Shown piece after piece: positions 1-64,000 of a stretch of DNA of 64,000 nt. This DNA comes from Naegleria gruberi. Its lineage: Eukaryota. The stretch is from assembly GCA_000004985.1 (NCBI GenBank), contig GG738910.1. The stretch is one strand, 5' to 3'. Position numbers and translations under genes: made by a program. The notes below the pieces were generated by a model. The model searched no databases, was not told the DNA's origin, and worked only from the letters and a program-made list of their open reading frames with translations. Positions within the stretch are counted from its first letter, which is position 1. The number at the start of each line of letters is the position of its first letter.

Positions 1-2605
1 GATCTATATATGCCTCTTTGGTTATACCTTCCAACCTAATGGTAAGGAGGTTAGTGCACTCGACCTGATCATTAGACAAGCACTCTTTGAATGCTCGACC
101 ATTGATGCCATTGTATTGTTGAGAGCTTCCATAAAACTCTTGGAATTCCCTGAGGGAGCCAAAGGCAATTGGGTCAAGGTCTCTGCAAGAGAATTCAATG
201 CAGTCAAGATGAAAATCCTTGAATATATTGATGACAAATTCACAAGAATGTTTTACAAATTATTCAATAGTCCAGAAAGTGATTTGTTGAACTATACTGG
301 CTTCTTACTCATCGCCAACTTGATCAGATCATCAAGATTGGTAGTTGACGATGAGAATCAAGTATTAAGAGCTCTCAGACAATATCTCATTATCAATGCT
401 GATGTCATTATTGCTGAAAAGTCAAAAATGACAGTTCCTGAGCACATGGCTGAAAGAATTCAACAAATACCAGTCACTCGTGAAATTTACAGCCAAAAAA
501 AGCAAATACCAAAGAAGCAAATTGAAGTTTTCCAAGAAAGATATGGAAGAATCTTCTTTAGAATTTCCAGATATTCTCAACTTGTTGAAGATGCCATTTG
601 TTACATGATTGCTGGCATTAGATGGCATTCATTTGGTGATAATGCCTTATCCATGTTGCAATATCTCTATGAAGACTTGAATCACGTTGGTGTTATTACT
701 GAATTTAGTTTTGATACTTTCTGTTACATGGTCGAATCTCACAGAGATCCAACAACCATGTTGAATAGAACCATTAAGCAAGTTAGTAATGGAAAGGGTG
801 GTAACAGAAATATCTCTCAAAATATGTTGACTTTCAAGTCAACTGCTGGCAATGGTGTCATGTATCCAAGAGAAATCATGTTGAGCTATAATTGCTTTGA
901 CAACCGTCATTATTTCCAAACTTTCCACTTGAGTTCTGTTGGTAAGGGTGTTAGATTGAATGATTTGTCCAATTATGCTAGTTATCATGCTCTTAGAATG
1001 AAAGAAAATCGTGTCATTAACAGATTCTTAACCTTTGACATGAAGATTTTCCAATCTTTTATTAGAGATGTTGATGCTATTCAAACCAACAAGTTTGACA
1101 GAATCCTCATCAAGGCACATAATTCCCATGATGAATCCCTTGCCACCTCCTACAATCTCATTACTCGCCATAACAACTTGTTAGCCAACTGTGAAAACAA
1201 GTACAGAAATGGTTATGTCCACGACTGTGTCATGCCTTACAACTTCAACCACTTGATCCAAATACTCAAGAAACAAGTCTTTGCCATGCAACATCCTCAA
1301 TTCATTAACAAGTTGAATAAGGACATTGAAATTGCTGAAAGAAAAGCCAAAAGACTTGCAAGACAACAAGCAAGAAGAGGAAGCATTGCAAGCTCCTCTT
1401 CAAGCACCGAGAGTAATCATCACAATTTCAATGGTGTTGGAATGGATTTCCAAGGACAAGGACACGTTGAAATTGCCTCTTTAAGTGTTGCAGTTGCTCC
1501 CACTCCAAATATCTTGCCAATGATGGCAAATGTATTTAATTGCAGCAATAATCAAACAAGTAGAATACTTGCAGCTCACAACAGAACCATGATGATGAGT
1601 CAATCCAATCAAGGATGTTCCAGCAGTGGTTACAATACTCCATCAGTCACTAATCAAAATTCCAAACAAGGAACCAAACGTACGAGAGAAAGCAAGGAAT
1701 TCCAATTTGTCTTTGAAGATGGAATCAACTCAAACAGAGCAGGTCGTGCTAAGAAGAAGAAGGAATCTATTCAAGGTCAAAATCTTACACTCGAACAACA
1801 AATCAGAGAAAATGCAGACCTATTGAGCTTGAGTGGCGCCAGTAATATTGAAAGAACAGTTGAATTAAATGTTCAACAAGCTCCTCCTTCAAATTTCCAA
1901 ATTCCAACAACCACATTCAGACCAAAGCATTTTGTAAACTTTTTGGTATATAAGGCTGCTGACGAATTCCATTGTAGCTCACCAAATGTTGGACCATCAG
2001 AAGTCGTCTTGGATGAAATCAACTTGCCACTCTACATTTGTCGTCCTTCACACATTAGTCCATCCAGATTTTTAGAAATGATGGATATTAGTTCTATTCT
2101 AAAGGTCAGCATGAGACAATTCTGTGACATTTTGAATGGTGATGAGGTTCTTGTTGGATTCAAAGATAGTATTAAGGTCCGTGGTGTTCCACAACGTGAT
2201 TTGAATGATCCAACTCTCCATTTCATAGACGAAACTCAAAGAGATCCAGAAGACATTGATTGGGAATCTTTCAATGTCGATGCTTTCTGTGATAGAGTTG
2301 CTGAAGAAGAAATGAAAAAGCAACAACAAAATCAAGAAGTTTACATGCAACAAGTTATGATGAAACAATTCGAAATGATGCATCAACAACCTGCTAACAT
2401 GTTGGAAGATGAAGGATCAGTTTTTGATTTGTTGATTTCAAGTCCACTTGGAGCAAACATGATGCATCAAAATTCAATGATATCTGGCAACGTGGAAGAA
2501 ATGTTTAATAGCTTCCTGGATCCAATTGTTGAAGAAATGAATGAATTGGAAGAAGCTGGTCAATGTGATCTCTTCAAATATGATGAATTTCAACCTCATC
2601 CATAA
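1..2605 (+). CDS. BTB/BACK-like domain protein, 5'-partial (ORF open to window start), with Q/N/S-rich C-terminal region
   Basis: Frame of ORF 116..2605 has no stop back to nt 2 (the track 'M' at 116 is a TTG). Sequence such as ...LIRSSRLVVDDENQVLRALRQYLIINAD resembles the end of a BTB / start of a BACK fold. Poly-Q and acidic tracts near the C-terminus. Stop at 2603-2605. Confidence 0.45.
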   Translation, partial: IYICLFGYTFQPNGKEVSALDLIIRQALFECSTIDAIVLLRASIKLLEFPEGAKGNWVKVSAREFNAVKMKILEYIDDKFTRMFYKLFNSPESDLLNYTGFLLIANLIRSSRLVVDDENQVLRALRQYLIINADVIIAEKSKMTVPEHMAERIQQIPVTREIYSQKKQIPKKQIEVFQERYGRIFFRISRYSQLVEDAICYMIAGIRWHSFGDNALSMLQYLYEDLNHVGVITEFSFDTFCYMVESHRDPTTMLNRTIKQVSNGKGGNRNISQNMLTFKSTAGNGVMYPREIMLSYNCFDNRHYFQTFHLSSVGKGVRLNDLSNYASYHALRMKENRVINRFLTFDMKIFQSFIRDVDAIQTNKFDRILIKAHNSHDESLATSYNLITRHNNLLANCENKYRNGYVHDCVMPYNFNHLIQILKKQVFAMQHPQFINKLNKDIEIAERKAKRLARQQARRGSIASSSSSTESNHHNFNGVGMDFQGQGHVEIASLSVAVAPTPNILPMMANVFNCSNNQTSRILAAHNRTMMMSQSNQGCSSSGYNTPSVTNQNSKQGTKRTRESKEFQFVFEDGINSNRAGRAKKKKESIQGQNLTLEQQIRENADLLSLSGASNIERTVELNVQQAPPSNFQIPTTTFRPKHFVNFLVYKAADEFHCSSPNVGPSEVVLDEINLPLYICRPSHISPSRFLEMMDISSILKVSMRQFCDILNGDEVLVGFKDSIKVRGVPQRDLNDPTLHFIDETQRDPEDIDWESFNVDAFCDRVAEEEMKKQQQNQEVYMQQVMMKQFEMMHQQPANMLEDEGSVFDLLISSPLGANMMHQNSMISGNVEEMFNSFLDPIVEEMNELEEAGQCDLFKYDEFQPHP

Positions 2606-3835
2606 ATTGTAAATAGAAGAATATTAAGGCAAACCATCTGATGAGAAACATTGGAAGGAAATTTGTAATTTTAGAATAAATTGTACATATAACATGTTGA
2701 TGAAAACCAATTGAATGTTAAATCAAATCGCTCGTTCCAGCTAAAATTGTTCATGTCATGTATGTATGTATGTGTTCATGAAGTGATATTAGCAAATGTG
2801 CATGTGTTCATGTATTGCATGCATTCATTCAATAAGACTGAATTAACAGATGATGTGAAGATGAGAATTCATTATTCATGCATGTGTTCTCAGTTTACTC
2901 TTGAGAATGGACAGCATGTGTGCAACATCTGATGTGTTTTCCATCCTCCTTCATTGAATGCTTGAATTATATAATAACCGAACAGATGGCATGAATGCTC
3001 TCCATCAACATTAACATCCAAACATCTTAACATCTATGCAAATTAATTATTACATTTCTTCTCCCCGAATCTTTGCATACATACATACATACACATCCAT
3101 CTATTCATGGTGGTCAATATATAATAATTATCTTTCTCTAATACGTTGTATAAAAACATACTTAATACAGTCTGGTCTTGATGTAATATTGCTCCTGCTG
3201 CTTAATGAAAAACACTCATTCCTGACCAGGAGGCGGACAAAAGCATCTCGTTTTGATTTTTTATCACATTTATCAATTTATGGATTGTCCTCTCATGAAA
3301 TTTATTGAGGATGGAGATAGTAGGGACCTTTAAAGGGTGTTGACCACAATGAACCTTAAGGATGAAACAAATGGTGAGGAAGTGTTTTTGCGCAGTTAAG
3401 TGTGTTTGAAATATTTCATGGCACTTGTTTCAAAAGTCTTCAAGAATTCTGAAGCTAATTGTAAATTGATATTATGTTCGATTCCATAGAAGAACCTACA
3501 ATATTGCTAAGGTGTTGTAACACCAACTAAGGTTTGGCCGAAATGTAAAATGGTGTAACAAATTGATTCTGGGGCGTTTGTCCTCACCTACAACACTGTA
3601 CTTTGCAAAAAACTTTTATTTGAGCTAAGAGAATGGCCCATTTTCATAATTGGGTTCTTAATACTCCAAATTGATTGAATGTTCGATTTACAATCCATAA
3701 ACTATTACATCTTTCTTTTTGATGCGTGCATTTTCTTGTGTAAAGTTTCAACGTTCACTCATTGTTTGAATTACAAGATAAAAACATCTGCTTAATACAA
3801 ATTTTCAAAAGATCTGGTAATGTGCAGCCGATTCT

Positions 3836-5713
3836 TTATGTTTGCTTGAACAATCCTGTTATTAGGAAGGTATTTGGATAAAGTGCTCTCACATTTTCTT
3901 CATTCCAATCATCCAAATTTTGTATAAAATCATGATAAATAATTCGACTCTTGATATGTTTGTACATTTCCTGATTTTCATTCTTGTGAAGGAATTCATA
4001 GATTTGTGAAGTGAGTTCAGCATTAGTTGGTTTGCTGGTGAGGGAGGATACTTCTCTGAAGAGAGTTCTCAGAGAGATGTGTGTTGAAAATATCGAATTG
4101 GAACTAATTGAGGCCTGAGGCGTTGATCCTTTGTGTAAAGTCGCAATCATCCAAAAGCTAGGATTGGATTGACGATTTTTGGAAATAATTGAATCCATTT
4201 CATTGATCCAATTGGCTCTGATTGGTTTGCTGTTAGATTCCATGAAGAGAAAATATTCATAATTATTGAAAATCGAATCATCTTGCATTACCTTACTGAG
4301 AATTGCTTCCTGAGTTTCAGTATATTTGAAACTAATCTTGTTGAAACAGTGAGAATATTTAGTGGTCTTTTGGTTCACATCCGATTCAAATGTTTCGTCC
4401 TTTCTGTGAGTCATGTAAATCACCAAATCAACTTTCATGCTTGTTGGATAATTCCAACATGGCGAATATTTGTTTTCATTCCACAAATCCAATTTTTTCA
4501 ACACGTTCGATTTTTCATTTTCCTTCACTGGGATTACTATTGCCAAGCCCTTTTCATATTCAATATTCCTAATGTGAGGTTTGTTTGGATCCCCCTTTCT
4601 CAAATAAATAACAAATTCTGAATCTGGAATTCCAGCTCTATTTCCTGGATTTCCCCATAATCGAGGATCCGTTTCACATACCAAACCTGCCTTGTGAATG
4701 AAGAGTGAGAAAACCGATTGGTCTTGTCTGTGGTTAGCCAAGCTAGAGCCCTTTGGAGCAATACATTCAGAATTCCAAGCACACTCCAGGGTTGGCAATA
4801 GAACATTCTTATAAGCTGGCGAATCTTTGATATATCCTTGAATACCACCACTACACATGACCTTTGGTCCATATTCTTTTTGGCTGAATCCCAAATAATT
4901 GAATGTGGAAATGTGAGTGAGCTCACCAACTGTTCCACAACACTTCCATCCAGTGGTCAATCCCTCCTGAACCACATGGAAATATCCCTTCTCCATCAAA
5001 ATCGACTCGTATCGATCCAATCGATTCCAAACTTCCACTCCACTATCCAAAAAGAAAATTGCTGGATATCTCTGTAATGCTAAATACATAACCAGTGGCT
5101 TCCAGGCAAATGATTTCAAATTATTAAAGTGAGATGGTAACAATTTGAAATCAATATCAACCACTTCTACATTTTTAAAAGTTTTTGCTCTTTGAACTTG
5201 TTCACTTGTCATTCCTAAATTATAAACAATTATTGGTCTGCTTTCAGATGTCAAATAACTATTCCAATTCCACCAATACGAAGATTTATCAGATATCATT
5301 CTTTCAATATTCGAATCCTTATTCAAAAAACTTGCTTGAATATTAAATAATTTCTCCTTAGTTTCGTATATTCTATGAATGGATCCAACAAAATTTTCAA
5401 ATCTTTCAAAATAACCAGAAGAAACAGCCGTTACAATATATGGATTACCATGTTGCTGGAGTGGATACTTCATACTTGCTGTATTTCGTGTTAGAATTTC
5501 CAATACTTGCTTCATGGATAATGATTTTCCATTATTATTATTATGCAAATAATAACAATAATCGGAAAGTGTCGATGATTCTCCATTCGGATGATAATAA
5601 TTTGGTGTTGATGATCCACGTGACCACGACCACCAAATAATCTGTATCAATATAAAAGTGGAGACAATTCCGAAAATTGCAACTAAAATTTTCTTCTTTC
5701 TTGTGGTGGGCAT
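3836..5713 (-). CDS. Type II (N-terminal signal-anchor) membrane protein, uncharacterised; topology consistent with a Golgi-lumenal enzyme such as a glycosyltransferase
   Basis: ORF 3836..5719 (-). The track start is TTG; the first ATG is at 5713 (MPTTRKKKILVAIFGIVSTFILIQIIWW...). Short basic N-terminus, one TM segment, then a ~600 aa Cys-containing lumenal domain. No recognisable catalytic motif. Confidence 0.45.
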   Translation of the reverse strand: MPTTRKKKILVAIFGIVSTFILIQIIWWSWSRGSSTPNYYHPNGESSTLSDYCYYLHNNNNGKSLSMKQVLEILTRNTASMKYPLQQHGNPYIVTAVSSGYFERFENFVGSIHRIYETKEKLFNIQASFLNKDSNIERMISDKSSYWWNWNSYLTSESRPIIVYNLGMTSEQVQRAKTFKNVEVVDIDFKLLPSHFNNLKSFAWKPLVMYLALQRYPAIFFLDSGVEVWNRLDRYESILMEKGYFHVVQEGLTTGWKCCGTVGELTHISTFNYLGFSQKEYGPKVMCSGGIQGYIKDSPAYKNVLLPTLECAWNSECIAPKGSSLANHRQDQSVFSLFIHKAGLVCETDPRLWGNPGNRAGIPDSEFVIYLRKGDPNKPHIRNIEYEKGLAIVIPVKENEKSNVLKKLDLWNENKYSPCWNYPTSMKVDLVIYMTHRKDETFESDVNQKTTKYSHCFNKISFKYTETQEAILSKVMQDDSIFNNYEYFLFMESNSKPIRANWINEMDSIISKNRQSNPSFWMIATLHKGSTPQASISSNSIFSTHISLRTLFREVSSLTSKPTNAELTSQIYEFLHKNENQEMYKHIKSRIIYHDFIQNLDDWNEENVRALYPNTFLITGLFKQT

Positions 5714-5719
5714 TGTCAA

Positions 5720-5884
5720 GTTATTTTTTTTAAACTTTTTTTTAAAAGAATTATTAAATAGTTAAATAGTTAAATATATTTAATATATTAAAAATTAATT
5801 GTAATTGTAATATTTAAATTCCTTATTAGGATAGAAACGCCCTTAAAAAAAATTGGTCTCTCAGAATTAACGCCTTAGAAAAAA
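5720..5884. promoter_or_regulatory. Short divergent AT-rich intergenic region between head-to-head genes (putative bidirectional promoter)
   Basis: 165 bp, almost pure A/T with repeated 'aaatagttaaatagttaaata' and 'taattgtaattgtaata' motifs, lying between the start codons of the 3836..5713(-) and 5885..8320(+) genes. Confidence 0.25.
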
Positions 5885-8320
5885 ATGAGTCAACAACAAT
5901 TCGTTGGGAATGGAAGCCCGCCAAATATTTCAACTACTTCTATGAATGCTGCTGCTACTAATACTACTACTGGTAATGTTGTGGTTGGTACCTCAACAAC
6001 ACCATCAACAAACACTGGGAATGTGGGAGGGATATCGAATGGTGCTGGAACAGCTTCCCTTAAAACCTCACCGAATGATCTGTTGCTGAATTTACGTAAA
6101 TACACGAACAAATTGTTGGAGATTAATGGAACAAATCAAGTGGTTTCTGTTCCTTCGAACGTTGGTGTTGGAAAAGAGGTTGCACAGCCTCTTGCTTCTC
6201 TCTCCACTCCGACACTGAACCTTAATCAAAATATTGAGGAGAATAGAAATAATCAACAAATTGAAGAGGAAAGAGTGGAACCACAACAAGTATTCAAAAT
6301 TCCTCAACAGCAAACAAGTAGACCAGCAAGTCCAAAAAGGAGTGAAAGTTTGGTGATAATGGATGACCAAATTTCGGATATTGAAAGTGTTACTGATAAT
6401 GACCAGAGTAATACTAGCAAAACAGTTGTAAATTATAGAGATTTAGAAGTGAAAAAGTGTTATGATATTATTTTCAAGCTAAGAAATAGGCTTGCTAAGG
6501 AAAAGGAAAAGAATGATCAACAGGAAAGAAGAAAGGAAGATTCCACAAAGATGCTAGGAAAGTTAATTGATCATTATAAATCGGAAAACTCTAGATTGAT
6601 TCAACAATTAGATTTACTGAGAAGAGATTCTGATGCACAAATTGAGGAACAGTTACATCAGATGAATGATTTGAGGATTTCAAACTTTACTCTATCAGAA
6701 GAAATTAACATTCTAAGAAATTCAGTGAACATTGAGAAACAAAAAGGAGATCAAGATATTGAGAGACACATTAGAGAAAAGTCAAAAACACAATCAGAGT
6801 TAATTGAATGTAAAAGGGAAAATTCCAAACTTAGAGAAACAATAATGGTGCTGGAAGAAAATATTAAAAAGGCAGAACTCAACGCAGCAGAATCTGTGAA
6901 AAATTTTGAGGAAATTGAAATACCATCATTGAAAAGAAAGTGTGGGTATTACGAAAAGACAATCTCTGATTTGGAAAAGAAACTAGATGAGATTCGGAAA
7001 GATCAAGAACGGTCTGTGAATCAACATGTGGAGAGATTTAAATCAAAAGAAGCAGTCATGGGAGAAACCATCAAGCGATTGGAAGAAGATTTGAAAAAGC
7101 AACGAGAATCAATGAAGCAAAACTCCAATTCAAGTTCAGAGGAGAAGAAGCAACTTGAAATTCAATTGAAAGAACAAGTTAATTTGAATGATGAAACAAG
7201 ATTAGAATTGGCTAATTTAAAGTCTTCTCTAGAGGATATAGAAGTTAACATGTTGAATCACCTCATTCAAGAACATGAAGAATTAATTATTGAAGTTTCT
7301 CAAATGGATGCTTTTATGACTGAGGTATTTTCAGTAAAATCAAGAAAGGAAATTAAGAGATTGGTGACTGAAAATTTGGAACTCAAGAATCAATTGAGTT
7401 TGATGAATGAACAATACGAGATTAACAAAAAGCAACTCCAACACGCAACTCTTGAATTGGATGAACTAAAATCTTCCTTCAATAAGGGTGATCAAGTGTT
7501 GAGTCAATTAGAGAACCAAAGAAAGACTCAATCTGAGAGACATAGAATAGAATTGGAAGAATTGAGAACAGAAATGAGAAATTTTACAATTTCACAAAAA
7601 GCAGAAAAAGAGAACTTGTTAGATTTGTTGGACAATACCAAAACTCAACTGGATACTTGCCAACATAAAATGGAGCAAATGCAACTGGAAAGAAGTGATG
7701 GCCAAAAAGAGGTTCAATACCTCAGAAAAAGAAACTCTGAGCTTGAAACTCAACTTCTCAACGCAGAATCAGATAGACAAAGATTGGTTTCAGAAGTTTC
7801 CAATCTTAATTGTACATTAGATCAATTGAGAGATGAAGTCGATGCCAAGAACGATGAAAATAGAAAGATTGTAGAGCAATCAAGATCTTCCATGCAATCT
7901 ATTCAAGTCAAACTCAACAGAGACCAACAAATCTATCAGAAGAGTGAATATGATTGGAATCAAAAAGTGAAACATCTGAATGATATGGTACTTCAAGCGG
8001 AGTACAATCTTTCGGAATATAAAAAGAAGTACAAGGAAGAAATTAGCAGCTTTAATAATGATTTAATTATGAGGCAACAACAAATTGAAAGTTTACAAAC
8101 CGATGTCCAAAGAATGAAACAGGAAGGCATGTCTATTACAGCTCAAAACAAGAAAGACTTGGATGTGAGAGAACAGGAAATTCAAAAGATCAAGAGAGAA
8201 AAACAACAATTAGAGCATTCAATTGTTCAAAAAGAAAGAGAGAAAGACTCATTCAAACTGAGATTGGAAATGATGGAAAGAGAATTATCAAGACTGAAAT
8301 CTCAATATAATGTAAAGTAA
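5885..8320 (+). CDS. Long coiled-coil protein (811 aa) with S/T/N-rich N-terminus
   Basis: ATG at 5885, single ORF. The N-terminal 170 aa are low-complexity (TTTGNVVVGTSTT...). The remaining ~640 aa are heptad-rich, charged and rich in E/K/L/Q (e.g. ...KLRETIMVLEENIKKAELNAAESVKNFEEIE...), typical of a coiled-coil or structural protein. Confidence 0.55.
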   Translation: MSQQQFVGNGSPPNISTTSMNAAATNTTTGNVVVGTSTTPSTNTGNVGGISNGAGTASLKTSPNDLLLNLRKYTNKLLEINGTNQVVSVPSNVGVGKEVAQPLASLSTPTLNLNQNIEENRNNQQIEEERVEPQQVFKIPQQQTSRPASPKRSESLVIMDDQISDIESVTDNDQSNTSKTVVNYRDLEVKKCYDIIFKLRNRLAKEKEKNDQQERRKEDSTKMLGKLIDHYKSENSRLIQQLDLLRRDSDAQIEEQLHQMNDLRISNFTLSEEINILRNSVNIEKQKGDQDIERHIREKSKTQSELIECKRENSKLRETIMVLEENIKKAELNAAESVKNFEEIEIPSLKRKCGYYEKTISDLEKKLDEIRKDQERSVNQHVERFKSKEAVMGETIKRLEEDLKKQRESMKQNSNSSSEEKKQLEIQLKEQVNLNDETRLELANLKSSLEDIEVNMLNHLIQEHEELIIEVSQMDAFMTEVFSVKSRKEIKRLVTENLELKNQLSLMNEQYEINKKQLQHATLELDELKSSFNKGDQVLSQLENQRKTQSERHRIELEELRTEMRNFTISQKAEKENLLDLLDNTKTQLDTCQHKMEQMQLERSDGQKEVQYLRKRNSELETQLLNAESDRQRLVSEVSNLNCTLDQLRDEVDAKNDENRKIVEQSRSSMQSIQVKLNRDQQIYQKSEYDWNQKVKHLNDMVLQAEYNLSEYKKKYKEEISSFNNDLIMRQQQIESLQTDVQRMKQEGMSITAQNKKDLDVREQEIQKIKREKQQLEHSIVQKEREKDSFKLRLEMMERELSRLKSQYNVK

Positions 8321-8381
8321 AAAGTTAGTACTTGTAAAATAAATAACTAGGATTAAAAGACGAAGACTATATATTACATAT

Positions 8382-11117
8382 TTATTGACCCAACAATTTG
8401 GTTCTCAAGACGTATGGCAAGATACCACCATGCTTGAAGTATTCAAGTTCTGGTTCAGTATCGAATCTCAAAATTGTGGTGAATTCCTTGACATTTTCGT
8501 TACCAGTAACAGAGACAGTAACTTCTTGGAATGGCTTCATACCAGCAGACAAATCAATGCTGAATTGTTCCTTACCAGTCAAACCCAAAGAGTCAGCACT
8601 TTGGCCTTCCTTGAATTGCAATGGAATGATACCCATACCAGCCAAGTTAGATCTGTGGATTCTTTCGAAAGAGGTAGCAATAACAGCCTTAACTCCCAAA
8701 AGATATGGACCCTTAGCAGCCCAATCTCTTGATGAACCTGAACCATATTGTTCACCACCAATAACGATCAATTCGTTACCAGCTTCACGATACTTGACGG
8801 AAGCATCGAAAACTGAAACAGCTTCACCAGATGGAACGTGGAGAGAAATTGGACCTGGTTTACCGATCATCTTATTGTAAAGTCTAACGTTAGCAAAAGT
8901 ACCTCTGACCATGACTTCATCGTTACCACGACGAGCACCATAAGTGTTAAAGTCCTTTCTTTCAACACCTCTTTCCAAGAGATATTGAGCAGCAGATGAC
9001 TTCAATGAGATACTACCAGCTGGAGAAATGTGGTCAGTAGTAGTGAAATCACCCAAATTCAACAAACAGTAAGCATCCTTAATTGGCTTGCTTTCATTGG
9101 TTTGAGATTCAACAGCCTTGAAGAATGGTGGATCGTGAATATAAGTTGACTTTTCATCCCATGGATACAACATGCTTTCTGGAGCATCCAACTTATTCCA
9201 GTTATCAGTACCCAAAGCAATCTTTTCATAGACAGACTTGAACATTTCTGGAAGAACATTGTTAGTGACACATTCTTGAACTTCTTCGTGAGTTGGCCAA
9301 ATGTCTCTCAAGAAAACTGGTTGATTAGTGGTTGGATTGACACCCAATGGTTGAGTTTCAAAATCAATCTTAACATTACCAGCAAGAGCATAAGCAACAA
9401 CCAAAGGTGGAGAAGCCAAATAGTTAGCTTGGACAATTGGGTGAACACGAGCTTCAAAGTTTCTGTTACCAGACAAAACTGAAGCAGAAACCAAGTTGGA
9501 ATTAACAATAGTTTCATGAACAACTTCTGGCAATTCACCAGAGTTACCAATACAAGTCATACAACCATAACCAACAACGTTGAAACCCAACTTGTCAAGA
9601 TATCCTTGCAAACCAGACTTAGTCATATATTCAGAAACGACACCTGAACCTGGTGAGAGAGATGTCTTAATGTATGGATTAACAGTCAATCCTTGTTCTA
9701 CAGCCTTCTTGGCAAGCAAAGCAGCAGCAAGCATGACAGAAGGATTTGAGGTATTTGTACAACTGGTAATAGCAGAAATAACAACTGAACCATGAGTTAA
9801 ATTGTACTTCTTTCCTTGATATTCAATTTCAACAGTCTTTTCAGAATCTTCAGCTGGAATTTCGAATCCCTTGAAACCTCTCTTGGCAGTCAAACCTTCC
9901 TTGAATTCCTTATGGACATCAGTCAAAGAGACACGATCGTGTGGTCTCTTTGGACCAGCCAAAGATGGAACAACAGTAGTCAAATCAAGTTCCAATTTAG
10001 CACTATAACGAATGTTAGCAGCATCTGAATCAGATGTGACGAATAACTTTTGAGCCTTCAAATATTCAGCAACCAAAGCAACCTTCTTTTCATCTCTGTT
10101 AGATTGTTTCAAGAAAGTAAGAGTAGTGTTATCAATTGGGAAGAAACCCATAGTAGCACCATATTCTGGAGCCATGTTTGAAATAGTGGCACGATCAGCA
10201 ACAGACAAGTTATTGACACCTTCACCATAGAATTCAACAAACTTTCCGACAACACCCAACTTTCTCAAGTTTTGAGTAAGAGTCAAAACCAAATCAGTAG
10301 CAGTAGCAGCACCAGTCAATTTACCAGTTAATTTGTAACCAACAACTTCTGGCAAAACCATGGCACTTGGTTGACCAAGCATGGCAGCTTCAGCTTCAAT
10401 ACCACCAACACCCCAACCTAAAACACCCAAACCATTGATCATAGTAGTGTGTGAATCAGTACCAACCAATGAATCTGGATATAACAAAGCTTGTAAATTA
10501 TTTTCCTTATCAGTTGATGAAAGTTCTTCATTATTTTCAAAAACAACTCTAGCCAAATATTCCAAGTTAACTTGATGGACAATACCACTTCCTGGTGGAA
10601 CAATTTGCAAATTCTTGAAGGCCTTGCTACCCCACTTTAAGAACTTGAATCTTTCATAGTTTCTATTGAATTCCTTTTCTTGATTTTGTTGTAAAGCATC
10701 CTTTGAACCAAAGTCATCAACTTGAACACTGTGATCGATAACCAAATCAACAGGAACAAGTGGATTAACATTAGCTGGATTACCACCGAGTCTCTTGACA
10801 GCATCACGAATAGCAGCCAAATCGACAACAGCAGGAACACCAGTAAAGTCTTGCATCAAAACTCTAGCTGGTTTGAATGGAATTTCAATAGACTTCTTGC
10901 TTGATTCTTCCCAGTTAAGGATCTTTTCAACATCTTCCTTCAAGACAGCAAATTCATCACAATTTCTTACACAATTTTCCAACAAGACACGAATACAGAA
11001 AGGGAGAGTATCGAGTCTATCGTCCTTCAATTCAGGTAAGCTAAAGTATTTATACTTGCCACCGTTAACTTCGAGAGAACGAGCAACGCTTTCAAATGGA
11101 TTTGGTTGTGCTGGCAT
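8382..11117 (-). CDS. Cytosolic aconitate hydratase / iron-regulatory-protein-1-type aconitase (911 aa)
   Basis: Full-length single-exon ORF. N-terminus [30 protein letters not shown] is typical of the IRP1/ACO1 class. It contains the aconitase Fe-S cluster ligand region ...[28 protein letters not shown]... and ...[16 protein letters not shown]..., and the C-terminal swivel domain ...[36 protein letters not shown].... ATG at 11115-11117, stop at 8382-8384. Confidence 0.9.
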
Positions 11118-11819
11118 TCTGATGATGATTTATTTCTTGTGTTTGATGAAGATGAATCAGCAACAACAGAGAAGGGTTGGAAATTTTTTTTAAAAGTGCT
11201 GTTGAAAACTTGTTGCGATCAAAAGCTTCGAAGGAGAAAGCTGCAACCTTTATCAATCCGCTTATTGTGGACGCGACTTTTAAGCTTCATTCGGAAAAGC
11301 AAAAGACGCGAATTTTTTATCAAGGTGGAAGAGAACAGATCAAGTCACAATAATTCATGGTACTTTGATTCTCATCATGAATTGAATTTAACCCAATTCA
11401 TCATGATATGTAAAGAAATTGTGTTGTGGTAGTAAAAGAAATTTGTTTTTGAATTTTTTGTAATACTTCGGTCAGTTCTTGTATCGGAGAAATTTTCCAT
11501 TGTGTTTTAATAAATGAACGAGAAGAAGATGATGACGATTGGTGCATAGTTGTTGGTGAAAGTTAACAAATATTGTTGTAATAATTGGCTGTAGTTGTTG
11601 ATAGTTAAATTTGTTGTGGAGGTTTCATCAACTACTTCAACTGAAAGGCATACCAAATGTGATTTTTCAGATTGATGCATTAAGAAGCTTCATTAGATGA
11701 AGAAGGAGAACAAGTTTACAATGGACAATTTACTTCATAATTATTTGATGACAATTTTCTATGCAATGATGAACATTAAATGGGAAAGCAAATGAAAGAA
11801 GGGATAAGAACTGAAAAAA

Positions 11820-12735
11820 ATGGCGGCAAGTCAAGAGAATTGTATTAGGAATTGTCGGACGAAAGGTTCATCATCATCTTCAGTGTGGATTAGTTTTCAT
11901 CAGGTCATCCTTTCATGTTTTTTAATTTTAGTGATGAGTAATTGTTGTTGTATTAATTTTACAAGAGCAGCAACAACACTAGTATCCATTCCGAAATGTA
12001 GTAATGCAACTGGAGGTGAAATTATTGTGGACGATATTAGTGAGTGTGTACAGTATGATCCGAATACACCTCTTGTTCCTTGTTTATTAGTGTATGTGCA
12101 ATTATTTAGAATTTAGTTTTGAATCATTACATTGAATTAATTTATTATTACTGAAAATTAAATAATTTAAATGTTGGATATTGATGATTTTGTGGAAATA
12201 TTACAGTCCTAATGAATTTAGAGTTTGTGATTTTCCATTGACATCTCCAAGTGCAAGTATTCCAACTTGTGCCTATGAAGAATTTATTGCACAGAATGGA
12301 GCTTTTCAAAATAATACCAAGTATGGATATGCTAATTGTACTGTTCTCGCTAGTATTGAATGTGTGGGACCAAGATCATGGCATCAACTATTTCCATGTA
12401 AAACGTATGTTATTTTGCTTTGAACAATATTCGAATGTTGGACAATTTACATTTTCATATTTTAATTAATAGTATTTATTCAAATTTCCAATTTGTGACA
12501 GCTTTGGTATTGTCTGTATTTGCTGGAATTTTTGGAGCTGATCGTTTCTATTTACAGCATATTGTTTTAGGGTGAGTTTTTACAATCTAATAGAATTTGT
12601 GTGGAATAACTTTATAGTGTTATTAAATTATTGACACTTGGAGGGGTTGGAGTTTGGTGGATTGTCGATATAGGTCTCCTAGTTGCAGGTATCATTGTTC
12701 CAGCCGATGGTAGTAGTTGGCAACAATATTATTAA
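11820..12735 (+). CDS. TM2-domain-containing membrane protein; 4 exons, approx join(11820..12091,12207..12404,12473..12571,12618..12735)
   Basis: Exon 1 carries an N-terminal hydrophobic signal and a Cys-rich region (ORF 11820..). GTATGT donors at ~12092 and ~12405, GTGAGT donor at ~12572; acceptors ttacag, aattaatag and tttatag. The joined product ends ...ALVLSVFAGIFGADRFYLQHIVLG|VIKLLTLGGVGVWWIVDIGLLVAGIIVPADGSSWQQYY*. This is the TM2-domain signature (G-x-DRFYLG ... KLLTLGG-GVWW-VD). An alternative intron 2 (GTAAAA donor at 12398 to acceptor at 12501) is possible. Confidence 0.7.
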
Positions 12736-12834
12736 TCATTTTGTACATACTATTGTATAATAATCTAGTTCCTAATTTATTTAATTTATCATTTTACAAA
12801 AAAAGAAACTTCCAAATAAAAACATCATCAAAGA

Positions 12835-13809
12835 ATGACTATATTACACCATCGTCATCAGCCTCACCCTAACCTCCCAACGAACAATAAGTATGATCAT
12901 CAATTATTCTTCACTTCATCATTTGGCAAATATCTCCTTCTTCTCACCTTATTCCTAATTTTCACATCAGCAGCTGCAGCAACCCTCAATTGTACCTATT
13001 CCCATTCAGATACTTCCGATTCTTCTTCCACCTCATCCAACATCTATGAATATTCATCATTGAGTCCTCCTGTGAAAGGAACTTGTCGAGGACCAATGCA
13101 TAGAACCATCTCTGCAATGAATGTAATTTCCAAGCTTAATCTCGGTTGTCCAAGAAATCAAATTCCCTACAGTAAGGAAGGAGTTTTGCAAATTCAATGT
13201 GGGGAGTGTATTCCTGGAACGAGTGGAACCAGTAACTTGTTGAATTCATTTCAATGTGCTGTCAATGAATATTGTACAGATGGTGGTAAATGTAAATTAA
13301 TTAAGGAGCATCCATTGTATGGAGCTGATTGTCCATTTGAGGTTTCTTCATCGATTGTTAGATCTGACACTGAGGGAATTGACACTTGGTGTGGAACTGG
13401 TTTGATTTGTGTTCAACATAAATGCGTCAGTTGTAGTGAGGGAGATGTTGATATGAACACTGGTGTGAAATGTATCTTGGGAGAGTGGACATATGCCTCA
13501 TGGATGGATTCCACCTTGGAGCCTTCTCCCTTATTACTTTTTGCATTATGTGGAATTACATTACTGTATGCTTTGGTCAATTGTAGTTGCAGAAGTGTGA
13601 AATTATTGAGCAAGGTTGTTGATGACTACAAAGAAGGAAAAGAACACGAATCTATTAGAAAATTAACTCAGGAATTTGTTTCAGCTCTCGAAAAGGTTCC
13701 AGAAAATTCCAATCAAGAACCAAATAATCATCAACAAGTATTATCGCCTCGAACAACTATTAAAGATGTTGAAATGGCAGATCTAACAAACAAGAAACGA
13801 AATAAATAA
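12835..13809 (+). CDS. Cys-rich secreted/membrane protein with C-terminal TM, uncharacterised (324 aa)
   Basis: ATG at 12835. Hydrophobic signal-like stretch (LLLLTLFLIFTSAAAATLN), then ~16 Cys in an ectodomain with no recognised fold, a TM segment (LLLFALCGITLLYALV), and a short charged tail. Confidence 0.45.
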   Translation: MTILHHRHQPHPNLPTNNKYDHQLFFTSSFGKYLLLLTLFLIFTSAAAATLNCTYSHSDTSDSSSTSSNIYEYSSLSPPVKGTCRGPMHRTISAMNVISKLNLGCPRNQIPYSKEGVLQIQCGECIPGTSGTSNLLNSFQCAVNEYCTDGGKCKLIKEHPLYGADCPFEVSSSIVRSDTEGIDTWCGTGLICVQHKCVSCSEGDVDMNTGVKCILGEWTYASWMDSTLEPSPLLLFALCGITLLYALVNCSCRSVKLLSKVVDDYKEGKEHESIRKLTQEFVSALEKVPENSNQEPNNHQQVLSPRTTIKDVEMADLTNKKRNK

Positions 13810-13975
13810 TAATTTCAAATCTCGTTCTTCAGTATTTAGTTTATCAGTCTTGAATGGACTAAAAATCCATTCTTCCTTATCAAAATTAGCTTTTCTTTAA
13901 GTTCCCCATACCAATTTCAAAGGTCAACCATGATTTTCATCATCACAAATAAAAATTTTTTAAAAAATTAAAAAA

Positions 13976-15058
13976 ATGCAAAATCATGTCCTGATGGGAA
14001 AGAGGACGAGTTGTGCTCGTGTGGCTGTGTACGTGCTGATGGCAATGATGGGTGCTGTTTTTCTGATCATGCTCCAGTTTATGTTGAAGGAGAGGAGCGA
14101 TAAGATGAGATCGTCTTCGGATGAAGAAAATATAATAATCAATAATGATCGAGCAATGATTATGACTACTCAGCAACAACAACAAGAAATTAAACAAGAT
14201 AAACAACAATCTATTTCGGAAAGATCGGCAACAAGTAATGGTAGAAGATCAAGATCAACTTCTTCATCATCATTAAATTCCGAATACGAATATTGGCTAC
14301 GAAATTATATTATTAAATCAGATCCACACTTGTTAGCTTGTCATAATGATATTGGATTTGGATTGATTGAGAGATGGAGAAAGTCTGAACGAGTAATTTG
14401 TGGAGATGAGAAAAATACACAAAATAGCAGAGTTTACATGTACAGAATTCAACAAACCAGACATACTGCACAGGATAATTTTGTGAGGATTAGGAATTTT
14501 GTTACTCTGACTGATGGATTTTTCTCAAATGGATTTACACAGGGCTGGTTTACCTCTGGATGTTCAATGAAAGTGGACAATTTGAAGAGTAGAGAGGGAC
14601 ATAATTTATTCCAAATGCATTTGGATAAGTGGATGGGTCAATATCAAGGAGAGAGGGCTTGTTCAAAGAAAATTAATAGGAGAGTTGTCTTTTTGCAAAG
14701 AGATGGTGAATATAACTTGTTCCACTCAATGACTGATTTCTCATCCTTGTTTGTGAATTATCTCATGATGATTTTTAAGAGAATTGAAGAGGAAGGAATT
14801 GAAGTAACTGATACTATGGAATTATTGGATGAATATGTGCAAGGTACTGATGTGGTCTATTTGGATGGTTATCAAATGGGACCATACATGCCAATTCTGC
14901 AAGCCTTTGGATCTGTATTTTCATACAGTGAATATACTCAACATTTAAAGAAGGAATATGAAGTCAAAGATAAGGATTCTATCTGCTTTGATGAAGTTTT
15001 ATTTGCCACTCCTGGTGGATCTAATTTCCTATTCAAGGACGCATGGAGACCAAAGTAA
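13976..15058 (+). CDS. GT61 (DUF563/EOGT-like) glycosyltransferase paralogue, apparently truncated: N-terminal half only, with a possible short second exon at ~15186..15327
   Basis: Type II signal anchor (VAVYVLMAMMGAVFLIMLQFML). It shares blocks with the 21988..23649 product: RDGEYNLFHSMTDFSSLF vs REQDEHVNMFHAMSDFF, and ICFDEVLFATPG vs VRFERAIFQHAG. It lacks the C-terminal HGAGLT catalytic-region motif. A GTAAGT follows the last codons (aaa|gtaagt at 15055); a 131-nt intron to acceptor 'gatag' at ~15185 would add ...ESHWTKIDPNDFVQMVRSAVLIAETFHLGPGVTATKFDVVNEHHRM*. There is no room downstream for the missing half, because the next gene's 3' end is at 15404. Confidence 0.45.
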   Translation: MQNHVLMGKRTSCARVAVYVLMAMMGAVFLIMLQFMLKERSDKMRSSSDEENIIINNDRAMIMTTQQQQQEIKQDKQQSISERSATSNGRRSRSTSSSSLNSEYEYWLRNYIIKSDPHLLACHNDIGFGLIERWRKSERVICGDEKNTQNSRVYMYRIQQTRHTAQDNFVRIRNFVTLTDGFFSNGFTQGWFTSGCSMKVDNLKSREGHNLFQMHLDKWMGQYQGERACSKKINRRVVFLQRDGEYNLFHSMTDFSSLFVNYLMMIFKRIEEEGIEVTDTMELLDEYVQGTDVVYLDGYQMGPYMPILQAFGSVFSYSEYTQHLKKEYEVKDKDSICFDEVLFATPGGSNFLFKDAWRPK

Positions 15059-15403
15059 GTATTTCTCTTCTACAAGCTGTCTCACCACACATACTAGCCA
15101 ATGTAAGGATTCTGAAGTTTTGAAAGTCTTCTCCAGGTTTATTACCAAGAGACCAGAACGAGAAGCAGGAAAACGTTGTAGATAGAGAATCACATTGGAC
15201 TAAGATTGATCCAAATGATTTTGTTCAAATGGTGAGGTCTGCTGTATTGATAGCAGAAACATTCCACTTAGGTCCTGGTGTTACTGCCACCAAATTCGAT
15301 GTTGTGAATGAACATCATCGTATGTAGAAGATAAAGAGTTGTGTTATTAAATATGATACAAATTTTACTTCAGATTTGAATTGATTCAATGATCTCCAAA
15401 TAC

Positions 15404-16747
15404 TTACAAAGTTGGACGTCCCATAAAAGTCATCCAAGAATTAATGACATCTATGCTTGTTAAATCTGCTCTATTCATTAAACCGGCTAGTTCTGGATGT
15501 TGATTAAGAGCCTCTTCACTCTGATTTTGACATTCATTAATCTCCTGAATGAATGCCTTCTTGAAAGGTTCGGGTTTTTTGAGTTTATGACTCAAAGGAA
15601 ATACAGTTTCTTTCAATGTTTTCCACATTGTATAGGCATCCTCAGGAGAGTAGGTGGATTTGGAAAGTTTGAAATGATTATGAGATAGCGCCTCCTTATC
15701 CTCACTCCATTGAATATAATTATCAGACCCTTTCCAGTTGGATAGTATTTCACAAATTTGACTTTTTAATCCACCATTCCTCAATTGTTCTACTTCTTTG
15801 TGAACACGTTCACAAAGTGCTCTGAATAATAAATTCCAAGAAGAGGATTCATGTATAGAATTCAAAATAGAGACCATATCTGCTGCTGAATAACTAAACC
15901 TTATTGAATTCAGCATCTCATTACAAGCACTGAAAATAACTGCATCACATTCGAATATCGTTGCTATTTGGGCTACCTTATAAAAATGTATGAGTGATTG
16001 CTCTGGGCATCTATTGGTGTACATTAAATCTAAAAAACTCTTTACATGTGCTTCAGTAATAGATAATGAACTTCCAAGCACAATTTGATTCTTTTTTGGA
16101 CTCTTATCGAAATACTTTTTGAAATAGTTACAAAAAATTGAAAGAAACATTTTGTGAGCTGGCAATGAGCCTTCCTTCCCAGTTGAAGTATCTTTAAATT
16201 TGATTGTAATATCAAAATCCTTCTTTTTCTTGTACAATTCCTCAAAATGTTTGAAGAGTGATGAATTTCTTTCCTTCTTTGAAAATTCTGCTGTTTTAGT
16301 GCTAAATACATACGCTACATTATCAAACACAGGTTTCTTGTGGGTAAAATCAAAAAACAGTGGTCCATTATATGGAGTAATGATTGCATGTCCAGGATCA
16401 GATATTTCATCAAGAATCTCTGCTGCATTCGCCTTACTATAGGCTGAAACCAATGAAAAATCACCATTTGGCCATCTGCAAACATATAAAGAAACTGGTT
16501 TTCCAATCGAATCATCTCCAAAACCTTCTTCATCTTCATCTCCAAACTCATCAGCATCATCTTCATCTTCGGAATCAATATCAAAATCTTCTTCATCTTC
16601 CTCTGCTATTTTTCTTTTCTTAGCCTCTTGTTCTTCATTATTTGTTTTTGTTACTTGTTGTGGTTGATCATCTTCATCTTCGTCATCACTCGATAAAACG
16701 AGCGTTTCTTGTTTTTGGGAAATAACAGGTTTTCTCTTTGGCGCCAT
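15404..16747 (-). CDS. BTB/POZ-domain protein with highly acidic N-terminal region (447 aa)
   Basis: ATG at 16745-16747. The N-terminus is a D/E-rich stretch (SSDDEDEDD...EDEEDFDIDSEDEDDADEFGDEDEEGFGDD). The central region ...FDITIKFKDTSTGKEGSLPAHKMFLSIFCNYFKKYFDKSPKKNQIVLGSSLSITEAHVKSFLDLMYT... matches BTB-fold spacing. Single exon. Confidence 0.5.
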   Translation of the reverse strand: MAPKRKPVISQKQETLVLSSDDEDEDDQPQQVTKTNNEEQEAKKRKIAEEDEEDFDIDSEDEDDADEFGDEDEEGFGDDSIGKPVSLYVCRWPNGDFSLVSAYSKANAAEILDEISDPGHAIITPYNGPLFFDFTHKKPVFDNVAYVFSTKTAEFSKKERNSSLFKHFEELYKKKKDFDITIKFKDTSTGKEGSLPAHKMFLSIFCNYFKKYFDKSPKKNQIVLGSSLSITEAHVKSFLDLMYTNRCPEQSLIHFYKVAQIATIFECDAVIFSACNEMLNSIRFSYSAADMVSILNSIHESSSWNLLFRALCERVHKEVEQLRNGGLKSQICEILSNWKGSDNYIQWSEDKEALSHNHFKLSKSTYSPEDAYTMWKTLKETVFPLSHKLKKPEPFKKAFIQEINECQNQSEEALNQHPELAGLMNRADLTSIDVINSWMTFMGRPTL

Positions 16748-17304
16748 TTTTTTGTTGTGTTTGTTTTAAAAAGTGTTGGCGGCAAAAAAAGGCTGTTGAT
16801 TCAATTATGGTTATTTTCTAAGCTTGAAACAGTTCGAGTGTGTGCTGGATTATACTAGAATGCACAGACAGACATGGTTGAAGAATGAATTCATCAAATA
16901 TTGTGCTCGCTTTAATTTTGACCAATTAAAGATTAAGGATAATGCCCGAATTATCCAATAGAAACAGCTCAAAATGACCATAAATAATATGAAATTGTTG
17001 GGTTGTGTCCATTCTATTGATTTTCTATTATCACAAAATGATCATTGAGTAATATTATTATAAAAACAACATAAATTGTTGCCTCACTTTCTACCAGCAA
17101 CAAATATTGAGAATCAAACACATTGCTTATTTTGGCCAAGTTGAACAAATTGAGGTAGTACGCACACTAACCTTTCATAAATCACTTTGAAAAACAACAA
17201 CAAGAATCAATTCCATCGCATCACATCAAGATTTTCAAAATTGTTCCCTACAAAATCAATATTGAGAGTGGTGAAATTCCAAGTTAAAAAACAACAAGTA
17301 ATTC

Positions 17305-20300
17305 ATGAGAGCTTCATCTTCGGGTGACGATTCATCCTCCACTTCGAATCTTGTTGCTCATCATTATCAGCAAAATTCCAATCATCATCATCAGCGGCCC
17401 AGTTTAATTGATCATATTTTGATGAATAATAATCAGACAAATAATAATAATTATTATCAGCAAGATAGGGAATTGGAAGAAGTTTCAACAAGTGTTGTGC
17501 AACATTATAATAATAATGGTGATTTAAATTTTCCAATTTCTTCTTCTACATCGTCGTCTTCATCCACCAATACAACAAATAATAGTCCTAATCATACTCC
17601 TTCTCCATCAACAACAAATCAACAACATATAATTAGTAATAATAGTATAATTAATTGTGAAGAAGATGAAGAATACTTTAATCGAACAACAACAAATAAT
17701 AATCAAAGTAGTAATACGAGTCATAATAATATCATACCAACTAATATTCATACAACATCATCCTCAGCCCATCTGGTGGGCGAAATTAATGTACATAACA
17801 ATAATAATAATTTAACGTCTCCTGCTGATGATCAATCAACTGATGAAGGAATCTTCCAAAAAACCAAGAGAAAGGGAGAGAACATTTTGGAAACTATTCT
17901 TAGATACTTTTGCTGTGTTTCTCACTTTTCGAGGAATAATACACAACTACTCGAATCACACAATGTTTCGAGTAGTGATTATGGAGCACATAGTTCTGCT
18001 TTCATTAAAGTATTGAAAAAGAATGATCATATTAATATAGTGAACGAGTCGAATGTTTCATCGAGGAGGAGAAGTCGTTTATCACAAGAGGCTGTCAAGA
18101 AGATTAAAAAGAAAAAGAGAATTAGACTGATGAGTGATATTGATGAGGATAGTGATAACGAGGATCAAATTATTGAGAGTGAATATTCATTTTGGATATG
18201 GTTGAAATGTTTCTTTGGAAATTTGACATTCATGTGTCATCCTCCAAAGTGTTGCACCATTTTGAATATTTTAATTATTTTGTTTATTGTTCAAGGAATT
18301 TTTGGAATTATTTCTTCCTTTATTTTACTTTATTCGAGTGGTGAGAGTGTTTTGAAACAAACAGAATCGATCCAACAAATTCAAATCAAAACCTATTCCA
18401 AGAATGAAATTTTAAAGATTGTGGACTATACAAATCTTGCGGTAGAGACAATCAAGTTTGAGATGGCCGAATCTGATTTTAATATTAACAACCAATTACA
18501 TTGGACTAAACTTTTTAATTATGTGGCTAGTATTTATGGGAATAGTATACCAATAGATGGCATATTTTATGGTAAATCGGATAATTTCTATGTAGGATAT
18601 AATAGAAACGTTCAACACACGATAAGAAATGGTACAGCTGGTAAATCCCAATGTCAATACTTTTATCGTGCTCATCTCGACACTATCATAACTGATGATT
18701 CTTACTATTATGAAAACTTTGACTATGTTGCTTGTAATTTGTCAGTTTCGAACACAAAGAGACCTTGGTACTTGCCATATACAAAAGAATCTGATGCATC
18801 AAATTCTATCAAGTGGGCCCCTGTATTCAAATCAATTTATGGAGACCAAAGTATTGCTGTGACAATACCAATCTATGTTAATCAGACAATTTCACAAGCA
18901 CTCAATCAGACAACGCTCAGATACATTCCTGTTGATACTGCTCCTTCATCAATTAAGGTTCCATCTCGCCTATATGGTGTTGTTGGATTTCAATTACAAT
19001 CTAGAGCTTTAGGTGAGCTATTGAAAAATAGCTCTGGTTCATTTGGAGAGGTTGATATGGTATTTATTACGAATCCAGATGGTGATTTAATAGCAGTCAA
19101 TGCTCAATCTGGTTCAGATTACTTTCTGTTTGCCAAATATATCATACAGGATTATAGTGAAAGAGGAGTGTTGCACACTCTCAATACCACTACTTGCCAG
19201 ATAACCAATGGAGTATTATGTTCTCTTTCTTTGGAAAAGAAATCATATTCTTTTGAAGGTGAGGCATATTCTGTTGAGCTTTTATTTGCTACAGATTTGT
19301 ATAGTCTTGGATGGGGAGTGGCAATAGCTTCGAAAGTGAAATCATTTGCAGATGAAGTAGTGACAGGCGGTGTCACTTCTGTAGTTGTATTCGTTATTGT
19401 TTTTATATTTGGTATGATTATACTCTTCTTTACCCTCAAAGCAATTAGTAATCCAATACAACAATTGTCAATAGACATGCTCAAATTGACCAACTTGAAA
19501 GATAACAAGTCAAAGGAACAGACTTTAAGTATTTTCAGTGATATCAGAGAAATGCAAATTCACATCAAGGCAATGAAAAAAGGTCTAATTACATTTTCCA
19601 AGTATGTACCTGAGATTGTTGTAGAAAAGGTAATGATCAAACAAGACTATTCCTATGGAGAGGCTGGATTAACAACACAGAACATGTCAGTATTATGTTG
19701 TGAGCTCAATCCATCCGAAATATTTAGGGAAATGAAACCTTCCGACCTGTTAGACTTGCTCAATGATTACTTTGTGCTTGTTTGCAATGCAACTCACAAT
19801 CATGGAGGATTAGTTGACAAGTTTAACACTAATGCATTGGTTTGTTATTTTAACGAGTCAACATTCCCTGTCTTGAATCATGAACAAAATGCTTGCAGTG
19901 CTGCTTTGGAAATTGTCAATCAGATAAGCGAATTAATTGAAAAGCACTCAAAGAAAACCTCCTCCAAAATATCCATCAAGGTTTCAGTCAATAGTGGAGA
20001 CATTATTTGTGGGCTATTAGGATCTAATACTAGAATGAATTTCTCCATGATTGGAAAAAATTATGACATGGCAATTAACATGCTACAAATGAATAACCAT
20101 TACAAAACCAAGGTACTTATTGGTCAAAACACCTTACGTAAGGTGAGGGAGAACTTTATTTGCTACTTTGTAGACAGTTTGGAGACTGAAAAGATTTCAA
20201 TGCCATGTTCAACATTTAAATGTACATCAAGTGGGGATTTATCAAAATATGATGAAGAGGATAATAATGGCATTTGTAATGTTTATGAATTGATTTGTCA

Positions 20301-20490
20301 TAAGGACGAAGCGACAGAACTCCACAAAAAGATTCAATCTGATTTATACCAAATCGAGTCTTTCTTAGCGAACCAACAGTATCACTATCTGTACGACAAG
20401 TGCCTCTGCGTACTATCCTTAGAAGATCTTCAGAGTGTTGAATATTTAAAATCCAAATATAAAGCCGAATTGAATCGACAGATCCTTTAA
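17305..20490 (+). CDS. Receptor-type membrane protein: N/S-rich cytoplasmic N-terminus, TM1, ~350-aa extracellular Cache-like sensor region, TM2, HAMP-like linker, and a degenerate class III nucleotidyl-cyclase homology domain (pseudo-cyclase), then a C-terminal extension
   Basis: TM1 is ILNILIILFIVQGIFGIISSFILLY. TM2 is VVVFVIVFIFGMIILFFTL, followed by AISNPIQQLSIDMLKLTNL (HAMP-like). The cyclase-homology blocks are ...MSVLCCELNPSE... in place of vLFaDIvgFT, ...GGLVDKFNTNALVCYFN... in place of GDaym, ...IKVSVNSGDIICGLLGS... in place of IrIGiHtGpvvaGvvG, and ...RMNFSMIGKNYDMAINMLQ... in place of rYdvwGdtVNtAsRmes. Both metal-binding Asp and the transition-state Arg appear to be substituted (E, N, L). 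Confidence 0.55.
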   Translation: MRASSSGDDSSSTSNLVAHHYQQNSNHHHQRPSLIDHILMNNNQTNNNNYYQQDRELEEVSTSVVQHYNNNGDLNFPISSSTSSSSSTNTTNNSPNHTPSPSTTNQQHIISNNSIINCEEDEEYFNRTTTNNNQSSNTSHNNIIPTNIHTTSSSAHLVGEINVHNNNNNLTSPADDQSTDEGIFQKTKRKGENILETILRYFCCVSHFSRNNTQLLESHNVSSSDYGAHSSAFIKVLKKNDHINIVNESNVSSRRRSRLSQEAVKKIKKKKRIRLMSDIDEDSDNEDQIIESEYSFWIWLKCFFGNLTFMCHPPKCCTILNILIILFIVQGIFGIISSFILLYSSGESVLKQTESIQQIQIKTYSKNEILKIVDYTNLAVETIKFEMAESDFNINNQLHWTKLFNYVASIYGNSIPIDGIFYGKSDNFYVGYNRNVQHTIRNGTAGKSQCQYFYRAHLDTIITDDSYYYENFDYVACNLSVSNTKRPWYLPYTKESDASNSIKWAPVFKSIYGDQSIAVTIPIYVNQTISQALNQTTLRYIPVDTAPSSIKVPSRLYGVVGFQLQSRALGELLKNSSGSFGEVDMVFITNPDGDLIAVNAQSGSDYFLFAKYIIQDYSERGVLHTLNTTTCQITNGVLCSLSLEKKSYSFEGEAYSVELLFATDLYSLGWGVAIASKVKSFADEVVTGGVTSVVVFVIVFIFGMIILFFTLKAISNPIQQLSIDMLKLTNLKDNKSKEQTLSIFSDIREMQIHIKAMKKGLITFSKYVPEIVVEKVMIKQDYSYGEAGLTTQNMSVLCCELNPSEIFREMKPSDLLDLLNDYFVLVCNATHNHGGLVDKFNTNALVCYFNESTFPVLNHEQNACSAALEIVNQISELIEKHSKKTSSKISIKVSVNSGDIICGLLGSNTRMNFSMIGKNYDMAINMLQMNNHYKTKVLIGQNTLRKVRENFICYFVDSLETEKISMPCSTFKCTSSGDLSKYDEEDNNGICNVYELICHKDEATELHKKIQSDLYQIESFLANQQYHYLYDKCLCVLSLEDLQSVEYLKSKYKAELNRQIL

Positions 20491-20922
20491 CTGTGGATTC
20501 AAAATTTCCTCAAAAAGACAATTTTCATTCTTGCTCCTTTAAATAATAGTAGTATTAGTTGTTCCTTAGTTCTGACATTGTGTGAATCAAAGCCGCTTAG
20601 TTCTTCCAAACAATTCAATGAGAGTTGATTAGCATCAAACCGGTTCGGGCTATTAAGGAACCATTTTGTGAAAAAGGATCTGTGAGCAATAAATTCAATA
20701 TCAAAAATAGAGTGGTGCATCCAGAAAAGTCTAGTCCTTAGTTCTTCAGTTCTACTCCTCCTCACTCGTTAACACCTCAAGAGTTTAAGCCAAATCGAAG
20801 CACTCTAAAAAACATTAAGAAAAAAACATTAACACAAAAATATTAAGCAGGTGCACACAAAGTACTTTTTTAACGGTTAAGGGTAACTCTCCTCTTTATA
20901 AGAATAATTGAATAAGAGAAAC

Positions 20923-21933
20923 ATGGGATCAGCACCATCAACAACATTTATTTCCTCATTTGCTGGTAATTCACTAGTGATGGATAAACAATCCATGATG
21001 GTGAGACAATTACTATTGGGTAACGATTCTAAGAAAGGTGATGTAGATGTTTCAAACCGATCGAAGACTTACTCCTTACCTAGTCATCATTCGAGTAGTG
21101 GAAGCAGTATTACACATGCCTCCAAGAGTCATGAATCTTCTCCAGTTGAGCTTTGTGAACATCATGCACCATTGCGATCAATCTCACCTACAAGAAGAAG
21201 AGCAAGTGAAAATGGTTCAATAGGAAGCAGTATTAGCTCTCTGAGTGACTCTATGGATATAAGTAAGGGAAGAGTCAAATCAATTCAATCGAATGGTGTA
21301 TTGCACTCTTATGAGTTTTGGAGTAATGAATCAATAGATTTTGAAAATTGCAGACAAGAAACTGAAATGCAAAACATCCAGATGGAAATCAAAATGAAAT
21401 CTCCAAAGCATTCAGAAAAGCATGATTCAGATTCTCTTCATCACAACCCAGAACATAAGAAAAAGAAGAAGTACAATGGATGGGTTGAAGAACCTCTCAG
21501 TCAATCGATGCATCATTCACCATCCCACCATCACTCAACTCATCACTCCAACAATCATCATTCCACAAACCACCATCACTCAACTCACCACCATCACGCC
21601 AGCAGACATGAACATCATCATTCAAATCATTCAGCTCACTCAACTACCACCTCCAAACCAAGTTCTGTTCTTTCTCCTATTACAACTCGTCATTCTCATG
21701 ATTCAAGCATTCTTGCAACTAATTCCAAACTAAGTCCACTGCATCACGAAGCACCTAATTTCAACAGTGCAATCCAACAACCATCTGTCCAACACAATGC
21801 TTTCAATCTTCCTCTCATTCCTTTCCATTTAAATTTATCAGCTTCTTGGGATCGTCAAAAAGCCATCGAGTTATATGAAAAATCAATGAAACAACATCAT
21901 GATTCTAAATCAACTCACGAATTTGGCTCATAG
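20923..21933 (+). CDS. His/Ser-rich low-complexity protein with MGxxxS N-terminus
   Basis: ORF 20908..21933 (track start is TTG; first ATG at 20923 gives MGSAPSTT...). Long HHS/HHST repeats (HHSPSHHHSTHHSNNHHSTNHHHSTHHHHASRHEHHHSNH). No domains recognised. Confidence 0.35.
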   Translation: MGSAPSTTFISSFAGNSLVMDKQSMMVRQLLLGNDSKKGDVDVSNRSKTYSLPSHHSSSGSSITHASKSHESSPVELCEHHAPLRSISPTRRRASENGSIGSSISSLSDSMDISKGRVKSIQSNGVLHSYEFWSNESIDFENCRQETEMQNIQMEIKMKSPKHSEKHDSDSLHHNPEHKKKKKYNGWVEEPLSQSMHHSPSHHHSTHHSNNHHSTNHHHSTHHHHASRHEHHHSNHSAHSTTTSKPSSVLSPITTRHSHDSSILATNSKLSPLHHEAPNFNSAIQQPSVQHNAFNLPLIPFHLNLSASWDRQKAIELYEKSMKQHHDSKSTHEFGS

Positions 21934-21987
21934 GATTGGACCGAAAATGTTGCTCTTTGTCATCAATAAAGGTCTAATAAAGAAAAA

Positions 21988-23649
21988 ATGGCGAGACTTT
22001 CATGTATTAAAGGTTTATTTAAAATATATATTGCTGTCTTTGCTATTGTTTTATTAATTCTAGTGATTATCAACATTCAACGACATGAATCTGTTTTCAA
22101 GAAATCATCAACCTTTGAATCTATTCGAAACAAAATTTCGAATATAAATTCGGATGTATTAACAGATGAAAAAACAAACGAACAACAAAAAGATCAAGTA
22201 CAAACAATAACTAAACCATCATCAAATTTAAATACAAATATTGCTAATCAACAATTGCAAAACAAACAATCAGAAACTACAACACCTCTGATTTGTCTAA
22301 ATTCCGACTCGAATAGATTGAAAACTAAACAAGAAGAATTATGTGATTCGGAATATGGATGTGGAATGCTTCGTCAATGGAAACAAAATCAATTATTAAT
22401 GTGTGAACGAAAGGAATCCCATCAAAAAACACAATTGACTTGTTATGAACATAATAATTATCACTTGCCAACTGCCACCTTTCCACACACAATTTGTGAT
22501 TCTGAAAATCTAGTCATGGATTTCTCAAAATTAGTAAGAGCACCATGTTTGAAATATAGACCTGGATATTTTTGTAAAAAGGAAACTTATTACAATTACA
22601 AATCTGGAGCATTGATTGGAAATTGTCATAGAACGAATGAATTTTCAAATTTGAATCATTTTGCAAATGATTTTGGAAAGGATATCTTTTCCAGTTTTAT
22701 AACATTTGAAGAAAAACAAGTTGATTTGCAAAATGTGAAATTTTTTGATGGAATTACTATTTTCGTATCGAGAGAACAAGATGAACATGTCAATATGTTT
22801 CATGCAATGAGTGATTTCTTTGCCACACATGTTGTCATTGAAATGTTTAAACTGAACAGTTCAAATATTCAAATAGTCATTTTGGATGAGCATTTTGATG
22901 GACCTTTTGATTTCTTGTGGGATAAGGCACTTTCCTTCAAGAGACCAATGAAAAAGGCCTCTTCCTTTTCAAATGGAATGGTAAGATTTGAGAGGGCAAT
23001 CTTTCAACATGCTGGCTATGCTACACATTTCCTCTCAAATTTGATGAATTTTAATGAGAATGATGCTACTATGTGTCACTCAAAAATTCCACTCGTTGCC
23101 AATTTTGCCAATAGAATTTTGAATGGTTTGGGTATCAAGAAGAGAGAAATCAATAAGGGTGATGTGATTCGTGTCTTGTTCATCAGTCGAAGACCTTATG
23201 TGAAATTTGGAGTCGAGCACAATTTCATGTCTCGTCAAATTAGCAATGAAGAAGAGGTGTTGGATCGAATGAAGACTCACAGAGAATATGGCAAGAAATT
23301 CACAGTGGAAAGAGTTGATTTTGCACATTTGAAATTAGTTGAACAAATTCAAAAAGTTCACGATTCAGATTTCTTAATTGGATATCATGGAGCTGGATTG
23401 ACTCACTCATTGTGGATGCCTGAGGAAACCTCTGCAGTTCTTGAAATTTGGAATACAGTAACAACAAGAGGATGGAGATGCTTTGAACAATTCACATTTT
23501 GGAAGGGAAACGACTATACATTGTGGAGTAATTCAAATCCAAAGAATTTGAGAAAGGACAGTTTGGGAGATTACTTGACTGTGGATGTTGCGGACTTTTA
23601 CAAAACATTTGATAGAATGGTTAACAAGTTGATTGACTCTAGGAATTAG
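21988..23649 (+). CDS. GT61 family (DUF563) glycosyltransferase, EOGT-like (553 aa), type II membrane topology
   Basis: N-terminal signal anchor (IYIAVFAIVLLILVIINI), a stem region, then a catalytic domain ending with the diagnostic motif ...DSDFLIGYHGAGLTHSLWMPEETSAVLEIW.... This matches the GT61/EOGT [I/V]G-HGAGLTN ... EI motif. Confidence 0.7.
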   Translation: MARLSCIKGLFKIYIAVFAIVLLILVIINIQRHESVFKKSSTFESIRNKISNINSDVLTDEKTNEQQKDQVQTITKPSSNLNTNIANQQLQNKQSETTTPLICLNSDSNRLKTKQEELCDSEYGCGMLRQWKQNQLLMCERKESHQKTQLTCYEHNNYHLPTATFPHTICDSENLVMDFSKLVRAPCLKYRPGYFCKKETYYNYKSGALIGNCHRTNEFSNLNHFANDFGKDIFSSFITFEEKQVDLQNVKFFDGITIFVSREQDEHVNMFHAMSDFFATHVVIEMFKLNSSNIQIVILDEHFDGPFDFLWDKALSFKRPMKKASSFSNGMVRFERAIFQHAGYATHFLSNLMNFNENDATMCHSKIPLVANFANRILNGLGIKKREINKGDVIRVLFISRRPYVKFGVEHNFMSRQISNEEEVLDRMKTHREYGKKFTVERVDFAHLKLVEQIQKVHDSDFLIGYHGAGLTHSLWMPEETSAVLEIWNTVTTRGWRCFEQFTFWKGNDYTLWSNSNPKNLRKDSLGDYLTVDVADFYKTFDRMVNKLIDSRN

Positions 23650-23726
23650 AAAAATAAGATGATTTAATAGTAAATTAAGGATTTTATTTAATTGATGTAC
23701 AAAAGGAGACGAAATTAATTTAAGTT

Positions 23727-24425
23727 TCAAATTTTCACCTTTTTTAAAGTTTCGACTGGTGAATGATTTGGAATAACTTTTCTCTTCTTTGAATTGGAAC
23801 AATTTGAGTGGACGTATAATTGCAGAGAAGGTGAAAACTCTGCCTCACTCAAAACCCAATTCATTCTCTGAGAATCGTATGATTTATCCAAATCTTCTTC
23901 ACAGATTGGACACACTGACTGATCTGTATTGGCAATGATTGTTTTGAGAGAGGAGTTTTTGTTTTGAGAGAGTTCAGCAACACTTTCCTTCCTTTGAACC
24001 TTGAAGAAATCAAAAGCAGAAACGACACTCTGTTTATTATTCGAATCTTGTTTTAAAACTGATGAATCAGTTTGATTGAACAACAAGAAACTTGGACTTT
24101 GAACAGGAACAACATTTCCCTGCAGCCAATCGTCTTCACTGCCAAACCAACTTCTCGATTGAATGATTTTAATTGGCTTTTGAATGTTTCGTTTCTTTCT
24201 GTGTCCGTTATTTACATTATTGTTTGATTTTCTATTGTTATTCTTGGAAGACGAGTACATTGCCTGTCTATTATTCGAAGGTGTATTGTTATTCGACACA
24301 ATGGAAGAGGGAGCAATGGGAAAGGAATTTTTGTTTGATGACTTGTTGGTTAATTGCTTGAGAATGTAATTTAGAAATTGCGGAGTAGTAGCAGGTTGAT
24401 TGTTAGAATGGCTTGGTTTCATCAT
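23727..24425 (-). CDS. N/S-rich low-complexity protein, uncharacterised (232 aa)
   Basis: ORF with polar low-complexity tracts (SNNNTPSNNRQAMYSSSKNNNRKSNNNVNNGHRKKRN) and a C-terminal ...VCPICEEDLDKSYDSQ... Cys-pair segment. No confident domain. Confidence 0.3.
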   Translation of the reverse strand: MMKPSHSNNQPATTPQFLNYILKQLTNKSSNKNSFPIAPSSIVSNNNTPSNNRQAMYSSSKNNNRKSNNNVNNGHRKKRNIQKPIKIIQSRSWFGSEDDWLQGNVVPVQSPSFLLFNQTDSSVLKQDSNNKQSVVSAFDFFKVQRKESVAELSQNKNSSLKTIIANTDQSVCPICEEDLDKSYDSQRMNWVLSEAEFSPSLQLYVHSNCSNSKKRKVIPNHSPVETLKKVKI

Positions 24426-25096
24426 TTTAGATTAAATGTTGGCGATAGTGTAGTATTATTATGTTGTTGGAAAAAAACGTTATTTATTAGATAAATCCAC
24501 AGTAGTGATATGTTGTGGTATTTTTTTTGAAATTATTAATAGATTAAATCCGTTACAGGAAACTTTTACAATTTTTTTCAATTATCCTTAAAATATCTTG
24601 CACCAAGATCATGAATGGATTGAAGATTTTCATTTGTGTCTTTTAAATATTTGGTACAAAGAAACAGGATACTATATTCTTGCCTTTTTAAAACCTTGAT
24701 GTAGTTTAAACCCAAAATCATTGTGGAATTATGTGCAGGATTACATAAGATAGATCCTCATCTCTCAAAGACGATTCTTCAATTTATGAAAGTTCATATT
24801 CCTTTTGTCCATTTTCTGGTCATTCTCTCTTGTCCAGTATTCAACAATATAATACATTCAAGAGAGATGGTATTGAAAGTTGTAGAACGATCTTCCTTAA
24901 AAGCCAATACCACAATCCTTAATTGGTGAGCACTCTCGCAATAAGTAAATGATTCTCTGAGGAAGAATATTAATTAATTTGGCCCTATAACCCCACAACT
25001 GGAATCGGCCCTTTGCTTTCCACAACGACCCTGTTATAACATCTCCAAAAAAAGATCTCGATTGTTGCTGCTCATTCTTTCACATTCCTATGTAAA

Positions 25097-25930
25097 ATGG
25101 GCTCAAATACATCAACAACTATTATTGAACAACAACAAGCAGGTGAGGAAGAAAGATCTTTGACCAAGTCAAGATCTATGAGGCAGCCCTCCCTTAAGAG
25201 ATCATCAAGTAATACAGCTTCCGATGATGAGAAGAGTCCAATAGAAGAAATTTTGATGGAAAACCAACCATCAATTATTGGATTTGTTGGAAATTTGATG
25301 GGAATTAAGCAATCACATCATCATAAAGCCATTCGAGTTGTGGATATGGAACAAGCACACAAAATTTCTGAATCTTCGATATTATCATCACCCTTAAAGA
25401 GTGGTAATACAAATGGTGGTGAAGAAGCTTTCCAACCAATCTATTCATCAAAAACTGCCTTTACAAGACCTAGAGCCAAATCATTTGGTCCTTCATTGAA
25501 GAATAGTCTCTCATCAAATAATTCAGTGAATTCTTCAATTTCCAATAGTATCCTTACCAGAAATCAGGTGCATCTCAATTCTTCATACGACGGCTGGAAT
25601 AGAGATGCTATCTGTTGGGAGGAATTTAAGAGAAAAAGTATAGAACGTGAAAATAAGAGAAAGAAGGTTAAGGATGTATCAGCATCATGGTCACCTTCAC
25701 CTTCCAGTCAATCACCAAATGGAAAACAACCACAAGCAACAAATAACGTGTCAATAAGTGTGAGCTTATCAACTCAATCTTCACCACGAGGCAAAGGTAA
25801 CAACAGAAGATATGGAATTATACTTGCACCAATCACAAACCGTGTTGGTATGGAAGTTGAACGAACAGGAATAGGAAACTTTTTGAAGAACCTTGAACAA
25901 CCCTCACTGTTATCCCAATCAATCAAATAG
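25097..25930 (+). CDS. Ser-rich low-complexity protein with MGxxxS N-terminus (277 aa)
   Basis: ATG at 25097 (MGSNTSTTII...). S/N-rich throughout. No domains recognised. Confidence 0.3.
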   Translation: MGSNTSTTIIEQQQAGEEERSLTKSRSMRQPSLKRSSSNTASDDEKSPIEEILMENQPSIIGFVGNLMGIKQSHHHKAIRVVDMEQAHKISESSILSSPLKSGNTNGGEEAFQPIYSSKTAFTRPRAKSFGPSLKNSLSSNNSVNSSISNSILTRNQVHLNSSYDGWNRDAICWEEFKRKSIERENKRKKVKDVSASWSPSPSSQSPNGKQPQATNNVSISVSLSTQSSPRGKGNNRRYGIILAPITNRVGMEVERTGIGNFLKNLEQPSLLSQSIK

Positions 25931-26204
25931 AATAGAATCTCTTTGAATTGGAGAGGAAATGATAGTAGAGCTCGCAAATTGTGATGCGAATCATATAGAC
26001 TAAAAAAGAACTAATAAGCACTGAGGAAAATCTCTTCCTTAATATGGACCTTATGAAGTTTTAGGACAAAACCAAAGGCCAAAGATAATACACTGATAAA
26101 TTAGATATGTTTGTGCTTGATACTAATTTTACAGGTCCCTTATCTGTGAGATGTGAATCAAACTAGGCAAACTCAAAACATGTTTATTTACAGGCAGTTT
26201 ATTT

Positions 26205-28319
26205 TTAAACACTTGAGGAGGTTGAAGGAGAACTCACTTTCAATTGATCTTGTAATTTGGCTTGTAACTTTTTCCTGTTTTCAGCATTCTTTCTTTTGGA
26301 TCTTAGTAACAGGACTGTTGTAAAGATTACAATAATCAAAATAATTAAAAGAATGACCACCACACCAACAACACCCACAGTGATACCAATTGTTACTGCT
26401 GACTGATCAGAAGAGGTATATGTTGAGGTTTGTACCTTATTTTCACTCAGTGTCTTCTTAACAGACATGTCAATGACTCCAAATGAAGTAAGGTGACTCG
26501 TTTCACATTTGACTGATATTACAACTTGGAAATTGGTGTTATCTATTGTCTTGTTCAAGAAGGAGAGAATAGTAGTTTTCAACCCTGAAGATTCCCAAGT
26601 GTTTTTCAAAGTATTGTAATAGGCACAGGAATAATTCAAGTGCTCAGATTTACCAATTGAAACATTGAAGAAAGCTAATGAAATTGGATCTTGTAAACCC
26701 TTGATTGCAATTTCTTGAGCCGATTGTCTGTCATAGAGTGAAATGGACATAACTGTACTCTTCAATTTGTCACTATTCGAAAATAAAACTGGAGCAGAAT
26801 TAGTGCTTGGATCGTAAATGGACGAAACTAACACAATCTCGCTTACATTATTAATTTGATCACTCATTGTCGCTGGAAATTCAAAACTAGTCTTGAAACC
26901 GTCAAAGGAAACTGATTTGGAATCAAGTTCTGTAACATCCTTCACAACTGTCAACTTTTCAACATAACCGTTTACCAAAGAAGTGTTCAAACATGTAGAA
27001 TTTGCAGCCACAATCTTTCCATAACAATACTTGTATTCACAATATTGTCCAAAGTAATTTTCTTGGCATTCAACAACAGGTTCTTCCTCATTCATCCAAT
27101 AATCTCCAATGTCAGTTTCTCTCCAGTCTGGTATTGTGAGATTAAGTGGTTTTGTGACGCATAATGTACCATTAGAATTAATGGAATAATTTGTTGAATT
27201 ACACGAATATTCCATCATTAGAATTCTTTGATTATTGGTATCGGTTACTGTTATGGCCATAGAGGAAACTCCTGGTTTAGACAGAATGTTGATAGACACA
27301 CTTTCAGGACCTGACATGATTGTAGTTCCAGATACGGTTTGAATAATACCAGTACGCAAATCAATTCTTCTCAATCTGTGATTCCAACTGTCGGCAATGT
27401 ACAAATCATTTTGTAATCCCAAGAATAAATCTCGAGGACTGTTAATCATGGCAGAAGTTGCTGCCGAACCGTCACCTGCAATACCTCCATTTCCTGTTCC
27501 ACATATGGTTGAGATTATTCCAGTGGCAGCTGTTATTTTTCTGATTCTGTTGTTTTGAGTATCAGCAATATAAATGTCACCATTAGACATGATAGCAACA
27601 GCTTGAGGACCATTCAACTTGGCAGATGTTGACAATACGTTATCTGTAAATCCTGATGAACCTGCTGTTCCAGCAATTGTTGTAATAATACCAGTAAATA
27701 TATCAAGTTTTCTGACAATATGGTTAAGAGTGTCTGAAATGTACAAATATTTCTGTGTTGTGGTATCGAATGTAACTCCTCTTGGACCATTAAGCATGGC
27801 TTGAGTAGCTATTTTACCATCGCCTGAAAACCCAGCTGTCAAGTTGCCAGCAACAATAACGAGCTGACCTGTCATTAAATTTAACTTTCGAATAATATTA
27901 TTACCACTCTCAGCAATGTATAACGCATTCTCTGTAGTACTCATGGTAATCTGTCTAGGTTCATTGAGTTTCGAATATCTTGCTTTGAACTTTCCACCAA
28001 CGAGTGGTGATTCAGCAAAACCTTTCTCACCAGTTCCACATAAAGTCAGTAAACTGCCATTCGAATGAATAAACTTCAATTGATGATTGCCAGTATCAGC
28101 AATCAACACTCTTGAATAATTAGAAACCCTTACTCCAGCTGGCCAAACTAGAGCATAGTTATTGCCAGCATCAGCAATAGTTTTATAACTTGTGGCCGTT
28201 GGCGTTAATTGACCATTGACATGTTGTTGATCTAGCTGTGTCAGTTGACTAAAGAGCAGAGTTGTTATGATCGTTATTATTAAATGTAGAATAGTCATAG
28301 ATGAAACTGTTTGCTGCAT
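26205..28319 (-). CDS. Cluster member 1: NHL-repeat beta-propeller / single EGF-like / GPS-motif / single-pass TM surface protein (704 aa)
   Basis: Signal peptide (MTILHLIITIITTLLFSQL). Six or more NHL blades (e.g. ...YIADSGNNIIRKLNLMTGQLVIVAG..., ...YISDTLNHIVRKLDIFTGIITTIAG..., ...YIADTQNNRIRKITAATGIISTICG...). One EGF-like Cys knot. Juxtamembrane ...YSCAYYNTLKNTWES...VKCETSHLTSFGVIDMS..., a canonical GPS site (C-x-x-x-H-L-T-S-F-G-V). TM is VGVVGVVVILLIILIIVIFTTVLLL, followed by a basic tail. Single exon. Confidence 0.7.
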   Translation of the reverse strand: MQQTVSSMTILHLIITIITTLLFSQLTQLDQQHVNGQLTPTATSYKTIADAGNNYALVWPAGVRVSNYSRVLIADTGNHQLKFIHSNGSLLTLCGTGEKGFAESPLVGGKFKARYSKLNEPRQITMSTTENALYIAESGNNIIRKLNLMTGQLVIVAGNLTAGFSGDGKIATQAMLNGPRGVTFDTTTQKYLYISDTLNHIVRKLDIFTGIITTIAGTAGSSGFTDNVLSTSAKLNGPQAVAIMSNGDIYIADTQNNRIRKITAATGIISTICGTGNGGIAGDGSAATSAMINSPRDLFLGLQNDLYIADSWNHRLRRIDLRTGIIQTVSGTTIMSGPESVSINILSKPGVSSMAITVTDTNNQRILMMEYSCNSTNYSINSNGTLCVTKPLNLTIPDWRETDIGDYWMNEEEPVVECQENYFGQYCEYKYCYGKIVAANSTCLNTSLVNGYVEKLTVVKDVTELDSKSVSFDGFKTSFEFPATMSDQINNVSEIVLVSSIYDPSTNSAPVLFSNSDKLKSTVMSISLYDRQSAQEIAIKGLQDPISLAFFNVSIGKSEHLNYSCAYYNTLKNTWESSGLKTTILSFLNKTIDNTNFQVVISVKCETSHLTSFGVIDMSVKKTLSENKVQTSTYTSSDQSAVTIGITVGVVGVVVILLIILIIVIFTTVLLLRSKRKNAENRKKLQAKLQDQLKVSSPSTSSSV

Positions 28320-29585
28320 GTTGTACAGATGTGTGTTGTTTCTTTTTAGTTTTTGGGAATAAATCTTGTGCTGATTTAACCACCATTGGATTTACCATTG
28401 TTTCGTAAAAGGAATACACAAGCAATAGATTTTTCTGTTATCCAATAGTTCAGGAACTCTGTTTCTTAATCGGATAACATTCGGTTAAAAGACCAAATCG
28501 ACAAGGACATGATGGGTACTAGAATAAAATTCTTTCATTGGCCAAGTGTGCCTCTAAAAAACCAAGTAGCCTTTCAAATGTATAACCTCACCTTGATTAA
28601 GATTTCGCACGCGGTGGACTCTAGACACAGCAGATGCTTGATGGAGGAGATTTGCCTTCTTATTTGTGTAATTGATTTTTGATGTTGAAATGACGAGATG
28701 GATATTAATACAGATCAAGCATTCCAATTTGGTCCTAAATAATGAATATTATTTGAATGAAGAAATTGATGGTTATGGAATGTTATTTGGCTAAAGGCTT
28801 TTTGATATCATCAGGGTTGTGTACCTGTCTGTATTGCTGAAATTATCCATCGATTGTAAATAAATACTGATGTTGGTGAGGAGAAGGAATTGTGGAGGTT
28901 GTAATACATCTTCTTATTGTTCTCCGAGGAAGAGTTTGATGTTATCAGAACATGAAGGAACAGTTGTTGGGAATTTTTAATTTTTTAATTAAAAAATACA
29001 ACAATTTCCTTCAGATCCTTGTTGTGTAGAGAAGAATGAAGATTTTAGTTGGTGATGAGGAATTTATTAAATAATAATTTTGTGATTTCTAATCTATGAA
29101 TCTGTGAGCATCAAGCTATGATGTAAATGTTGATTTTCTTGGTTACATCATAAGAGCGTGAAAAAGCGAATCGGAACAACATTATAGGATAATCCAATCA
29201 CGTGCATTGGTTGTTAAATGGTTAGAGTAGATATTAGGAAGAACAATTACAACTTGTATGCTAAAGGAACAATTTATCTTTTGCAACTTTGTTCAGGGCA
29301 TTTGTAGGCCTTTATGTGGACTGAAAAAAGACAATTGAGTCAGTTTACAAAACAATCTAAAGCATTAATGACCTGAAATCAAGTCATTAGGCGGAGTTTT
29401 TTTTGACATGTGTACCTTAATCTCCGAATTTTAAGGAAGGAAAGAGGAAGTACCACCAAATTGATCCACAATAGGGTTTGTAAAACAAACTTTTTAACAG
29501 TCTCATTCATTGTGTGGGTTTTTGAAACGATACTTTGACAATCTTTGAAAGGCCTACTTCAAGATGTTTGTGAAAAAAATTGAAA

Positions 29586-32404
29586 ATGCTGAACCGAGTC
29601 TTTCAAACTGGTGTCCTGTTGGTACTCACTCTTACTGTTTTAGTTTTGATTATTGACAATCAACTCTGTGTAAATGCAACATTTAAACCATTGTACAAGA
29701 TGAGTACTGTTGTGGGTGGTGGATTTGATGATGGTCAAGATGCTAAACAAGTTTGCCTTGCTCCAACCAAAGTCAAGTTTGATAGAAAGAGTGAGAATAT
29801 TTATATTTCAGGTGAGTTTTTATTCTAAACATGCTTCAAGATTATATGATTAGATAGAATCAATAATAGAATCAGAAAGTTGGATGTGATGAGTGGAAAG
29901 ATCAGCACTATTGTTGGAAATGAATTTATTGGATTTTCAGGAGATGGTCAAGCAGCAACTCTTGCTCATATCAATAATCCAGGAAAGGTTGAGGTCTCTT
30001 CAAATAATGATATTTACTTTGCTGTAAGTTCTCTTTGTTCTGTTTCTAATACACTCATTTCAAAAAGGACACTAACAATCACAGAATTAGAAAGGTATTT
30101 GCCAATGGAACGATTTTAACCATTGCTGGTTGTGGAGAATTTGGTTTTGATCTGGAAGAGAAATCTCCAGTTCCTGCTCTAGAAGCCAAAATCAATTATC
30201 CTAAAGCAGTTCTTCTCTCTTCTGATGAAAAGATATTGTACATTACAGATACAGCTTCTCACATGATCAAAGCTCTTTCATTCGAAACTGGTTTAGTTTC
30301 CATTATTGCTGGCTCTTTATACCGTGATAGTTCTCAAAACTCAACGATTGTTCAAGGACCAATCAGTTTGGCTTTGAGCCCTCTGACTAGTGAGGTTTAT
30401 TTTGTAGATGATGATGGTATTAAAAAGATTACTAATGAAGGAAAGATCGAAATGATAACAAGAAATTCTAAATTTGGTGGAGATGGAGGTCTAGCAATCA
30501 ATGCTGGAGTTTCAGCTGTTGATATTGAGTTTTTGGGCACTAGTAATACATTGTTAATTGCTGATTACGGCAATAATCGAATTAGAATTATTGGTACCAA
30601 TGGCTTTATTGAAACCTATGCTGGTAATGGTAATGTGACTTCAAGTATTGATGGCGAAAGAGCTTTAGATTCTCCACTGACGGCTTTTGGAGTTTCCACA
30701 TCTAATGAGGGTGAAGTTTATTTTGCTGATTATGCCAGAGTTTCAGTTGTCACCATTAATGGCTTAATCAAACACGTGGCTGGTAATGGGAAATTGCAAT
30801 ATTTGGGAGATGGTAATTTAGCAACCCAAAGTCAATTATTCAAGCCAAGAGGTGTTGCTGTTTCCACAAGTGGAGAGCTATTTATCAGCGATTCTGCTCA
30901 AGATACTATTCGAAAAGTTTCTACTGAAGGTGTAATTAATACCATTGCCGGTGGAACTTTTCCATTGGGAGGTTATATTCAAGATGGTGTTGACCCATTG
31001 AATACATTCCTTAATAATCCAAGCGCTCTAGAATTTTCATCAAGTTCAGGAGAATTGTTTCTTTCAGATTCTCACAATTTTAGAGTGAGAAAGATTTCAA
31101 AGGAAAATATCATTTCTACAATCGCTAACCATACCTCAATCACCAGACCACACGGCATTGCTCTTTATAATGACTTGGTTTATGTGGCTGATTCTCAATC
31201 CAATAGAGTGATACGAGTTGATAAGAATGATGGCTCTGTAACTCTGATAGCAGGAAATGGAACTGCTGGTTATTCAGGAGATGGAAGTTTGGCTACTCAA
31301 GCTCAATTATTCAATGTTTCTGGAGTTACTGTTCTTCCTAATGGTGAAGTTTTGATTGCAGACACCAACAATCATAGAATTCGTAAGGTCAACTTGGAGG
31401 GTATTATTCAAACAATTGCTGGTACAGGAATTCCCGGATTTAATGGTGATAATATCCTCGCCACTAGTGCTCAATTGAATTCTCCAACTGACATCGAAGT
31501 TTCTCCAGTTTCAGGTGAAATTATTATTGTTGATTCGAATAATCATCGTATCAGAAAGATTGATTCCTTTGGTAATATTTCTACAATTGCAGGAACAGGT
31601 ATTGCATCATTGAGCTCACATGGTAAACTTTCCATCTATGGAAGTCTTAACACTCCAACTACGCTTTCAATTTCTGCTTTCAGTGGTCATGTCTACATTG
31701 CAGATTACGAAAATAGAAGAATTAGAAAATTGGAACAATTTACTATTGAAAAATACAATCTTCCAGTTCAAGATGATGGTGAATTGAGAACCGAAACTAT
31801 CCAAGATTCTACAAATCTTAAAACAATTAATTATGATAATATTCAAATTGAACCTCCAAAGGAAAGTTTAAAGAATTCAGAGCTGAGTCTTGCCACTTCA
31901 GTTTACCAAGTCGACAGAAATGGAAAATTAACATCTTTTGAAAAGTCTATTAAGAGTGGAATTGTCACTGTTGCAATTTTGGATTCTGATTGTAATGTTA
32001 TAGAAAATCCATTTACTTCTCCTCTCACAATTACATTCACTGAACTTGATTTCAATTCTACATCAAACTATTCCTGTATTTCGTACAATCAAGAATCCAA
32101 AGAATGGAAGAATGATGGCTCTGTCAATGAAATTTTATCTCTTAATTCAAAATTAACAATTTCATGCAAATTTAGCAAACTTTCATCATTTGCAATAATG
32201 GAATCAAGTGGAGGACCTAGTCCAATAATAACTGCAACCTCTTCAAATACTAATACTTTCAGGGACGCTGGCTTGGGAACTGATGCTATTGTTGCCATTG
32301 TTGTTTCCACTGTTGGTGGTGTAGCTTTGGTTGGAATTATTATGGCTGTAATTGTTGGAATATTGTTTATTATGAAGAGAAAGCAAAATCTTTCCAAAAT
32401 TTGA
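29586..32404 (+). CDS. Cluster member 2: NHL-repeat / GPS-like / single-pass TM surface protein; 3 exons, approx join(29586..29811,29854..30023,30095..32404)
   Basis: ATG at 29586 (track M at 29580 is a non-ATG start). Signal is VLLVLTLTVLVLII. Exon 1 ends ...ENIYISG with a GTGAGT donor. Exon 2 reads DRINNRIRKLDVMSGKISTIVG...SNNDIYFA (textbook NHL blade) and ends at a GTAAGT donor. A 71-nt intron with a 'cactaac' branch motif follows. Exon 3 is in frame with ORF 30236..32404 (many NHL blades). Juxtamembrane ...CISYNQESKEWKNDGS...LTISCKFSKLSSFAIMES (GPS-like), then TM AIVAIVVSTVGGVALVGIIMAVIVGILFIM. Confidence 0.65.
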
Positions 32405-32461
32405 AATATTTAATTAAAATTTTCCTTTAGTGTGTTTGTCTAATTGTTTTTTGAATTCAAT

Positions 32462-32928
32462 GTGGGCAAAAACTTCATAAAAAAATATTCAACATTCTGC
32501 TACTAAAGTAGGACATGATGATTTTCGGAGTGGTTTTGCATCATGAAAGCACCAAACTTTCACATCATCATCTCAACATGATCTATATAGTAGTAATAAT
32601 AGTAATTTTTATTGGTGGATTATCATCATGAAATTGGAATTTATTTTTCATCATGGAAAATCACAAGTTGGTACATCATCATCGGATCACTCACCAACCA
32701 TCATCAATGTTATTTGCCATCAATATAATAATAGTATTTGTGGAATTTAATTTTTAGTAATATAATTTTGGTGAAATGTCAAAATTTTCACTAAATTCAT
32801 CATCACTGCTGGATCTACTGAACAAGTTGGAAAACTGTCAATGTAGTATTGTTCGGAATGATCAATAGTAGGTAAGAGAATTTGGGCAAGTTATGATAGG
32901 GATAGGTACATGTGAATTTTGAAAAAAG
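32462..32928 (-). repeat. Dispersed ~470-bp noncoding element, copy 1, immediately 3' of the 29586..32404 gene (opposite orientation to copy 3)
   Basis: The reverse complement of 32462..32928 aligns at roughly 97-98% identity to 57672..58175 (e.g. 'cagtgatgatgaatttagtgaaaattttgacatttcaccaaaatt' is identical in both). The flanking sequence outside these bounds is unrelated. It contains a 38-codon ORF at 32517..32633. Confidence 0.7.
32517..32633 (+). other. Conserved small ORF inside the repeat element (MMIFGVVLHHESTKLSHHHLNMIYIVVIIVIFIGGLSS*)
   Basis: In-frame stop two codons upstream of the ATG. The same ORF is present in copy 3 on the minus strand at 57981..58097 with one amino-acid change (S->T) and one synonymous change. 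The C-terminal 16 aa are strongly hydrophobic (TM-like). Confidence 0.3.
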
Positions 32929-34104
32929 AGCAACAAATATTCTAACTGTTAACTAACATAATCACCTTAGCCAGTTCATCAACATTACATTCACTGCATC
33001 CACTCAACTTTGCATCTAGCATTAGTCATTTTACAAGTATTAAACAGGCCTCTCAAACTCAGCAACATTCCACTAGTCAATTTAAACAATTATATGAAAC
33101 AAATCCTGTCTTGAATGATTCTAATCTACAACTAGAAGAATCAACAACTCTAACCAATCCTCCTTCATTCTCTCTGCCTCCAAAGATTAGTAAGAATTCG
33201 TTTTCGAGAAAAACAATTTCAACTTCATAATTGAGTCTGGATTCTCTTGGTCCAGAAAAAAGAAAGAGGAAGAAGAGAAGCAATTTAATGTGGAAGTGGA
33301 ATAACTCTGTGATTTTTCAACAGAGTGGAACATTAAAGGAAGGTCTGTGATTTTTCAACAGAGAGGTTTCTTTTTGGAAATACATTGAGCATTCCTTTAA
33401 GTGTCAGTTTTCAAGGGAAAAGGAGAACTTGTCCAGTAGATCCAGAATTTATTACTAATGACTTGTTGGTTGGCCCTGTATTTTAGTCAATTAAGAACCC
33501 AAGGCAACCATTGAAAATTGATATTTAGTATTGATTGTATGGATGGTTTGATGATTTGTTTGGATATGATTTCCTTAACTGTAAGAATGTTCAATTCCAC
33601 ATCCGTCCGCAGTGCTAGCAACATTGCTTTGGTTGTATAAAACGACCCTTCTGGAATATTATTAAGGTTGCAATTATTAATATACTAAGGTGGGGTATTG
33701 TTAATCCTAGTTGAACCGTTGATGATTGTTTTGGAAGTCAGGTTATCAAACCAAATGACACTCTATTTAAGACATGATCGTTGAGCTTCAAGTTTGTGTT
33801 TTGGCCTTTGCTAATATTAATAACACTTATTGAAACATGTTGTGGACGCTGTTTGTTGCGTGGTTTTGACTATTAAAAAAGATCTAAAACAATACAAAAA
33901 CAGCTTTTCCTTTTTTAAGTATTTTACTGTGGAGAAGCCATCACCAACAATACTGGTGGTGGTGGTGCACCACCTGCATTGTTTGTGGCATCTTGCTTGT
34001 AATATAGTGTTGGACAACTGTCCGCTATTCATCTCAACAGTGCCTTAAATCACACACTTAATACTTGGTACCAATAATTTCAAACAATAAAAATTCTTCG
34101 TGTG

Positions 34105-37100
34105 ATGATGACGGTGACGGTACTGAGAGGAGTTAAGGGTGCAATCAATACTAACAGCGCAATATGGCACCACCCATGGAAATATTTAAAAATCATATTG
34201 CTTTGTATTTATTGGGTAGTAATTTTAAATAGTAATCATCATGTACAATGTACAGCAACATACAAATCGAAGGTAATTGTGGGAATGACATCATTGAGTC
34301 CTTTGAACAATGTGTCAATCTCAAGTAATTATGTGATTCCCGGAAATATTTATTTAGATAGTACTGCTGGAGTAATGTACACGACCGAAGATGCAAAAAT
34401 TAGAAAGATTACTCTTTCATCGGGTATTATTTCAACACTTGTAGGTTTTCTAGAAGTTTTTAATGGTTGTTAATTTATGTGTAAAAAACAAAAGGTTGGA
34501 AGTGGTAGATTTGGAACAACATATACAACTGATCCTACGACGACTCAAATGCATATGCCAAAAAGCTTAACACTATGGAAAACACACTTAATTTGGATTG
34601 ATGGATATGTGAGAATTAGAAAATTGGATTCATCCACTAATCAAGTTTCGGTAATTTTTGGTGCAGGAAATGGAAACTCTGACAATACTGTTACAAATCC
34701 TCTCTTGGTTCGATGTGGTTCTTCTTTGTCAATAACTGTAGATCCTTCAGATAATATTTATTTTGCAGATTTTGGTAAGTATTAATTCTTTGAAGTTACT
34801 TGACATTGGAAAAGATAATGTGATGGTAAGAAAAATTGACGGGACTACCAATGTAGCTAGTGTTTACAATTATTACCCTAGTGGTTTATTGGGTTATCCA
34901 GTTCAAATCAAATATTGTAATGGAGGCCTTTATGTATATGTAAATGATAACGTTAATTTCTATATTCAAAAATTGACGGAAAGTGATGGAACTGTTTATG
35001 CAAGCGTAGAGGTTGGAGGTGGTTCATCAAAAAGTACAGGTATTTCTGGAACTTCCTATCAAATGGATGCCACTAACTATGTTACCAAGATGGACTGTTA
35101 CAATAATGAGCTTTATTGGAATGCGTACGATTATAGCATTAGAAAACTAACAACTGGTGGAATTGTGGAACAGGTTTTGGGAAATGGATATAGAGGTGAG
35201 TCAGAAGATGGAACCATTACATCATCTTCAATAATTGGTTACATTGAATACTTAACTATTGATCAGGCGAATGGTGATCTTTACTTTGCTGAAAATAATT
35301 ACAACATTAGAAAACTTGTTGGAACTACTTTGTCTTCATTTTTGCATTATAGAAATGTATTGAATGAAGGAAATCCAAAAACTCTTCCATTAGTTACAAA
35401 GGCAATTGCTTTATACAGTGATGGAATTTATTTGGCTGAACCAAACAGTATTAAGTTTTACAATTTAACAAGTTCAACAATTAAGCATTTTGCGGGATAT
35501 TTTTATCTTCCATATAACAACAAAGCCCCAATAGGATCTTTAAATATTGGAGGTTCTTATGTGACTGCTAGATATTCTAGCATTCTATCTATGACATGCA
35601 CTCCAACAGGAGATATCTATTTGAGTGAGTATTATATGAATTTTCATTCAAAATTGATTTAATAGTTGATAATCATTATCCTGGATTTTTTATCAAATTA
35701 CTGTCAAAGAGCACGGGTTTAGTTACAATAGTAGCTGGCACAGCTTCTGCATTAGAGTGTGTTAATGGAAATACTCCAACTGCTTGTGCTATTACTGTAA
35801 GTATTTTTCTCTCATTTATTGTTTCCAATTTTATTCTAGAATGCCAAAAATATACAATATTACAATGGTGAGGTCTATTTTGCAACAGATATCTACATTT
35901 ACAAAATCAGCTCATCAACTGGAAAGATTGAGATTGTTTTAGGAGGCGGTACTTTCACTTCTGATGGTGCATCTTCATCAGCAAATATTGCAACGCTTGG
36001 TACGTTAATTGTCATTCTCTTTCATTTAATTCTTTTATAGGTGCTTTTACGATACGACCATCAGATGGAAAGATATATTACTTTCAACAAATCGGTTTTA
36101 CGTTTTATCTCAAAGTTTTCTCTACTTCAACAGTTACAACACTTTTTACTGTAAGTGTTGATTGAACTATTTAATCTAACTTAATTAAGACCTCTTCTGT
36201 TCCTCTTGTCCCATTCAGTCTTTATGTAAACGACAACGGTTATGTGTACTACACTGATAGTATGACTAATACTGTTAAACTTTTCACACCTACAACAGCT
36301 AATGCTAACACTGGTACACTTACGTCATATGCTGGTAATAGTTTTGGAACATATAATGATGGAGAAACTCTGGCTAATACCAAGTTCACTACACTTGTAG
36401 GTTTGACTTTTTCCAACGATAACAACTTGATGTTTGTTGCAGACGATAAACTCAGAATAATTTACAAGGAGTGTGATGCAAATTATGGTGGAGATTATTG
36501 TAATCTACCCTATTGTTACTCGATTAGATCTGATGACTCCACTGTTTGTAATTCTAATGGAAATTGTACAGATGTTAACAATTGTTTGTGTTCAAATGGT
36601 TTCTCAGGTGCTAATTGTTCTTCTTGGACTTGTAATGGATATTCAAATTCTCTTACAACTGGCTGTTCTTATCATGGTACTTGTACATCATATAACACTT
36701 GTAATTGCTCATCTAATTATTATGGATCTAATTGCTCAATTACAACATGTAATGATATTTATTCTAATTCAAGTGAAGTTTGTTTAGGAAGAGGTATATG
36801 TGCTCAAGTAGACGATTGCCATTGTGAATTTGGTTTTACAGGCAATAATTGCCAAAATTACAACTGCTCTGGAATTGCTTTTGACAATTCCAGTGTCTGC
36901 TCTTCCAGAGGATTGTGTTTATCTCCAAATAATTGTTCTTGTCAAAGTGGGTTTTTTGGAAATGAGTGTCAACACTATAATTGTTATGGAATTCTCGCTA
37001 ATTCGTCTCAAGTTTGTTCCTCAAGTGGTGTATGTTCATCTCCAAATAATTGCACCTGTAATGATGGTTACACTGGTGATGAATGTCACTTGACTTCCTG

Positions 37101-40100
37101 TTATGGCGTTTCTTCCAATAATTCAAAGGTTTGTTCAGGTCATGGAGGTTGCAGCTTTTATAATAATTGTATCTGTGAAAGTGGATATTTTGGAAATGAT
37201 TGCTTCTTCTATAATTGTTTTGGTATTCTGAATACCAATAGTTCAGTATGTTCTGGAAATGGTAACTGTACAATGCATGATACATGTGAGTGCAAAGAGA
37301 GTTTCACTGGATTAAGTTGTAATGTTACAATACCACAAAATAGTCCAATTATTAGTAATATTTCTTTTGGTAACATTACTTTTAATAATACTTCTATGAA
37401 TGAAACATCTTACTTTAACGAAACTCTCATGAGCAACATATCAATGACTAATGGCAGTTCAAATTATATTTCTTTGAGTAATAATACTGTAAATACCACT
37501 TCCTTAAATGATACAGAGTACTTTAATGAAACCAAAATGAACCCTAGCAACATATCAATAACCAACAGTAGTTTAAACTATACTTCTTTAAATGATACTG
37601 CAAATTTCAATGAAACCAAAATGAACAATGACTCTTCTCATAACTCAACTTCTAACACTAATGAAACGGATGTAAATTCTCCCCTCCTTCAACAAAATAC
37701 ATCCACTATCAACAATACCATTCTTAACAATAACGTCTCTGCTGAGTCCTCCCAAATTTATTTACTGGTTTCGTGTTTTGGTATTCTGAATACCAATAGT
37801 TCTGTCTGCTCAGGAAATGGTAATTGTTCAATGAATGATACATGTGAGTGCAAAGAGAGTTTCACTGGATTAAGTTGTAATGTTACAATACCACAAAATA
37901 GTCCAATTATTAGTAATATTTCTTTTGGTAACATTACTTTTAATAATACTTCTATGAATGAAACATCTTACTTTAACGAAACTATAATGAGCAACATATC
38001 AATGACTAATGGCAGTTCAAATTATACTTCCGAAAACTCAACTTTCACCGTTAACGAAACAGATGTAAATTCGTCTCCACAAAATACGTCAACAATCATC
38101 AACAACACCAACCCAACAACTTCTAACACATCTTCTGTTATGCAAAACAGCACATGCTATGGAACCAATTCTACTCTGGTCTGTAGTGGAAATGGAAAAT
38201 GTTTAACTAACCAACAGTGCTCTTGTGACTATGGATACGCAGGTGATGTATGTGAATTGAATACGTGTTTTGGAATTCCTTCTTCTGATAGAGTATGTAA
38301 TGGAAGAGGTGTTTGTTCAAATATCAATACTTGTGAATGTTTTTCTAGAATTGGAGTCAAGATTATGGGAGATGAATGTGAAACTTTGCTTTGCAGAGGA
38401 GTTTATAATGGTGTGGGGTATTTCTTTTCAGATATAGACTCAAGAGTTTGTTCAAACCATGGAAAGTGCTTTATTGATTTAAATAATTCTTCAGGCTGTT
38501 TTTGTGATTATGGTTATTATGGAGATTCGTGCAATAAGTATGATTGTTTCTCGGAGTCAAGCACTAGTGAAAATGTTTGCTCTGGACATGGAACATGTGA
38601 AAGTCCTGATACTTGTCAATGCTTAAATGATGACACAAATGGACATTTTGCAGGACCAAACTGTAATACATGTCATTCGGCATTTTCTGGATCATCTTGT
38701 AAAGACAAGACATGTACTGCTTCAACATGTTTGAATGGAGGTTCATGTGGAAATGAAAACCAGTGTGTTTGTACCAGTAATTTTACAGGACTGATTTGTG
38801 AGGATTGTAAATTAGACCATTATGGGTTAAATTGTAATGTCTATTGTAATTATGAAACTACGTGTAATGGACATGGATTTTGTGATATGTTGAATGGAAC
38901 CTGTTTATGCTTTTCAAGCAGAGAAAATGGATATTGGAATGGAACAAGTTGTAATTCATGCCTTGTAGACTATTATGGCAGTGATTGTTTAACTCGTTTT
39001 GATTCCTTCAATTCAACTTATTCTTCAGCATTATTTGGACAAATTTCAAAATATTTTGATGGAATATCATTCAAGTTATTTGGGCCTTCTTATTCACATA
39101 ACAGCATTTCATGTTCCAAATTAATTCACCCCAATGATTTTTCACTATTTGGTGTAGAACCAAAATGTTATTGGACAGATAAATTGAATGGTGTATTCAA
39201 AATAGAATTTGATAATGATTTTACATTTGACATCACTAAGGTATTGAGTATCCGATTGAATACAAATGTATTCTCCAATACCTTGATTGATTATGGGTAC
39301 ATTAGAATGTATTTGATTCTGTCTGACAATATTCAAGCACCAACAGCAAATATCAAAACCTCAAAAAAACTTTATTCCACGTCTGAGAATATTTATCTTA
39401 GTGCTAGTAACAGTTTTTCAGGAGATAAGAAAGGATTAGAATATTATTGGAGTATTAATGGACAAAATGTACCAATGAATGTTTTACAATCAACAATGTC
39501 AACAAAGGATCAAATTCTAAAAATTGAAAAAGATCAATTAACCAGTGGAACTTTCGTTATTTCATTATTTGTCAAAAGCCAAGTAAGCAAATTGTCGAGC
39601 TCAACTGAGTCAATCACTATTCAAGTTCAAGATGTTGAATTTCCCTCTGTTGTAATTTTAAATAAGGAAATTTCAGTGAAATCAATAGACAAATATATAA
39701 CAATCAAAAAGACAACCTCTATTCCAATATCTTTGAAAGAAAAGGAAATGAAAATAGAATGGCAACAAATAGAAGGACCAACATCCATCAAATTCAAAAA
39801 AGACTCTTACAATAATTTAGTTATTGAACAATTATCAATTGGAAAATGGAAATATGTTTTCAAAGTTTCAATATTTGTTGTTGAAAATCCAACATTAACC
39901 TCTAACGACTTCGTTGTAATCAATGCAGATCAACCAAAACTTTCACTATCATTATCATTGAAACAATCAACAAGAATATCTAATTCTATTCAGGTGAATT
40001 TTCAAGATCCTGAAAACAATTTAGATGAATACGAGCGTTGGAAGTGGACATGTATTGATGTTGCCACGGTTGGATATTGTGGTGATACAATTTATCAAAA

Positions 40101-42357
40101 TCTTGCTTTGAATTCAAAGAATCGCTCCACAATTATTAATCTTTCACAACAAGATTTTCCATCCTATGTCATGAGCCCAACACTTACATTGTTCATTATG
40201 AAGGGAGATAGAAGCGTTTATAGCTCGTTAAATTTAAATATTCAACATTCACCTCCAATAATCAGTGTTATTAGTATTTCACCAAATTTGAGAAATATTG
40301 TAACCAATGATGATAAAATATCAATTGAAATGAAACATCAAGATCAAGATCCCTCCAATTCATCACTCGTAATTAAAACTCAATGGAAAATTGATAACTT
40401 TTTGGTATCTGAAAGTAATACCAAAAAAGTGAATGGAAATGAATTTGAAACAACTAGCTCCACAATCACAACACCTTTTAAGCATCTTAAGAGTTTAAAT
40501 AAGAATAAGTATAGCTCGTTAGTTATTGACTCAAAAGAACTAGAAGAAGGAACTGATCATTCAATTGAGGTCAAAGTTTCCTTTGTGGATAGTTATACCA
40601 ATCAAGAAATGGCCGCCACTTCAAATGTGAACAGTTTCACAAAAGCCTTACCTCCAAGAAAGTGTCCATGTACCATTTCACCAACAACTGGTGTTTCAAT
40701 GAAGACTGATTTTACATTCAGTTGTGATAATTGTCAGAATGAAGATAATACAATTGAAATCAAACAAGGATACATTGATCAAGAAACTGGAATTAAGGTT
40801 TATTTACCATTGTCATTGGATGGTTCCGTTAACATTCCATCTTCCTCTTCTGCTACATCTTCTACCAAAAGAAGATTGGATGATCATTCTGTTCAATTAT
40901 TTGTTGAACTGGGTGACAAATCAACAGGAGAATCCAGAGTAATGTATTCGAATATCACTGTACTACCTCCAAGCCCACCACATCCAACTTTATCTGAAAT
41001 TTTAAATCTTGTTTCAAATCAAACAAGTAAGATCATGTCTACTTCAATTCAAGATGGTAATACAGCAGTTAGTATTGCAGATACTCTTACTTGTATTGTG
41101 TCAACAAGTCAATTATTACAAACACTACCAAGTACTGATAAGGAAACAAGTACTGTCACTCAAGTTCAATCTAAATTATTAGATACATTATCTAGTTCAT
41201 TGCAAACAACTGGATCTGATAGTGTTTCAAGTTCCACAACGTCAATGGCCGTTCTAGCACTGCATTCCGTTGTGAAGAACGAACAAGTAATTGAAAAACC
41301 AGTTATTCAAAAATCAATTACCATTCTAAATAATGTTATTCAATTGACACTTAAAAGTAAGGTTGATATTTTCACACAAACATCAAAACCGCTATTAGCA
41401 ATTGTTGGAAAGTTAAGTGACCAAGTTGCTAAATTTACCCACTTGAAAGAGGAATTTATAAGATACGAGGAAATAGCATCAACGGCTGAGATGATAACCC
41501 TGTCCTATGTTTCTGTTCAACCAGTGAGTGGTGATCCAGCAGCAATTCATGAGAGTGTTGTTAATGCCAAGGCTGACAAAATGTACTTGACTGATTTTTC
41601 AAATGTAATTATATCATCAGCGCCAACAAGCAATTCTAAAAAGAGAGTGAATATTTATCAATCTTTTGTGAATATTCCACCAATGAAAGTTACAGAAAGT
41701 AATGAATTTGCAGAATTGACCTATTCCTACATTGTTAAAGAGCATGTTCCATCGATTTATCAAAAAATTTTACAACAAGAATCAAATAACTCTACCAATG
41801 GAACAAGGTTTGATGTAATTTCATCTGTGAGTGCTTCATTAGCAATTTCATCTCCTCATGCTCACATGATTGAATTTTCTCAAAATTTGACAATTTATAT
41901 TCATGTCAATGATGAAGATTTCTCCACAGCGTCATTGACAGAATATGCATGTGTATTAGTCAATTCAAATTTGGAAAGCGATTTTGAAAATTGTACCATT
42001 TCAGGACGTGACAAGGCAACTGAGTCAATTGCTTGTAATTGTCGATTCATTGATCTACATGTTTCTAATGTAATAATTCTCAAAAACAATAAGCAAAAAA
42101 TAGTACTACAGAACAAACAAGAAGAAGGTCTAGATGATGATGTGTTGGTGATTATAATTGTTGCAATTGTTTCATGTGTTGGATTGTCTATTCTGTCAAT
42201 TTCAATGGTAATGGGAATTTTTGCTTGTTATATGAAGAAGAAATCTAAAAAGATTTATCCTTACGAAAGAAAGGAATTAATTTCACACAATATTGAACAA
42301 CCTACCAAACCTTATGATAATTCATTGATTTCAACATCTTCCATTTCTTTACTTTAG
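34105..42357 (+). CDS. Cluster member 3 (giant, ~2,664 aa): NHL propeller, tenascin-type EGF arrays with N-glycan-dense stalk, PKD/REJ-like module, GPS-like motif, C-terminal TM; 7 exons, approx join(34105..34440,34495..34774,34815..35624,35666..35796,35840..35999,36041..36150,36190..42357)
   Basis: The joined ORFs 34102.., 34477.., 34763.. and 36244..42357 need 39-54-nt introns (donors gtaggt/gtaagt/gtgagt/gtaagt/gtacgt/gtaagt; acceptors aaaag/aaaag/aatag/tctag/ttatag/ttaag). Summed CDS is 7,995 nt (divisible by 3). Splicing restores NHL blades such as ...IYFADFG|DNVMVRKIDG... and ...LSKSTGLVTIVAGTASALECVNGNTPTACAIT|NAKNIQYYNGEVYFATDIYIYKI.... Then ~30 CxCxxGYxGxxC EGF units, the module with ...SASNSFSGDKKGLEYYWSINGQNVP..., ...CPCTISPTTGVSMKTDFTFSCDNCQN..., juxtamembrane ...YACVLVNSNLESDFENCTISGRDKATESIACNCRFIDLHVSNVIIL, TM LVIIIVAIVSCVGLSILSISMVMGIFAC, and a short tail. 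Confidence 0.6.
37217..38028 (+). repeat. Internal direct duplication (~255 nt at 37217..37467 and 37774..38028) flanking a sequon-dense spacer, inside cluster member 3
   Basis: Both copies encode CFGILNTNSSVCSGNGNC(T/S)M(H/N)DTCECKESFTGLSCNVTIPQNSPIISNISFGNITFNNTSMNETSYFNET(L/I)MSNISMTNGSSNY. About 140 nt (approx 37300..37440 vs 37845..37985) look identical. The intervening ~300 nt encodes almost continuous N-x-S/T sequons. Confidence 0.7.
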
Positions 42358-42974
42358 ATTATTCCAATCATCAAGATGTATGTAACATTGCAAATTAATA
42401 AAAACAAAATTGAGAACAAGTAATTATACTAATGGATACTAAAGCTCAGGGACTGTTTCACCTTTAAGGTGATTCAGTCTTGAGACCTGCATTAATGGAT
42501 ATAAATCTTTATTAGCAGGTCCCGAGAATAATAAATATGGCTCTTATAAAAAAACTTATGTTGTGTCTATTAATAATTATCGCACGATGAGCTGTGCCAA
42601 TTTTATTCCTTTCCATTAATAGGATATTTCTCAAGATTTCAAAATCTCGAATACACCATAAAACAGCAAACAATGAATAGAGTACCGACTATGTATTGCT
42701 TACATCCTACCTATATACTTTTCATCATAGGAGACAATGTAGGTGATGTGAAATTTAATTAAAATCAGAAATATCAAAATCTTCATGATTTCAACGAAAC
42801 ACGACGAAATAATTGGCACGGTACATCTACAATAGTACTAATAAAAGTTTATTAATGTTTCAAGATGATTGACTGTGTACTTTTGGCATGAATCATGATT
42901 GGTGACCATGAATAACCCGAAGTTGACAAAAACACAAAATGATGAAAATTGAAAGTTTTCCAAATTATCATGTG

Positions 42975-43310
42975 AATCTGGCAGTGATGATGATTTTAGT
43001 GAAAATATTGAATTTCACTAAAATATTACTATTATCAGATTTATTTCCACAAATATTACTATTATAATGATGATAAATAACAATGATGATGGTTGGTAGT
43101 TGTTCCGATGATCATGTACCAACTTGGATTTTTCCAAATAATAAAATTATGAAGGAAAAATAAAATTATTTCCAAATCATGATGAAAGATTAAATTCCAA
43201 AAATTACTATTAATACTATTATTTAAATCATGATGAGATGATGTGGTGAAATTCTTGGAGTTAATAGATGTGAAACTACTCCAAAAATCAATAGAGTTGT
43301 GATGTACCTG
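42975..43310 (+). repeat. Degenerate partial copy (copy 2) of the dispersed element, between cluster members 3 and 4
   Basis: It aligns in the same orientation as copy 3 (e.g. 'cagtgatgatgattttagtgaaaatattgaatttcactaaaatattactattat...ccgatgatcatgtaccaacttggatttttcc') but with many substitutions and indels. The small-ORF region is disrupted. Confidence 0.5.
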
Positions 43311-43396
43311 ATCAACATATTTTTAAAAAAAATAGAGACAGTTGACAAAACAAAAAAACAACAACAAGCTCATCACCACCTGCTAAATAATTATTT

Positions 43397-46300
43397 ATGA
43401 TGAAGACCTCCATTTGCTTCCCATTACTACATTCAAACCACAACATGGCTGTACATTATAGTAAAGGTTCATGTTCAACTACTACTTTGTTGCTAGAAGA
43501 ACAAGATGTGGCTGAAGGTGTTGAACGCCTGTCTCCTCTTGTTCTAAACCTTCGGCTCGACTTCATGCCACCAGTGTTGATTAATAACATTTACTGTCCA
43601 AATATAAAGTGGTGTACTTTGTCAGGAGCGTATGGACTGAAAAGGAAATGCAGAATCGAGATAATGTTTATATTATATAAACTGAACCTTAAAAAAATGG
43701 CCACGTTCATTCAAGAAAAACAAATGGCTGTTTCTAAGGGTGCACAAAAATCATCAATAATTTCAACCATGATGATGATAATTTTTGTATGCCTATTATT
43801 TCTCGCTAACTCGATAAGGGGAATTGACTTTGAGGTTGCGCCTTATTACAAAGTAACAACTTTATTGAGAGAAGCCGATAAAGTTGAGTGTGTTCGTTTT
43901 GGTCCGAAGGGTATATATTATTCCAAGCCATACCAAATAGTTTTATACTCTTTGGACAGTTCTTCAATGTATGTAACTCAAGGAGCTGGCAATTTTGGCA
44001 CTGGAGAAAGAGGCGACACTAATGGTGCTAGATACTGGCGTGATATTACAGGAACATATTCATTAAAATCCAAGATTGATTACCCTTACAAGTTTGCCTT
44101 CCATGCTGGAAGATCCAAAACTTACTTTGCACTGGCTAATCATCAAGTAAAGCTAGACACTGACGATGTTATTTCTCCATTCATTGGTAAACCAAATGTA
44201 ACAGGTAATGCGGAAGGAGATCCTACTTCTGAGTGTCTGTTGAATGATCCTCAAGGAGTTGACGTTTCATTTGATGGTGATTTTGTGTATGTGGCTGATA
44301 CTGGTAACAATCTTATCAAGTATACTTCATACAAAGATGGTGTATTCGTCATTAGTAATCTTGCTGGTACTGGTAACACAACAAGTTTAGTTGACGGTGT
44401 CAATGCTTTACAGGTTGACCTTAATAGACCTGTTTCTGTAAGGTTTTCCAAAAAAACAGGTGAGATTTATATTGCAGAAAAGGGAAATCATGTTATTAGA
44501 AAAGTTAGAAAAGACAATATTGCTTCTGTAGCGGTTGGTTCAATTGGTATCTCAGGTTATAACGGAGATTTTAAGAGTTCTTTGGATTCATTTTTGAGTG
44601 AACCAAGTGATATTGCGATTTCCACTAGTGGTGTTATATATATTGCTGATTCTGGTAATAATCGAGTCAGAAAAGTTTATCAAAATGGTATGTTGGTTTT
44701 CCTCTATTCAGTTTTTACCTTGGGAATGATATATAGGAACAATAACAACTGTATGCGGAAATGGAATGAACATGTATGGAGGCGATTCACTTGATTCTAG
44801 AAGAACAGCAATAGGAGGTGTAAATTCTGTTGATGTTAATGAAAATGGAGAATTAGTTATTTCTCACATGAATTATATTCGTAAATTGACTCCTATTTGT
44901 TATAATGGTTATGTATTCAATTCTGAAACTCATTTGTGTAATCCGTATTTCCAGTGTTTTGGAAAGAAACATACTGAACCATATGTGTGCTCTGGAAGAG
45001 GATCTTGTATTAACCATAATTGTATTTGCAAAGAAGGATTTGAAGGAGAAAAATGTGAAACTATATCAAAGGTTTTCAATGTGAAACGATTGTTGGTTTC
45101 TGGAGAAGTAACAAATCTACCACCATCAATTTTAGCAGCAAATATGAAACATCTTCAAGTGAGCAATACTGGCGACATGATTGTCCTTACACAAGATGGA
45201 ATCCTTGGAAGACTTGTTGGAAACTCACTGGTTAAAGTTTCTCAATCTAGTCTGGCATTGTTCTACCTGGAAGAAGATGGTTCAATACTTACAACATCTA
45301 CTACTTCAATTATCAAGATTGGTATTGATGGAGCTATATTATCTCTTGTAAAAACAACTAATTTCTATGATGTAGATGGCGTCTCACCAACAAATATTAA
45401 TATTGGCGCATTTAGTTGTATTACACAAGATCAAGTTTCAAAAGTCTACTATGTTACAGAATATTACTCAAATGTTTTTGCAAAAGTTGAAAATGGGAAG
45501 TTAGCTTTACTGATTAGTAATACAAAAGGATTTGCAGATGGCTTAAAAAATGTTGCCAGATCTACCTCTCCTAAATTTGTTTATGCATATGGAGGCACAG
45601 TCATATTTTCAGATTATAACAGAATAAGAATGTGGAAAGATTACACAACCACAACAATTGCAGGTAATGGTATCGAAGGATACAACGGAAATAATGTACC
45701 AAAATTGGCCTGTTCTTTTGGTGAAATTGTTGGGTTTCATGTAGTTAGAAAATCAGCAACAGTGTTTTGGATTTACGTTTCTGACAGTTATTCTAGAACA
45801 ATCAGATTAATCAAAACCAATGAAAATAATGTAACTATAATTGCTGGATCCCCTGGGACCGGCAAATACATGAATTTTGAGGATAACCCCAAGAAGGCCA
45901 TTTTTTCATTACCTATTGGTTTATCGATGGTCAATGACACTTTATATTTCATTGACCAAGGAAGTAGTAGAATTATGAGTCTTTCACCTGATGGTACTAA
46001 ACTGACAACCATTGCAGGCGGAAGAGGTGTTTTAAACGTTGGAGAAAATCTAGACCAACGGTTTTCTTATTTTGGTCCATCCCCTACAGGAATTTATCTT
46101 AAAGAATCACCAACAAGGGAATTATTAATTAGTGATAGTAATATTGGCAGAATAAGAAAAAGCATTTTTGAAAACAATCTTTGGGGTAATGTGACTACAC
46201 TTGCTGGTACTTCAACCAGTGAATTGCCAGTTGATAAAGGAATGGATGGTGACTGTTTAACTTGCGCCTTCCTAAGACCTTCAAAAATACGATTCGGGGG

Positions 46301-49300
46301 AAATGAAACTCTACTTGTATCAGAATCGATTAATACTGTCAAACTTATCAATGTTGGGCAGGGATCAGTTAGAACACTTGTTGGAACTCCTTACACTAAT
46401 CCTCTACAAAATCCATCTCTTGTAACTGTCAATACGTCAGCAATAGGATTCCAGATAGATGGGTTACGGGATGCTATTCTTGTTGGAGATGAACTGGTTT
46501 TTGCTGAAAAATCCAGAATTCTTAAGGTCAATTCACAAGGTTTAATAGAAATTGTTGCTGGTGATGGAAATGGTTATTCATGTAATTTTGGTAATTACAT
46601 GTCGGCCAAAATGGCAAAGTTTGGCAATAATGCTGTGGGAACAAAATTGGTAACCTCTCTCGATTATTACGATGGAGAGATTTATATTTTAGAAGAATAC
46701 GCTCTCAGAAAAGTTAATTCCAAAGGAATAATGATACCAATAATTAGTGGGCAAGGAACAACGTCTTGGTCGAATGGAGTTAGAAAATTGCCATTACAAG
46801 ATGCATCAATTCCTGCATGTAGTTTTATGAAAGTTGTTAATGAAAATGAGATTTATATTCTCAGTACTGCAGGACAGTTGTATATTGTAAGAAATGGAAC
46901 TGTTGAGAGACCTATTATAACTAAAGATTTATCTTTTATGGGCCCAGTATATTCCCAATTCTATAGCACAAGCGATGGAGAATTTTACATGTTGACTGCA
47001 AATACGGTTGAATTAGGTAAAATGAGTTGTCCTTCATTTTCCAAACAAAATGAAAATGATACATGTGAAAATATGATAACTTGTTTTGGTTTAAAGTCAA
47101 CAGATCAAAATGTTTGTTCAACGAATGGTAAATGTTCAGCTTTGGATACATGTATCTGTAATTTTGGTTGGAGTGGTGTTAAATGTAATGAATCAACTGC
47201 TCAATTGGTGATTCAAAGCCTGAACCCAAACAGAGTTACCACTGATGATGGACTTGATATTGGTTTCAAAACCTCCTCTTCTCCATTGACAAATTTAAAA
47301 GTTGATACAAAAACAGGAATTGTTTATTTGCTTTCTGGAGGAAAAACCATTTCTCTCAACGGCAAAACAAATGATTGGGTTAGATCCAGTGATACAACAT
47401 CAAAATCTATGATTATTTCTAAAACAACAGGTTACTTCTATTTTTTAAGAGAATCTTGCATCTACCAAAGGGGAGCAACTCCTTATCCATATTATTATTC
47501 TGGAAATTGCTACACTAAGGGTTCAGTTCTTGGAACTATTTCAACCGCATCATATAACAACTTGGAAGATGGTGACTCTGGGGAGGATGGTAGTTTGTAT
47601 ATAGTTGATAGTGGAAATCACGTTGTAAGATTAATATCAGAAGGAGTAATGTCAACCTTTTGTGGTAGTTTTGGTGTTTCTGGTTTATTTATCAACTCTA
47701 ATTCCTCAACCAAAACTTTTTTGAAATCACCAAGGGCCATCAAAGTCACCTCAAACGGGGTTTACATTGCTGATAGTGGAAATTACAGAATTCTTTTTAT
47801 TGATAAATCTGGACATGTCCAAAAAATTGCAGGGTCATCAAATGGTACATCAAATGGGGATGGAAAAGCAACTCTGACAAATATTTTCCCTTCTAATTCA
47901 TTGGATTATTCAGAGAGTCGCCAAGAACTGTACTTTATAGATAATAATAGAGATGAGATGAATTCAGGGAGTGTAAAAGTAAGAAAGATTACCAAAGATG
48001 GATATGTTGAAACGTTGTTTGGTTATTACGAGAGGGATCCATATTCAAACTTAACAGTTCCAATGACCATCACACTGGAAAAGGATACCAGTTTCTATGC
48101 AGCAAATTCTTTGGCTGTTTCAGGTGATTACTTGTATTTAACATTTGATTCTGTGAAATTGATTGCAAAAGTTTCACTTTCCACAAATACCTTGTATGTG
48201 GTTTCCAAAATAGGTTCAGTCCTGAATGGTGATGGCTTTCATGTCGGTTTTACCACCTTCCAACACCCAAGTGCACCATATTTCCATAGTATTACTCGTA
48301 CTTTGTATTGGGTTGAAATGTCCTCAATAAGAATGATGAGAGATAACAAAGTTTACACCGTGGTTGGCCTTAATTCAAACATTCCTTCCTTTGGAAAGAT
48401 GAAACCATTGTGGAAAGATATTTCTCCAAAAGGAATTGCACTTTCATCAACTGGAGAGTTATATTTTTCTGATGGACAGCATGTCATTTATAAGATTCTA
48501 AATTCAAGATCTGATATTGAAATTGTTTGGGGAAAGAAAGGTGTTTATGGAAGTGCTGACACTCTTCTAGAAAATCCAACTGCTATTTTTATTAATTCCA
48601 AAGATGAACTGTATATTGCTGATTCATACAGAATAATCAAGTTTGACATCACCTCCAAGAAAATTACTAAAATAGTGAGTAAGAGTGATGTATATTTTGG
48701 TATATGTTCATCAGTGATAGAACTTTCAACAGGAGAAATAGTCTATGTGGATTCTTATTTTAAAAAAGTTAGAATGATTCTCAACAATGGTACAAATATT
48801 ATAATCGCTGGTGGTGGTTTAAAAACAGGTGTTTCGAATGGTGATCTTGCAACAAAACTACTTTTCACCACTCCTGTTTCAGTTCAAGAAATCAACACAG
48901 GAGTATTACTTTTGCTGGAGCAAAACTCTTTGATCAAGATGACTTGGTCTCCATCTAGAAATGGTTATATTTGTTCAATAATTGCTGGAAAGGGCTTATA
49001 TAGTATGACTGCCTCAGGAAATGGTGGTCTTGCGATAAATGCTGTTATCTATAATTTTGCTATGAGTTACAATACATTTACGAAAGAGGTTTATCTTCTT
49101 GACAATGTTGAGTCAAGAATTATCACTCCGTACTGTCCAGAAGGGTTCACTTTTAATATTTCAAATGAGACATGTCAGCCAGTTGATATGTGTTTTGGTT
49201 TTAATTCAAATGACAACAGAGCGTGTTCTGGAAGAGGTGAGTGCGTTGGTCTTGATGCATGTAATTGTTTTGGAGGTTACAGTGGAATCAAGTGTGAAAT

Positions 49301-52300
49301 AATGTGTCACAAAACATGTGAAGGAACTGTTGTGGACGCATCATTCATGTTAACGGAATTCTCAACTGATTTTAGCAAACCTGGCAATTTGGTGGTAGAT
49401 TCTGAGTACATTTATGTTTCTGATTCTGAAGACAATGTAGTTAAACGTTTTGATAAGGGTGGATATTCTTCAATTTATTGTGGAATTGAAGGACAAAGTG
49501 GCAACCAAGGAAATGGTTTACCAGGAACTGAAGCCACACTAAATTCACCTCTAGGTTTAAGTGTATACAATAATGAACTATTTATTGCTGATTTTAACAA
49601 TAGTGTCATCAGAAAGGTTGACGCTTTTGGGTTTGTTGATGTTGCATTCAATACAACAGAAAAACCTCTCAACATTATTGCCAGGGGCGAAAACGTATTT
49701 TACTATACAGATTCCACTTCATTGTACATGATTAACCAATCAGTTATTAGTACCATTGCAACAGGATTTGATAGTCCTTATGGATTGTTCTATTATTCAA
49801 ATACGTCCAACATGGAGGAAAGTTTACTAGTTGCAGATACCAATAATAACTCAATCAAGAAGGTATCTCTCTCTGATAGACAAGTTACCATAATTCTTTC
49901 TAATTTGAATTCTCCTAAAGGACTATTCATTGATTCTTTTGGTGATCTTTATATTGCTGACAGTGGATCAAACCAAATTTTAAAGTATTCAGGAGGTGTT
50001 TTGAAGGTAATTGCAGGAACATCCAATTCCTCAATGAATGGTACAGATGGTGCAATCAATTCACTTCAAGCAATTCTGCACTCTCCTAGTGATCTTATTG
50101 TAACAGATGAAGGAATTATTTATTTCACCGATTCACAAGGATATGCCGTGAAAACTCTCACTCCTGTTTGTGATAAAATTTCCATGTATGATCCAATTTT
50201 AAGAAAGTGTTTCCGACCTCTACTTTGTTTCAATTTTGGTATTGATGATAAGAGAGCTTGTAGCTCTAATGGTCAATGTGTTGCAGAGAATACCTGTAAT
50301 TGTAATGATAATTGGGGAGGGGATGATTGTTCCATTCCATCATGTTTCAACATTTCTGCTTCAAGTACCACTACGGTTTGTTCTGGACATGGTTTGTGTA
50401 TTGATCATAATACTTGTCGATGTGATACTGGTTGGTCTGGTGCTGACTGTTCAATTGCATCATGTTATGGTATCAAGGGTGATAACAGTTCAGTATGTTA
50501 CGGAAATGGCCAGTGTGTCGGTTTTAATCAATGTTCTTGTAATAATGGATGGTCTGATTTCGATTGTTTGACACCTTCGTGCTTTGGCTTGACCTATGAT
50601 TTGGATTCTTCATGTTCTGGAAATGGCAAATGTATTTCTAATGATACTTGTGAATGTTATTTAGGTTATCAAGGTCCTGATTGCTCTACAGTGTCAGTCG
50701 ATCCATTCCAAGTATACAATCCAGTACTAACTGTTAAGACTATTGGTTCTTTGAACAAACCAAAAGGAGTTACAGTATCTTCGAGTGGTGATATTTATTT
50801 CAGCGATACTAGCAACAATAAGTTGAAGAAGATATTACAATCTGATTGGTCTGTATCTCTTATTGCTGGAACTGGTACTGGTTCGTTTTCAGGTGATGGA
50901 TCTTCACCAACAGCAGCCACTATTAATAATCCTATTGGTTTGGATATTACAGAAAACGGAGAAGTTTATTTTGCTGATTCAAATAACAATAGAGTTAGAA
51001 AATGTAGTTATGATGGTAAATTAATCTCGACAGTGGTCCAAGTTACATCTCCTCAACAAGTCAAAATTGACGAATACAATAATCGATTGTGGATTGTTGC
51101 TTCTGGAGGAGTTTACATGTATGATTTGAATATTGCAAATATGACCCTTGTATACAGTAATGATCTCAATACTCCATTCGGAATTGATATTGGATATCAA
51201 GGTAAAATAGTGTACATTACAGACAAATCAAATCATGTTATTAGAAAGCTCGCAAAAAGAGGTAATTCATATGTTCAATCTATTTATTTTGGAAGTAAGG
51301 GAGTAACTGGAACCTACTCATCAACATCTAATATGAATAACCCAATGGGTATATCAGTAACTAATGGTAATAGTATTATATTTTCTGATTCCTCTAATCA
51401 TGTAATTAAACTGATTTCTCATGGAGTTAACAAGACAACATCAGTTATTGTTGGTACTGGATCTTCATCAGGTTATTCAGCAACAGAAACTAAACCTCTT
51501 TCCATGGCTCTAAATACTCCCGGTGATGTATTTGTGAATGAGAAAGGAATTTATATTGCTGATACCAATGACAACGCCATTAGAATTATTAAGATTTCAT
51601 GTCCATACACTAACTATGTTTTCAATTATTATACTTCCAAGTGTGAATTTGATACCAGAATTTCTTGTAATAAGATTTCATTTTCTTCACCAAATGTTTG
51701 TAATGGTAAAGGTGTTTGTTATGGAGTTGATAAATGCAACTGTACAAGTGGGTGGAATGGTACTTTTTGTGAAATACCTATTTGTTTTGGAGTGTCCAAT
51801 CCAAAACTAGCTTGTAGTTCAAATGGTCAATGTATTTCTAACAATACTTGTTCCTGTAATGATGGTTGGTTTGGATCTATTTGTCAAAATCCATCTTGTT
51901 TTGGAATTTCATATAATGATTCAAATACCTGTTCTGGAAATGGTCAATGTATTGCAAATAATACTTGCTCGTGTGATAATTTTTACGAAGGCAAAAATTG
52001 TTCTCTTCCAAAATGTTTTGGTATTAATTCAGACAGCTCATTGGTTTGTAGTGGAAATGGTTTATGCGTTAGCCCAGATACATGTAATTGTACTAGCGGT
52101 TATTTTGGAAATGATTGTTTTTACACAAATTGTTTTGGAATATTGTCAGGAGAAACTACTGTATGTTCCTCAAAAGGAAACTGTACTGCTCCAAATACTT
52201 GTTTTTGTGAAAAAGGGTATTATGGGAATCAGTGTCAAAACTTTACTTGTTTTGGAATTGACTCATTCAGCCCCAATGCTTGCTCATCTCGTGGAAGTTG

Positions 52301-55300
52301 TATTGACATCGATAAATGTAAATGTGGAGATGATTTTTATGGTTCTAATTGCACAGGGTTTGATTGCTTTGGTTATCCATCAACTAATCCAAATACTTGT
52401 TCTGGTAAGGGTGATTGTTTAAATCCAAACACTTGTATCTGTAATGATGGTTATGCAGGTGAAAGGTGTGAAATTGCTCGTTGTTTTGGAGTTTATGGAA
52501 ATGAATCAAACGTATGTGATTCACATGGTGAGTGTGTATCCTTAGATAACTGTACATGTACATCACTTCATCATTATGGAGATAATTGCGATAGATTTGA
52601 TTGTTTTGGAATTGAGAGTAGCAATTCAAGTGTTTGCTCTTCCCATGGAAATTGTACTTTCCTTGATATTTGTAATTGTTCGAAAGGTTACGAAGGTTTA
52701 TCATGTTCTGAATTCAATTGTTTTGGAAAAAAGCCAATCGCTTCTGATATTTGTTCTGGAAATGGCATTTGTACTGGTCCAAATATATGTAATTGCAAAG
52801 ATGGGTATTTTGGAGATGATTGTCAGATAACCAATTGTTATGGAATTCATAGTAATGAGTCTAGTGTATGTTCATCAAATGGTAGATGTATTTCTTTAGA
52901 TTCTTGCTCTTGCTCTTTTGGATATTATGGAGAGATGTGTCAAGAATATGATTGTTTTGGAATGAAACACTCAAATACAAGTGTTTGTTCACAACATGGA
53001 ACATGTCATTCTCCAAATAATTGCACTTGTAATGATGGATATCATGGTGCAGACTGTGATAGATTCAATTGTTTTGGAGTTTCTTCTTTCAATAGTTCAG
53101 TATGTTCATCAAGAGGTTACTGCAAATTACCAAATGTCTGTTCTTGCACTGGAACTTTTTATGGTGAAAATTGTGAACAATATGACTGTTTTGGAATCAA
53201 TTATCAAAACTCAAATGTTTGTTCCTCACACGGTAAATGTATTGGGGCTGATGCTTGTCAGTGTTATGATGGATATATATCTAGTAATTGTTCTGTTCCT
53301 CTTTGCTTTGGTATTTCAGCTCTTAACTCGTCAGTTTGTAGAGGACATGGTTATTGTACTTCACCTAATAAGTGTGACTGCATTTCGAATCAAGATACAA
53401 AGTTTGATGGACAGGAATGTCAAAATCATTTCTGTAAGGAATACGATGGAACCTTAATAAGGTTTAACAATAATTCAGTTTGTAGTGGTTCTGGAGTTTG
53501 TAAGTTAAATCGAGTCATGAAGAGAAGCGAATGTGTATGTAGTGAAAATTATGGAGGAGAGTCTTGTGAAATGCCAAAATGTTTCGGTATTTTACAAAAT
53601 GAGACAAGTGCTTGTAACAACAATGGATTTTGTTCAAGTGTAGATACTTGTGAATGTCATCATAATGATTTTTTTGGATATTGGAAGGGTTCTAATTGTA
53701 CACAATGCCAAGTTCCATATTCTGGATCCAAATGTAATGTTATTAAGGAGTGCAATGCTTCTGTCTGTCATAACAATGGTATTTGTGACGAGTACATGAC
53801 TTGCATTTGTAATTCTAATCAAACACATGGTTTCTGGAATGCAGAATTTTGTAACGTTTGTCAAGAAGGTTATTATGGAAAGGAGTGTTCCACGCAAATG
53901 CTTGGCCCTCTTAAATTAAGTGGAGAGGCATCATCCATGACATTCAAGATGAATGCTCCAATTTCATTTTCAAAGACAAGTGTTAACTGTACAAGATTTT
54001 TGAGGGAAGATTCTTATGAAACTGTTGGAGGATTGCAATCTATTTGTTCTTGGAATAATAGTATGATGAAAGTGACATTTGGTGCTTCATTTGATGTTAA
54101 ATCAGGTAGAATTATTTATTTGAATAGATTGGTCTTTGATGAGAGCGGATATGATTACGAACCGATCAAATTGGAATATCCAGATACACCAATCCTTCCT
54201 ACTGCCATTGTCGAATCAAACAAATTAGTTGGATCTTGCGACAGTATTATAATTGATGGAAGTAAGAGTTACTCTCCTGATTCTAAACCTCTTTCATTTT
54301 CTTGGAAAGTTGTTAATTCTCCAAATATTAATAGTTTGCAACACATTGTACAATCACAAACAAGATCTATTCTTTCCATTGATAGTAGCAATTGCTCTAC
54401 AGGTGTTCACATTTTCGAGCTGATTGTAAAGAGTTCTATATTAGAATTACAAAGTATTCCACTAACAATTTCCATCACTAAGGCAGAAATTCCTCTACCA
54501 ACTATTTCCATAGATGCACAAGCCTCCCCTCTCACAACTTCAAAGTTACCATACAAGATAATGAAAAGTACTGTTTTGCCTGATTGTGCTCAATCTTTGA
54601 GTATGATATATAATTGGAAGCTGGTGAGCGGTAGAAACGATATTGTTTTTGAGATGGATCAATTTAATAATTTAGTAATTATCAATTACTTCCTGGAAGA
54701 TTCAAGTTATGAATTTGAATGTAGTGTATTTGTGGAAGGACATGCAGAAAATATTATTACTTCAAAAGTTTCCTTTAGTACCAAGATTAGTCCTTTATCT
54801 TCTGAAATCAGACTTGTTGAATTATCAACCAATTATACTATTATTCAATTATTGTTCAGGGATCCAGAAATTGTTAATGAAGAGGTTAATGTTGAATGGG
54901 AGTGTATTGATTTGGACACCAAACTGAATTGTTCATCGTCACTTCTTTCCCATCTTTCAACTTTACCTCTTAACTCTGAATTTTTAATATCTGGAAGTTT
55001 GTTATCAAATTACAACAACATATCCTTGAAATCTACTATCAAGAAGGGAAAGAGAATTTCCAATAGTGAACTCGTAGTAACCATTCCTCAAAAAACACTC
55101 CCTCCAATTATTTCACCTGTTTATCTGTCGCCAAGTAATTTAGCTCTAGGATCGAGTATTAATCTTCAATTTGGTGTAACTATCGATGGAAGTGATGACA
55201 TTAGTTCAGCTATTAGTAGAAAATGGACTCTCAACAATGTTGTTATTGAAAAATCAGATAGTATGAGACTGGATCCATCTGAATCCAACTCCTTAATATT

Positions 55301-57002
55301 AGCAACTAATTCTTTTACAGAAGGGGCCACATACAAGATTGATTTCAAAGTGACTGACCAAAGAAATAATCAATTTTCAATCTATTCCTATTCTTTTTCA
55401 ATCAAGATTTCTCCAAAGTGTACATGTACAATTAGTCCATCATCTGGTTATGCTCTCCAAACTCTTTTTACATTTGCATGTACTGATTGTAAAAATAATC
55501 AAGGACCTTTATCGTTCGAATATGGCTTCATAGATAGTCGTTACCAAACTAGAGTAACCTTATCAAAGAGTTCTAAATATTCGGCCGTTCTCCCATCCTC
55601 TTATCAAGGAAATACATTGAATCTGTATGCTGTTGTTAGTGACTCTGTAAGTCAATCATCAAGTTATTTGAGTGCAGAAGTTCTTGTACCTGTCATTGGT
55701 TCACTAGCTGAAGCAAAGAAGAAACAACTTCAATGGAAAACAACAGGTTCCTCACTCAAAGATGGTGATTATATGAAGAGTGTGTATAGCAATGATGTTA
55801 TGACAAGTACTTTCACAAAGATGATTGCCTCTTTACTATCAGCAAGATCTGTTTGTAACGGAAAAGGAGTTCTAAATAATGGAAAATGTCAATGTGATAA
55901 TGGGTATTCTTCATTTGATTGTAGATATACCACTTCTGATTATGTATCCATTCAAGAGAGTGTATTTGATTTATCTAACGATTTTAAAGAAACATTTGGT
56001 GTTTATCTAGATTCCAAAGATATTCTAAGCGAAAAGTTTGTTGCCAATATTATTTTCGGACTTGAAACTTTGACAAATCGTTTTGATTTCTTGAATGAGA
56101 CATCTTTTGACATTATCTTATCAATTGTTGATCATTTATTGGAAGAACACGAAAAGTATTCATCAGTTCAAACATCCAATGGTGTAGATACGCTCTTACT
56201 CGATATTTTGGATCATTTATATTCTTTTACAGAATATTATGAGATTAAGGAACAATTAATGAGCAAATTAATTGAAATTTCCCAAAGACTCTCTTCACTT
56301 GAATCAAGAAAAATATTGGTCGGCCAACCTCCTTTAATTCTTTCCAATCAATTACAAACTTCAATTACCAACAAACATTTTAGAGAGGAATATTCAGGAC
56401 TAGTAATTAGATATAATAATTATTCTACTATACTACCAGAGTCTTTCTCAAAGCATCTATCCAATCAGCCAAAGAGAGTACCAGTTACTTACAGTTGGTT
56501 TGCTCTTAAAGATCTTTCACAATTCATATTACCAGGAAATGCATCAAGAATTATCTCAAAATATGTTGTGAAATTCACATTGGAAAAGGTTAAATATTTG
56601 GAATTATTGAAAGAACCTGTGAAATTTGAAATACCACTCATTGAACCAATAGACATGAATTCTAATAAGTATTCCTGTATTGACTTTTCCAACATGACAA
56701 TGCCAGTGGAAAGTGAGTGCCAATTTAAAGTGGAAAATGGAATAGCCTCTTGTTCTTGCTTAAACTACTCAAGTACCGTTGGAATAACATTCTTTGAACG
56801 CAGTCGAAGAGCTCCATCAATTCTTGCAGTTAAAACTGCACCACTTTGGGAATTATTCTCTCTACTCACAATTCCATTTGCAATAATTTTGGTTGGTTGT
56901 GCATTCACAATTAAAACGATTTTTAACAGAAAAATCAGCCTTGACAATAATCAATTCGAATTGAGAAACGTGGACAGCATGATTGTGACGGAATCAGCTT
57001 AA
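43397..57002 (+). CDS. Cluster member 4 (giant, ~4,400 aa): NHL propeller(s), ~45 tenascin-type EGF units, PKD/REJ-like module, GPS-like motif, C-terminal TM; 2 exons, approx join(43397..44687,44737..57002); functional start probably at the ATG at ~43697 (MATFIQEKQMAVSKGAQKSSIISTMMMIIFVCLLFLANSIRG signal)
   Basis: ORF 43397..44794 joins ORF 44766..57002 through a 49-nt intron (caaaatg|gtatgt...atatag|gaacaataacaactg), restoring ...RVRKVYQNG|TITTVCGNGMNMYGGDSL.... The module shares collinear blocks with member 5 (GSCDSIIIDGSKSYSPDSKPLSFSWKV vs GSCEDVLIDASESYSPDRKTLNFKWTV; KCTCTISPSSGYALQTLFTFACTDCKN vs KACSCAISPTSGIALTTIFTFNCENCQN; KSVCNGKGVLNNGKCQCDNGYSSFDCRYT vs KDCSGHGSLVNGKCVCEADYTTFDCRMT). 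Juxtamembrane YSCIDFSNMTMPVESECQFKVENGIASCSC, TM LWELFSLLTIPFAIILVGCAFTI. Confidence 0.6.
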
Positions 57003-57671
57003 TAAATATTACTGTATTCTCAAACATTCGAAATGTTCAAAAATAAGGGGTGTATTCCAACAGTGTGACGTAGTGGATTTCCAGACCTCTTTTTCAGGGT
57101 AGTTCAACTCCAGCTATTTTGATATGAGCTGATGAAATACCTTCTATCTCAATTAATTTGTCAGATATTGAAGTAATAAATTGTACAGAGAGAGAATATA
57201 TCACTGGGAATCTATCTTCTTCTAATGAATGTTTCTCATCCCTTATTCGTTGAATATAATAGTAAAGTATCACAAATATTAAAGAACAATAGTGAAAATT
57301 ACAGGAAAAGATAATTATCTGGTGGATGAATGACATGCTATTCGTGATGTTTCAGTGAGAAGACAATATCCACATCATGAGAAAAACAATAAAAACATGA
57401 AAATATCAGATATCCATGAATTTCACAAACTATGCTATAAGACTCGAAATTATACATTTAATAACATAATAAACATTATGAATTGTTGTTTTATTGTTGT
57501 TTGATTTGTAATTGGGCTATGAAACTCTGGTAACATCAAATATCAGAACTTGGTAAATTGACAACATGAAAATCTGATAATAAATATGATGTTTATTATC
57601 TATTTAAATAGTAGTACTAAAAGACATGATTCAAGTTGGTGAAGTACATGCTGAGTTATGGTCCATGTACT

Positions 57672-58175
57672 TTTTCAAAATTCACATGTACCTATCCCTA
57701 TCATAAATTGCCCAAAATTGATAAGAGAAAGTTCTCCTACCTACTATTGACCATTCCGAACAATACTATATTGACAGTTTTCCAACTTGTTCAGTAGATC
57801 CATCAGTGATGATGAATTTAGTGAAAATTTTGACATTTCACCAAAATTATATTACTAAAAATTAATTTCCACAAATACTATTATTATATTGATGGCAAAT
57901 AACATTGATGATGATTGGTGAATGATCCGATGATGATGTACCAACTTGTGATTTTCCATGATGAAAAATAAATTCCAATTTCATGATGATAATCCACCAA
58001 TAAAAATTACTATTATTACTACTATATAGATCATGTTGAGATGATGATGTGAAAGTTTGGTTGTTTCATGATGTAAAACCACTCCGAAAATCATCAATGT
58101 TAAATATTTTTTAAACTTGGTTTTTGAGTAGAATGTTGAATATTTTTTTATGAAGTTTGTTGTGAGCGAGGTATG
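57672..58175 (+). repeat. Dispersed ~500-bp noncoding element, copy 3, immediately 3' of the minus-strand giant gene (58206..) and ~670 bp 3' of member 4
   Basis: Roughly 97-98% identical to the reverse complement of 32462..32928, apart from two ~20-30-nt indels. It carries the same small ORF on the minus strand (57981..58097; the track shows it extended to 58205 as a 74-aa ORF). Confidence 0.7.
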
Positions 58176-58205
58176 TTGTAGATTGCTGAAAAGAACAAGA
58201 GCCAT

Positions 58206-61200
58206 TTAAACAGACTTCATTTCAACTCCTTGTTTTGAGGAATTTGTAGTTTCTGGTTTCATTCTCTTAACAACACAATAACCAAAAATTCCCAATACAA
58301 TAAAGGCAATAATGATAAAGCAAATAATCAAAAAAGCCCACAAAATCCAGAATAACTCAGAGATTCCCTTTGGAGTTTCAGGATTAACTTGTTTTTCAAT
58401 TGGAACAGATGATAAAATACCAACTCTAACATTTTCTGAACATTCACATTGGCCAGAATTAGAATTGAAGGAGAATTTACATGAAGAAGCATCAATGACT
58501 TGACCATTTGTAACTTGAATGCACGAATAAGTTGCCTTATCATTAAAAGTTTGTGTAAGTGGCAAGGAATGAGTTATTGGAGAGGAATAGTTTGTAATAG
58601 ATGTTGAGAATTTAATTTCAGATAAATCAGAGACAATAGTATTAGTTGTACCTTCTTGTTGAGGAGTTACATATTGAGAAACATCCTTAATAATCATCCA
58701 AATGTAATTGACTGGCTTTCTGAGAGAGACACTTTGTAACCTTTGAGAAACAGTTGAAGGAAGAGTTAATGAAGTTTGACTTTCTGTCAAAACTTGTGAA
58801 TCAAAAGTATTCTTAAATTGCTTGTTGAATTGATGAACTGCAAAATTAGGTTCAAACTTGAAAGATGATTGACCAACAAGAACCTTTCTTGAAAGTAATG
58901 AAACCACCATGTGACAACTTTCCATCAATTCTGAATAGTCATACGAAGGCAAAGTCTTTAAATAAGAATGCATGGAATTGAGGGACGAAAGCAACAACCT
59001 TTCAACACCAACTTCAAATTGGAATAATGGAGTGTTTTCAGCATCATTCAAGGTTGACTTGATAATATTCATACTCATGTTATAGACATTAGCAGAAACG
59101 TAACTCTTCAACATAGATTCAATACCGAACATAATGTTAGTAAAAAACCTTCCAGTTATCTTTTCTCCATTTTCATTCTTGACTTGTTGGGAAGAAAAGA
59201 AAGCAGTAGCCAAATCTTGAGTAATTTCATTCAAAATTTCATAATCTTCCTTTGTCATTCTACAGTCAAATGTTGTGTAATCAGCCTCACAAACACATTT
59301 TCCATTAACCAATGAACCATGTCCAGAACAATCTTTCTTTACACTTCTTGATTTAGGGGCGAGAGAATCTGTCATTCTCTTGAGGACTCTTGAAATGATT
59401 GCAGAATTGAAAACAGATCTAGCATAATCACCAGTTGGTAATAATAAGGTGATGGCGTTCCATTTTGTCATGTACTCCTTGATATCCTTTACCTTTGATA
59501 CATATGGAGCTGTAATTTGAACTGATTTCTTGGAAAGAGTTGTTGCAGATGTTTCAGTATCAATAACCTTAACATACAGTTCAAGATTATTACCAGAATT
59601 TGGAGTTGGAAGTTTTTGGTACAATTCTTCATCCTTTGATAAGGTAATTAAAGCACCTGAGAAATCATCAATAAAACCATATTCGAAAGCATAAGTCTTC
59701 TTATCATTTTGACAATTTTCACAATTGAAAGTAAAGATTGTGGTCAAAGCAATACCAGAAGTTGGACTAATGGCACAACTACATGCTTTTGGAGGTCTGT
59801 TAACAGAGAAGGAATAAGAATATGATGTCTTTTGATTATTTCTCTTATCCAAGATAGTTAATGAAATGGTATTAGAACTACCTTCATCCAAATATTGAGT
59901 ATCCAAAATTAGAGAATTTGACAATGATGAACTGATACTCATTGGTGATGTTAATATAGCATCAATAGCCTTGTCATTCAATAACCATGTTCTTGAGATG
60001 AATTGATCTATATTTAAATCACCATTAATAGTGACAACCAATTGAATATTGACATAATCTCCCTTATTAACCTTTGAAGAAGATACTTGAACAACGGAGA
60101 TCAAAGGTGGCATGATTAAATGTTCTGCTTGTTGTGGAAAATTCAAATCAACTGATGATTGAACAAATCTACTTCCCTTTCGAATAGTGAGGCTAATTCT
60201 AACATTTTCTGCTGAACCAAACATTGACTTTTCAATCTTGTATTGTTCAAGAAAACCTTGAGACAAGTAATTAACAACATCAACTGGACAAACAGTATTA
60301 GTAACAGTGTCCACACATGTCCAAGAATAAGTTGGTTGAACATTTTCAGATTCTGGATCAGTGAAATCAATTCCAATGGTACTGTATTGAGGAGTAGAAT
60401 CTAAAACATACATGTTCATTGAGAGTGCTTGAGCTACAGTGTCGATAGTGACAAGAGCTGTTGAAAATTTGTTAACATTAGAAGTATCGAAAGCAGAGAC
60501 TTTGAAAACATATTGTCTTGTTTCAATGGTATTGAAATTGGTAATCTTTAAATTCTTGAATGAATCAACTGTGAATTCTACTTGAGGACCACTGATTTGT
60601 GTCCATGTGTAATCAATATTTGCAGCAGATTCCATGCATATTGGAATGGACAGCTTCTTCTTGAATGAAATTGGAACGTCACTAGTCTTGACAGTAACTG
60701 AACTACTTTTATATAAGCCATCAATGGAAACAACTGGAACAGCATAGGTAAGTTTGGTGAAACTGAATTGAATCTTATCAACCAATGAATAAACTTGACT
60801 AGTTACAGCCAATTCAAATTGATGAACACCAGCATTCATACCAGAATAGCTAATATTCAATTTACTTGGGGAAGCAAGAGTAGAATCCAATAACTTTTGA
60901 AGTTCTACCTTATTTGGTGATGACAATACAGTCCATTTGAAATTCAATGTCTTTCTATCAGGGGAATAACTTTCAGAAGCATCAATTAAAACATCTTCAC
61001 AACTTCCATAAGTGTCCTTAGCTCCAGATATTGTGGCAATCGGACTCTTTGGTGATAAAGCACCTTGGACAGTAAATGCCAAATATTGAGCATTGACATT
61101 ATTTGATTCAAAGTATAAATTATTCAAAGAGATACTATCACCTGCCTTCAATTTGTAGTCCGTGTTAAGTTCAATTGAGAATTCAAACGTTTCCTTGTTA

Positions 61201-63872
61201 GACCAGTAACATTTTGGATTAGTTCCAAGAAGATCAATACTCTTCAACAACTTGTTACAATCAAGAATCATACTATTAGTATATAAAGAAGAATAAGATG
61301 CAGGTGCAATAACCTTAAATGTCAAACCAGTCAAATCATCCATAAAAAGAACTGGTCCAATAATCTTTGTTGAACACAATTCACCATAAACTCCATCTGC
61401 ACAGGTAGAACAAGATTCACCCTTCCAGAAACCTTTCTTGTTATCTGCATAACAAGTACATTGTTCAAGCTCATTACAATAACCATTTCCACTACAAGTA
61501 GTTGAGGCATTACATTTAACCAAACTATTACACATAGCTCCTAAATAAGGAGAAACACATGCTGAACAATCTGCACCAGTCCAATAACCTTTGCCAGCTA
61601 TGTTATCACAGACACAAATATTCAAATCTGTACATTGACCATGTCCAGAACAAACAGATGAAGCATTGGAAGAAATGCCACCACAAGTGAATTGAGCACA
61701 ATGACTTCCGTAATATCCAGATTGACAAGAACAATGATCGAAAAAATCACATCTACCTTTTCCATAACATGCTGACGCATTTGTTGAGGCAGTTCCATAA
61801 CAATCAAATTGACTACAATCATATCCAGTAGTATCCATCTAAACAGGAGCAATTATTTGGGGAGATGCAACCACCATGTCCATAACATGCTGAACCACTT
61901 GTTGAGGCAGTTCCATAACAATCAAATTGACTACAATCATTCCCGTAGTATCCATCTAAACAAGAACAATTATTTGGTGAGATGCAACCACCATGTCCAG
62001 AACATGCTGATGCATTTGTGGAGGCAGTTTCGTAACAATCAAATTGACTACAATCATTTCCGTAGTATCCATCTAAACAAGAACAATTATTTGGTGAGAT
62101 GCAACCACCATGTCCAGAACATGCTGATGCATTTGTGGAGGCAGTTTCGTAACAATCAAATTCACTACAATCATTTCCATAATATCCAGCTAAGCATGAA
62201 CAGTTATTTGGTGAGACACAACGACCATAACTAGAACAAACTGAACCACTTGTTGAGGCAGCTCCAAAACAATCAAACTCAGCACAGTCATTTCCGTAAT
62301 GTTCGTTAGAGCATGAGCAATTATTTGGTGAGATGCAATCACCATGTCCAAAACAAACTGAACCACTTGTTGAGGCAGTTCCAAAACAATCAAACTCAGC
62401 ACATTCATTTCCATAGTATCCAGAGGTGCATGAACAATTATTTGGTGCAATACAATAGCCATTTCCAGAGCAAGCTGATGAATTACTTGGTGAAATATCA
62501 AAACATTTGAAAGAACTGCAATCTGATCCACTATATCCAGCTAAGCATGAGCAGTTATTTGGTGAGAGACAGGTTCCATGAACAGAACATGCTGATGCAC
62601 TTTTTGAGGCAGTTCCAAAACAATCAAATTGGCTACAATCATTTCCATAGTAATCGTTTGAGCATGAGCAATTATTTGGTGAGAGACATATTCCTTGAGA
62701 AGAACAAACTGATGAAGAAGTAAATAATGTACCAAAACATTCGTATTCACTACAATTACTACCATAGTATCCATAGGTGCATGAACAATTATTTGGAGCA
62801 ATGCAACTACCATGACCAGAACAAACTGATGCATTACCTGGAGCAATGTCATAACATTTGAATAAACTACAATCAGCACCACTGTATCCAGATAAACAGG
62901 AGCAATTGTTTGGAGCAACACAACTTCCATGTCCTGAGCAAACGTTGTGGTCAGTATTCAAAATATCACTACAATTAAAAAGTTGACAATCTGCACCAAA
63001 GTAATTTGTTTCACATTTACAAGTATCTATGGCTGTACATGTTCCGTGGCCTGAGCAAACAGTTGAGTTGTCACCTGAAATTCCATTACATGTTGGATAT
63101 TGACAAGTGTTTGGAGCAACACATGTGGTATATTGAGGACATGCTTTTGGATGTGTGGCCACAATACCATTACACTTTGGAGTTTGACAATTTGAACCAC
63201 CCCAAAGTACACCATAATCTGTCAAGCTGCCAGGAGGAAAAAAAGTATCCTTTCCAAACCCATGGAAAGGAAAAGTTAAACAAGCACCTTTAGTATTGTT
63301 AGCGAAATAATCAGACACTTGAAGTACTAACCTTCTAAAGAATAAAGAACCATGTTCCCATCAACTTGGAGAACAAATTTGAAAGGTGGAGACTGACTAG
63401 CACACTCACCAGTTTTCATGGCTTCCCTGTGTTGATTCAAATCTGCCTTTTCCGTGTTACCGTCGTACAATTTAAGAGAACCAGTTTGTGTTAACACTAA
63501 CTTATAACCATCAGTTGCTGGGCCGAAAGTAGAACTATACCGAGTCATTGTTCTGAGACCTATCTGAATGAGACTACCATCATCGTTCAAGATTAAAGTC
63601 AACTTTCCATCAGCAGATGTTAATGCTTTAGTTGCATAGAGAATTGGTGATTGTTCAGTGAGGCCTGTTTTTTCTGAAAGATCAACACAGAGGCAGCTGT
63701 TTTCACCATAGCAAATATTCCCTCCACAAGTCGAATTGTCTGTTCCAGGAATTCCATTACAAGTATATGAAGTAACCTCACTGATTATGAAAAGCAAAAG
63801 GATTACCAACACCGACACGAACAGTTTCATGTTGTGGATTTTTTTTAAAGTCGAATTTTCAAATTGAATCAA
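58206..63872 (-). CDS. Cluster member 5 (giant, ~2,400 aa, minus strand): signal peptide + bulb-type (B) lectin domain exon, tenascin-type EGF array, PKD/REJ-like module, GPS-like motif, C-terminal TM. Interrupted by an apparent 1-nt frameshift at ~61822-61838. Approx join(complement(63332..63872), complement(~61822..63287), complement(58206..~61838))
   Basis: Exon 1 (ORF 63327..63872) is MKLFVSVLVILLLFIISEV... followed by ...ATDGYKLVLTQTGSLKLYDGN...FKFVLQVDGNMVLYSLEG, the bulb-lectin 'QxDxNxVxY'-type fold. A 44-nt intron (gttagt...gctaac...ctaaag) puts it in frame with ORF 61819..63318, which is all CxCxxGYxGxxC units. That frame hits TGA at 61819 exactly where a repeat unit reads GYYWI* in place of GYYGNDCSQFDCY. 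The +1 frame continues as MDTTGYDCSQFDCYGTAS... (ORF 58206..61838). C-terminus: YSCIQVTNGQVIDASSCKFSFNSNSGQCEC..., TM LFWILWAFLIICFIIIAFIVLGIFGYC, tail VVKRMKPETTNSSKQGVEMKSV*. Confidence 0.55.
61822..62290 (-). repeat. Tandem array of near-identical 117-nt (39-codon) EGF-unit repeats inside cluster member 5
   Basis: Units encoding DCSQFDCY(E/G)TAST(N/S)(A/G)SAC(S/Y)GHGGCISPNNCSCLDGYYGN are repeated at least three times (approx 61822..61938, 61939..62055, 62056..62172) with about 1-3 substitutions per unit, and more divergent units farther 5'. The antisense strand reads as the spurious His-rich ORF 61809..62234. Confidence 0.75.
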
Positions 63873-64000
63873 AACACTGCTTAACTTTGTCCAAAGTTTT
63901 TCCTTATTGAAAGAGAAGGTCCTATTCCAATCAAGGAAGAATTAATAATACTACATTTAAGGACTGCATCATTTCGCACATTCTGCTTGCGTATATCCCC

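What the first reader, a model, noticed from the sequence alone, without database searches (positions are those of the whole stretch)
17305..20490. Receptor-type Cache/HAMP protein with a catalytically degenerate class III cyclase domain (pseudo-cyclase)
The topology (TM, ~350-aa extracellular domain, TM, HAMP-like amphipathic linker, cyclase-homology domain) is that of sensor adenylyl/guanylyl cyclases. The canonical metal-binding Asp pair reads E...N (VLCCELN; KFNTNAL) and the transition-state Asn/Arg region reads MAINMLQ. A ~330-aa N/S/T-rich low-complexity cytoplasmic N-terminus and a ~200-aa C-terminal extension are appended. The protein is either an inactive scaffold, a heterodimer partner for an active cyclase, or has a diverged activity.
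Basis: partly seen in the sequence, partly recalled or inferred. Interest (0 to 1): 0.6.

Follow-up and report, generated by a model that had tools for sequence, protein, structure and literature searches.

The report
Naegleria dCache receptor with dead cyclase domain
This is an intact Naegleria gruberi gene for a membrane receptor whose outer part is a bacterial-type double-Cache ligand sensor. Its inner part is an adenylyl/guanylyl-cyclase fold that has lost the residues needed to make cAMP or cGMP, yet it is conserved by selection, so it is a "pseudo-cyclase" receptor.

Summary
**Observation.** It is confirmed. Window 17305-20490 (+) is one 1061-aa ORF, identical to an unannotated "predicted protein" of Naegleria gruberi.

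**Architecture.**
- Cytoplasmic N-terminus.
- TM1.
- A 345-aa ectodomain that models confidently as a dCache fold.
- TM2.
- A ~50-aa helix-loop-helix.
- The cyclase-transducer motif FSKYVPE.
- A class IIIb cyclase-homology domain.
- A ~57-aa three-helix tail.

**Catalytic residues.**
- Metal Asp pair: E800 and N843.
- Transition-state Asn and Arg: D921 and N925.
- Only the substrate Lys (K839) and the phosphate Arg (R910) survive.

**Conservation.** The degeneracy is old. The N. fowleri, N. lovaniensis and Willaertia magna orthologues also lack the second metal Asp and the Asn/Arg pair. The domain is nevertheless under strong purifying selection (dN/dS 0.09).

- HAMP is not demonstrable.
- The low-complexity stretch is only about 185 aa and is specific to N. 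gruberi.
- The "200-aa C-terminal extension" is really the end of the cyclase fold, a 24-aa disordered insert, and a 57-aa helical tail.

**Family context.** The protein belongs to a Heterolobosea-restricted family that mixes canonical, C1-like, C2-like and fully degenerate members.

**Verdict.** It is a new member of known kinds and of moderate interest.

The parts
17305..20490 (+). Complete single-exon gene: 1061-aa receptor pseudo-cyclase, stop codon included
   Evidence: ORF list. Identical over the queried residues 329-1061 to the 1061-aa N. gruberi predicted protein P0001.
17305..17859 (+). aa 1-185: N/S/T/H-rich low-complexity cytoplasmic N-terminus, specific to N. gruberi
   Evidence: Composition is N 19%, S 17%, T 10%. 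The stretch is largely unalignable with the N. fowleri and N. lovaniensis orthologues, whose N-termini are much shorter.
17860..18240 (+). aa 186-312: conserved cytoplasmic pre-TM region with motifs YFCCVSHFS, VLxKND, IRLM(S/T)D and ESEYSFWIWLK
   Evidence: Alignment with the N. fowleri P0157 and N. lovaniensis P0003 N-termini.
18241..18330 (+). aa ~313-342: transmembrane helix 1
   Evidence: Kyte-Doolittle 19-residue window peak of 2.65. Conserved across the family.
18331..19365 (+). aa 343-687: extracellular dCache (double PDC) sensor domain with the Cache core motif R486-P-W488-Y. Q563 stands where amino-acid sensors have Asp. Six N-x-S/T sequons.
   Evidence: AF2 model pLDDT 85, pTM 0.83. 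Foldseek against PDB dCache ligand-binding domains gives E 4e-9. The profile reaches Pfam dCache_1 proteins. Motif alignment.
19366..19443 (+). aa ~688-713: transmembrane helix 2
   Evidence: Kyte-Doolittle peak of 3.23.
19444..19593 (+). aa 714-763: juxtamembrane helix-loop-helix at the position of HAMP in bacterial relatives (P717 aligns with the HAMP AS1 proline). HAMP membership is not established.
   Evidence: The AF2 model shows helix 2-23, a loop, and helix 40-62 in cytoplasmic numbering. hhalign is in register with P 0.003 and probability 10%. No Pfam HAMP hit in 0/20 members.
19594..19638 (+). aa 764-778: FSKYVPEIVVEKV, the helix shared with bacterial class IIIb cyclases immediately upstream of the catalytic domain (cyclase-transducer-element-like)
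   Evidence: The BLASTP and hhalign alignments to bacterial HAMP-cyclases start here: FSKYVPE versus FSKYVTK.
19663..20301 (+). aa 787-999: degenerate class IIIb cyclase-homology domain with E800, K839, N843, R910, S914, D921 and N925
   Evidence: Pfam PF00211. PDB phmmer search. AF2 plus Foldseek. Catalytic-column table. Codon check.
20194..20265 (+). aa 964-987: disordered insertion between the last two strands of the fold, found only in the Naegleria orthogroup. It replaces the VKGK phosphate-binding loop.
   Evidence: pLDDT below 50. The insertion is present only in the query, P0002 and P0003.
20317..20487 (+). aa 1005-1061: C-terminal three-helix module conserved in the whole family
   Evidence: AF2 helices 300-317, 321-334 and 338-355 with pLDDT 89-97. 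Conserved family-wide. hhalign also aligns it to the C-terminal tail present in some bacterial HAMP-cyclases.

Best explanation
The gene encodes a plasma-membrane receptor of Naegleria gruberi.

**What it is.**
- A bacterial-type dCache ectodomain binds a small extracellular ligand. The ligand is probably carboxylate-bearing and not an alpha-amino acid.
- The signal passes through TM2, a juxtamembrane helix-loop-helix, and the FSKYVPE helix into a class IIIb cyclase-homology domain.
- That domain keeps the fold but cannot catalyse cyclisation. Both halves of the two-metal active site are damaged: the metal-binding residues (E800 and N843 in place of the two Asp) and the transition-state residues (D921 and N925 in place of Asn and Arg).

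**How it probably works.**
- The dead domain is retained for a non-catalytic role. Class III cyclase domains work only as head-to-tail dimers.
- The most likely role is therefore to dimerise, either with itself as a ligand-controlled scaffold or with paralogous family members as a regulatory, activity-limiting subunit.
- In the second case cAMP/cGMP output would be placed under control of a second ligand. This is analogous to receptor pseudokinases.

**Shown here.**
- The architecture, the dCache fold and the cyclase fold.
- Degeneracy at defined positions.
- The age of the degeneracy.
- Purifying selection on the domain.

**Inferred.**
- Membrane orientation.
- Ligand class.
- Dimerisation and the regulatory role.
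For: **Fold and architecture.**
-.

**Catalytic columns.**
- They were aligned against canonical bacterial class IIIb cyclases and canonical family members (P0121, P0127, P0139 = D/K/D/R/T/N/R).
- The query reads E/K/N/R/S/D/N.
- The position called 'substrate Lys' is the one that differs between guanylyl cyclase Cya2 (2w01, DEF) and its adenylyl-cyclase derivative (6fht, DKF) in the PDB alignments.
- The spacing K-x3-D and [D/T]-x6-N-x3-R matches Rv1625c K296/D300 and D365/N372/R376 (PMC4174876).

**Age of the degeneracy.**
- N. fowleri and N. lovaniensis orthologues read D/K/A/S/S/E/K.
- The sister Willaertia protein P0123 reads D/K/G/R/T/S/K.
- The loss of Asp2, Asn and Arg therefore predates the Naegleria-Willaertia split.

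**Selection (N. fowleri versus N. lovaniensis coding DNA).**

| Region | dN/dS |
|---|---|
| Cyclase domain | 0.094 |
| Juxtamembrane linker | 0.092 |
| Ectodomain | 0.179 |
| N-terminus | 0.283 |

- dS is about 0.8.
- N. gruberi keeps a 1061-codon ORF in 34% GC DNA.

**Substituted residues.**
- They differ between orthologues, which argues against a new conserved chemistry.

**Family composition.**
- The family mixes canonical members with C2-like members that lack the Asp pair but keep K/T/N/R (P0141 of N. gruberi; P0136 and P0138).
- It also contains C1-like members (P0004, P0137/P0149) and fully degenerate ones.
- This is the pattern expected where heterodimers are in use.
Against: - No experiment, expression data or dimer model was available.
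- Glu can coordinate metal. K839 and R910 remain, so weak or unusual nucleotide binding or turnover is not excluded.
- Heterodimerisation is inferred only from the general dimeric mechanism of class III cyclases and from the family pattern.
- dN/dS was measured on the sister species, not on N. gruberi. The N. gruberi copy is the most degenerate: Pfam 26.5 bits against 48-52 bits for the orthologues.
- dS of about 0.8 is high, although not saturated.
Confidence: 0.72

Rival explanations
1. It is the 'C1-like' half of an obligate heterodimeric cyclase. E800 and N843 would supply weakened metal ligands to a single active site completed by a C2-like paralogue that keeps K/T/N/R, for example N. gruberi P0141 (NAEGRDRAFT_52378). 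The protein would then contribute directly to catalysis.
For: - N. gruberi has a C2-like family member, P0141 (G/K/G/R/T/N/R), which cannot work alone.
- Another N. gruberi member, P0149, also has Glu at the Asp1 position together with a true Asp2. Glu at this position therefore recurs in the family.
- The C1/C2 division of labour is established for mammalian adenylyl cyclases (PMC4174876).
Against: - Asp2 is Asn here, Ala in N. fowleri and N. lovaniensis, and Gly in Willaertia. No metal ligand is conserved at that position across the orthogroup.
- The GF[ST] phosphate loop after Asp1 is also destroyed in N. gruberi.
- No co-occurrence or interaction test was possible.
Confidence: 0.13
2. It is still an active homodimeric cyclase, or another nucleotide-processing enzyme, that uses non-canonical residues.
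For: - The fold, the substrate Lys K839 and the phosphate Arg R910 are kept.
- There is strong purifying selection on the domain.
Against: - Four of the six canonical catalytic residues are replaced, in both half-sites.
- The replacements are not conserved among orthologues, so no alternative catalytic constellation is evident.
- R910 itself is Ser in N. fowleri and N. lovaniensis.
Confidence: 0.08
3. It is a decaying gene: a relic cyclase on its way to becoming a pseudogene, with no function for the cyclase domain.
For: - The N. gruberi copy has the lowest Pfam score of the orthogroup and extra lesions.
- It has a long low-complexity N-terminal expansion.
Against: - The 3186-nt ORF is intact.
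- Orthologues are retained in three Naegleria species, and a sister protein is retained in Willaertia.
- dN/dS is 0.09 on the dead domain in the sister species.
- The most conserved segments include the cyclase core.
Confidence: 0.07

Closest known systems
Bacterial sensor class IIIb adenylyl cyclases (dCache_1/CHASE2 - TM - HAMP - cyclase), e.g. hits P0005-P0120, and the structurally solved CyaB of P. aeruginosa (3r5g)
   Same: - Same order of modules.
- FSKYVPE-type helix before the catalytic domain.
- Class IIIb signature Thr/Ser in place of the substrate Asp.
- 21-29% identity over the cyclase domain.
- Fold match with TM 0.84.
   Different: - The bacterial proteins carry the full D/K/D/R/T/N/R set and a Pfam-recognisable HAMP.
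- This protein has E/K/N/R/S/D/N, no detectable HAMP and a eukaryotic low-complexity N-terminus.
dCache_1-cyclases already reported in Naegleria gruberi (D2VLR9, D2V3A4; Upadhyay et al. 2016, PMC4822843)
   Same: - Same organism.
- Same general architecture, called a 'bacterial-type adenylate cyclase' with a Cache domain and attributed to horizontal transfer.
   Different: - They are different proteins (894 and 745 aa).
- Their Cache domains are recognisable to Pfam-type models.
- They were not hit by the ectodomain profile of this family.
- Their catalytic status was not examined here.
Mammalian membrane adenylyl cyclase C1/C2 and soluble guanylyl cyclase alpha/beta pseudo-heterodimers
   Same: - Cyclase-homology domains that have each lost part of the catalytic set and act only in a head-to-tail dimer.
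- One interface site is degenerate and regulatory (PMC4174876).
   Different: - There, each partner keeps one complete half-site.
- Here both half-sites of the same domain are damaged, so it cannot complete a canonical site with any partner.
Receptor pseudokinases (HER3, ROR, RYK and others)
   Same: - Functional analogy only.
- A ligand-binding receptor whose catalytic fold is conserved but inactive and signals through dimerisation (PMC13259870, listed).
   Different: - Unrelated fold and chemistry.
- No evidence here for the partner.
Leishmania receptor adenylate cyclase RAC-B (Sanchez et al. 1995). From memory; the library paper PMC7719234 only names RAC-A and RAC-B.
   Same: A protist receptor-type cyclase paralogue reported, as I recall, to lack activity and to down-regulate its active paralogue.
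   Different: - Different ectodomain (periplasmic-binding-protein-like).
- Different cyclase subclass.

Membership tests
Class III nucleotidyl cyclase (Pfam PF00211 Guanylate_cyc) - fold/homology | Significant sequence match to the family model and the cyclase fold | tested here: met
   Pfam 26.5 bits against a cut-off of 21.9, E 5.7e-6. PDB CyaB E 9e-10. Foldseek TM 0.81-0.84 to CyaB, Rv1625c and Cya2.
Class III nucleotidyl cyclase - catalytically competent enzyme | Two metal-binding Asp residues | tested here: not met
   E800 and N843 stand at the two Asp columns. The orthologues read D/A, D/A and D/G.
Class III nucleotidyl cyclase - catalytically competent enzyme | Transition-state Asn and Arg (N372/R376 of Rv1625c) | tested here: not met
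   D921 and N925 stand at these columns. The orthologues read E/K, E/K and S/K. Residue roles are taken from PMC4174876.
Class III nucleotidyl cyclase - catalytically competent enzyme | Substrate-specifying Lys plus Asp (class IIIa) or Thr/Ser (class IIIb) | tested here: met
   K839 is kept in all four orthogroup members. S914 stands at the Thr column.
Class III nucleotidyl cyclase - catalytically competent enzyme | cNMP synthesis in vitro | not testable with these tools
   Requires an enzyme assay.
dCache_1 (double Cache / tandem PDC extracellular sensor) | Match to Pfam PF02743 | tested here: not met
   No hit for the query, the orthologues or the ectodomain alone, even at E <= 10. One relative, P0136, shows a faint hit at E 0.034.
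dCache_1 (double Cache / tandem PDC extracellular sensor) | Homology detectable by profile, plus the fold: a long stalk helix and two PDC modules between two TM helices | tested here: met
   The family profile hits four bacterial proteins (E 1e-4 to 8e-4 in 1.84e9 sequences) that Pfam scores as dCache_1 at 48-83 bits. AF2 pLDDT is 85. The top 50 Foldseek PDB hits are almost all dCache or related tandem-PDC sensor domains, E down to 3.7e-9. The RPWY...W..[FY]...P.[YF]...LxGV core aligns.
dCache_1AA (amino-acid-sensing subclass; Gumerov et al. 2022, PMC8915833) | AA_motif Y121, R126, W128, Y144, D173 (PctA numbering). D173N/A abolishes binding. | tested here: not met
   The query has V481, R486, W488, F508 and Q563. 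Gln stands at the D173 column in 14 of 18 family members.
HAMP domain (PF00672) | Match to the HAMP model | tested here: not met
   No hit for the query. None of 20 family members hits HAMP at E <= 1.
HAMP domain (PF00672) | About 50-aa helix-connector-helix directly after TM2, with a conserved Pro in AS1, alignable to HAMP of homologous cyclases | tested here: inconclusive
   The predicted helix-loop-helix is of the right length and position. P717 aligns with the HAMP Pro. HAMP-only hhalign gives P 0.003 and probability 10.5%. The full-length hhalign runs through the region.

The most novel reading that the evidence does not exclude
The Heterolobosea-restricted dCache-cyclase family has independently reinvented the division of labour seen in animal adenylyl and guanylyl cyclases.

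- From a homodimeric bacterial-type ancestor, still canonical in Willaertia, Naegleria retained only non-canonical members: a C2-like subunit, C1-like subunits and fully dead subunits.
- This gene would be a ligand-gated inhibitory or allosteric subunit. It would combine with those partners so that one catalytic output integrates two different extracellular ligands.
Probability: 0.2. Interest if true: 0.6.

Novelty: new member of a known kind. Interest (0 to 1): 0.38.

Why it matters
- Naegleria carries one of the largest cyclase repertoires of any eukaryote: at least 81 across the genus (PMC9928731). Almost none has been characterised.
- The family found here has an ancient, selectively maintained dead catalytic domain. 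No N. gruberi member that I found has the full catalytic set.
- This suggests that part of the repertoire works through pseudo-enzyme or heterodimer logic rather than as simple sensors that make cAMP.
- It supplies concrete, testable pairs, for example this protein or NAEGRDRAFT_73850 with NAEGRDRAFT_52378.
- It extends the list of eukaryotic dCache receptors beyond what Pfam models detect.
- It is not a new principle. Degenerate cyclase-homology domains and dCache-cyclases are both known.

Tried and rejected
- **Pfam on the query, orthologues and isolated ectodomain/linker.** Only Guanylate_cyc was found. There was no Cache or HAMP hit.
- **Exact-sequence contig look-up of the window protein and of P0002.** Neither is on record.
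- **The search for homologous proteins with the 18-sequence ectodomain alignment.** It returned nothing, not even the query. I treat this as a tool anomaly. The family census therefore rests on the exhaustive representative search and cluster look-ups.
- **PDB sequence search with the ectodomain profile.** Only a non-significant RPWY-region match to the dCache of 7k5n was found, E 0.097.
- **Pairwise BLASTP to a bacterial HAMP-cyclase.** The alignment starts only at FSKYV, not in the HAMP.
- **Synteny.** The neighbours of the N. lovaniensis and N. fowleri orthologues resemble each other (an F-box-like gene upstream) but differ from the BTB and GT61 neighbours here. No adjacent cyclase partner exists in the window.
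- **dN/dS between N. gruberi and the other species.** Not attempted, because at about 47% protein identity synonymous sites would be saturated.
- **Literature.** No paper in the library describes this protein or a Naegleria pseudo-cyclase. The Leishmania RAC-B precedent could not be verified.
- **Rejected: amino-acid sensor.** The AA_motif is not met.
- **Rejected: decaying pseudogene.**
Full report
**1. What is in the sequence**

Window 17305-20490 (+) is one uninterrupted ATG-to-stop ORF of 1061 codons. The window is uniformly AT-rich at about 34% GC, where long ORFs do not arise by chance. The queried residues 329-1061 are 100% identical to a database entry of the same 1061-aa length, 'predicted protein [Naegleria gruberi]' (P0001). 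The window is therefore N. gruberi nuclear DNA, and the public gene model equals the ORF.

Orthologues exist in two other species:
- N. fowleri: P0002 (888 aa) and the alternative model P0157 (1012 aa), 46% identity.
- N. lovaniensis: P0003 (949 aa), 47% identity.

A more distant full-length relative comes from a JGI metagenome: P0004, 27% identity over 99% of the query.

**2.

Evidence for the domain:
- Pfam finds only Guanylate_cyc, at aa 792-946, 26.5 bits against a cut-off of 21.9.
- A sequence search of the PDB finds bacterial class III cyclases. The best is P. aeruginosa CyaB 3r5g, E 9e-10.
- An AlphaFold2 model of aa 706-1061, built on a 20-sequence family alignment (mean pLDDT 80), has the cyclase fold from about aa 787 to 999.
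- That model matches CyaB, Rv1625c, Cya2 and CyaC with target-normalised TM-scores of 0.77-0.84.

I aligned the domain with five canonical bacterial class IIIb cyclases and with family members and checked the codons:

| Canonical position | Residue here |
|---|---|
| Metal Asp1 | E800 |
| Substrate Lys | K839 |
| Metal Asp2 | N843 |
| Phosphate Arg | R910 |
| Substrate Thr | S914 |
| Transition-state Asn | D921 |
| Transition-state Arg | N925 |

Two independent anchors support the column assignment:
- The 'Lys' column is the one that differs between guanylyl cyclase Cya2 (2w01, DEF) and its engineered adenylyl-cyclase form (6fht, DKF).
- The spacings K-x3-D and T/D-x6-N-x3-R reproduce Rv1625c K296/D300 and D365/N372/R376, whose roles are described in PMC4174876.

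N. gruberi has two further lesions. It has lost the GF[ST] loop after Asp1 (ELNP-SE against DIEGFN in its orthologues). A 24-residue disordered insertion stands where bacterial enzymes have the VKGK loop.

**3. The degeneracy is ancient and the domain is under selection**

| Protein | D1/K/D2/Rp/T/N/R |
|---|---|
| N. fowleri and N. lovaniensis orthologues | D/K/A/S/S/E/K |
| Willaertia magna P0123, sister to the Naegleria orthogroup in a rough NJ tree | D/K/G/R/T/S/K |

Loss of Asp2 and of the Asn/Arg pair therefore predates the Naegleria-Willaertia divergence.

The replacing residues differ between species (N/A/A/G; D/E/E/S; N/K/K/K). This argues against a new catalytic constellation.

I recovered the coding DNA of the N. 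lovaniensis and N. fowleri genes (L001 and L002). Each has one intron just after 'FTK|YVPE', which N. gruberi lacks. I then computed Nei-Gojobori dN/dS by region:

| Region | dN/dS |
|---|---|
| Cyclase domain | 0.094 |
| Juxtamembrane linker | 0.092 |
| Ectodomain | 0.179 |
| C-terminal helices | 0.149 |
| N-terminus | 0.283 |

dS is about 0.8. The dead domain is among the most constrained parts of the protein, so a decaying relic is excluded for the orthogroup. This was not measured on the N. gruberi lineage itself.

**4. The ectodomain is a dCache sensor, although Pfam does not see it**

- Two hydrophobic segments, aa ~313-346 and ~688-713, bracket about 345 residues.
- Pfam gives no Cache hit for the query, its orthologues or the isolated region.
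- A profile of the four ectodomains was searched exhaustively against 1.84 billion representatives and found 29 proteins. Twenty-five of them have, or are fragments of, the same receptor-cyclase architecture. Four are bacterial proteins (E 1e-4 to 8e-4) that Pfam scores as dCache_1 plus HAMP.
- An AF2 model on an 18-sequence alignment is confident (pLDDT 85, pTM 0.83). It shows a long N-terminal stalk helix followed by two alpha/beta modules.
- Its best PDB matches are nearly all solved dCache or related tandem-PDC sensor domains: Mlp24, Tlp3, PctA/B/C, TlpQ, CqsR and KinD. E is down to 3.7e-9 with probability 1.0.
- The Cache core motif aligns residue by residue with the bacterial proteins: R486-P-W488-Y, W504..F508, P..Y, LYGV..Q563.

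Against the published amino-acid-binding motif (Y121, R126, W128, Y144, D173; PMC8915833), the query has V481, R486, W488, F508 and Q563. The half that contacts the carboxyl group is partly kept: R486 and W488 are present, but V481 replaces Y121. The Asp that binds the amino group is Gln in 14 of 18 family members. That paper shows D173N or D173A abolishes amino-acid binding. I therefore infer a ligand that is not an amino acid and may be a carboxylate. This is inference only.

**5. HAMP is not established**

- Between TM2 and the conserved FSKYVPE helix lie about 50 residues. They are predicted as helix-loop-helix, with P717 aligned to the AS1 proline of bacterial HAMP-cyclases.
- None of 20 family members hits Pfam HAMP even at E <= 1.
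- Pairwise BLASTP alignments start only at FSKYV.
- A HAMP-only profile-profile comparison gives P = 0.003 and probability 10.5%.
- 'HAMP-like by position and predicted secondary structure' is all that can be said.

**6. Corrections to the appended regions**

- Only aa 1-185 are N/S/T/H-rich low complexity, and this stretch is largely unalignable with the orthologues, whose N-termini are much shorter.
- Residues 186-312 contain motifs shared with N. fowleri and N. lovaniensis: YFCCVSHFS, VLxKND, IRLM(S/T)D and ESEYSFWIWLK.
- The supposed 200-aa C-terminal extension has three parts:
  - The last strands of the cyclase fold.
  - The 24-aa insert.
  - A three-helix module of about 57 aa (aa 1005-1061, pLDDT 89-97).
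- The three-helix module is conserved throughout the family and also aligns to tails of some bacterial HAMP-cyclases.

**7. Family context**

Cluster look-ups name the family members. They come from N. gruberi, N. fowleri, N. lovaniensis and Willaertia magna, plus unnamed metagenome sequences. The family looks restricted to Heterolobosea.

| Class | Members | D1/K/D2/Rp/T/N/R |
|---|---|---|
| Fully canonical | Willaertia P0121 and P0127; JGI P0139 | D/K/D/R/T/N/R |
| C2-like (no metal Asps, K/T/N/R kept) | N. gruberi P0141 = NAEGRDRAFT_52378; N. lovaniensis P0136 and P0138 | for example G/K/G/R/T/N/R |
| C1-like | P0004 | D/K/D/R/T/N/C |
| C1-like | N. gruberi P0149 = NAEGRDRAFT_73850 | E/Q/D/R/T/P/A |
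| Degenerate on both sides | the query's orthogroup; N. gruberi P0122 = NAEGRDRAFT_63463; several Willaertia proteins | various |

None of the four full-length N. gruberi members I found has the complete set.

The census rests on representatives clustered at 50% identity. The follow-up search with names failed, so a missed member cannot be excluded.

Upadhyay et al. 2016 already reported a Cache domain in a 'bacterial-type adenylate cyclase' of Naegleria and attributed it to horizontal transfer. Their table lists D2VLR9 (894 aa) and D2V3A4 (745 aa). These are other proteins, and my profile did not hit them.

**8. Mechanism**

Class III cyclases form their active sites at a head-to-tail dimer interface. 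One subunit supplies the two Asp residues. The other supplies Lys, Asp/Thr, Asn and Arg (PMC4174876). Here both contributions are damaged. As a result:
- A homodimer should be inactive.
- In a heterodimer with a canonical partner, both composite sites would be compromised.
- In a heterodimer with a C2-like partner, the single site would have E and N in place of D and D.

The best-supported reading (0.72) is a ligand-binding receptor whose cyclase-homology domain is kept for dimerisation-dependent, non-catalytic signalling or regulation.

Rivals:

| Rival | Confidence |
|---|---|
| Weak C1-like catalytic partner | 0.13 |
| Residual or novel activity | 0.08 |
| Decaying gene | 0.07 |

**9. Surroundings**

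- No other cyclase lies in the window.
- Neighbours are a BTB protein at 15404-16747 (-), a His/Ser-rich ORF at 20908-21933, and a GT61 glycosyltransferase at 21988-23649.
- The orthologues in N. lovaniensis and N. fowleri sit among genes that differ from the BTB and GT61 neighbours here.
- The antisense ORF at 19152-19508 lies inside the gene. I did not examine it further.

**10. Verdict**

- Both ingredients, dCache-cyclases in Naegleria and degenerate cyclase-homology domains, are known. This is a new, uncharacterised member rather than a new kind.
- The more interesting point is at the family level. A protist receptor-cyclase family appears to have shifted from canonical homodimers to a mixture of half-competent and dead subunits.

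Noticed in passing
window 26205-63318: A cluster of very large surface-protein ORFs with teneurin-like EGF, NHL, REJ and PKD domains:
- 26205-28319 (-)
- 30236-32404 (+)
- 36244-42357 (+), 2037 aa
- 43397-44794 and 44766-57002 (+), 4078 aa
- 58206-61838 (-)
- 61819-63318 (-)

Adjacent ORF pairs may be single genes split by introns or frame changes.
   Followed up: no
window 18331-19365 (ectodomain); residues R486, W488, F508, Q563: The dCache pocket keeps the Arg and Trp that bind the carboxyl group in the published amino-acid motif. The essential Asp (D173 of PctA) is replaced by Gln in 14 of 18 family members. The family also has a 25-40 aa insertion between the 'PIY' and 'LYGV' strands. This suggests a ligand that is not an amino acid and may be a carboxylate.
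   Followed up: partly
L001 11935-11985 and L002 5118-5227, versus window ~19600: The N. lovaniensis and N. fowleri orthologues have one short intron (about 50 and 108 nt) immediately after the codons for 'FTK' of the FTKYVPE motif. The N. gruberi gene has no intron there.
   Followed up: partly
N. gruberi paralogues P0141 (NAEGRDRAFT_52378), P0149 (NAEGRDRAFT_73850), P0122 (NAEGRDRAFT_63463); not in the window: Within this dCache-cyclase family, no N. gruberi member found has the full catalytic set. One is C2-like (K/T/N/R kept, no metal Asps) and one is C1-like with Glu plus Asp. Willaertia magna keeps two fully canonical members.
   Followed up: partly
window 20317-20487 (aa 1005-1061): A confidently predicted three-helix C-terminal module is conserved in all family members. 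It is alignable to the C-terminal tails of some bacterial HAMP-cyclases such as P0006. It has no Pfam family.
   Followed up: no
window 20908-21933 (+): A 341-aa ORF (TTG start as listed) rich in His and Ser, with long HHxxHH runs and no Pfam match, lies directly downstream of the gene.
   Followed up: no
window 8382-11117 (-): A complete aconitase gene (Pfam Aconitase E 8e-167 plus Aconitase_C), an ordinary housekeeping neighbour.
   Followed up: no
tool behaviour: the search for homologous proteins, given the 18-sequence ectodomain alignment A6, returned no hit at E <= 0.001. The query's own database entry was also missed, although the same region searched with HMMER against representatives gave 29 hits. 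This is unexplained.
   Followed up: no
PMC4822843, supplementary file 12: Other N. gruberi dCache_1 + Guanylate_cyc proteins, D2VLR9 (894 aa) and D2V3A4 (745 aa), are listed in the literature. They belong to a different lineage that is closer to the bacterial models. Naegleria therefore has at least two dCache-cyclase lineages.
   Followed up: no

What the first reader, a model, noticed from the sequence alone, without database searches (positions are those of the whole stretch)
21988..23649. EOGT-like GT61 glycosyltransferase genes (one intact, one truncated) near EGF-array receptors that carry the EOGT acceptor consensus
21988..23649 encodes a type II GT61/DUF563 enzyme with the HGAGLT...EI motif typical of EGF-domain-specific O-GlcNAc transferase (EOGT) and relatives. 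13976..15058 is a paralogue that shares the N-terminal half (FH(S/A)M(T/S)DF block) but stops before the catalytic-region motif. Many EGF units in the adjacent receptor genes have C5-x-x-G-x-(S/T)-G-x-x-C6, for example CNDGYTGDEC, CEFGFTGNNC, CSNGFSGANC, CDTGWSGADC and CNFGWSGVKC. This is the sequon EOGT uses in metazoan Notch. Enzyme and candidate substrates may be functionally linked; the truncated copy may be a pseudogene or regulatory decoy.
Basis: partly seen in the sequence, partly recalled or inferred. Interest (0 to 1): 0.6.

Follow-up and report, generated by a model that had tools for sequence, protein, structure and literature searches.

The report
Naegleria GT61 glycosyltransferase plus deleted paralogue
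The window (Naegleria gruberi) holds one intact, probably active GT61 glycosyltransferase gene and a second GT61 gene crippled by an internal deletion, but nothing ties either one specifically to animal EOGT or to the EGF-repeat genes further along.

Summary
The window is Naegleria gruberi NEG-M. Both ORFs are identical to reference proteins NAEGRDRAFT_74092 and NAEGRDRAFT_74088.

- It is about 23% identical to mouse EOGT.
- At least 150 cluster representatives score higher against it.
- It has a type II anchor and no HDEL signal.
- A distance tree puts mouse EOGT outside the protist radiation that contains it.

ORF 13976-15058 belongs to a separate, anciently diverged GT61 lineage. Its stop codon lies inside a splice donor. 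After a 43-nt intron the gene continues, but 136 codons are deleted and the frame shifts. The deleted stretch carries the second and third residues of the N-R-R UDP-binding triad, the uridine-contacting Gln, and HGAGLTH. An untranslated C-terminal relic remains. N. lovaniensis and N. fowleri keep the gene intact.

The EOGT sequon occurs in 8 of 31 canonical EGF loops (26%). That is no more than composition predicts (p=0.31) and about the rate in NOTCH1. The nearest EGF gene is 12.6 kb away. Orthologues in Willaertia and N. lovaniensis have no EGF genes nearby. The proposed enzyme-substrate link is unsupported.

The parts
21988..23649 (+). Intact GT61 gene (553 aa). Residues 138-553 are identical to N. 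gruberi XP_002670939.1 / NAEGRDRAFT_74092.
   Evidence: ORF list; Pfam PF04577 E=3.9e-21; orthologues at 44-50% identity and 82-98% query coverage in Naegleria and Willaertia; identity to the reference protein; AF2 model pLDDT 81.
22015..22077 (+). Signal-anchor helix (residues 10-30, LFKIYIAVFAIVLLILVIINI), followed by a disordered stem (residues 37-95).
   Evidence: Sequence; AF2 helix 2-56 and pLDDT below 50 for 37-95.
22792..22803 (+). N269-M-F-H272, the equivalent of EOGT N245 (phosphate contact of the N-R-R triad) and H248 (candidate catalytic base).
   Evidence: Alignment to 9wjk; invariant in A2 and at least 90% conserved in A3; residue roles from PMC13123520.
23188..23235 (+). R401 ... 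R416, the equivalents of EOGT R372 and R377. Here 14 residues separate them, against 4 in mouse EOGT.
23344..23406 (+). Q453 and HGAGLTH (467-473, with H473), the equivalents of EOGT uridine contacts Q412 and H432.
   Evidence: PMC13123520.
13976..15054 (+). Exon 1 of the second GT61 gene (GT61b). The 360-aa ORF is identical to XP_002670936.1 / NAEGRDRAFT_74088. It holds the anchor, the Cys-containing N-domain and the N-lobe with NLFHSMTDF.
15055..15097 (+). 43-nt intron (GTAAGT...CATACTAG). The ORF's apparent stop codon lies inside the donor.
   Evidence: Sequence. Splicing gives ...WRPNQCKDSEV, matching N. lovaniensis ...WRPNQCRDSDI. Orthologous genes have an intron at the same codon.
15098..15185 (+). 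Remnant of the last exon, read to the premature TAG (15183-15185). The deletion junction with a 1-nt frame shift lies at about 15153. The predicted product is 388 aa.
   Evidence: tblastn of P0014; conceptual splicing and alignment.
15154..15327 (+). Out-of-frame relic of the conserved C-terminal tail (QNEKQENVVDRESHWTKIDPNDF...NEHHRM*). It is 53% identical to N. lovaniensis residues 567-623.
36244..42357 (+). EGF/REJ ORF (2037 aa). It has 7 canonical C5-C6 loops, 3 of them with S/T (36589-36618, 36823-36852, 37057-37086).
   Evidence: Pfam; regex counts.
44766..57002 (+). EGF/NHL/REJ/PKD ORF (4078 aa). It has 15 canonical loops, 3 of them with S/T (47157-47186, 49266-49295, 50421-50450).
58206..63318 (-). 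Two overlapping ORFs (58206-61838 and 61819-63318) with EGF/REJ/PKD domains. Together they have 9 canonical loops, 2 of them with S/T (62518-62547, 62869-62898).

Best explanation
Main gene. 21988-23649 encodes a catalytically competent GT61 glycosyltransferase (GT-B fold) anchored in the secretory pathway as a type II membrane protein. It has a short cytoplasmic tail, a signal anchor, a disordered stem, a Cys-containing N-domain and two Rossmann-like lobes. By inference from the EOGT and POMGNT2 crystal structures:
- N269, R401 and R416 (the N-R-R triad) hold the UDP phosphates.
- Q453 and H473 hold the uridine.
- H272 is the likely base that activates the acceptor hydroxyl.
It belongs to a heterolobosean clade inside a large, uncharacterised protist GT61 radiation. 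That radiation is about as far from animal EOGT as it is from the window's other GT61 gene. Donor sugar and acceptor are therefore unknown. It most likely decorates secreted or surface glycoconjugates in the Golgi or ER. EGF O-GlcNAcylation is only one minority possibility.

Second gene. 13976-15327 is the N. gruberi copy of a different GT61 lineage that is intact in N. lovaniensis and N. fowleri. In N. gruberi a deletion of about 408 nt inside the last exon removed most of the donor-binding C-lobe and shifted the frame. It is most likely a young pseudogene.

EGF genes. Their presence in the same 64 kb is coincidental. EGF arrays are common in this genome type, and the 'sequon' is just the EGF signature with S/T at a variable position.
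For: Shown:
- Pfam GT61 match.
- All six UDP-contact residues of mouse EOGT are conserved (roles from PMC13123520).
- A profile of the 112 nearest relatives hits EOGT at 208 bits across residues 81-446, including the N-domain, against 78 bits for POMGNT2.
- The search of 50%-identity cluster representatives gave 1192 relatives at E<=1e-3. The 150th best scores 83 bits, against 48 bits for mouse EOGT.
- Mouse EOGT is at most 28% identical to any of the top hits and 22.6% identical to the window protein, ranking it 75th of 123 in closeness.
- In the NJ tree the heterolobosean clade has 89% bootstrap, deep nodes are unresolved, and mouse EOGT lies outside.
- Deletion. Intact orthologues.
- No sequon enrichment. 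Mouse NOTCH1 has 11 consensus sites in its EGF repeats, only some of them used (PMC5388531).
- No EGF neighbours or synteny around orthologues.
Against: - By sequence EOGT is the nearest solved structure. The Q and H uridine contacts are shared with EOGT but absent from POMGNT2.
- N. gruberi does encode huge EGF arrays whose loops fit the broad EOGT consensus.
- My tree is NJ on 254 columns with one EOGT, one POMGNT2 and no plant sequence, so it cannot exclude a deep sister relationship to EOGT.
- For the pseudogene reading: exon 1 is an intact 360-aa ORF that is 98% identical in a second strain, with only in-frame indels. The out-of-frame tail has no stops in 57 codons. The gene could therefore still be expressed, or the deletion could be very recent.
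Confidence: 0.68

Rival explanations
1. The 553-aa enzyme is a functional equivalent of EOGT. It would add O-GlcNAc (or another O-linked sugar) to Ser/Thr between C5 and C6 of Naegleria EGF domains, including those of the large receptor-like genes in this window.
For: - Best solved relative by sequence is EOGT.
- The clade profile hits EOGT at 208 bits, including the N-terminal Cys domain.
- All UDP contacts are conserved, including the Q412 and H432 equivalents that POMGNT2 lacks.
- Eight EGF loops in the window fit C5xxGx(S/T)GxxC6.
- UniProt auto-names this protein and its Naegleria relatives EOGT.
Against: - It is only about 23% identical to mouse EOGT and no closer than the average protist GT61.
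- At least 150 cluster representatives are closer.
- Mouse EOGT lies outside the radiation in the tree.
- It has a type II anchor and no HDEL or KDEL, unlike the soluble ER-lumenal EOGT.
- The sequon is not enriched.
- There is no conserved linkage to EGF genes.
- Chlorophyte proteins carry the same automatic EOGT name but are treated as uncharacterised GT61 proteins in PMC13123520.
- Related protist and plant enzymes have other activities.
Confidence: 0.13
2. The deleted GT61b gene is still functional as a 388-aa N-lobe-only membrane protein, for example an acceptor-binding decoy or lectin-like regulator, rather than a pseudogene.
For: - Exon 1 is an intact 360-aa ORF with the anchor and N-lobe.
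- A second strain (Logan ERR1078381) keeps it at 98% amino-acid identity. Its three indels are all multiples of 3. There are 4 synonymous and 4 non-synonymous changes over about 208 and 860 sites, giving dN/dS of roughly 0.24.
- The splice donor and acceptor are intact.
Against: - Eight substitutions are far too few to show selection.
- The indels lie in triplet-repeat, low-complexity sequence.
- The product ends in 10 out-of-frame residues.
- It lacks the two Arg, the Gln and HGAGLTH, so it cannot bind UDP-sugar.
- No precedent for a half-GT61 regulator was found.
- No transcript data were available.
Confidence: 0.15
3. The 408-nt deletion and frame shift in GT61b are an error of the reference assembly, and the living gene is intact.
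For: The out-of-frame tail is as well conserved (53% identity to N. lovaniensis, no stops in 57 codons) as the rest of the gene (39%). The only independent contig (L001) ends in Illumina adapter just after the splice donor, so it cannot confirm the deletion.
Against: There is no gap or run of N at the junction. A clean loss of 136 codons plus 1 nt is not a typical collapse artefact. No copy of the missing segment exists elsewhere in the window. The reference annotation also stops at 360 aa.
Confidence: 0.08

Closest known systems
[quoted passage not shown]
   Same: - GT61 family.
- N-terminal Cys-containing domain with the FG(Y/L)...W...C...C...C pattern. The C135 and C187 equivalents (C139, C213) are present.
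- The N-R-R triad, the H248 equivalent, and the Q412 and H432 equivalents are all conserved.
   Different: - About 23% identity.
- Not among the 150 nearest cluster representatives.
- Type II signal anchor with a long stem, instead of a cleaved signal peptide plus C-terminal HDEL.
- 14 residues instead of 4 between the two Arg.
- The W207 position is Ile.
- The N263 glycosylation site is not at the aligned position (an NSS sequon lies 3 residues later).
- No activity data.
POMGNT2 / AGO61 (PDB 7e9j, 8kb7)
   Different: - 12-16% identity.
- Sequence E-value only 0.59.
- POMGNT2 lacks the Gln and His uridine contacts and has an extra fibronectin-type C-terminal region.
- Its acceptor is O-mannose on alpha-dystroglycan.
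Plant and algal GT61 enzymes (N-glycan beta1,2-xylosyltransferase XYLT; xylan XAT, XAX and XYXT)
   Same: Type II Golgi topology and the N-R-R triad, according to PMC13123520. Chlorophyte members carry the same automatic 'EOGT' name.
   Different: These enzymes use UDP-Xyl or UDP-Araf and act on glycans, not on EGF domains.
N. gruberi reference annotation: NAEGRDRAFT_74092 (XP_002670939.1, UniRef100_D2VYE5) and NAEGRDRAFT_74088 (XP_002670936.1)
   Same: Identical sequences. The window is this locus.
   Different: The reference model of 74092 starts at Met138 and omits the anchor and stem that the ORF and its orthologues have. 74088 is annotated only as 'predicted protein', with no note of GT61 ancestry or of the deletion.

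Membership tests
CAZy GT61 / Pfam PF04577 (gene 21988-23649) | Profile match above the curated threshold | tested here: met
   76.2 bits against a cut-off of 27, E=3.9e-21, profile positions 2-136 of 137.
CAZy GT61 / Pfam PF04577 (gene 21988-23649) | GT-B two-lobe fold like the solved GT61 structures | tested here: met
CAZy GT61 / Pfam PF04577 (gene 21988-23649) | N-R-R UDP-phosphate triad plus the invariant His (EOGT N245, R372, R377, H248) | tested here: met
   N269, R401, R416 and H272 are aligned to 9wjk and at least 90% conserved among 112 relatives.
Metazoan EOGT orthogroup | Uridine contacts Q412 and H432 | tested here: met
   Q453 and H473. POMGNT2 lacks them. Whether plant GT61 enzymes have them was not tested.
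Metazoan EOGT orthogroup | Orthology: EOGT sequences are the nearest relatives or form a supported sister group | tested here: not met
   Mouse EOGT scores 48 bits, against 83 bits or more for the 150 best cluster representatives. None of these is more than 28% identical to mouse EOGT. Mouse EOGT lies outside the 118 protist sequences in the NJ tree, with 48% bootstrap. Limited by NJ and sparse references.
Metazoan EOGT orthogroup | Soluble ER-lumenal enzyme with a cleaved signal peptide and a C-terminal HDEL/KDEL-type retention signal | tested here: not met
   Hydrophobic anchor at residues 10-30, followed by a stem whose residues 37-95 are disordered. The C-terminus is ...KLIDSRN.
Metazoan EOGT orthogroup | Invariant N-glycosylation site N263 and its contact residues | tested here: inconclusive
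   The aligned position is F287. The only sequon (N290-S-S) lies 3 residues downstream on the same segment.
Metazoan EOGT orthogroup | Transfers GlcNAc from UDP-GlcNAc to Ser/Thr in C5xxGx(S/T)GxxC6 of folded EGF domains | not testable with these tools
   Needs an enzyme assay or glycoproteomics. The sequon is present in 8 of 31 loops but not enriched.
GT61 (gene 13976-15327, GT61b) | Homology to bona fide GT61 proteins | tested here: met
   E=2e-65 to N. lovaniensis P0014 (PF04577-positive); tblastn E=1.7e-71.
GT61 (gene 13976-15327, GT61b) | Donor-binding C-lobe (R...R, Q, HGAGLTH) present | tested here: not met
   The equivalent of P0014 residues 431-566 is absent from the window and the frame is shifted. 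There is no Pfam hit.
Pseudogene (GT61b) | Disabling lesion relative to intact orthologues in sister species | tested here: met
   Intact 623-aa and 650-aa orthologues exist in N. lovaniensis and N. fowleri, with an uninterrupted last exon. The window copy has the deletion plus a premature TAG at 15183-15185.
Pseudogene (GT61b) | Loss of expression or relaxed selection | tested here: inconclusive
   Only 8 substitutions separate it from a second strain (4 synonymous, 4 non-synonymous). No transcript data were available.

The most novel reading that the evidence does not exclude
Heterolobosean amoebae, which carry very large EGF-repeat arrays, use their expanded GT61 family to O-glycosylate the C5-C6 loop of EGF domains. 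EOGT-type EGF modification would then either predate animals or have arisen convergently in a discoban protist. This would contradict the current view that EOGT co-evolved with EGF expansion in early Metazoa (PMC13123520 discussion).
Probability: 0.12. Interest if true: 0.65.

Novelty: new member of a known kind. Interest (0 to 1): 0.22.

Why it matters
As it stands, little changes. The locus is a published N. gruberi gene that UniProt already auto-labels EOGT, and the analysis shows that this label and the proposed link to EGF genes are not backed by orthology, topology, sequon statistics or synteny.

The useful outcomes are corrective:
1. The automatic 'EOGT' name on Naegleria and other protist GT61 proteins should be read as 'GT61, activity unknown'.
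2. The reference model NAEGRDRAFT_74092 is N-terminally truncated.
3. NAEGRDRAFT_74088 is a deletion remnant of a GT61 gene that is intact in N. fowleri and N. lovaniensis.

If the minority reading were true, it would move the origin of extracellular O-GlcNAc on EGF domains outside animals. A simple UDP-Glo assay would test it.

Tried and rejected
1. I first read 'FHLGPGVT' (15268-15288) as a degenerate HGAGLT motif. Rejected: it aligns with the conserved C-terminal tail 'HLGTGIH' of orthologues, which also carry a true HGAGLTH upstream.
2. I proposed a second intron at 15320-15373, giving ...NEHHHLN*. Rejected: the last exon of N. lovaniensis is uninterrupted and ends NEHHHL*, so the direct read NEHHRM* is the homologous end.
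3. A third homologous-protein search with a 112-sequence alignment, meant to pull in named EOGT and plant GT61 proteins, returned only 13 close hits. A labelled broad phylogeny was therefore impossible.
4. The afdb50 fold library was not installed. The PDB fold libraries predate 9wjk, so only POMGNT2 appeared.
5. The listing of cluster members on 10 diverse relatives gave almost no names.
6. Exact look-ups of the 360-aa ORF, of P0171 and of the neighbouring BTB gene found nothing. P0005 was also not on record. These look-ups were meant to find independent contigs across the deletion.
7. Literature searches for EOGT or GT61 together with Naegleria, and for Naegleria N-glycans with xylose, found nothing relevant.
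8. I did not use plant GT61 sequences recalled from memory, because they could not be verified.
9. The OCR'd EOGT alignment in the supplement of PMC13123520 has reading errors. I used it only for residue numbering, not for the tree.
Full report
**Source of the window.** The window is AT-rich (GC about 34%) with long, intron-poor ORFs. Exact look-ups show it is Naegleria gruberi NEG-M. The 360-aa ORF 13976-15058 is identical to XP_002670936.1 (NAEGRDRAFT_74088, 'predicted protein'). Residues 138-553 of ORF 21988-23649 are identical to XP_002670939.1 (NAEGRDRAFT_74092). Both lie on a 243,952-bp scaffold. [quoted passage not shown]

**The intact gene (21988-23649).**
- The 553-aa ORF matches Pfam PF04577 (GT61) at E=3.9e-21.
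- Orthologues in N. lovaniensis, N. fowleri, N. gruberi paralogues and Willaertia magna are 44-50% identical. The N. lovaniensis, N. fowleri and Willaertia proteins cover 89-98% of the query, including the N-terminal hydrophobic segment. The full ORF is therefore a better model than the reference, which starts at Met138.
- An AlphaFold2 model built on 12 sequences has mean pLDDT 81 and pTM 0.78. It shows an N-terminal helix, a disordered stem (residues 37-95) and a two-lobe alpha/beta body.
- By sequence, the best solved relative is mouse EOGT (9wjk, E=7e-12). POMGNT2 scores E=0.59.

**Active-site residues.** The EOGT crystal-structure paper (PMC13123520) defines the UDP contacts N245, H248, R372, R377, Q412 and H432. 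N-R-R is described as the GT61 hallmark and H248 as the probable base. The window protein has N269, H272, R401, R416, Q453 and H473 at the aligned positions. These are invariant or nearly so among its relatives. I therefore infer an active UDP-sugar transferase. This is an inference from conservation, not a demonstration.

**Is it EOGT?** Several tests say no.
- An exhaustive HMMER scan of 1.84 billion cluster representatives found 1192 relatives at E<=1e-3. The 150th best scores 83 bits, whereas mouse EOGT scores 48 bits.
- None of the top 150 is a metazoan EOGT. The highest identity to mouse EOGT among them is 28%.
- In a trimmed alignment the window protein is 22.6% identical to mouse EOGT and ranks 75th of 123 in closeness to it.
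- An NJ tree (254 catalytic columns, 100 bootstraps, rooted on POMGNT2) recovers a heterolobosean clade at 89%. Deeper nodes are unresolved, and mouse EOGT sits outside all 118 protist sequences (48% support).
- A profile of the 112 nearest relatives does hit EOGT strongly (208 bits, residues 81-446, including the Cys-containing N-domain) and POMGNT2 weakly (78 bits). The whole radiation is thus 'EOGT-side' rather than 'POMGNT2-side' of GT61.
- I had no verified plant sequences, so the position relative to xylosyl- and arabinosyl-transferases is untested.
- Topology also differs. EOGT is soluble in the ER lumen with a signal peptide and HDEL. This protein has a signal anchor and stem and ends ...LIDSRN.
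- The two Arg residues are 14 residues apart rather than 4. The EOGT N263 glycosite is not at the aligned position.
- Chlorophyte proteins with the same automatic EOGT name are treated simply as GT61 proteins in PMC13123520.

**The second gene (13976-15327).**
- It has no Pfam hit and only 18% pairwise identity to the first gene. Its homologues include N. lovaniensis C9374_004555 (623 aa, PF04577; E=2e-65) and N. fowleri FDP41_001256 (650 aa).
- The ORF's TAA stop (15056-58) sits in a GTAAGT donor. Removing 15055-15097 (GTAAGT...TAG) gives ...KDAWRPNQCKDSEVLKVFSRFITKR, colinear with N. lovaniensis ...KDAWRPNQCRDSDILKAFSYYMTRK. Orthologous genes have an intron at the same codon.
- tblastn maps the N. 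lovaniensis residues as follows:

| N. lovaniensis residues | Window coordinates | Frame |
|---|---|---|
| 66-411 | 14141-15052 | 2 |
| 412-430 | 15096-15152 | 3 |
| 567-623 | 15154-15324 | 1 |
| 431-566 | absent | - |

- The only other match for the missing part is the first GT61 gene.
- The missing 136 codons hold the two Arg, the Gln and HGAGLTH.
- In N. lovaniensis the last exon (residues 410-623) is uninterrupted. This is therefore an internal deletion, not a skipped exon.
- The spliced message would give a 388-aa product ending in 10 out-of-frame residues (TAG at 15183-15185). The conserved tail ...NEHHRM* (compare NEHHHL*) remains as an untranslated relic.
- The relic is 53% identical to N. 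lovaniensis and has no stops, so the deletion is young.
- A contig from a second strain (Logan ERR1078381, 98-99% nucleotide identity) stops in adapter sequence right after the donor and cannot confirm the lesion.
- Between the strains, exon 1 shows 4 synonymous and 4 non-synonymous changes, too few to judge selection.
- The two window genes are about 22% identical and fall in different, well-supported lineages. GT61b groups with P0103 and P0158 at 93% bootstrap. They are not a recent duplicate pair.

**The EGF claim.**
- EGF arrays are real in ORFs 36244-42357, 44766-57002, 58206-61838(-) and 61819-63318(-).
- Of 31 canonical C..G..G..C loops, 8 (26%) have Ser or Thr at the acceptor position. 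Tyr (11) and Phe (5) are more frequent.
- Given 20.8% S+T in these ORFs, the binomial p is 0.31.
- Sawaguchi et al. count 11 strict consensus sites in mouse NOTCH1, note that only some are used, and conclude that extra constraints apply (PMC5388531). Taking 36 EGF repeats in NOTCH1 from general knowledge (the paper passage read here gives no total), that is about 31%. The sequon is thus the ordinary EGF signature with a common residue, not evidence of a dedicated enzyme.
- The nearest EGF ORF starts 12.6 kb downstream of the GT61 stop, with five ORFs of at least 200 aa between them.
- Within 10 kb of the orthologues in W. magna and N. lovaniensis, for both GT61 lineages, there are no EGF genes and no shared neighbours.

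**Verdict.** The window has one probably active GT61 enzyme of an uncharacterised protist lineage and one GT61 gene disabled by an internal deletion. The EOGT label and the enzyme-substrate link remain unsupported but not excluded (about 0.12-0.13). This is a new, uncharacterised member of a known family in a published genome, and interest is low to moderate.

Noticed in passing
window 21988-22399 (codons 1-137 of the GT61 ORF): The N. gruberi reference model NAEGRDRAFT_74092 (416 aa) starts at Met138. It omits the signal anchor and stem that the continuous ORF encodes and that N. lovaniensis, N. fowleri and Willaertia orthologues retain. The reference model looks N-terminally truncated.
   Followed up: partly
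P0003, P0005, P0172 (N. gruberi proteins outside the window): N. gruberi has at least three further paralogues of the intact GT61 gene (493, 525 and 576 aa). In the model of one (P0005) HGAGLTH reads HDLGLTN and the RRPY...R loop is missing. The family may therefore contain other decayed or mis-modelled copies.
   Followed up: no
window 43397-44794 and 44766-57002 (+): An NHL-repeat ORF overlaps the start of the 4078-aa EGF/NHL/REJ/PKD ORF by 29 nt. They are probably one gene of more than 4500 aa joined by a small intron or frame change.
   Followed up: no
window 58206-61838 and 61819-63318 (-): Two minus-strand ORFs overlap by 20 nt. One carries an EGF array, the other REJ/PKD/EGF domains. 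They are probably exons of a single receptor-like gene.
   Followed up: no
L001 (Logan ERR1078381 contig, 2227 bp) against window 12870-15063: A second N. gruberi-like strain is 98-99% identical at the nucleotide level. It has in-frame indels in the low-complexity part of GT61b and a 6-nt intergenic indel. Both contig ends carry Illumina adapter sequence.
   Followed up: partly
L004 3455-8841 (N. lovaniensis, upstream of its intact GT61b): Genes with Stealth CR1-CR4, Notch/LNR and Ig_GNPTAB domains (GlcNAc-1-phosphotransferase-like) lie 1-6 kb from the GT61b orthologue. This neighbourhood is not present in the N. gruberi window.
   Followed up: no
window 17305-20490 (+) and 20908-21933 (+): Between the two GT61 genes lie a 1061-aa membrane protein with an adenylate/guanylate cyclase domain and a His-rich, low-complexity 341-aa ORF (TTG start in the mechanical ORF list, so its true start is uncertain).
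   Followed up: no
window 26205-28319 (-), 30236-32404 (+); L003, L004, L006: NHL/teneurin-like repeat genes recur near GT61 genes in the window and in N. lovaniensis loci. This most likely just reflects a very large NHL gene family in Naegleria.
   Followed up: no

Follow-up and report, generated by a model that had tools for sequence, protein, structure and literature searches.

Five adjoining Naegleria gruberi genes probably encode single-pass surface glycoproteins with GAIN/GPS-type C-termini, joined to REJ modules in three of them

Do five adjoining genes in a 64-kb stretch of Naegleria gruberi (Heterolobosea) DNA, here called the window, encode a new kind of single-pass receptor or a variant of a known ectodomain design? 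A sequence-only reading of the window had proposed an apparently undescribed family, and our literature search brought up no publication describing either these genes or a single-pass REJ/GAIN family in Naegleria. Annotation, together with ORF and splice analysis, confirms the five neighbouring genes it had placed there:

26205..28319, minus strand: g1, single exon, 704-aa type I membrane protein identical to XP_002670972.1
29586..32404, plus strand: g2, 910 aa, exons 29586-29811, 29854-30023 and 30068-32404
34105..42357, plus strand: g3, 2664 aa, 7 exons, open frame after splicing
43397..57002, plus strand: g4, 4502-4518 aa, exons 43397-44687 and 44737-57002
58206..63830 (63872 in the sequence-only reading), minus strand: g5, annotated P0005, 1835 aa

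All five proteins have an N-terminal hydrophobic, signal-like segment and, as had been proposed, a single C-terminal transmembrane helix (TM, by TM prediction) followed by a short basic tail of 10-45 residues. All introns are GT-AG and the splice joins restore repeat motifs. Uninterrupted ORFs of 704, 722, 2037 and 4078 codons lie in DNA of 33-35% GC; the two longest, open at 33% GC, argue for maintained coding capacity. The five are, however, not paralogues of equal standing. The blastp comparisons divide them into a small subfamily (g1 and g2), with NHL propellers, GAIN subdomain B with a GPS, and the TM, and a giant subfamily (g3, g4, and g5). In the giants, a head of NHL propellers or a bulb-type lectin is followed by 13-25 EGF units, the REJ module, a further single EGF, a complete GAIN domain, and finally the TM. 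Only in the NHL region and in a C-terminus of GPS type do the two subfamilies resemble each other.

Among the domains expected from the sequence-only reading, Pfam places NHL (g1, g2, and g4), EGF and REJ (both g3-g5), and a K319L-like PKD above the gathering score; B_lectin finds no match, and GPS is subthreshold or absent. An NHL head on all genes but one is borne out for g1, g2, and g4, with a lectin in g5, while the NHL region of g3 is degenerate and subthreshold; the swapping of lectin and NHL heads at the N-terminus is real. The 30-45 EGF units claimed for the giants come down to about 14 (g3), 25 (g4), and 13 (g5) core units. The tetracysteine C..C..CxC motif, claimed for all five genes at 10-25 residues from the TM, is found only in g3-g5, where the gap from the last Cys is 28-39 residues; g1 and g2 retain only GPS Cys1 and Cys3. 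The structural cysteines of EGF, REJ, and GPS are kept across the paralogues in the alignments.

The small gene g1 encodes a signal peptide, a six-bladed NHL propeller (Pfam NHL, 72.7 bits), GAIN subdomain B with a GPS, the TM, and a 35-aa basic tail:

27225..28187, minus strand: NHL beta-propeller, about aa 45-365, matched by Pfam NHL and TEN_NHL, six Y-I-A-D-x-x-N-x-x-I-R-K blades
26445..26987, minus strand: GAIN subdomain-B-like beta-sandwich, about aa 445-625
26487..26495, minus strand: predicted autoproteolysis site H609-L610↓T611, read from the sequence

The canonical site on one small member is thus present, in the context C-E-T-S-H-L↓T-S-F-G-V, and aligns with the CxCxH(L/T)T of Naegleria 7TM-RGS proteins and metagenomic relatives, although the Pfam GPS score is under the gathering score (20.3 bits, E 8e-4). 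The following TSFGVIDM forms a tethered-peptide-like strand, similar to the tethered agonists of ADGRG type (TSFG(V/I)L..).

The second small gene, g2, is collinear with g1 (blastp, 26% identity over 677 aa, E 4e-36). Its two GT-AG introns are 42 and 44 nt long, and splicing brings back the NHL D..N..IRK blades. The order is a signal peptide, about 12 NHL blades in two propellers (NHL, 115.5 bits), GAIN-B with a variant GPS (17.3 bits, again below the gathering score), the TM, and a 10-aa tail:

32177-32185, plus strand: codons of the variant GPS, K-L↓S
32285-32380, plus strand: TM

The six introns of the giant g3 are GT-AG and 39-54 nt long, and the single one of the giant g4 is GT-AG and 49 nt. 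The g3 protein is composed of a degenerate NHL-like propeller region (TEN_NHL 17.3 bits, under the Pfam threshold), which matches the NHL regions of g1 and g2 by blastp (E 1e-6 to 5e-8), about 14 EGF units, the REJ-GAIN module (REJ, 56.7 bits), the TM, and a 43-aa tail. The g4 head has five NHL-type propeller regions interspersed with EGFs, of which about 19 form the main array and about 25 the total, and the C-terminal order is REJ, one EGF, GAIN, TM, and a 26-aa tail. The g4 protein equals XP_002670943.1 in sequence except for the start Met chosen; in the maximal ORF the signal-like segment does not come until aa 118-143, suggesting that the true start Met is probably internal.

34105-34440, 34495-34774, 34815-35624, 35666-35796, 35840-35999, 36041-36150 and 36190-42357, plus strand: g3 exons
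38998..42144, plus strand: g3 collinear module (PKD-like/REJ, helical GAIN-A, GAIN-B with C..C..CNC and no H-L-T; alignments and HHalign)
53904..56837, plus strand: g4 collinear REJ-EGF-GAIN module (REJ, 96.2 bits; alignment)
56844-56912, plus strand: g4 TM

The third giant, g5, combines a signal peptide, an EGF-like knot, a bulb-type lectin, about 13 EGFs, REJ (78.2 bits), one EGF, GAIN, the TM, and a 22-aa tail; a K319L-like PKD scores 31.3 bits, above the gathering score.

63332..63653, minus strand: most of the bulb-type (GNA-like) lectin, which runs a few residues beyond the intron
63288-63331, minus strand: true intron
61749..62943, minus strand: tandem array of about 10 EGF-coding units of 117 bp (TRF, unit alignment)
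61827..61827, minus strand: extra T, giving one EGF unit of 118 nt and a +1 frameshift (unit alignment)
58365..61358, minus strand: collinear REJ-EGF-GAIN module, GAIN at aa 1485-1783 of P0005, C..C..CEC, no H-L-T

Pfam B_lectin has no match in g5, whereas a profile of the region against PDB sequences supports the lectin, with about 28 of 32 matches being GNA-type (monocot-type) lectins (best E 1.8e-7) and a sugar-site motif, QVDGNMVLY (QxDxNxVxY), within the domain. The second ORF join, which had been read as an intron, is instead the +1 frameshift in the 117-bp EGF repeat, whose units show 77-78% matches, some being near-identical. The NCBI model spans the frameshift with a forced intron, fusing two EGF units; g5 may be a pseudogene or mis-sequenced.

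The collinear module of about 1,000 aa proposed for the three giants is clearly recovered, with 24-33% identity over about 1000 aligned residues and blastp E values from 1e-82 to 0; g4 and g5 share 35% identity across 1630 aa. Both signature blocks, DxSxSYSPDxxxLxFxW and KCxC(T/A)ISPxxG....TxFTFxCxxCxN, occur in all three. Pfam GPS is absent from g3-g5 in the profile search of the proteins, and their four GPS cysteines are invariant and align in register with the canonical GPS of the 7TM-RGS proteins. In the PDB, a profile of the giants with these proteins finds almost nothing but GAIN domains of adhesion GPCRs (E 1e-5), whereas a profile from the giants alone reaches E 0.08 at best against PDB GAIN sequences. 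With HHalign, the giants-only profile aligns to canonical-GPS relatives over 287 columns (97.1%, E 6.7e-11), and these relatives match the ADGRL3 GAIN at 2e-11. The only Foldseek matches with an E value below 1e-3 for the g5 AlphaFold2 model are two BAI3 GAIN chains (4DLO, E 6e-5), while three axonemal DNAI7/IC97 chains rank above GAIN for the g1 model; confidence is low for both models (pLDDT about 59-60), their alignments being shallow at 8-9 sequences, and the TM-scores are low (0.29-0.39). The sequence-only reading would have fallen without REJ and GAIN homology by HMM or fold; with REJ above the gathering score and GAIN matched by Foldseek and HHalign in the giants, both homologies hold, so it stands on this point. 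Genes g2-g5 have lost the catalytic GPS residues. The BAI3 GAIN was crystallised uncleaved (PMC3321182), and functional GAIN proteins often have no H-L-T yet keep the fold.

A HMMER scan with the module returns 250 proteins at E<=1e-30, of which the top 25 or so are single-pass and have a degenerate GPS. Nearly all of these are “predicted proteins” from various N. gruberi scaffolds, with N. lovaniensis also represented; N. gruberi has at least 13 paralogues, all uncharacterised, spread over at least 10 scaffolds. More distant full-length matches show REJ, EGF, and GPS (Pfam, above gathering score) followed by multiple TMs, one being from the heterolobosean Percolomonas. The single-pass anchor had been thought to set the genes apart from polycystin/REJ proteins, but sea-urchin SpREJ1, SpREJ8, and SpREJ9 have one TM each (PMC1934368), and among the 150 relatives nearest to the module, 13 have both a canonical GPS and a single TM. 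The family is real, but it is a variant of the known polycystin/REJ/adhesion-GPCR ectodomain design.

The nearest known overall architecture to the giants is SpREJ1 (suREJ1; also SpREJ8 and SpREJ9; PKD1 family), a carbohydrate-sensing surface receptor that is likewise type I, with one TM, a short tail, and lectin, EGF, REJ, and a GPS right before the TM (PMC1934368). SpREJ1 has C-type lectins and one EGF, whereas the giants have 13-25 EGFs behind NHL propellers or a bulb-type lectin, and the GPS, assumed to be cleavable in SpREJ proteins, is degenerate in g3-g5. The likeness, between the very distant Metazoa and Heterolobosea, is shown at the domain level. Polycystin-1/PKD1-like proteins share REJ followed by GAIN/GPS straight before the first TM, with PKD-type Ig-like domains upstream, but the PLAT domain, the 11-TM bundle with its channel-like last six TMs, and the coiled-coil tail of polycystin-1 are absent here.

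Within the genus, the 7TM-RGS receptors (Nf 7TM RGS1-4 and related; Bosch et al. 2022, PMC9283941) have published ectodomain parts of the same vocabulary: a bulb-lectin N-terminus homologous to the g5 lectin (27-29% identity) or, in others, an NHL head, then tenascin-type EGF arrays, an ISPxxG..T.F / F.(F/Y)GF pre-GAIN block, and a GAIN whose four GPS cysteines align with those of g3-g5. They differ in their canonical CxCxH(T/L)T GPS, seven TMs, and cytoplasmic RGS box, where the cluster genes have one TM and no RGS, and have no listed REJ match, unlike the giants. Adhesion GPCRs (ADGR) share the GAIN fold, in which the GPS supplies the final strands ahead of the membrane, and they too have large, adhesive N-terminal fragments that contain EGF repeats and lectins; the cluster genes have no class-B2 7TM domain, g1 and g2 have no GAIN subdomain A or C2-C4 disulfide, and the giants no catalytic residues. 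The best-scoring Pfam models for the cluster are teneurin-type EGF and teneurin NHL families, teneurins being single-pass proteins with EGF repeats and an NHL propeller; these, however, are type II, end in a YD-shell/Tox-GHH C-terminus, have no REJ/GAIN, and show a reversed domain order relative to the membrane.

We consider it likely that the cluster encodes type I surface glycoproteins of a lineage-expanded single-pass REJ and GAIN/GPS family, in which the juxtamembrane unit of the polycystin-1/REJ/adhesion-GPCR world would be anchored through a single helix rather than 7 or 11. The distal heads, which in g1-g4 are NHL beta-propellers and in g5 a mannose-type bulb lectin, may bind external ligands, most plausibly glycans or else the surface of prey bacteria, of the substrate, or of other cells. 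The EGF array would be a stiff stalk keeping the head away from the membrane, and the REJ module and GAIN a mechanical and proteolytic element close to it. For g1, with H-L↓T and the TSFGV... strand, self-cleavage in the secretory pathway is predicted, leaving an N- and a C-terminal fragment in non-covalent association, which force or ligand could pull apart; cleavage of g2 (K-L↓S) is doubtful. Since the catalytic residues are lost and both GPS disulfides kept, the GAIN of g3-g5 would be structural and non-cleaving. The short basic tails suggest that the output might be adhesion itself or pass via partner membrane proteins, for which the Naegleria 7TM-RGS receptors with matching ectodomain modules are conceivable candidates.

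The locus had also been likened to self/non-self recognition loci of social amoebae. A polymorphic self/non-self or kin-recognition locus comparable to tgrB1/tgrC1, where repeat turnover and head swapping diversify adhesins, would fit the tandem layout and the variable heads, and the near-identical 117-bp units with the frameshift suggest ongoing repeat turnover. We nevertheless regard it as highly improbable. With N. gruberi as the host, there is no ground for a comparison with social amoebae, and this species is not known to have an aggregative multicellular stage. The cluster paralogues are old (25-35% identity by blastp) and the family dispersed, the IPT/TIG architecture of Tgr proteins is missing, and the only second allele available for g1 (ENA metagenome contig) differs at 3/2115 nt, comparable to the flank; this gives no evidence for self/non-self recognition. 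We attach as little weight to mostly non-functional, decaying copies or over-extended gene models, the architecture being a relic. The g5 frameshift with its forced intron, the missing catalytic residues of g2-g5, and the degenerate g3 NHL point that way, but the long ORFs at 33-35% GC need selection to persist, the canonical introns restore repeat motifs, the structural cysteines are conserved, and loss of H-L-T with the fold kept is common in functional GAIN proteins.

Somewhat better placed, yet still unlikely, is an origin from multi-pass receptors, the proteins being decoy or ligand-binding subunits that have lost a 7TM-RGS or polycystin-like membrane domain and work only in a complex with receptors or channels of that kind, not as adhesins on their own. 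The very short tails speak against autonomous signalling, and the full-length module matches include REJ-EGF-GPS-multiTM proteins. SpREJ1 is thought to act with channel partners. A lectin or NHL, EGF, pre-GAIN, and GAIN ectodomain is also found on the Naegleria 7TM-RGS proteins P0016, P0017, and P0019 (PMC9283941). Against such a derivation, a canonical GPS on a single-pass protein is widespread among the best matches, so the single-pass form may be ancestral.

The five adjacent receptor genes are a lineage-expanded variant of a known REJ-GAIN receptor design, here found in a discoban protist. All five encode a hydrophobic N-terminal segment, exactly one C-terminal transmembrane (TM) helix and a tail of 10 to 45 mostly basic residues, and they lie in DNA with a GC content of 31 to 38% along the window. 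All are filed as "predicted protein", an annotation that we correct here together with the model of the fifth gene, which conceals a frameshift. The genes, and an annotated neighbour on the same scaffold, are as follows.

8382..11117, minus strand: aconitase, identical to XP_002670969.1, on the same scaffold (243,952 bp) as g1
26205..28319, minus strand: g1, single exon, with a 704-residue product identical to XP_002670972.1 ("predicted protein")
29586..32404, plus strand: g2, introns at 29812-29853 and 30024-30067, spliced product of 910 residues
34105..42357, plus strand: g3, six GT-AG introns of 39 to 54 nt, all in the 5' quarter, giving an open frame of 2664 residues
43397..57002, plus strand: g4, single 49-nt intron, model equal to XP_002670943.1 except for the start methionine chosen
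58206..63872, minus strand: g5, true intron at 63288-63331 (44 nt), annotated product P0005 of 1835 residues

Splicing of g2 brings back consecutive NHL blades ("IYISDRINNRIRKL", "IYFADTNNHRIRKV"). The possibility that g4 represents several fused genes was rejected, since its 4078 codons form one uninterrupted ORF, the intron that connects this ORF with exon 1 is canonical, and the resulting model is the same as that of NCBI. At the 5' end of g4 (43397..43700), the NCBI model, like the maximal ORF, begins at least 100 codons before the sole signal-peptide-like segment (residues 118 to 143), and the true start is probably an internal methionine (MATFIQ... or MAVSKG...). The tails of g1 (…SSSV), g2 (…LSKI) and g3 (…ISLL) end in S-x-hydrophobic, like class I PDZ-binding motifs, which in three of five proteins may be chance. 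The intergenic gaps of the window were checked for tRNAs or other features and none were found.

In g5, a second junction had been taken for an intron. An extra T at position 61827 (minus strand) lengthens one 117-bp EGF-coding unit to 118 bp and moves the reading frame into a stop, and the alignment of this 118-nt unit with the 117-nt units identifies the junction as a frameshift. A real short intron was rejected, the sole GT..AG option being 32 nt long and in the wrong frame. The NCBI model spans the frameshift by placing an intron there, and two EGF units become joined as a hybrid with nine cysteines. The frameshift is either an assembly or sequencing error within the repeat or a genuine disabling mutation, and in the second case g5 could be a pseudogene. 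Extended to the whole cluster, the pseudogene explanation fails for g1 to g4, given that their open frames are very long and their structural cysteines are conserved.

The N-terminal heads are of two kinds. NHL and teneurin-type NHL repeats are found by Pfam in g1, g2 and g4, with NHL (Pfam ID PF01436) scores of 72.7 bits in g1, 115.5 bits in g2 and 68.8/97.7 bits in g4, which places all three among the NHL-repeat beta-propellers, a class defined by five to six such blades. g3 has a degenerate propeller region (TEN_NHL 17.3 bits, under threshold), which by blastp still matches the NHL region of g1 and g2. In g4, EGF units separate five propeller regions. The three giant members, g3 to g5, carry tenascin/teneurin-type EGF arrays according to Pfam, which are shorter than the 30 to 45 units per protein proposed before, the core count being about 14 in g3, 25 in g4 and 13 in g5.

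There is no NHL in g5. The Pfam B_lectin model gave no match to the single g5 N-terminal sequence, even at an E value of 10. A profile built from the g5 N-terminus and two N. fowleri homologues (A5) was searched against the PDB sequences and matches almost only GNA-type bulb lectins (garlic, snowdrop and relatives), with E values of 1.8e-7 to 2e-4, and g5 keeps one intact QxDxNxVxY sugar-binding motif (QVDGNMVLY). Based on the profile matches and the motif, the earlier lectin call is right and the g5 N-terminus is, as judged from its sequence, a bulb-type (GNA-like, beta-prism II) lectin.

The REJ domain (Pfam ID PF02010) is found in g3, g4 and g5 with 56.7, 96.2 and 78.2 bits (gathering score 25) and is absent from g1 and g2 in the Pfam search. 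In g5, Pfam also reports a K319L-like PKD domain. As the sequence-only reading had it, the giants share a collinear module of about 1000 residues, aligning with 24 to 33% identity from where the EGF array stops up to the TM helix; g4 and g5 are 35% identical over 1630 residues. Both conserved blocks that it had named, the PKD-like one and "KCxC..ISP", are present. The two small members, g1 and g2, align collinearly from the propeller to the TM helix (26% over 677 residues), and their blastp match to the giants is confined to the NHL region.

A tetracysteine motif before the membrane had been ascribed to all five proteins. It is invariant in the giants, with the four GPS cysteines 28 to 33 residues ahead of the TM helix, and is reduced to the first and third cysteine in g1 and g2. 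Canonical GPS disulfides pair C1 with C3 and C2 with C4, suggesting that in g1 and g2 one disulfide pair was lost together.

The Pfam GPS model matches g1 just under threshold (20.3 bits, E value of 8e-4) and gives no match on the giants. The AlphaFold2 model of g1 residues 375 to 640 has modest confidence (pLDDT 59), and its Foldseek search returns the CL1 and ADGRL3 GAIN domains at E values of about 2e-3, right behind three DNAI7/IC97 axonemal chains; after the GAIN matches, the E value leaps to 0.36. A two-sequence profile of g1 and g2 gave no match against the PDB sequences.

For the giants, alignment puts the four cysteines in register with the canonical CxCxH(T/L)T GPS of the Naegleria 7TM-RGS proteins. 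Against the PDB sequences, the giants-only profile ranks ADGRL3 first without significance (E value of 0.08), and the profile with the 7TM-RGS proteins added matches almost exclusively adhesion-GPCR GAIN domains (E value of 1e-5). The decisive evidence is transitive: HHalign links the giants-only profile to ten canonical-GPS relatives (97.1% probability, E value of 6.7e-11, 287 columns, CxC in register), and those ten match the ADGRL3, ADGRF1 and ADGRG6 GAIN domains at 2e-11 to 1e-9. The AlphaFold2 model of g5 residues 1485 to 1783 (pLDDT 60) has five helices (model residues 4 to 124) followed by strands, and the sole two significant Foldseek matches are chains of the BAI3 GAIN crystal structure (305 to 330 columns, E value of 6e-5, poor TM-score). 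With the HHalign and BAI3 matches, the proposed juxtamembrane GAIN/GPS homology holds for the giants. No helical subdomain precedes subdomain B in g1 and g2. The region thus classified is a GAIN subdomain B beta-sandwich with the GPS strands, and we conclude that GAIN is complete in the giants, with subdomains A and B, and limited to subdomain B in g1 and g2. The autoproteolysis consensus H-(L/I)/(T/S/C) is present in g1, which is predicted from this motif to be cleavable at H609-L610/T611; g2 has the variant K-L/S, and g3 to g5 have unrelated residues at this site, the giants being predicted to stay uncleaved.

The module profile, run in a full HMMER scan, yielded 7,874 proteins at an E value of ≤1e-3 and 250 at ≤1e-30, compared with 6 matches only when the alignment of the module (A4) was used in a homologue search. 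The best 25 or so HMMER matches are single-pass proteins with a degenerate GPS, all with EGF and REJ cores and with varying heads; of those that could be named, one comes from N. lovaniensis and the others are "predicted proteins" of N. gruberi, spread over at least 10 scaffolds. The next tier spans the whole module, with REJ, a single EGF and a GPS that is significant in Pfam, then 5 to 9 TM segments, and gives no PLAT, PKD-channel or 7tm match; one such relative comes from the heterolobosean Percolomonas. A single-pass member with a canonical GPS is found in Willaertia. Among the best 150 matches, a canonical GPS is present in 40 (27 multi-pass and 13 single-pass), indicating that REJ-GAIN on one helix is widespread in uncharacterised eukaryotic sequences. 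Our literature searches turned up no publication on the single-pass proteins of Naegleria as a family or on the loci of the cluster, and nothing specific on the REJ domain in unicellular eukaryotes.

The common features with the PKD1/REJ family are the REJ domain of g3 to g5 and a GPS/GAIN directly before the first TM helix. Polycystin-1, however, continues after TM1 with PLAT/LH2 and a body of 11 TM helices whose C-terminal half is channel-like, for which g1 to g5 gave no PLAT or PKD_channel Pfam match. This excludes the polycystin-1 type and not the SpREJ1 type, since the sea-urchin SpREJ1, 8 and 9, PKD1-family proteins with lectin, EGF, REJ, GPS and one TM helix (PMC1934368), likewise lack PLAT and the 11-TM body. 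Such an ectodomain on a single helix is thus not new, and the architectural novelty claimed for the family is not supported. Adhesion GPCRs have a class B2 seven-TM region after GAIN, whereas g1 to g5 have one hydrophobic segment after the GPS and no 7tm Pfam match. Teneurins are type II proteins with a YD-repeat shell and a C-terminal toxin-like domain, in contrast to the N-terminal signal and C-terminal TM helix of g1 to g5, which give no YD/RHS Pfam match.

Within the genus, Bosch et al. (PMC9283941) described 7TM-RGS proteins of N. fowleri that combine GPS motifs with EGF repeats and lectin domains. Two N. fowleri receptors, P0016 and P0017, and the N. gruberi receptor P0019 are of this type and have in common with the window genes a lectin or NHL head, an EGF array, a pre-GAIN block and GAIN. 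In these three proteins, a canonical GPS in GAIN stands directly ahead of the seven-TM bundle. A 2025 survey places the origin of the GAIN-7TM module, and that of complex N-terminal fragments, in holozoans (PMC12716839); the Naegleria 7TM-RGS proteins look as if GAIN had been linked to 7TM independently, or earlier.

The locus had also been likened to the polymorphic recognition loci of social amoebae. The host is Naegleria gruberi, a heterolobosean amoeboflagellate, which removes the biological basis of the analogy, and the Tgr system (tgrB1/tgrC1) differs in its IPT/TIG ectodomains and its paired, highly polymorphic genes in a social-amoeba host; no IPT/TIG Pfam match was found in g1 to g5. 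A self/non-self recognition locus finds no support here: the cluster paralogues are old, the family is dispersed in the genome, and the only second allele, of g1, differs at 3 of 2115 nt (0.14%, 2 non-synonymous), too few to interpret. This allele lies on a genomic 2890-bp metagenome contig (L001, ENA ERZ929261) at 99.86% nucleotide identity, of no use for dN/dS, and its near identity indicates that a strain almost identical to NEG-M was in that environmental sample.

The sequence-only reading was thus largely correct, with several details wrong, and its domain-level interpretation is supported. The best-supported reading of the family is one of surface adhesion or sensing proteins, in which a propeller or a mannose-type lectin would form the head that captures ligands, on a stiff EGF stalk that is followed by the REJ module, GAIN, one helix and a short tail. 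The domain identities are established above, and surface location, ligands, cleavage and partners are our inference: g1 would self-cleave at its H-L/T site and the GAIN domain of the giants would act as a non-cleaving structural element, the output being either adhesion itself or a signal passed via partner membrane proteins. We regard as rather improbable the further idea that the single-pass REJ-GAIN proteins are interchangeable ligand-capturing subunits, with propeller or lectin heads, of an unrecognised, expanded heterolobosean sensing system, docking onto, or releasing a tethered peptide towards, 7TM-RGS or polycystin-like multi-pass proteins with the same GAIN module. If it were true, a polycystin-1/suREJ-type "receptor plus transducer" and GAIN mechanosensing would be ancestral to eukaryotes and not a holozoan/metazoan invention.

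GAIN and the REJ-GAIN tandem are mostly treated as animal or holozoan and tied to polycystic kidney disease and adhesion-GPCR signalling. Complex N-terminal fragments with GAIN appear restricted to holozoans in a recent survey (PMC12716839), contrary to which a discoban amoeba has a large family with full adhesion-type ectodomains (propeller/lectin, EGF, PKD/REJ and GAIN). These single-pass proteins, with a probably cleavable g1 and members predicted to be non-cleavable, offer a simple system, in a culturable, non-pathogenic relative of N. fowleri, for the role of GAIN in proteins that lack a 7TM or 11TM partner in cis and for how amoebae recognise surfaces or prey. They bear on how GAIN, polycystin and adhesion-receptor ectodomains evolved as well as on Naegleria surface biology.

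Three further genes lie upstream of the cluster.

13976..15058, plus strand: ORF with the same "F(L/V)xR(D/E)...N(L/M)FH(S/A)M(T/S)DF" motif as the Glyco_transf_61 protein, no Pfam match
17305..20490, plus strand: membrane protein of 1061 residues with a C-terminal adenylate/guanylate cyclase catalytic domain (Pfam ID PF00211, 26.5 bits)
21988..23649, plus strand: Glyco_transf_61 protein (Pfam ID PF04577, 76 bits), about 2.5 kb upstream of the EGF-rich cluster

The Glyco_transf_61 family includes the EGF-domain O-GlcNAc transferase EOGT. The ORF at 13976..15058 may be a partial paralogue of the Glyco_transf_61 protein or may continue beyond an intron. The cyclase-domain protein has a long N-rich N-terminus and is part of a signalling gene neighbourhood.

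What the first reader, a model, noticed from the sequence alone, without database searches (positions are those of the whole stretch)
32462..32928. Near-identical ~470-500-bp noncoding element in the 3' flanks of two cluster genes, carrying a conserved 38-codon small ORF with a hydrophobic tail
32462..32928 and 57672..58175 are about 97-98% identical (inverted relative to each other). The adjacent coding sequences and all other intergenic DNA are unrelated, so this is not ordinary paralogue divergence. Each copy starts within ~60-100 bp of the stop codon of a cluster gene (29586..32404+ and 58206..63872-) and is oriented the same way relative to that gene. A third, decayed copy lies at 42975..43310 between members 3 and 4. 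The element is full of (C)ATGATGA / CATCATG motifs. It contains an intact ORF MMIFGVVLHHE(S/T)TKLSHHHLNMIYIVVIIVIFIGGLSS in both good copies (32517..32633+; 57981..58097-). The ORF has only 3 nt differences, one of them synonymous, and ends in a TM-like segment. Candidate explanations are a recently mobile non-autonomous element that targets 3' ends of these genes, a gene-converted 3'-UTR regulatory module, or a real micropeptide or ncRNA gene.
Basis: seen in the sequence. Interest (0 to 1): 0.8.

Follow-up and report, generated by a model that had tools for sequence, protein, structure and literature searches.

The report
Non-coding inverted repeat in Naegleria cluster
Two near-identical 460-490-bp stretches and one decayed copy in a Naegleria gruberi surface-protein gene cluster are a real but non-coding low-copy repeat, most likely left by a mobile element, and the small protein read from it is almost certainly not real.

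Summary
The repeat is real. Copy A (32468..32926, +) and copy B (58160..57671, -) are 97% identical over a 365-nt core and about 90% identical overall, with three indels. Copy C (core 42948..43290, -) is about 76% identical. The window is Naegleria gruberi NEG-M.

The 38-codon ORF is not supported:
- It changes at the same rate as the rest of the element.
- B has lost its first ATG.
- C has no ATG and an in-frame stop at codon 24.
- It has no relative in 5.8 billion or 1.84 billion proteins.

I found no Rfam family, no tRNA, no significant conserved fold, and no similarity to the cluster proteins. Single copies have no terminal inverted repeats or target-site duplication.

A and B are an inverted pair bracketing a 25.7-kb block. 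Their outer ends abut the stops of two convergent genes. A 7-bp direct repeat (TGTGGGC / TGTGAGC) lies immediately outside them (chance about 0.005-0.02). Removing the block leaves a 101-nt spacer. One event therefore explains the "3'-flank" positions better than two targeted insertions.

Verdict: an ordinary, unclassified, probably transposon-derived repeat. Genome-wide copy number could not be checked.

The parts
32468..32926 (+). Copy A of the repeat (459 nt), starting 63 nt after the stop codon of gene A (NAEGRDRAFT_59588, stop 32402-32404)
   Evidence: Compared with B and C it carries a 15-nt deletion.
57671..58160 (-). Copy B of the repeat (490 nt), starting 45 nt after the stop codon of gene B (1835-aa predicted protein, stop 58206-58208). 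It is inverted relative to A.
   Evidence: It has a 16-nt extra segment near the 5' end, a local duplicate of AAAAAATATT(C/T)AACATT.
42948..43290 (-). Copy C, an old decayed copy (core 75-76% identical to A and B). The profile alignment stretches it to 42858..43329, but those ends are not significantly similar.
   Evidence: There are 77 substitutions in 326 aligned columns.
32515..32631 (+). 38-codon ORF in A (MMIFGVVLHHESTKLSHHHLNMIYIVVIIVIFIGGLSS), judged spurious
57981..58097 (-). The same frame in B. The first codon is TTG, so translation would start at the second ATG. The frame is also open upstream to an ATG at 58205 (74 aa), directly in frame after the gene B stop.
32461..32467 (+). TGTGGGC, immediately outside the outer (5') end of A. 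Candidate target-site duplication of the whole A..B block.
58161..58167 (+). TGTGAGC, immediately outside the outer (5') end of B. It is a direct repeat of 32461-32467 with one mismatch.
   Evidence: The chance of a match this good is 0.0046 at fixed boundaries and 0.021 with 0-2 nt of slack.
32468..58160 (.). 25.7-kb block bracketed by A and B. It holds an NHL gene fragment (34102-35662), an EGF/REJ gene (36244-42357), copy C and a giant NHL/EGF/REJ gene (43397-57002). No transposase was found.
32413..32418 (+). ATTAAA poly(A)-signal hexamer of gene A, upstream of the element and inside the palindrome TTTAATTAAA
   Evidence: PMC11529991 for N. gruberi signal usage
32767..32795 (+). Best-kept internal hairpin (TTTGGTGAAA / TTTCACTAAA, 10 bp). 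Its stem is kept in C while its loop changes.
   Evidence: The structure as a whole is not significant in an unbiased test.

Best explanation
The element is a non-coding, low-copy dispersed repeat. It is most likely the remains of a non-autonomous mobile element that depends on an enzyme encoded elsewhere. It is not a gene for a micropeptide or a structured RNA, and not a 3'-UTR module.

Shown:
- It is a discrete unit of 460-490 bp with sharp ends.
- It was copied at least twice after the surrounding surface-protein genes had diverged beyond DNA alignability. C split off at about 24% divergence, and A and B at about 2.7%.
- All three copies drift like neutral DNA.

Inferred: the two young copies did not land independently behind two genes. 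They are the outward-facing inverted ends of one 25.7-kb block. That block sits in what would otherwise be a 101-nt spacer between the convergent genes A and B, and it is flanked by a 7-bp direct repeat. One insertion of a block bounded by long inverted repeats therefore put both copies next to a stop codon, in the same orientation relative to 'their' gene. A macrotransposition or local hop of two element copies plus the DNA between them would do this.

I put the general statement (transposon-derived, non-coding, ORF spurious) at about 0.55. Within it I put the single-event sub-claim at about 0.3-0.35.

Once in place, a 460-bp inverted pair at 97% identity is also a substrate for gene conversion and for inversion of the block.
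For: - Repeat and boundaries.
- Only three copies in the window and none in four related contigs.
- Coding sequence next to the copies is unrelated, and the element does not resemble any cluster protein.
- Substitution rate is equal inside and outside the ORF (3/116 against 7/249).
- The ORF is broken in C.
- No protein relatives.
- No Rfam family or tRNA.
- Fold z-scores are -1.75 and -0.36.
- Pairs predicted from A alone are kept in C no better than a substitution-shuffling null (76/102 against 70.6 +/- 3.4, P = 0.075).
- The outer 7-mers TGTGGGC and TGTGAGC sit at exactly the two outer boundaries (P = 0.0046-0.021).
- The reconstructed spacer is 101 nt, comparable to the 61-nt convergent spacer at 8320/8382.
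- Background: Naegleria genomes carry few classified transposons, and most N. gruberi repeats are unclassified (bioRxiv 10.64898/2026.06.24.734286; PMC12344493; PMC6125883).
Against: - No copy outside this 26-kb stretch could be examined, so mobility is inferred rather than shown.
- A single copy has none of the hallmarks of a known transposon class: no terminal inverted repeats, no per-copy target-site duplication, no Helitron or LTR termini, no tRNA-like head.
- Three copies within 26 kb in a genome with few repeats points to a local process, which need not be transposition.
- For the single-event sub-claim, the block contains no transposase, only paralogues of the flanking genes.
- The 7-bp repeat has one mismatch and was found after trying several configurations, so its real significance is nearer 0.02-0.06.
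- Copy C inside the block needs a separate, older event.
- A contig from a second strain (L002) shows neither the filled site nor the predicted empty site.
Confidence: 0.55

Rival explanations
1. Two independent, fairly recent insertions of a small non-autonomous element that prefers, or is only tolerated in, the first few tens of bases behind a gene.
For: The unit is discrete, its ends are identical in A and B, and an older third copy shows the family has been copied before. In a genome that is about 58% coding (figure from my own recollection of the N. gruberi genome paper), the zone just past a poly(A) site is a safe place to land (inference).
Against: Neither copy has a target-site duplication or terminal inverted repeats of its own. 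Copy C and two paralogous genes do not follow the rule. Landing twice within 45-63 nt of a stop codon, in the same relative orientation, within spacers of about 0.7-1.2 kb has a chance of roughly 0.002-0.006 (my estimate from coordinates). This reading also leaves the outer 7-bp direct repeat as coincidence.
Confidence: 0.2
2. The pair is not a transposon. It is a local inverted duplication made during a rearrangement of this unstable tandem cluster, for example an inversion with staggered breaks or a templated repair insertion. The two arms were later kept similar by gene conversion.
For: All three copies lie within 26 kb of a cluster full of internal repeats. Paralogues inside the block (+ strand) and gene B (- strand) have opposite orientations, so an inversion has probably occurred here. 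Single copies have no transposon hallmarks. There is a 139-nt identical run in the middle of the A/B alignment.
Against: Similarity ends abruptly with no older, weaker homology beyond the ends, so conversion between old copies does not explain the boundaries. The staggered-break and replicative-inversion models predict the short duplicated flank at an inner junction in inverted orientation, and it is not there (sequences read). The 139-nt identical run is not unusual for 11 differences in about 410 nt (about 0.1, my calculation). Copy C requires that the same segment was copied once before.
Confidence: 0.17
3. It is a gene for a non-coding RNA, for example a cluster of C/D-box snoRNA-like units on the - strand or a roughly 330-nt structured RNA on the + strand, present in three copies.
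For: There are seven UGAUGA (C-box-like) motifs on the - strand. Many sub-threshold C/D snoRNA matches fall on that strand (E = 0.3-9). The RNAalifold consensus has 7 compensatory pairs against 2.3 in shuffles, and several hairpin stems are kept in C.
Against: Nothing reaches an Rfam gathering score. The - strand has no CUGA D box and no terminal stems next to the C-box motifs (sequence). The alifold result is biased by construction, and the unbiased test is not significant on the + strand and negative on the - strand. Substitutions in C are not depleted in paired columns (49 observed against 49.4 expected). Fold energy is not unusual.
Confidence: 0.06
4. It is a 3'-UTR or terminator module shared by cluster genes and homogenised by gene conversion.
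For: A and B both start just after a stop codon, in the sense orientation. Gene B has no AATAAA or ATTAAA within 566 nt downstream, so its mRNA may end in the A-rich 5' block of the element (CAUAAAAAAAU).
Against: Gene A has an AUUAAA 9 nt after its stop and a T-rich stretch before the element starts. The median N. gruberi 3' UTR is 39 nt (PMC11529991). Copy C is antisense to the upstream gene. Paralogues L003 and L004 lack the element.
Confidence: 0.05
5. It encodes a real 38-aa membrane micropeptide.
For: The frame is open in both young copies and has a hydrophobic tail.
Against: - The substitution rate matches the flanking non-coding part.
- Between A and B, 1 codon difference is synonymous and 2 are non-synonymous, one of which removes the first ATG in B.
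- C has no ATG and a stop at codon 24, before the hydrophobic tail.
- All three forward frames carry 34-40-codon ORFs here.
- The longest open run is only marginally unusual (P = 0.05).
- The I/V/F-rich tail is what AT-rich DNA translates to.
- No hits in either protein collection.
Confidence: 0.02

Closest known systems
Miniature or non-autonomous DNA transposons (MITE-like unclassified repeats)
   Same: The unit is short (460-490 bp), non-coding and AT-rich. It has sharp ends, lies in intergenic DNA close to genes, and has copies of different ages.
   Different: Single copies have no terminal inverted repeats and no target-site duplication. Only three copies were seen, all within 26 kb. Family size is unknown.
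Large segments mobilised between two inverted transposon copies (for example Foldback-bounded giant 'TE' elements of Drosophila, or Ac/Ds macrotransposition). Recalled from general knowledge, not tested against sequences.
   Same: Long inverted terminal copies (about 460-490 bp, with internal short repeated motifs) bracket 25.7 kb of ordinary host genes. A short direct repeat lies immediately outside both ends.
   Different: No transposase or autonomous partner is known. The 7-bp repeat has a mismatch and only modest significance. There is no empty site or second instance, and no sequence similarity to any described family could be checked.
Low-copy inverted repeats or palindrome arms kept alike by gene conversion
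   Same: Two inverted arms 25 kb apart stay 97% identical while everything around them is unrelated. They are a potential substrate for inversion.
   Different: The arms are short. The differences (10 substitutions and 3 indels) are spread along the arms without a clear conversion tract. The origin of the arms still needs a copying event.
C/D-box snoRNA gene clusters
   Same: Repeated RUGAUGA motifs lie on one strand at spacings of 25-60 nt.
   Different: There is no CUGA D box, no terminal stems, no Rfam match at threshold, and no structural conservation.

Membership tests
MITE / small non-autonomous TIR transposon | Short (<800 bp) and without coding capacity | tested here: met
   459-490 nt. 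No conserved ORF and no protein relatives.
MITE / small non-autonomous TIR transposon | Terminal inverted repeats at the two ends of each copy | tested here: not met
   The inverted-repeat scan of A and B finds only internal CATCAT-type arms. The one end-to-flank match (32447-59 / 32913-25) lies outside the shared unit and is absent from B.
MITE / small non-autonomous TIR transposon | Target-site duplication flanking each copy | tested here: not met
   No 5-10-nt direct repeat with <=1 mismatch at 0-2 nt offsets around A or around B.
MITE / small non-autonomous TIR transposon | Many dispersed copies in the genome | not testable with these tools
There are three copies in the window and none in L001-L004. 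There were no matches in the viral, JGI metagenome or prokaryote collections.
SINE | Head derived from tRNA, 7SL or 5S with an internal Pol III promoter | tested here: not met
   No tRNA found by ARAGORN. No Rfam match of that kind even at E <= 10.
SINE | A-rich or simple-repeat tail plus a variable target-site duplication | tested here: not met
   Both copies end in GAAAAA, only 5-6 A. There is no flanking duplication.
Helitron (non-autonomous) | 5'-TC ... CTRR-3' ends with a 3' hairpin, inserted between A and T | tested here: not met
   The ends read A(A/C)AAACTTCAT ... GAATTTTGAAAAA on one strand and its complement on the other. Neither fits.
Solo LTR | 5'-TG ... CA-3' ends and a 4-6-bp target-site duplication | tested here: not met
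   The ends are as above, and there is no per-copy duplication.
Long-TIR or composite DNA transposon carrying cargo | Inverted repeats at the two termini of the unit | tested here: met
   A and B are inverted, 97% identical in the core, and their 5' ends face outward.
Long-TIR or composite DNA transposon carrying cargo | Direct target-site duplication immediately outside both termini | tested here: inconclusive
   TGTGGGC (32461-67) and TGTGAGC (58161-67) match at 6 of 7 positions. Chance is 0.0046 at fixed boundaries and 0.021 with slack, before correcting for the several configurations tried.
Long-TIR or composite DNA transposon carrying cargo | A transposase inside, or a known autonomous relative | tested here: not met
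   The interior ORFs are NHL/EGF/REJ proteins. The 1.2 kb next to A has no Pfam match in any of the six frames.
Long-TIR or composite DNA transposon carrying cargo | An empty site or further insertions elsewhere | not testable with these tools
   The only second-strain contig (L002) leaves the window sequence at 32422 and continues with 47 nt of 45778-45824.
C/D-box snoRNA | C box RUGAUGA near the 5' end | tested here: met
   Seven TGATGA motifs on the - strand of A.
C/D-box snoRNA | D box CUGA near the 3' end, a terminal stem, and a score above the family threshold | tested here: not met
   There is no CUGA on the - strand of the element (sequence). All Rfam matches score 10-23 bits against gathering scores of 37-70, and none pass at gathering thresholds.
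Micropeptide (small-ORF) gene | ORF kept open, with a start codon, in all copies or relatives | tested here: not met
   C has CTA TTG in place of ATG ATG and a TAA at codon 24. B has lost the first ATG.
Micropeptide (small-ORF) gene | Purifying selection (fewer changes, or mostly synonymous ones, inside the ORF) | tested here: not met
   3/116 substitutions inside against 7/249 outside. Codon differences between A and B are 1 synonymous and 2 non-synonymous.
Micropeptide (small-ORF) gene | Homologues elsewhere | tested here: not met
   No hit for any frame in 5.8 billion proteins. phmmer against 1.84 billion representatives gave 0 hits at E <= 0.001.
3'-UTR cis-regulatory module | Lies inside the mature mRNA of the upstream gene | tested here: inconclusive
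   For gene A, an ATTAAA at 32413 predicts cleavage around 32430-32440, before the element starts. For gene B, no canonical signal precedes or lies within the element. The median N. gruberi 3' UTR is 39 nt (PMC11529991). No RNA data were available here.
3'-UTR cis-regulatory module | Shared by paralogues in the same position and orientation | tested here: not met
   It is absent downstream of paralogues L003 (438 nt available) and L004 (1009 nt available). C is antisense to the gene upstream of it.

The most novel reading that the evidence does not exclude
A and B are the long terminal inverted repeats of a 25.7-kb, non-autonomous, cargo-carrying transposable unit. That unit moved three surface-protein genes (NHL/EGF/REJ type) as one piece into the 101-nt spacer between two convergent genes, leaving a 7-bp target-site duplication. 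This would be a giant gene-shuttling transposon in a heterolobosean, a lineage where almost no transposons have been characterised, and a mechanism for reshuffling surface-protein clusters.
Probability: 0.2. Interest if true: 0.7.

Novelty: new member of a known kind. Interest (0 to 1): 0.3.

Why it matters
As it stands, this is a housekeeping result. An eye-catching 'conserved small ORF' turns out to be a by-product of a CATCAT-rich, AT-rich repeat, and the apparent targeting of gene 3' ends can be explained by geometry alone.

It has some value for Naegleria genomics. Reported transposon content is very low and most repeats are unclassified, so a cleanly delimited family with young and old copies is a useful seed for repeat annotation.

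If the single-block reading holds, it would show that large pieces of a surface-protein gene cluster can be moved or inverted between a pair of 460-bp inverted repeats. That bears on how such clusters diversify.

Tried and rejected
- **Giant-virus or bacterial origin.** Rejected: aconitase 8382-11117(-) is exactly XP_002670969.1 of N. gruberi, and genes A and B are annotated N. gruberi proteins.
- **Decayed 3' exon or TM-coding fragment of a cluster gene.** blastx against all cluster proteins gave nothing better than E = 1.4.
- **Read-through extension of the upstream genes.** The frame is in phase only in B, not in A.
- **Tandem or satellite origin.** TRF finds only a 9-nt, 2.2-copy array. 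The internal self-similarity is short CATCAT-centred words.
- **snoRNA cluster.** There is no D box and all matches are sub-threshold.
- **Conserved RNA structure.** The RNAalifold result looked positive but did not survive an unbiased test.
- **Transposase remnants.** None were found beside the copies or in the block.
- **Replicative-inversion and staggered-break models.** The predicted inverted flank copy at the inner junction is absent (sequences).

Searches for more copies led nowhere:
- Exact-pattern scans of viral contigs, JGI metagenomes (two patterns) and prokaryote genomes found nothing.
- Exact look-ups of small ORFs in and around the element found nothing.
- A look-up of an N. gruberi paralogue showed the NCBI genome is not indexed.
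- A concatenated query meant to pull second-strain contigs next to the copies returned only the NCBI gene B.
- The supplement of the N. gruberi 3'-end paper is not held.
Full report
**Source and setting**

The window is nuclear DNA of Naegleria gruberi NEG-M. The aconitase ORF at 8382-11117(-) is residue-for-residue XP_002670969.1, on a 243,952-bp scaffold.

- Gene A is NAEGRDRAFT_59588, and its annotated CDS ends at 32401.
- Gene B is an annotated 1835-aa predicted protein ending at 58209.
- From about 26 kb to 64 kb the window holds a cluster of large single-pass membrane proteins built from NHL, teneurin-type EGF, REJ and PKD modules.
- GC content is 31-38% throughout.
- A metagenome (ENA ERZ929261) holds a second strain about 99% identical in DNA.

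An ungapped 368-nt stretch of A and B is 97% complementary. BLASTN gives 90% over 488 columns because of three indels.

Global alignment puts the shared unit at 32468..32926 (+) and 58160..57671 (-). It has four parts:

- an identical block of 29-31 nt at the 5' end;
- a short scrambled patch, where B carries a 16-nt local duplicate of AAAAAATATT(C/T)AACATT;
- a 365-nt core with 10 substitutions;
- a 15-nt indel followed by 36 identical terminal bases.

Beyond both ends similarity is nil. The terminal 22-24-mers occur nowhere else in the window.

A profile built from the copies finds exactly three copies in the window. It finds none in four related contigs.

Copy C (42948..43290, -) is 75-76% identical over the core. 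Its putative end segments are no more similar to A and B than shuffled sequence is. C shares the 15 nt that A lacks, so A carries a deletion.

CATCAT is strongly enriched: 9 of the window's 59 occurrences fall in the 459 nt of A.

**The small ORF**

The ORF in A is 32515..32631. The evidence against it is as follows.

- In B the first codon is TTG, although the frame happens to stay open upstream to the gene B stop codon.
- Between A and B the ORF has 3 substitutions in 116 nt, against 7 in 249 nt for the rest of the core. The rates are the same.
- The codon differences are one synonymous and two non-synonymous, one of which removes the first ATG.
- In C the homologous frame has no ATG and stops at codon 24, before the hydrophobic tail.
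- All three forward frames of the element carry 34-40-codon ORFs.
- The longest open run is only marginally unusual for this composition (P = 0.05).
- No frame of the element resembles any of 5.8 billion proteins.
- phmmer of the 38-mer against 1.84 billion representatives gives no hit at E <= 0.001.
- The I/V/F-rich tail is the expected translation of ATA/GTA/ATT/TTT-rich DNA.

I reject the micropeptide reading.

**RNA readings**

Nothing reaches an Rfam gathering score, and no tRNA is present.

A permissive scan lists about a dozen C/D-box snoRNA families on the - strand at E = 0.3-9. These matches are triggered by the UGAUGA motifs. That strand has no CUGA D box and no terminal stems.

Fold energies are ordinary, with z-scores of -1.75 on the + strand and -0.36 on the - strand.

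An RNAalifold consensus of the three cores looked encouraging. It had 95% of cells paired and 7 compensatory pairs against 2.3 in shuffles. That structure was fitted to these same sequences, however.

I then predicted the structure from A alone and asked how many pairs survive in C. The null shuffles C's substitutions among columns with the same base.

| Strand | Pairs kept in C | Null | P |
|---|---|---|---|
| + | 76 of 102 | 70.6 +/- 3.4 | 0.075 |
| - | 58 of 91 | 64.6 | 0.98 |

Substitutions are not depleted in paired columns. C therefore looks like a neutrally decaying copy.

**Relation to the genes**

The element resembles no cluster protein, so it is not a decayed exon.

Gene A has ATTAAA 9 nt after its stop, followed by a T-rich stretch. 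The element begins 63 nt after the stop.

N. gruberi uses AAUAAA or AUUAAA 15-20 nt before the cleavage site and has a median 3' UTR of 39 nt (PMC11529991). Copy A therefore most likely lies outside the gene A mRNA.

Gene B has no canonical hexamer for 566 nt downstream. Its transcript may run into the A-rich start of B.

Two paralogous NHL genes on other contigs have no such element downstream. Copy C is antisense to the gene upstream of it and sits about 70-100 nt before the start of the next gene. A shared 3'-UTR module is thus unlikely.

**What kind of repeat**

The flanking genes are too diverged to align as DNA, yet C is 76% and A/B are 97% identical. The unit was therefore copied after the genes diverged, and at least twice.

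A single copy carries none of the hallmarks of a known transposon class:

- no terminal inverted repeats;
- no target-site duplication of its own;
- no Helitron or LTR termini;
- no tRNA-like head;
- only a 5-6-A tail.

The pair, however, has a striking geometry.

- A and B are inverted, with their 5' ends facing outward.
- Each 5' end abuts the 3' end of one of two convergent genes.
- The 7 bases immediately outside them are a direct repeat: TGTGGGC at 32461-67 and TGTGAGC at 58161-67.

In 200,000 random flank pairs from the window, a match this good occurs with frequency 0.0046 at fixed boundaries and 0.021 with 0-2 nt of slack. I examined several configurations, so the fair figure is perhaps 0.02-0.06.

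Removing the block and one 7-mer leaves a 101-nt convergent spacer. The aconitase pair in this same window has a 61-nt convergent spacer.

One insertion of an inverted-repeat-bounded 25.7-kb block would explain three things at once:

- why both copies sit just behind a stop codon;
- why they have the same orientation relative to 'their' gene;
- why there is a flanking direct repeat.

Under two independent insertions the positional coincidence alone has a probability of order 0.002-0.006 (my estimate from the spacer lengths).

Four points count against the block model:

- The block contains only NHL/EGF/REJ genes related to the flanking ones and no transposase.
- Copy C needs a separate, older event.
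- The prior for such macrotranspositions is low.
- The models in which an inversion creates the second copy predict an inverted flank copy at an inner junction, which is absent.

I therefore rank the scenarios as follows:

| Scenario | Probability |
|---|---|
| Transposon-derived repeat overall | about 0.55 |
| - within that: single-block insertion | about 0.3-0.35 (absolute about 0.2) |
| - two independent insertions | about 0.2 |
| Non-transposon local rearrangement with gene conversion | about 0.17 |
| ncRNA gene | 0.06 |
| 3'-UTR module | 0.05 |
| Micropeptide | 0.02 |

**Context and limits**

Published surveys give very low transposon content for Naegleria:

- 0.28% classified transposons in N. 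gruberi (bioRxiv 10.64898/2026.06.24.734286);
- 2.2% interspersed repeats in N. lovaniensis (PMC6125883);

Three copies in 26 kb therefore reflects local history rather than genome-wide density.

I could not search the rest of the N. gruberi genome. It is not indexed for locus retrieval. Pattern scans of the viral, JGI-metagenome and prokaryote collections were empty. Attempts to fetch second-strain contigs next to the copies also failed.

The one informative second-strain contig (L002) follows the window to 32422, 18 nt past the gene A stop. It then carries 47 nt identical to 45778-45824. This is either a chimeric contig tip or a deletion allele, and it does not decide the question.

**Verdict**

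The feature is real, non-coding and probably transposon-derived. It counts as a new member of a known kind. The ORF and the '3'-end targeting' are not supported. Interest is modest unless the 25.7-kb block proves to be a mobile or invertible unit.

Noticed in passing
L002 3400-3446 versus window 32422/32423 and 45778-45824: A contig from a 99%-identical second N. gruberi strain (ENA ERZ929261) follows the window up to 18 nt past the gene A stop. It then ends with 47 nt that are 100% identical to the inside of the giant NHL/EGF gene 13.4 kb away. This is either a chimeric contig tip or a 13.4-kb deletion allele that would remove copy A, the NHL fragment, gene 3, copy C and the start of gene 4.
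   Followed up: partly
window 37216-37472 and 37774-38030: A 257-nt direct repeat, 96% identical and 558 nt apart, lies inside the EGF/REJ gene 36244..42357. It is a recent internal duplication of an Asn/Thr-rich segment with many N-glycosylation sequons (families D5 and D6).
   Followed up: no
window 61638-62962: A tandem array of nine to ten 117-nt units (39-aa EGF repeats) lies in gene B. Neighbouring units are up to 90% identical, suggesting ongoing expansion or homogenisation (D1 and D3).
   Followed up: no
window 43397-57002: ORFs 43397..44794 and 44766..57002 overlap by 29 nt in different frames. Together they would encode an NHL+EGF+REJ+PKD membrane protein of more than 4,500 aa, so there is a short intron or a frameshift at about 44770-44794. 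The C-terminal 350 aa found no annotated N. gruberi protein.
   Followed up: no
window 34102-35662: An NHL-repeat gene is split over three reading frames, lacks the C-terminal transmembrane segment of its neighbours, and is only 22-28% identical to them. It is probably a gene fragment or pseudogene, or it contains introns.
   Followed up: partly
window 32408-32419 and 57640-58205: The gene A poly(A) hexamer lies in the perfect palindrome TTTAATTAAA, which reads ATTAAA on both strands. Gene B has no AATAAA or ATTAAA within 566 nt of its stop. In the reconstructed 101-nt spacer, the palindrome would serve both convergent genes.
   Followed up: partly
window 8320-8382: The aconitase gene and its convergent neighbour are separated by only 61 nt between stop codons. 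This shows how tight convergent spacers are in this genome.
   Followed up: no
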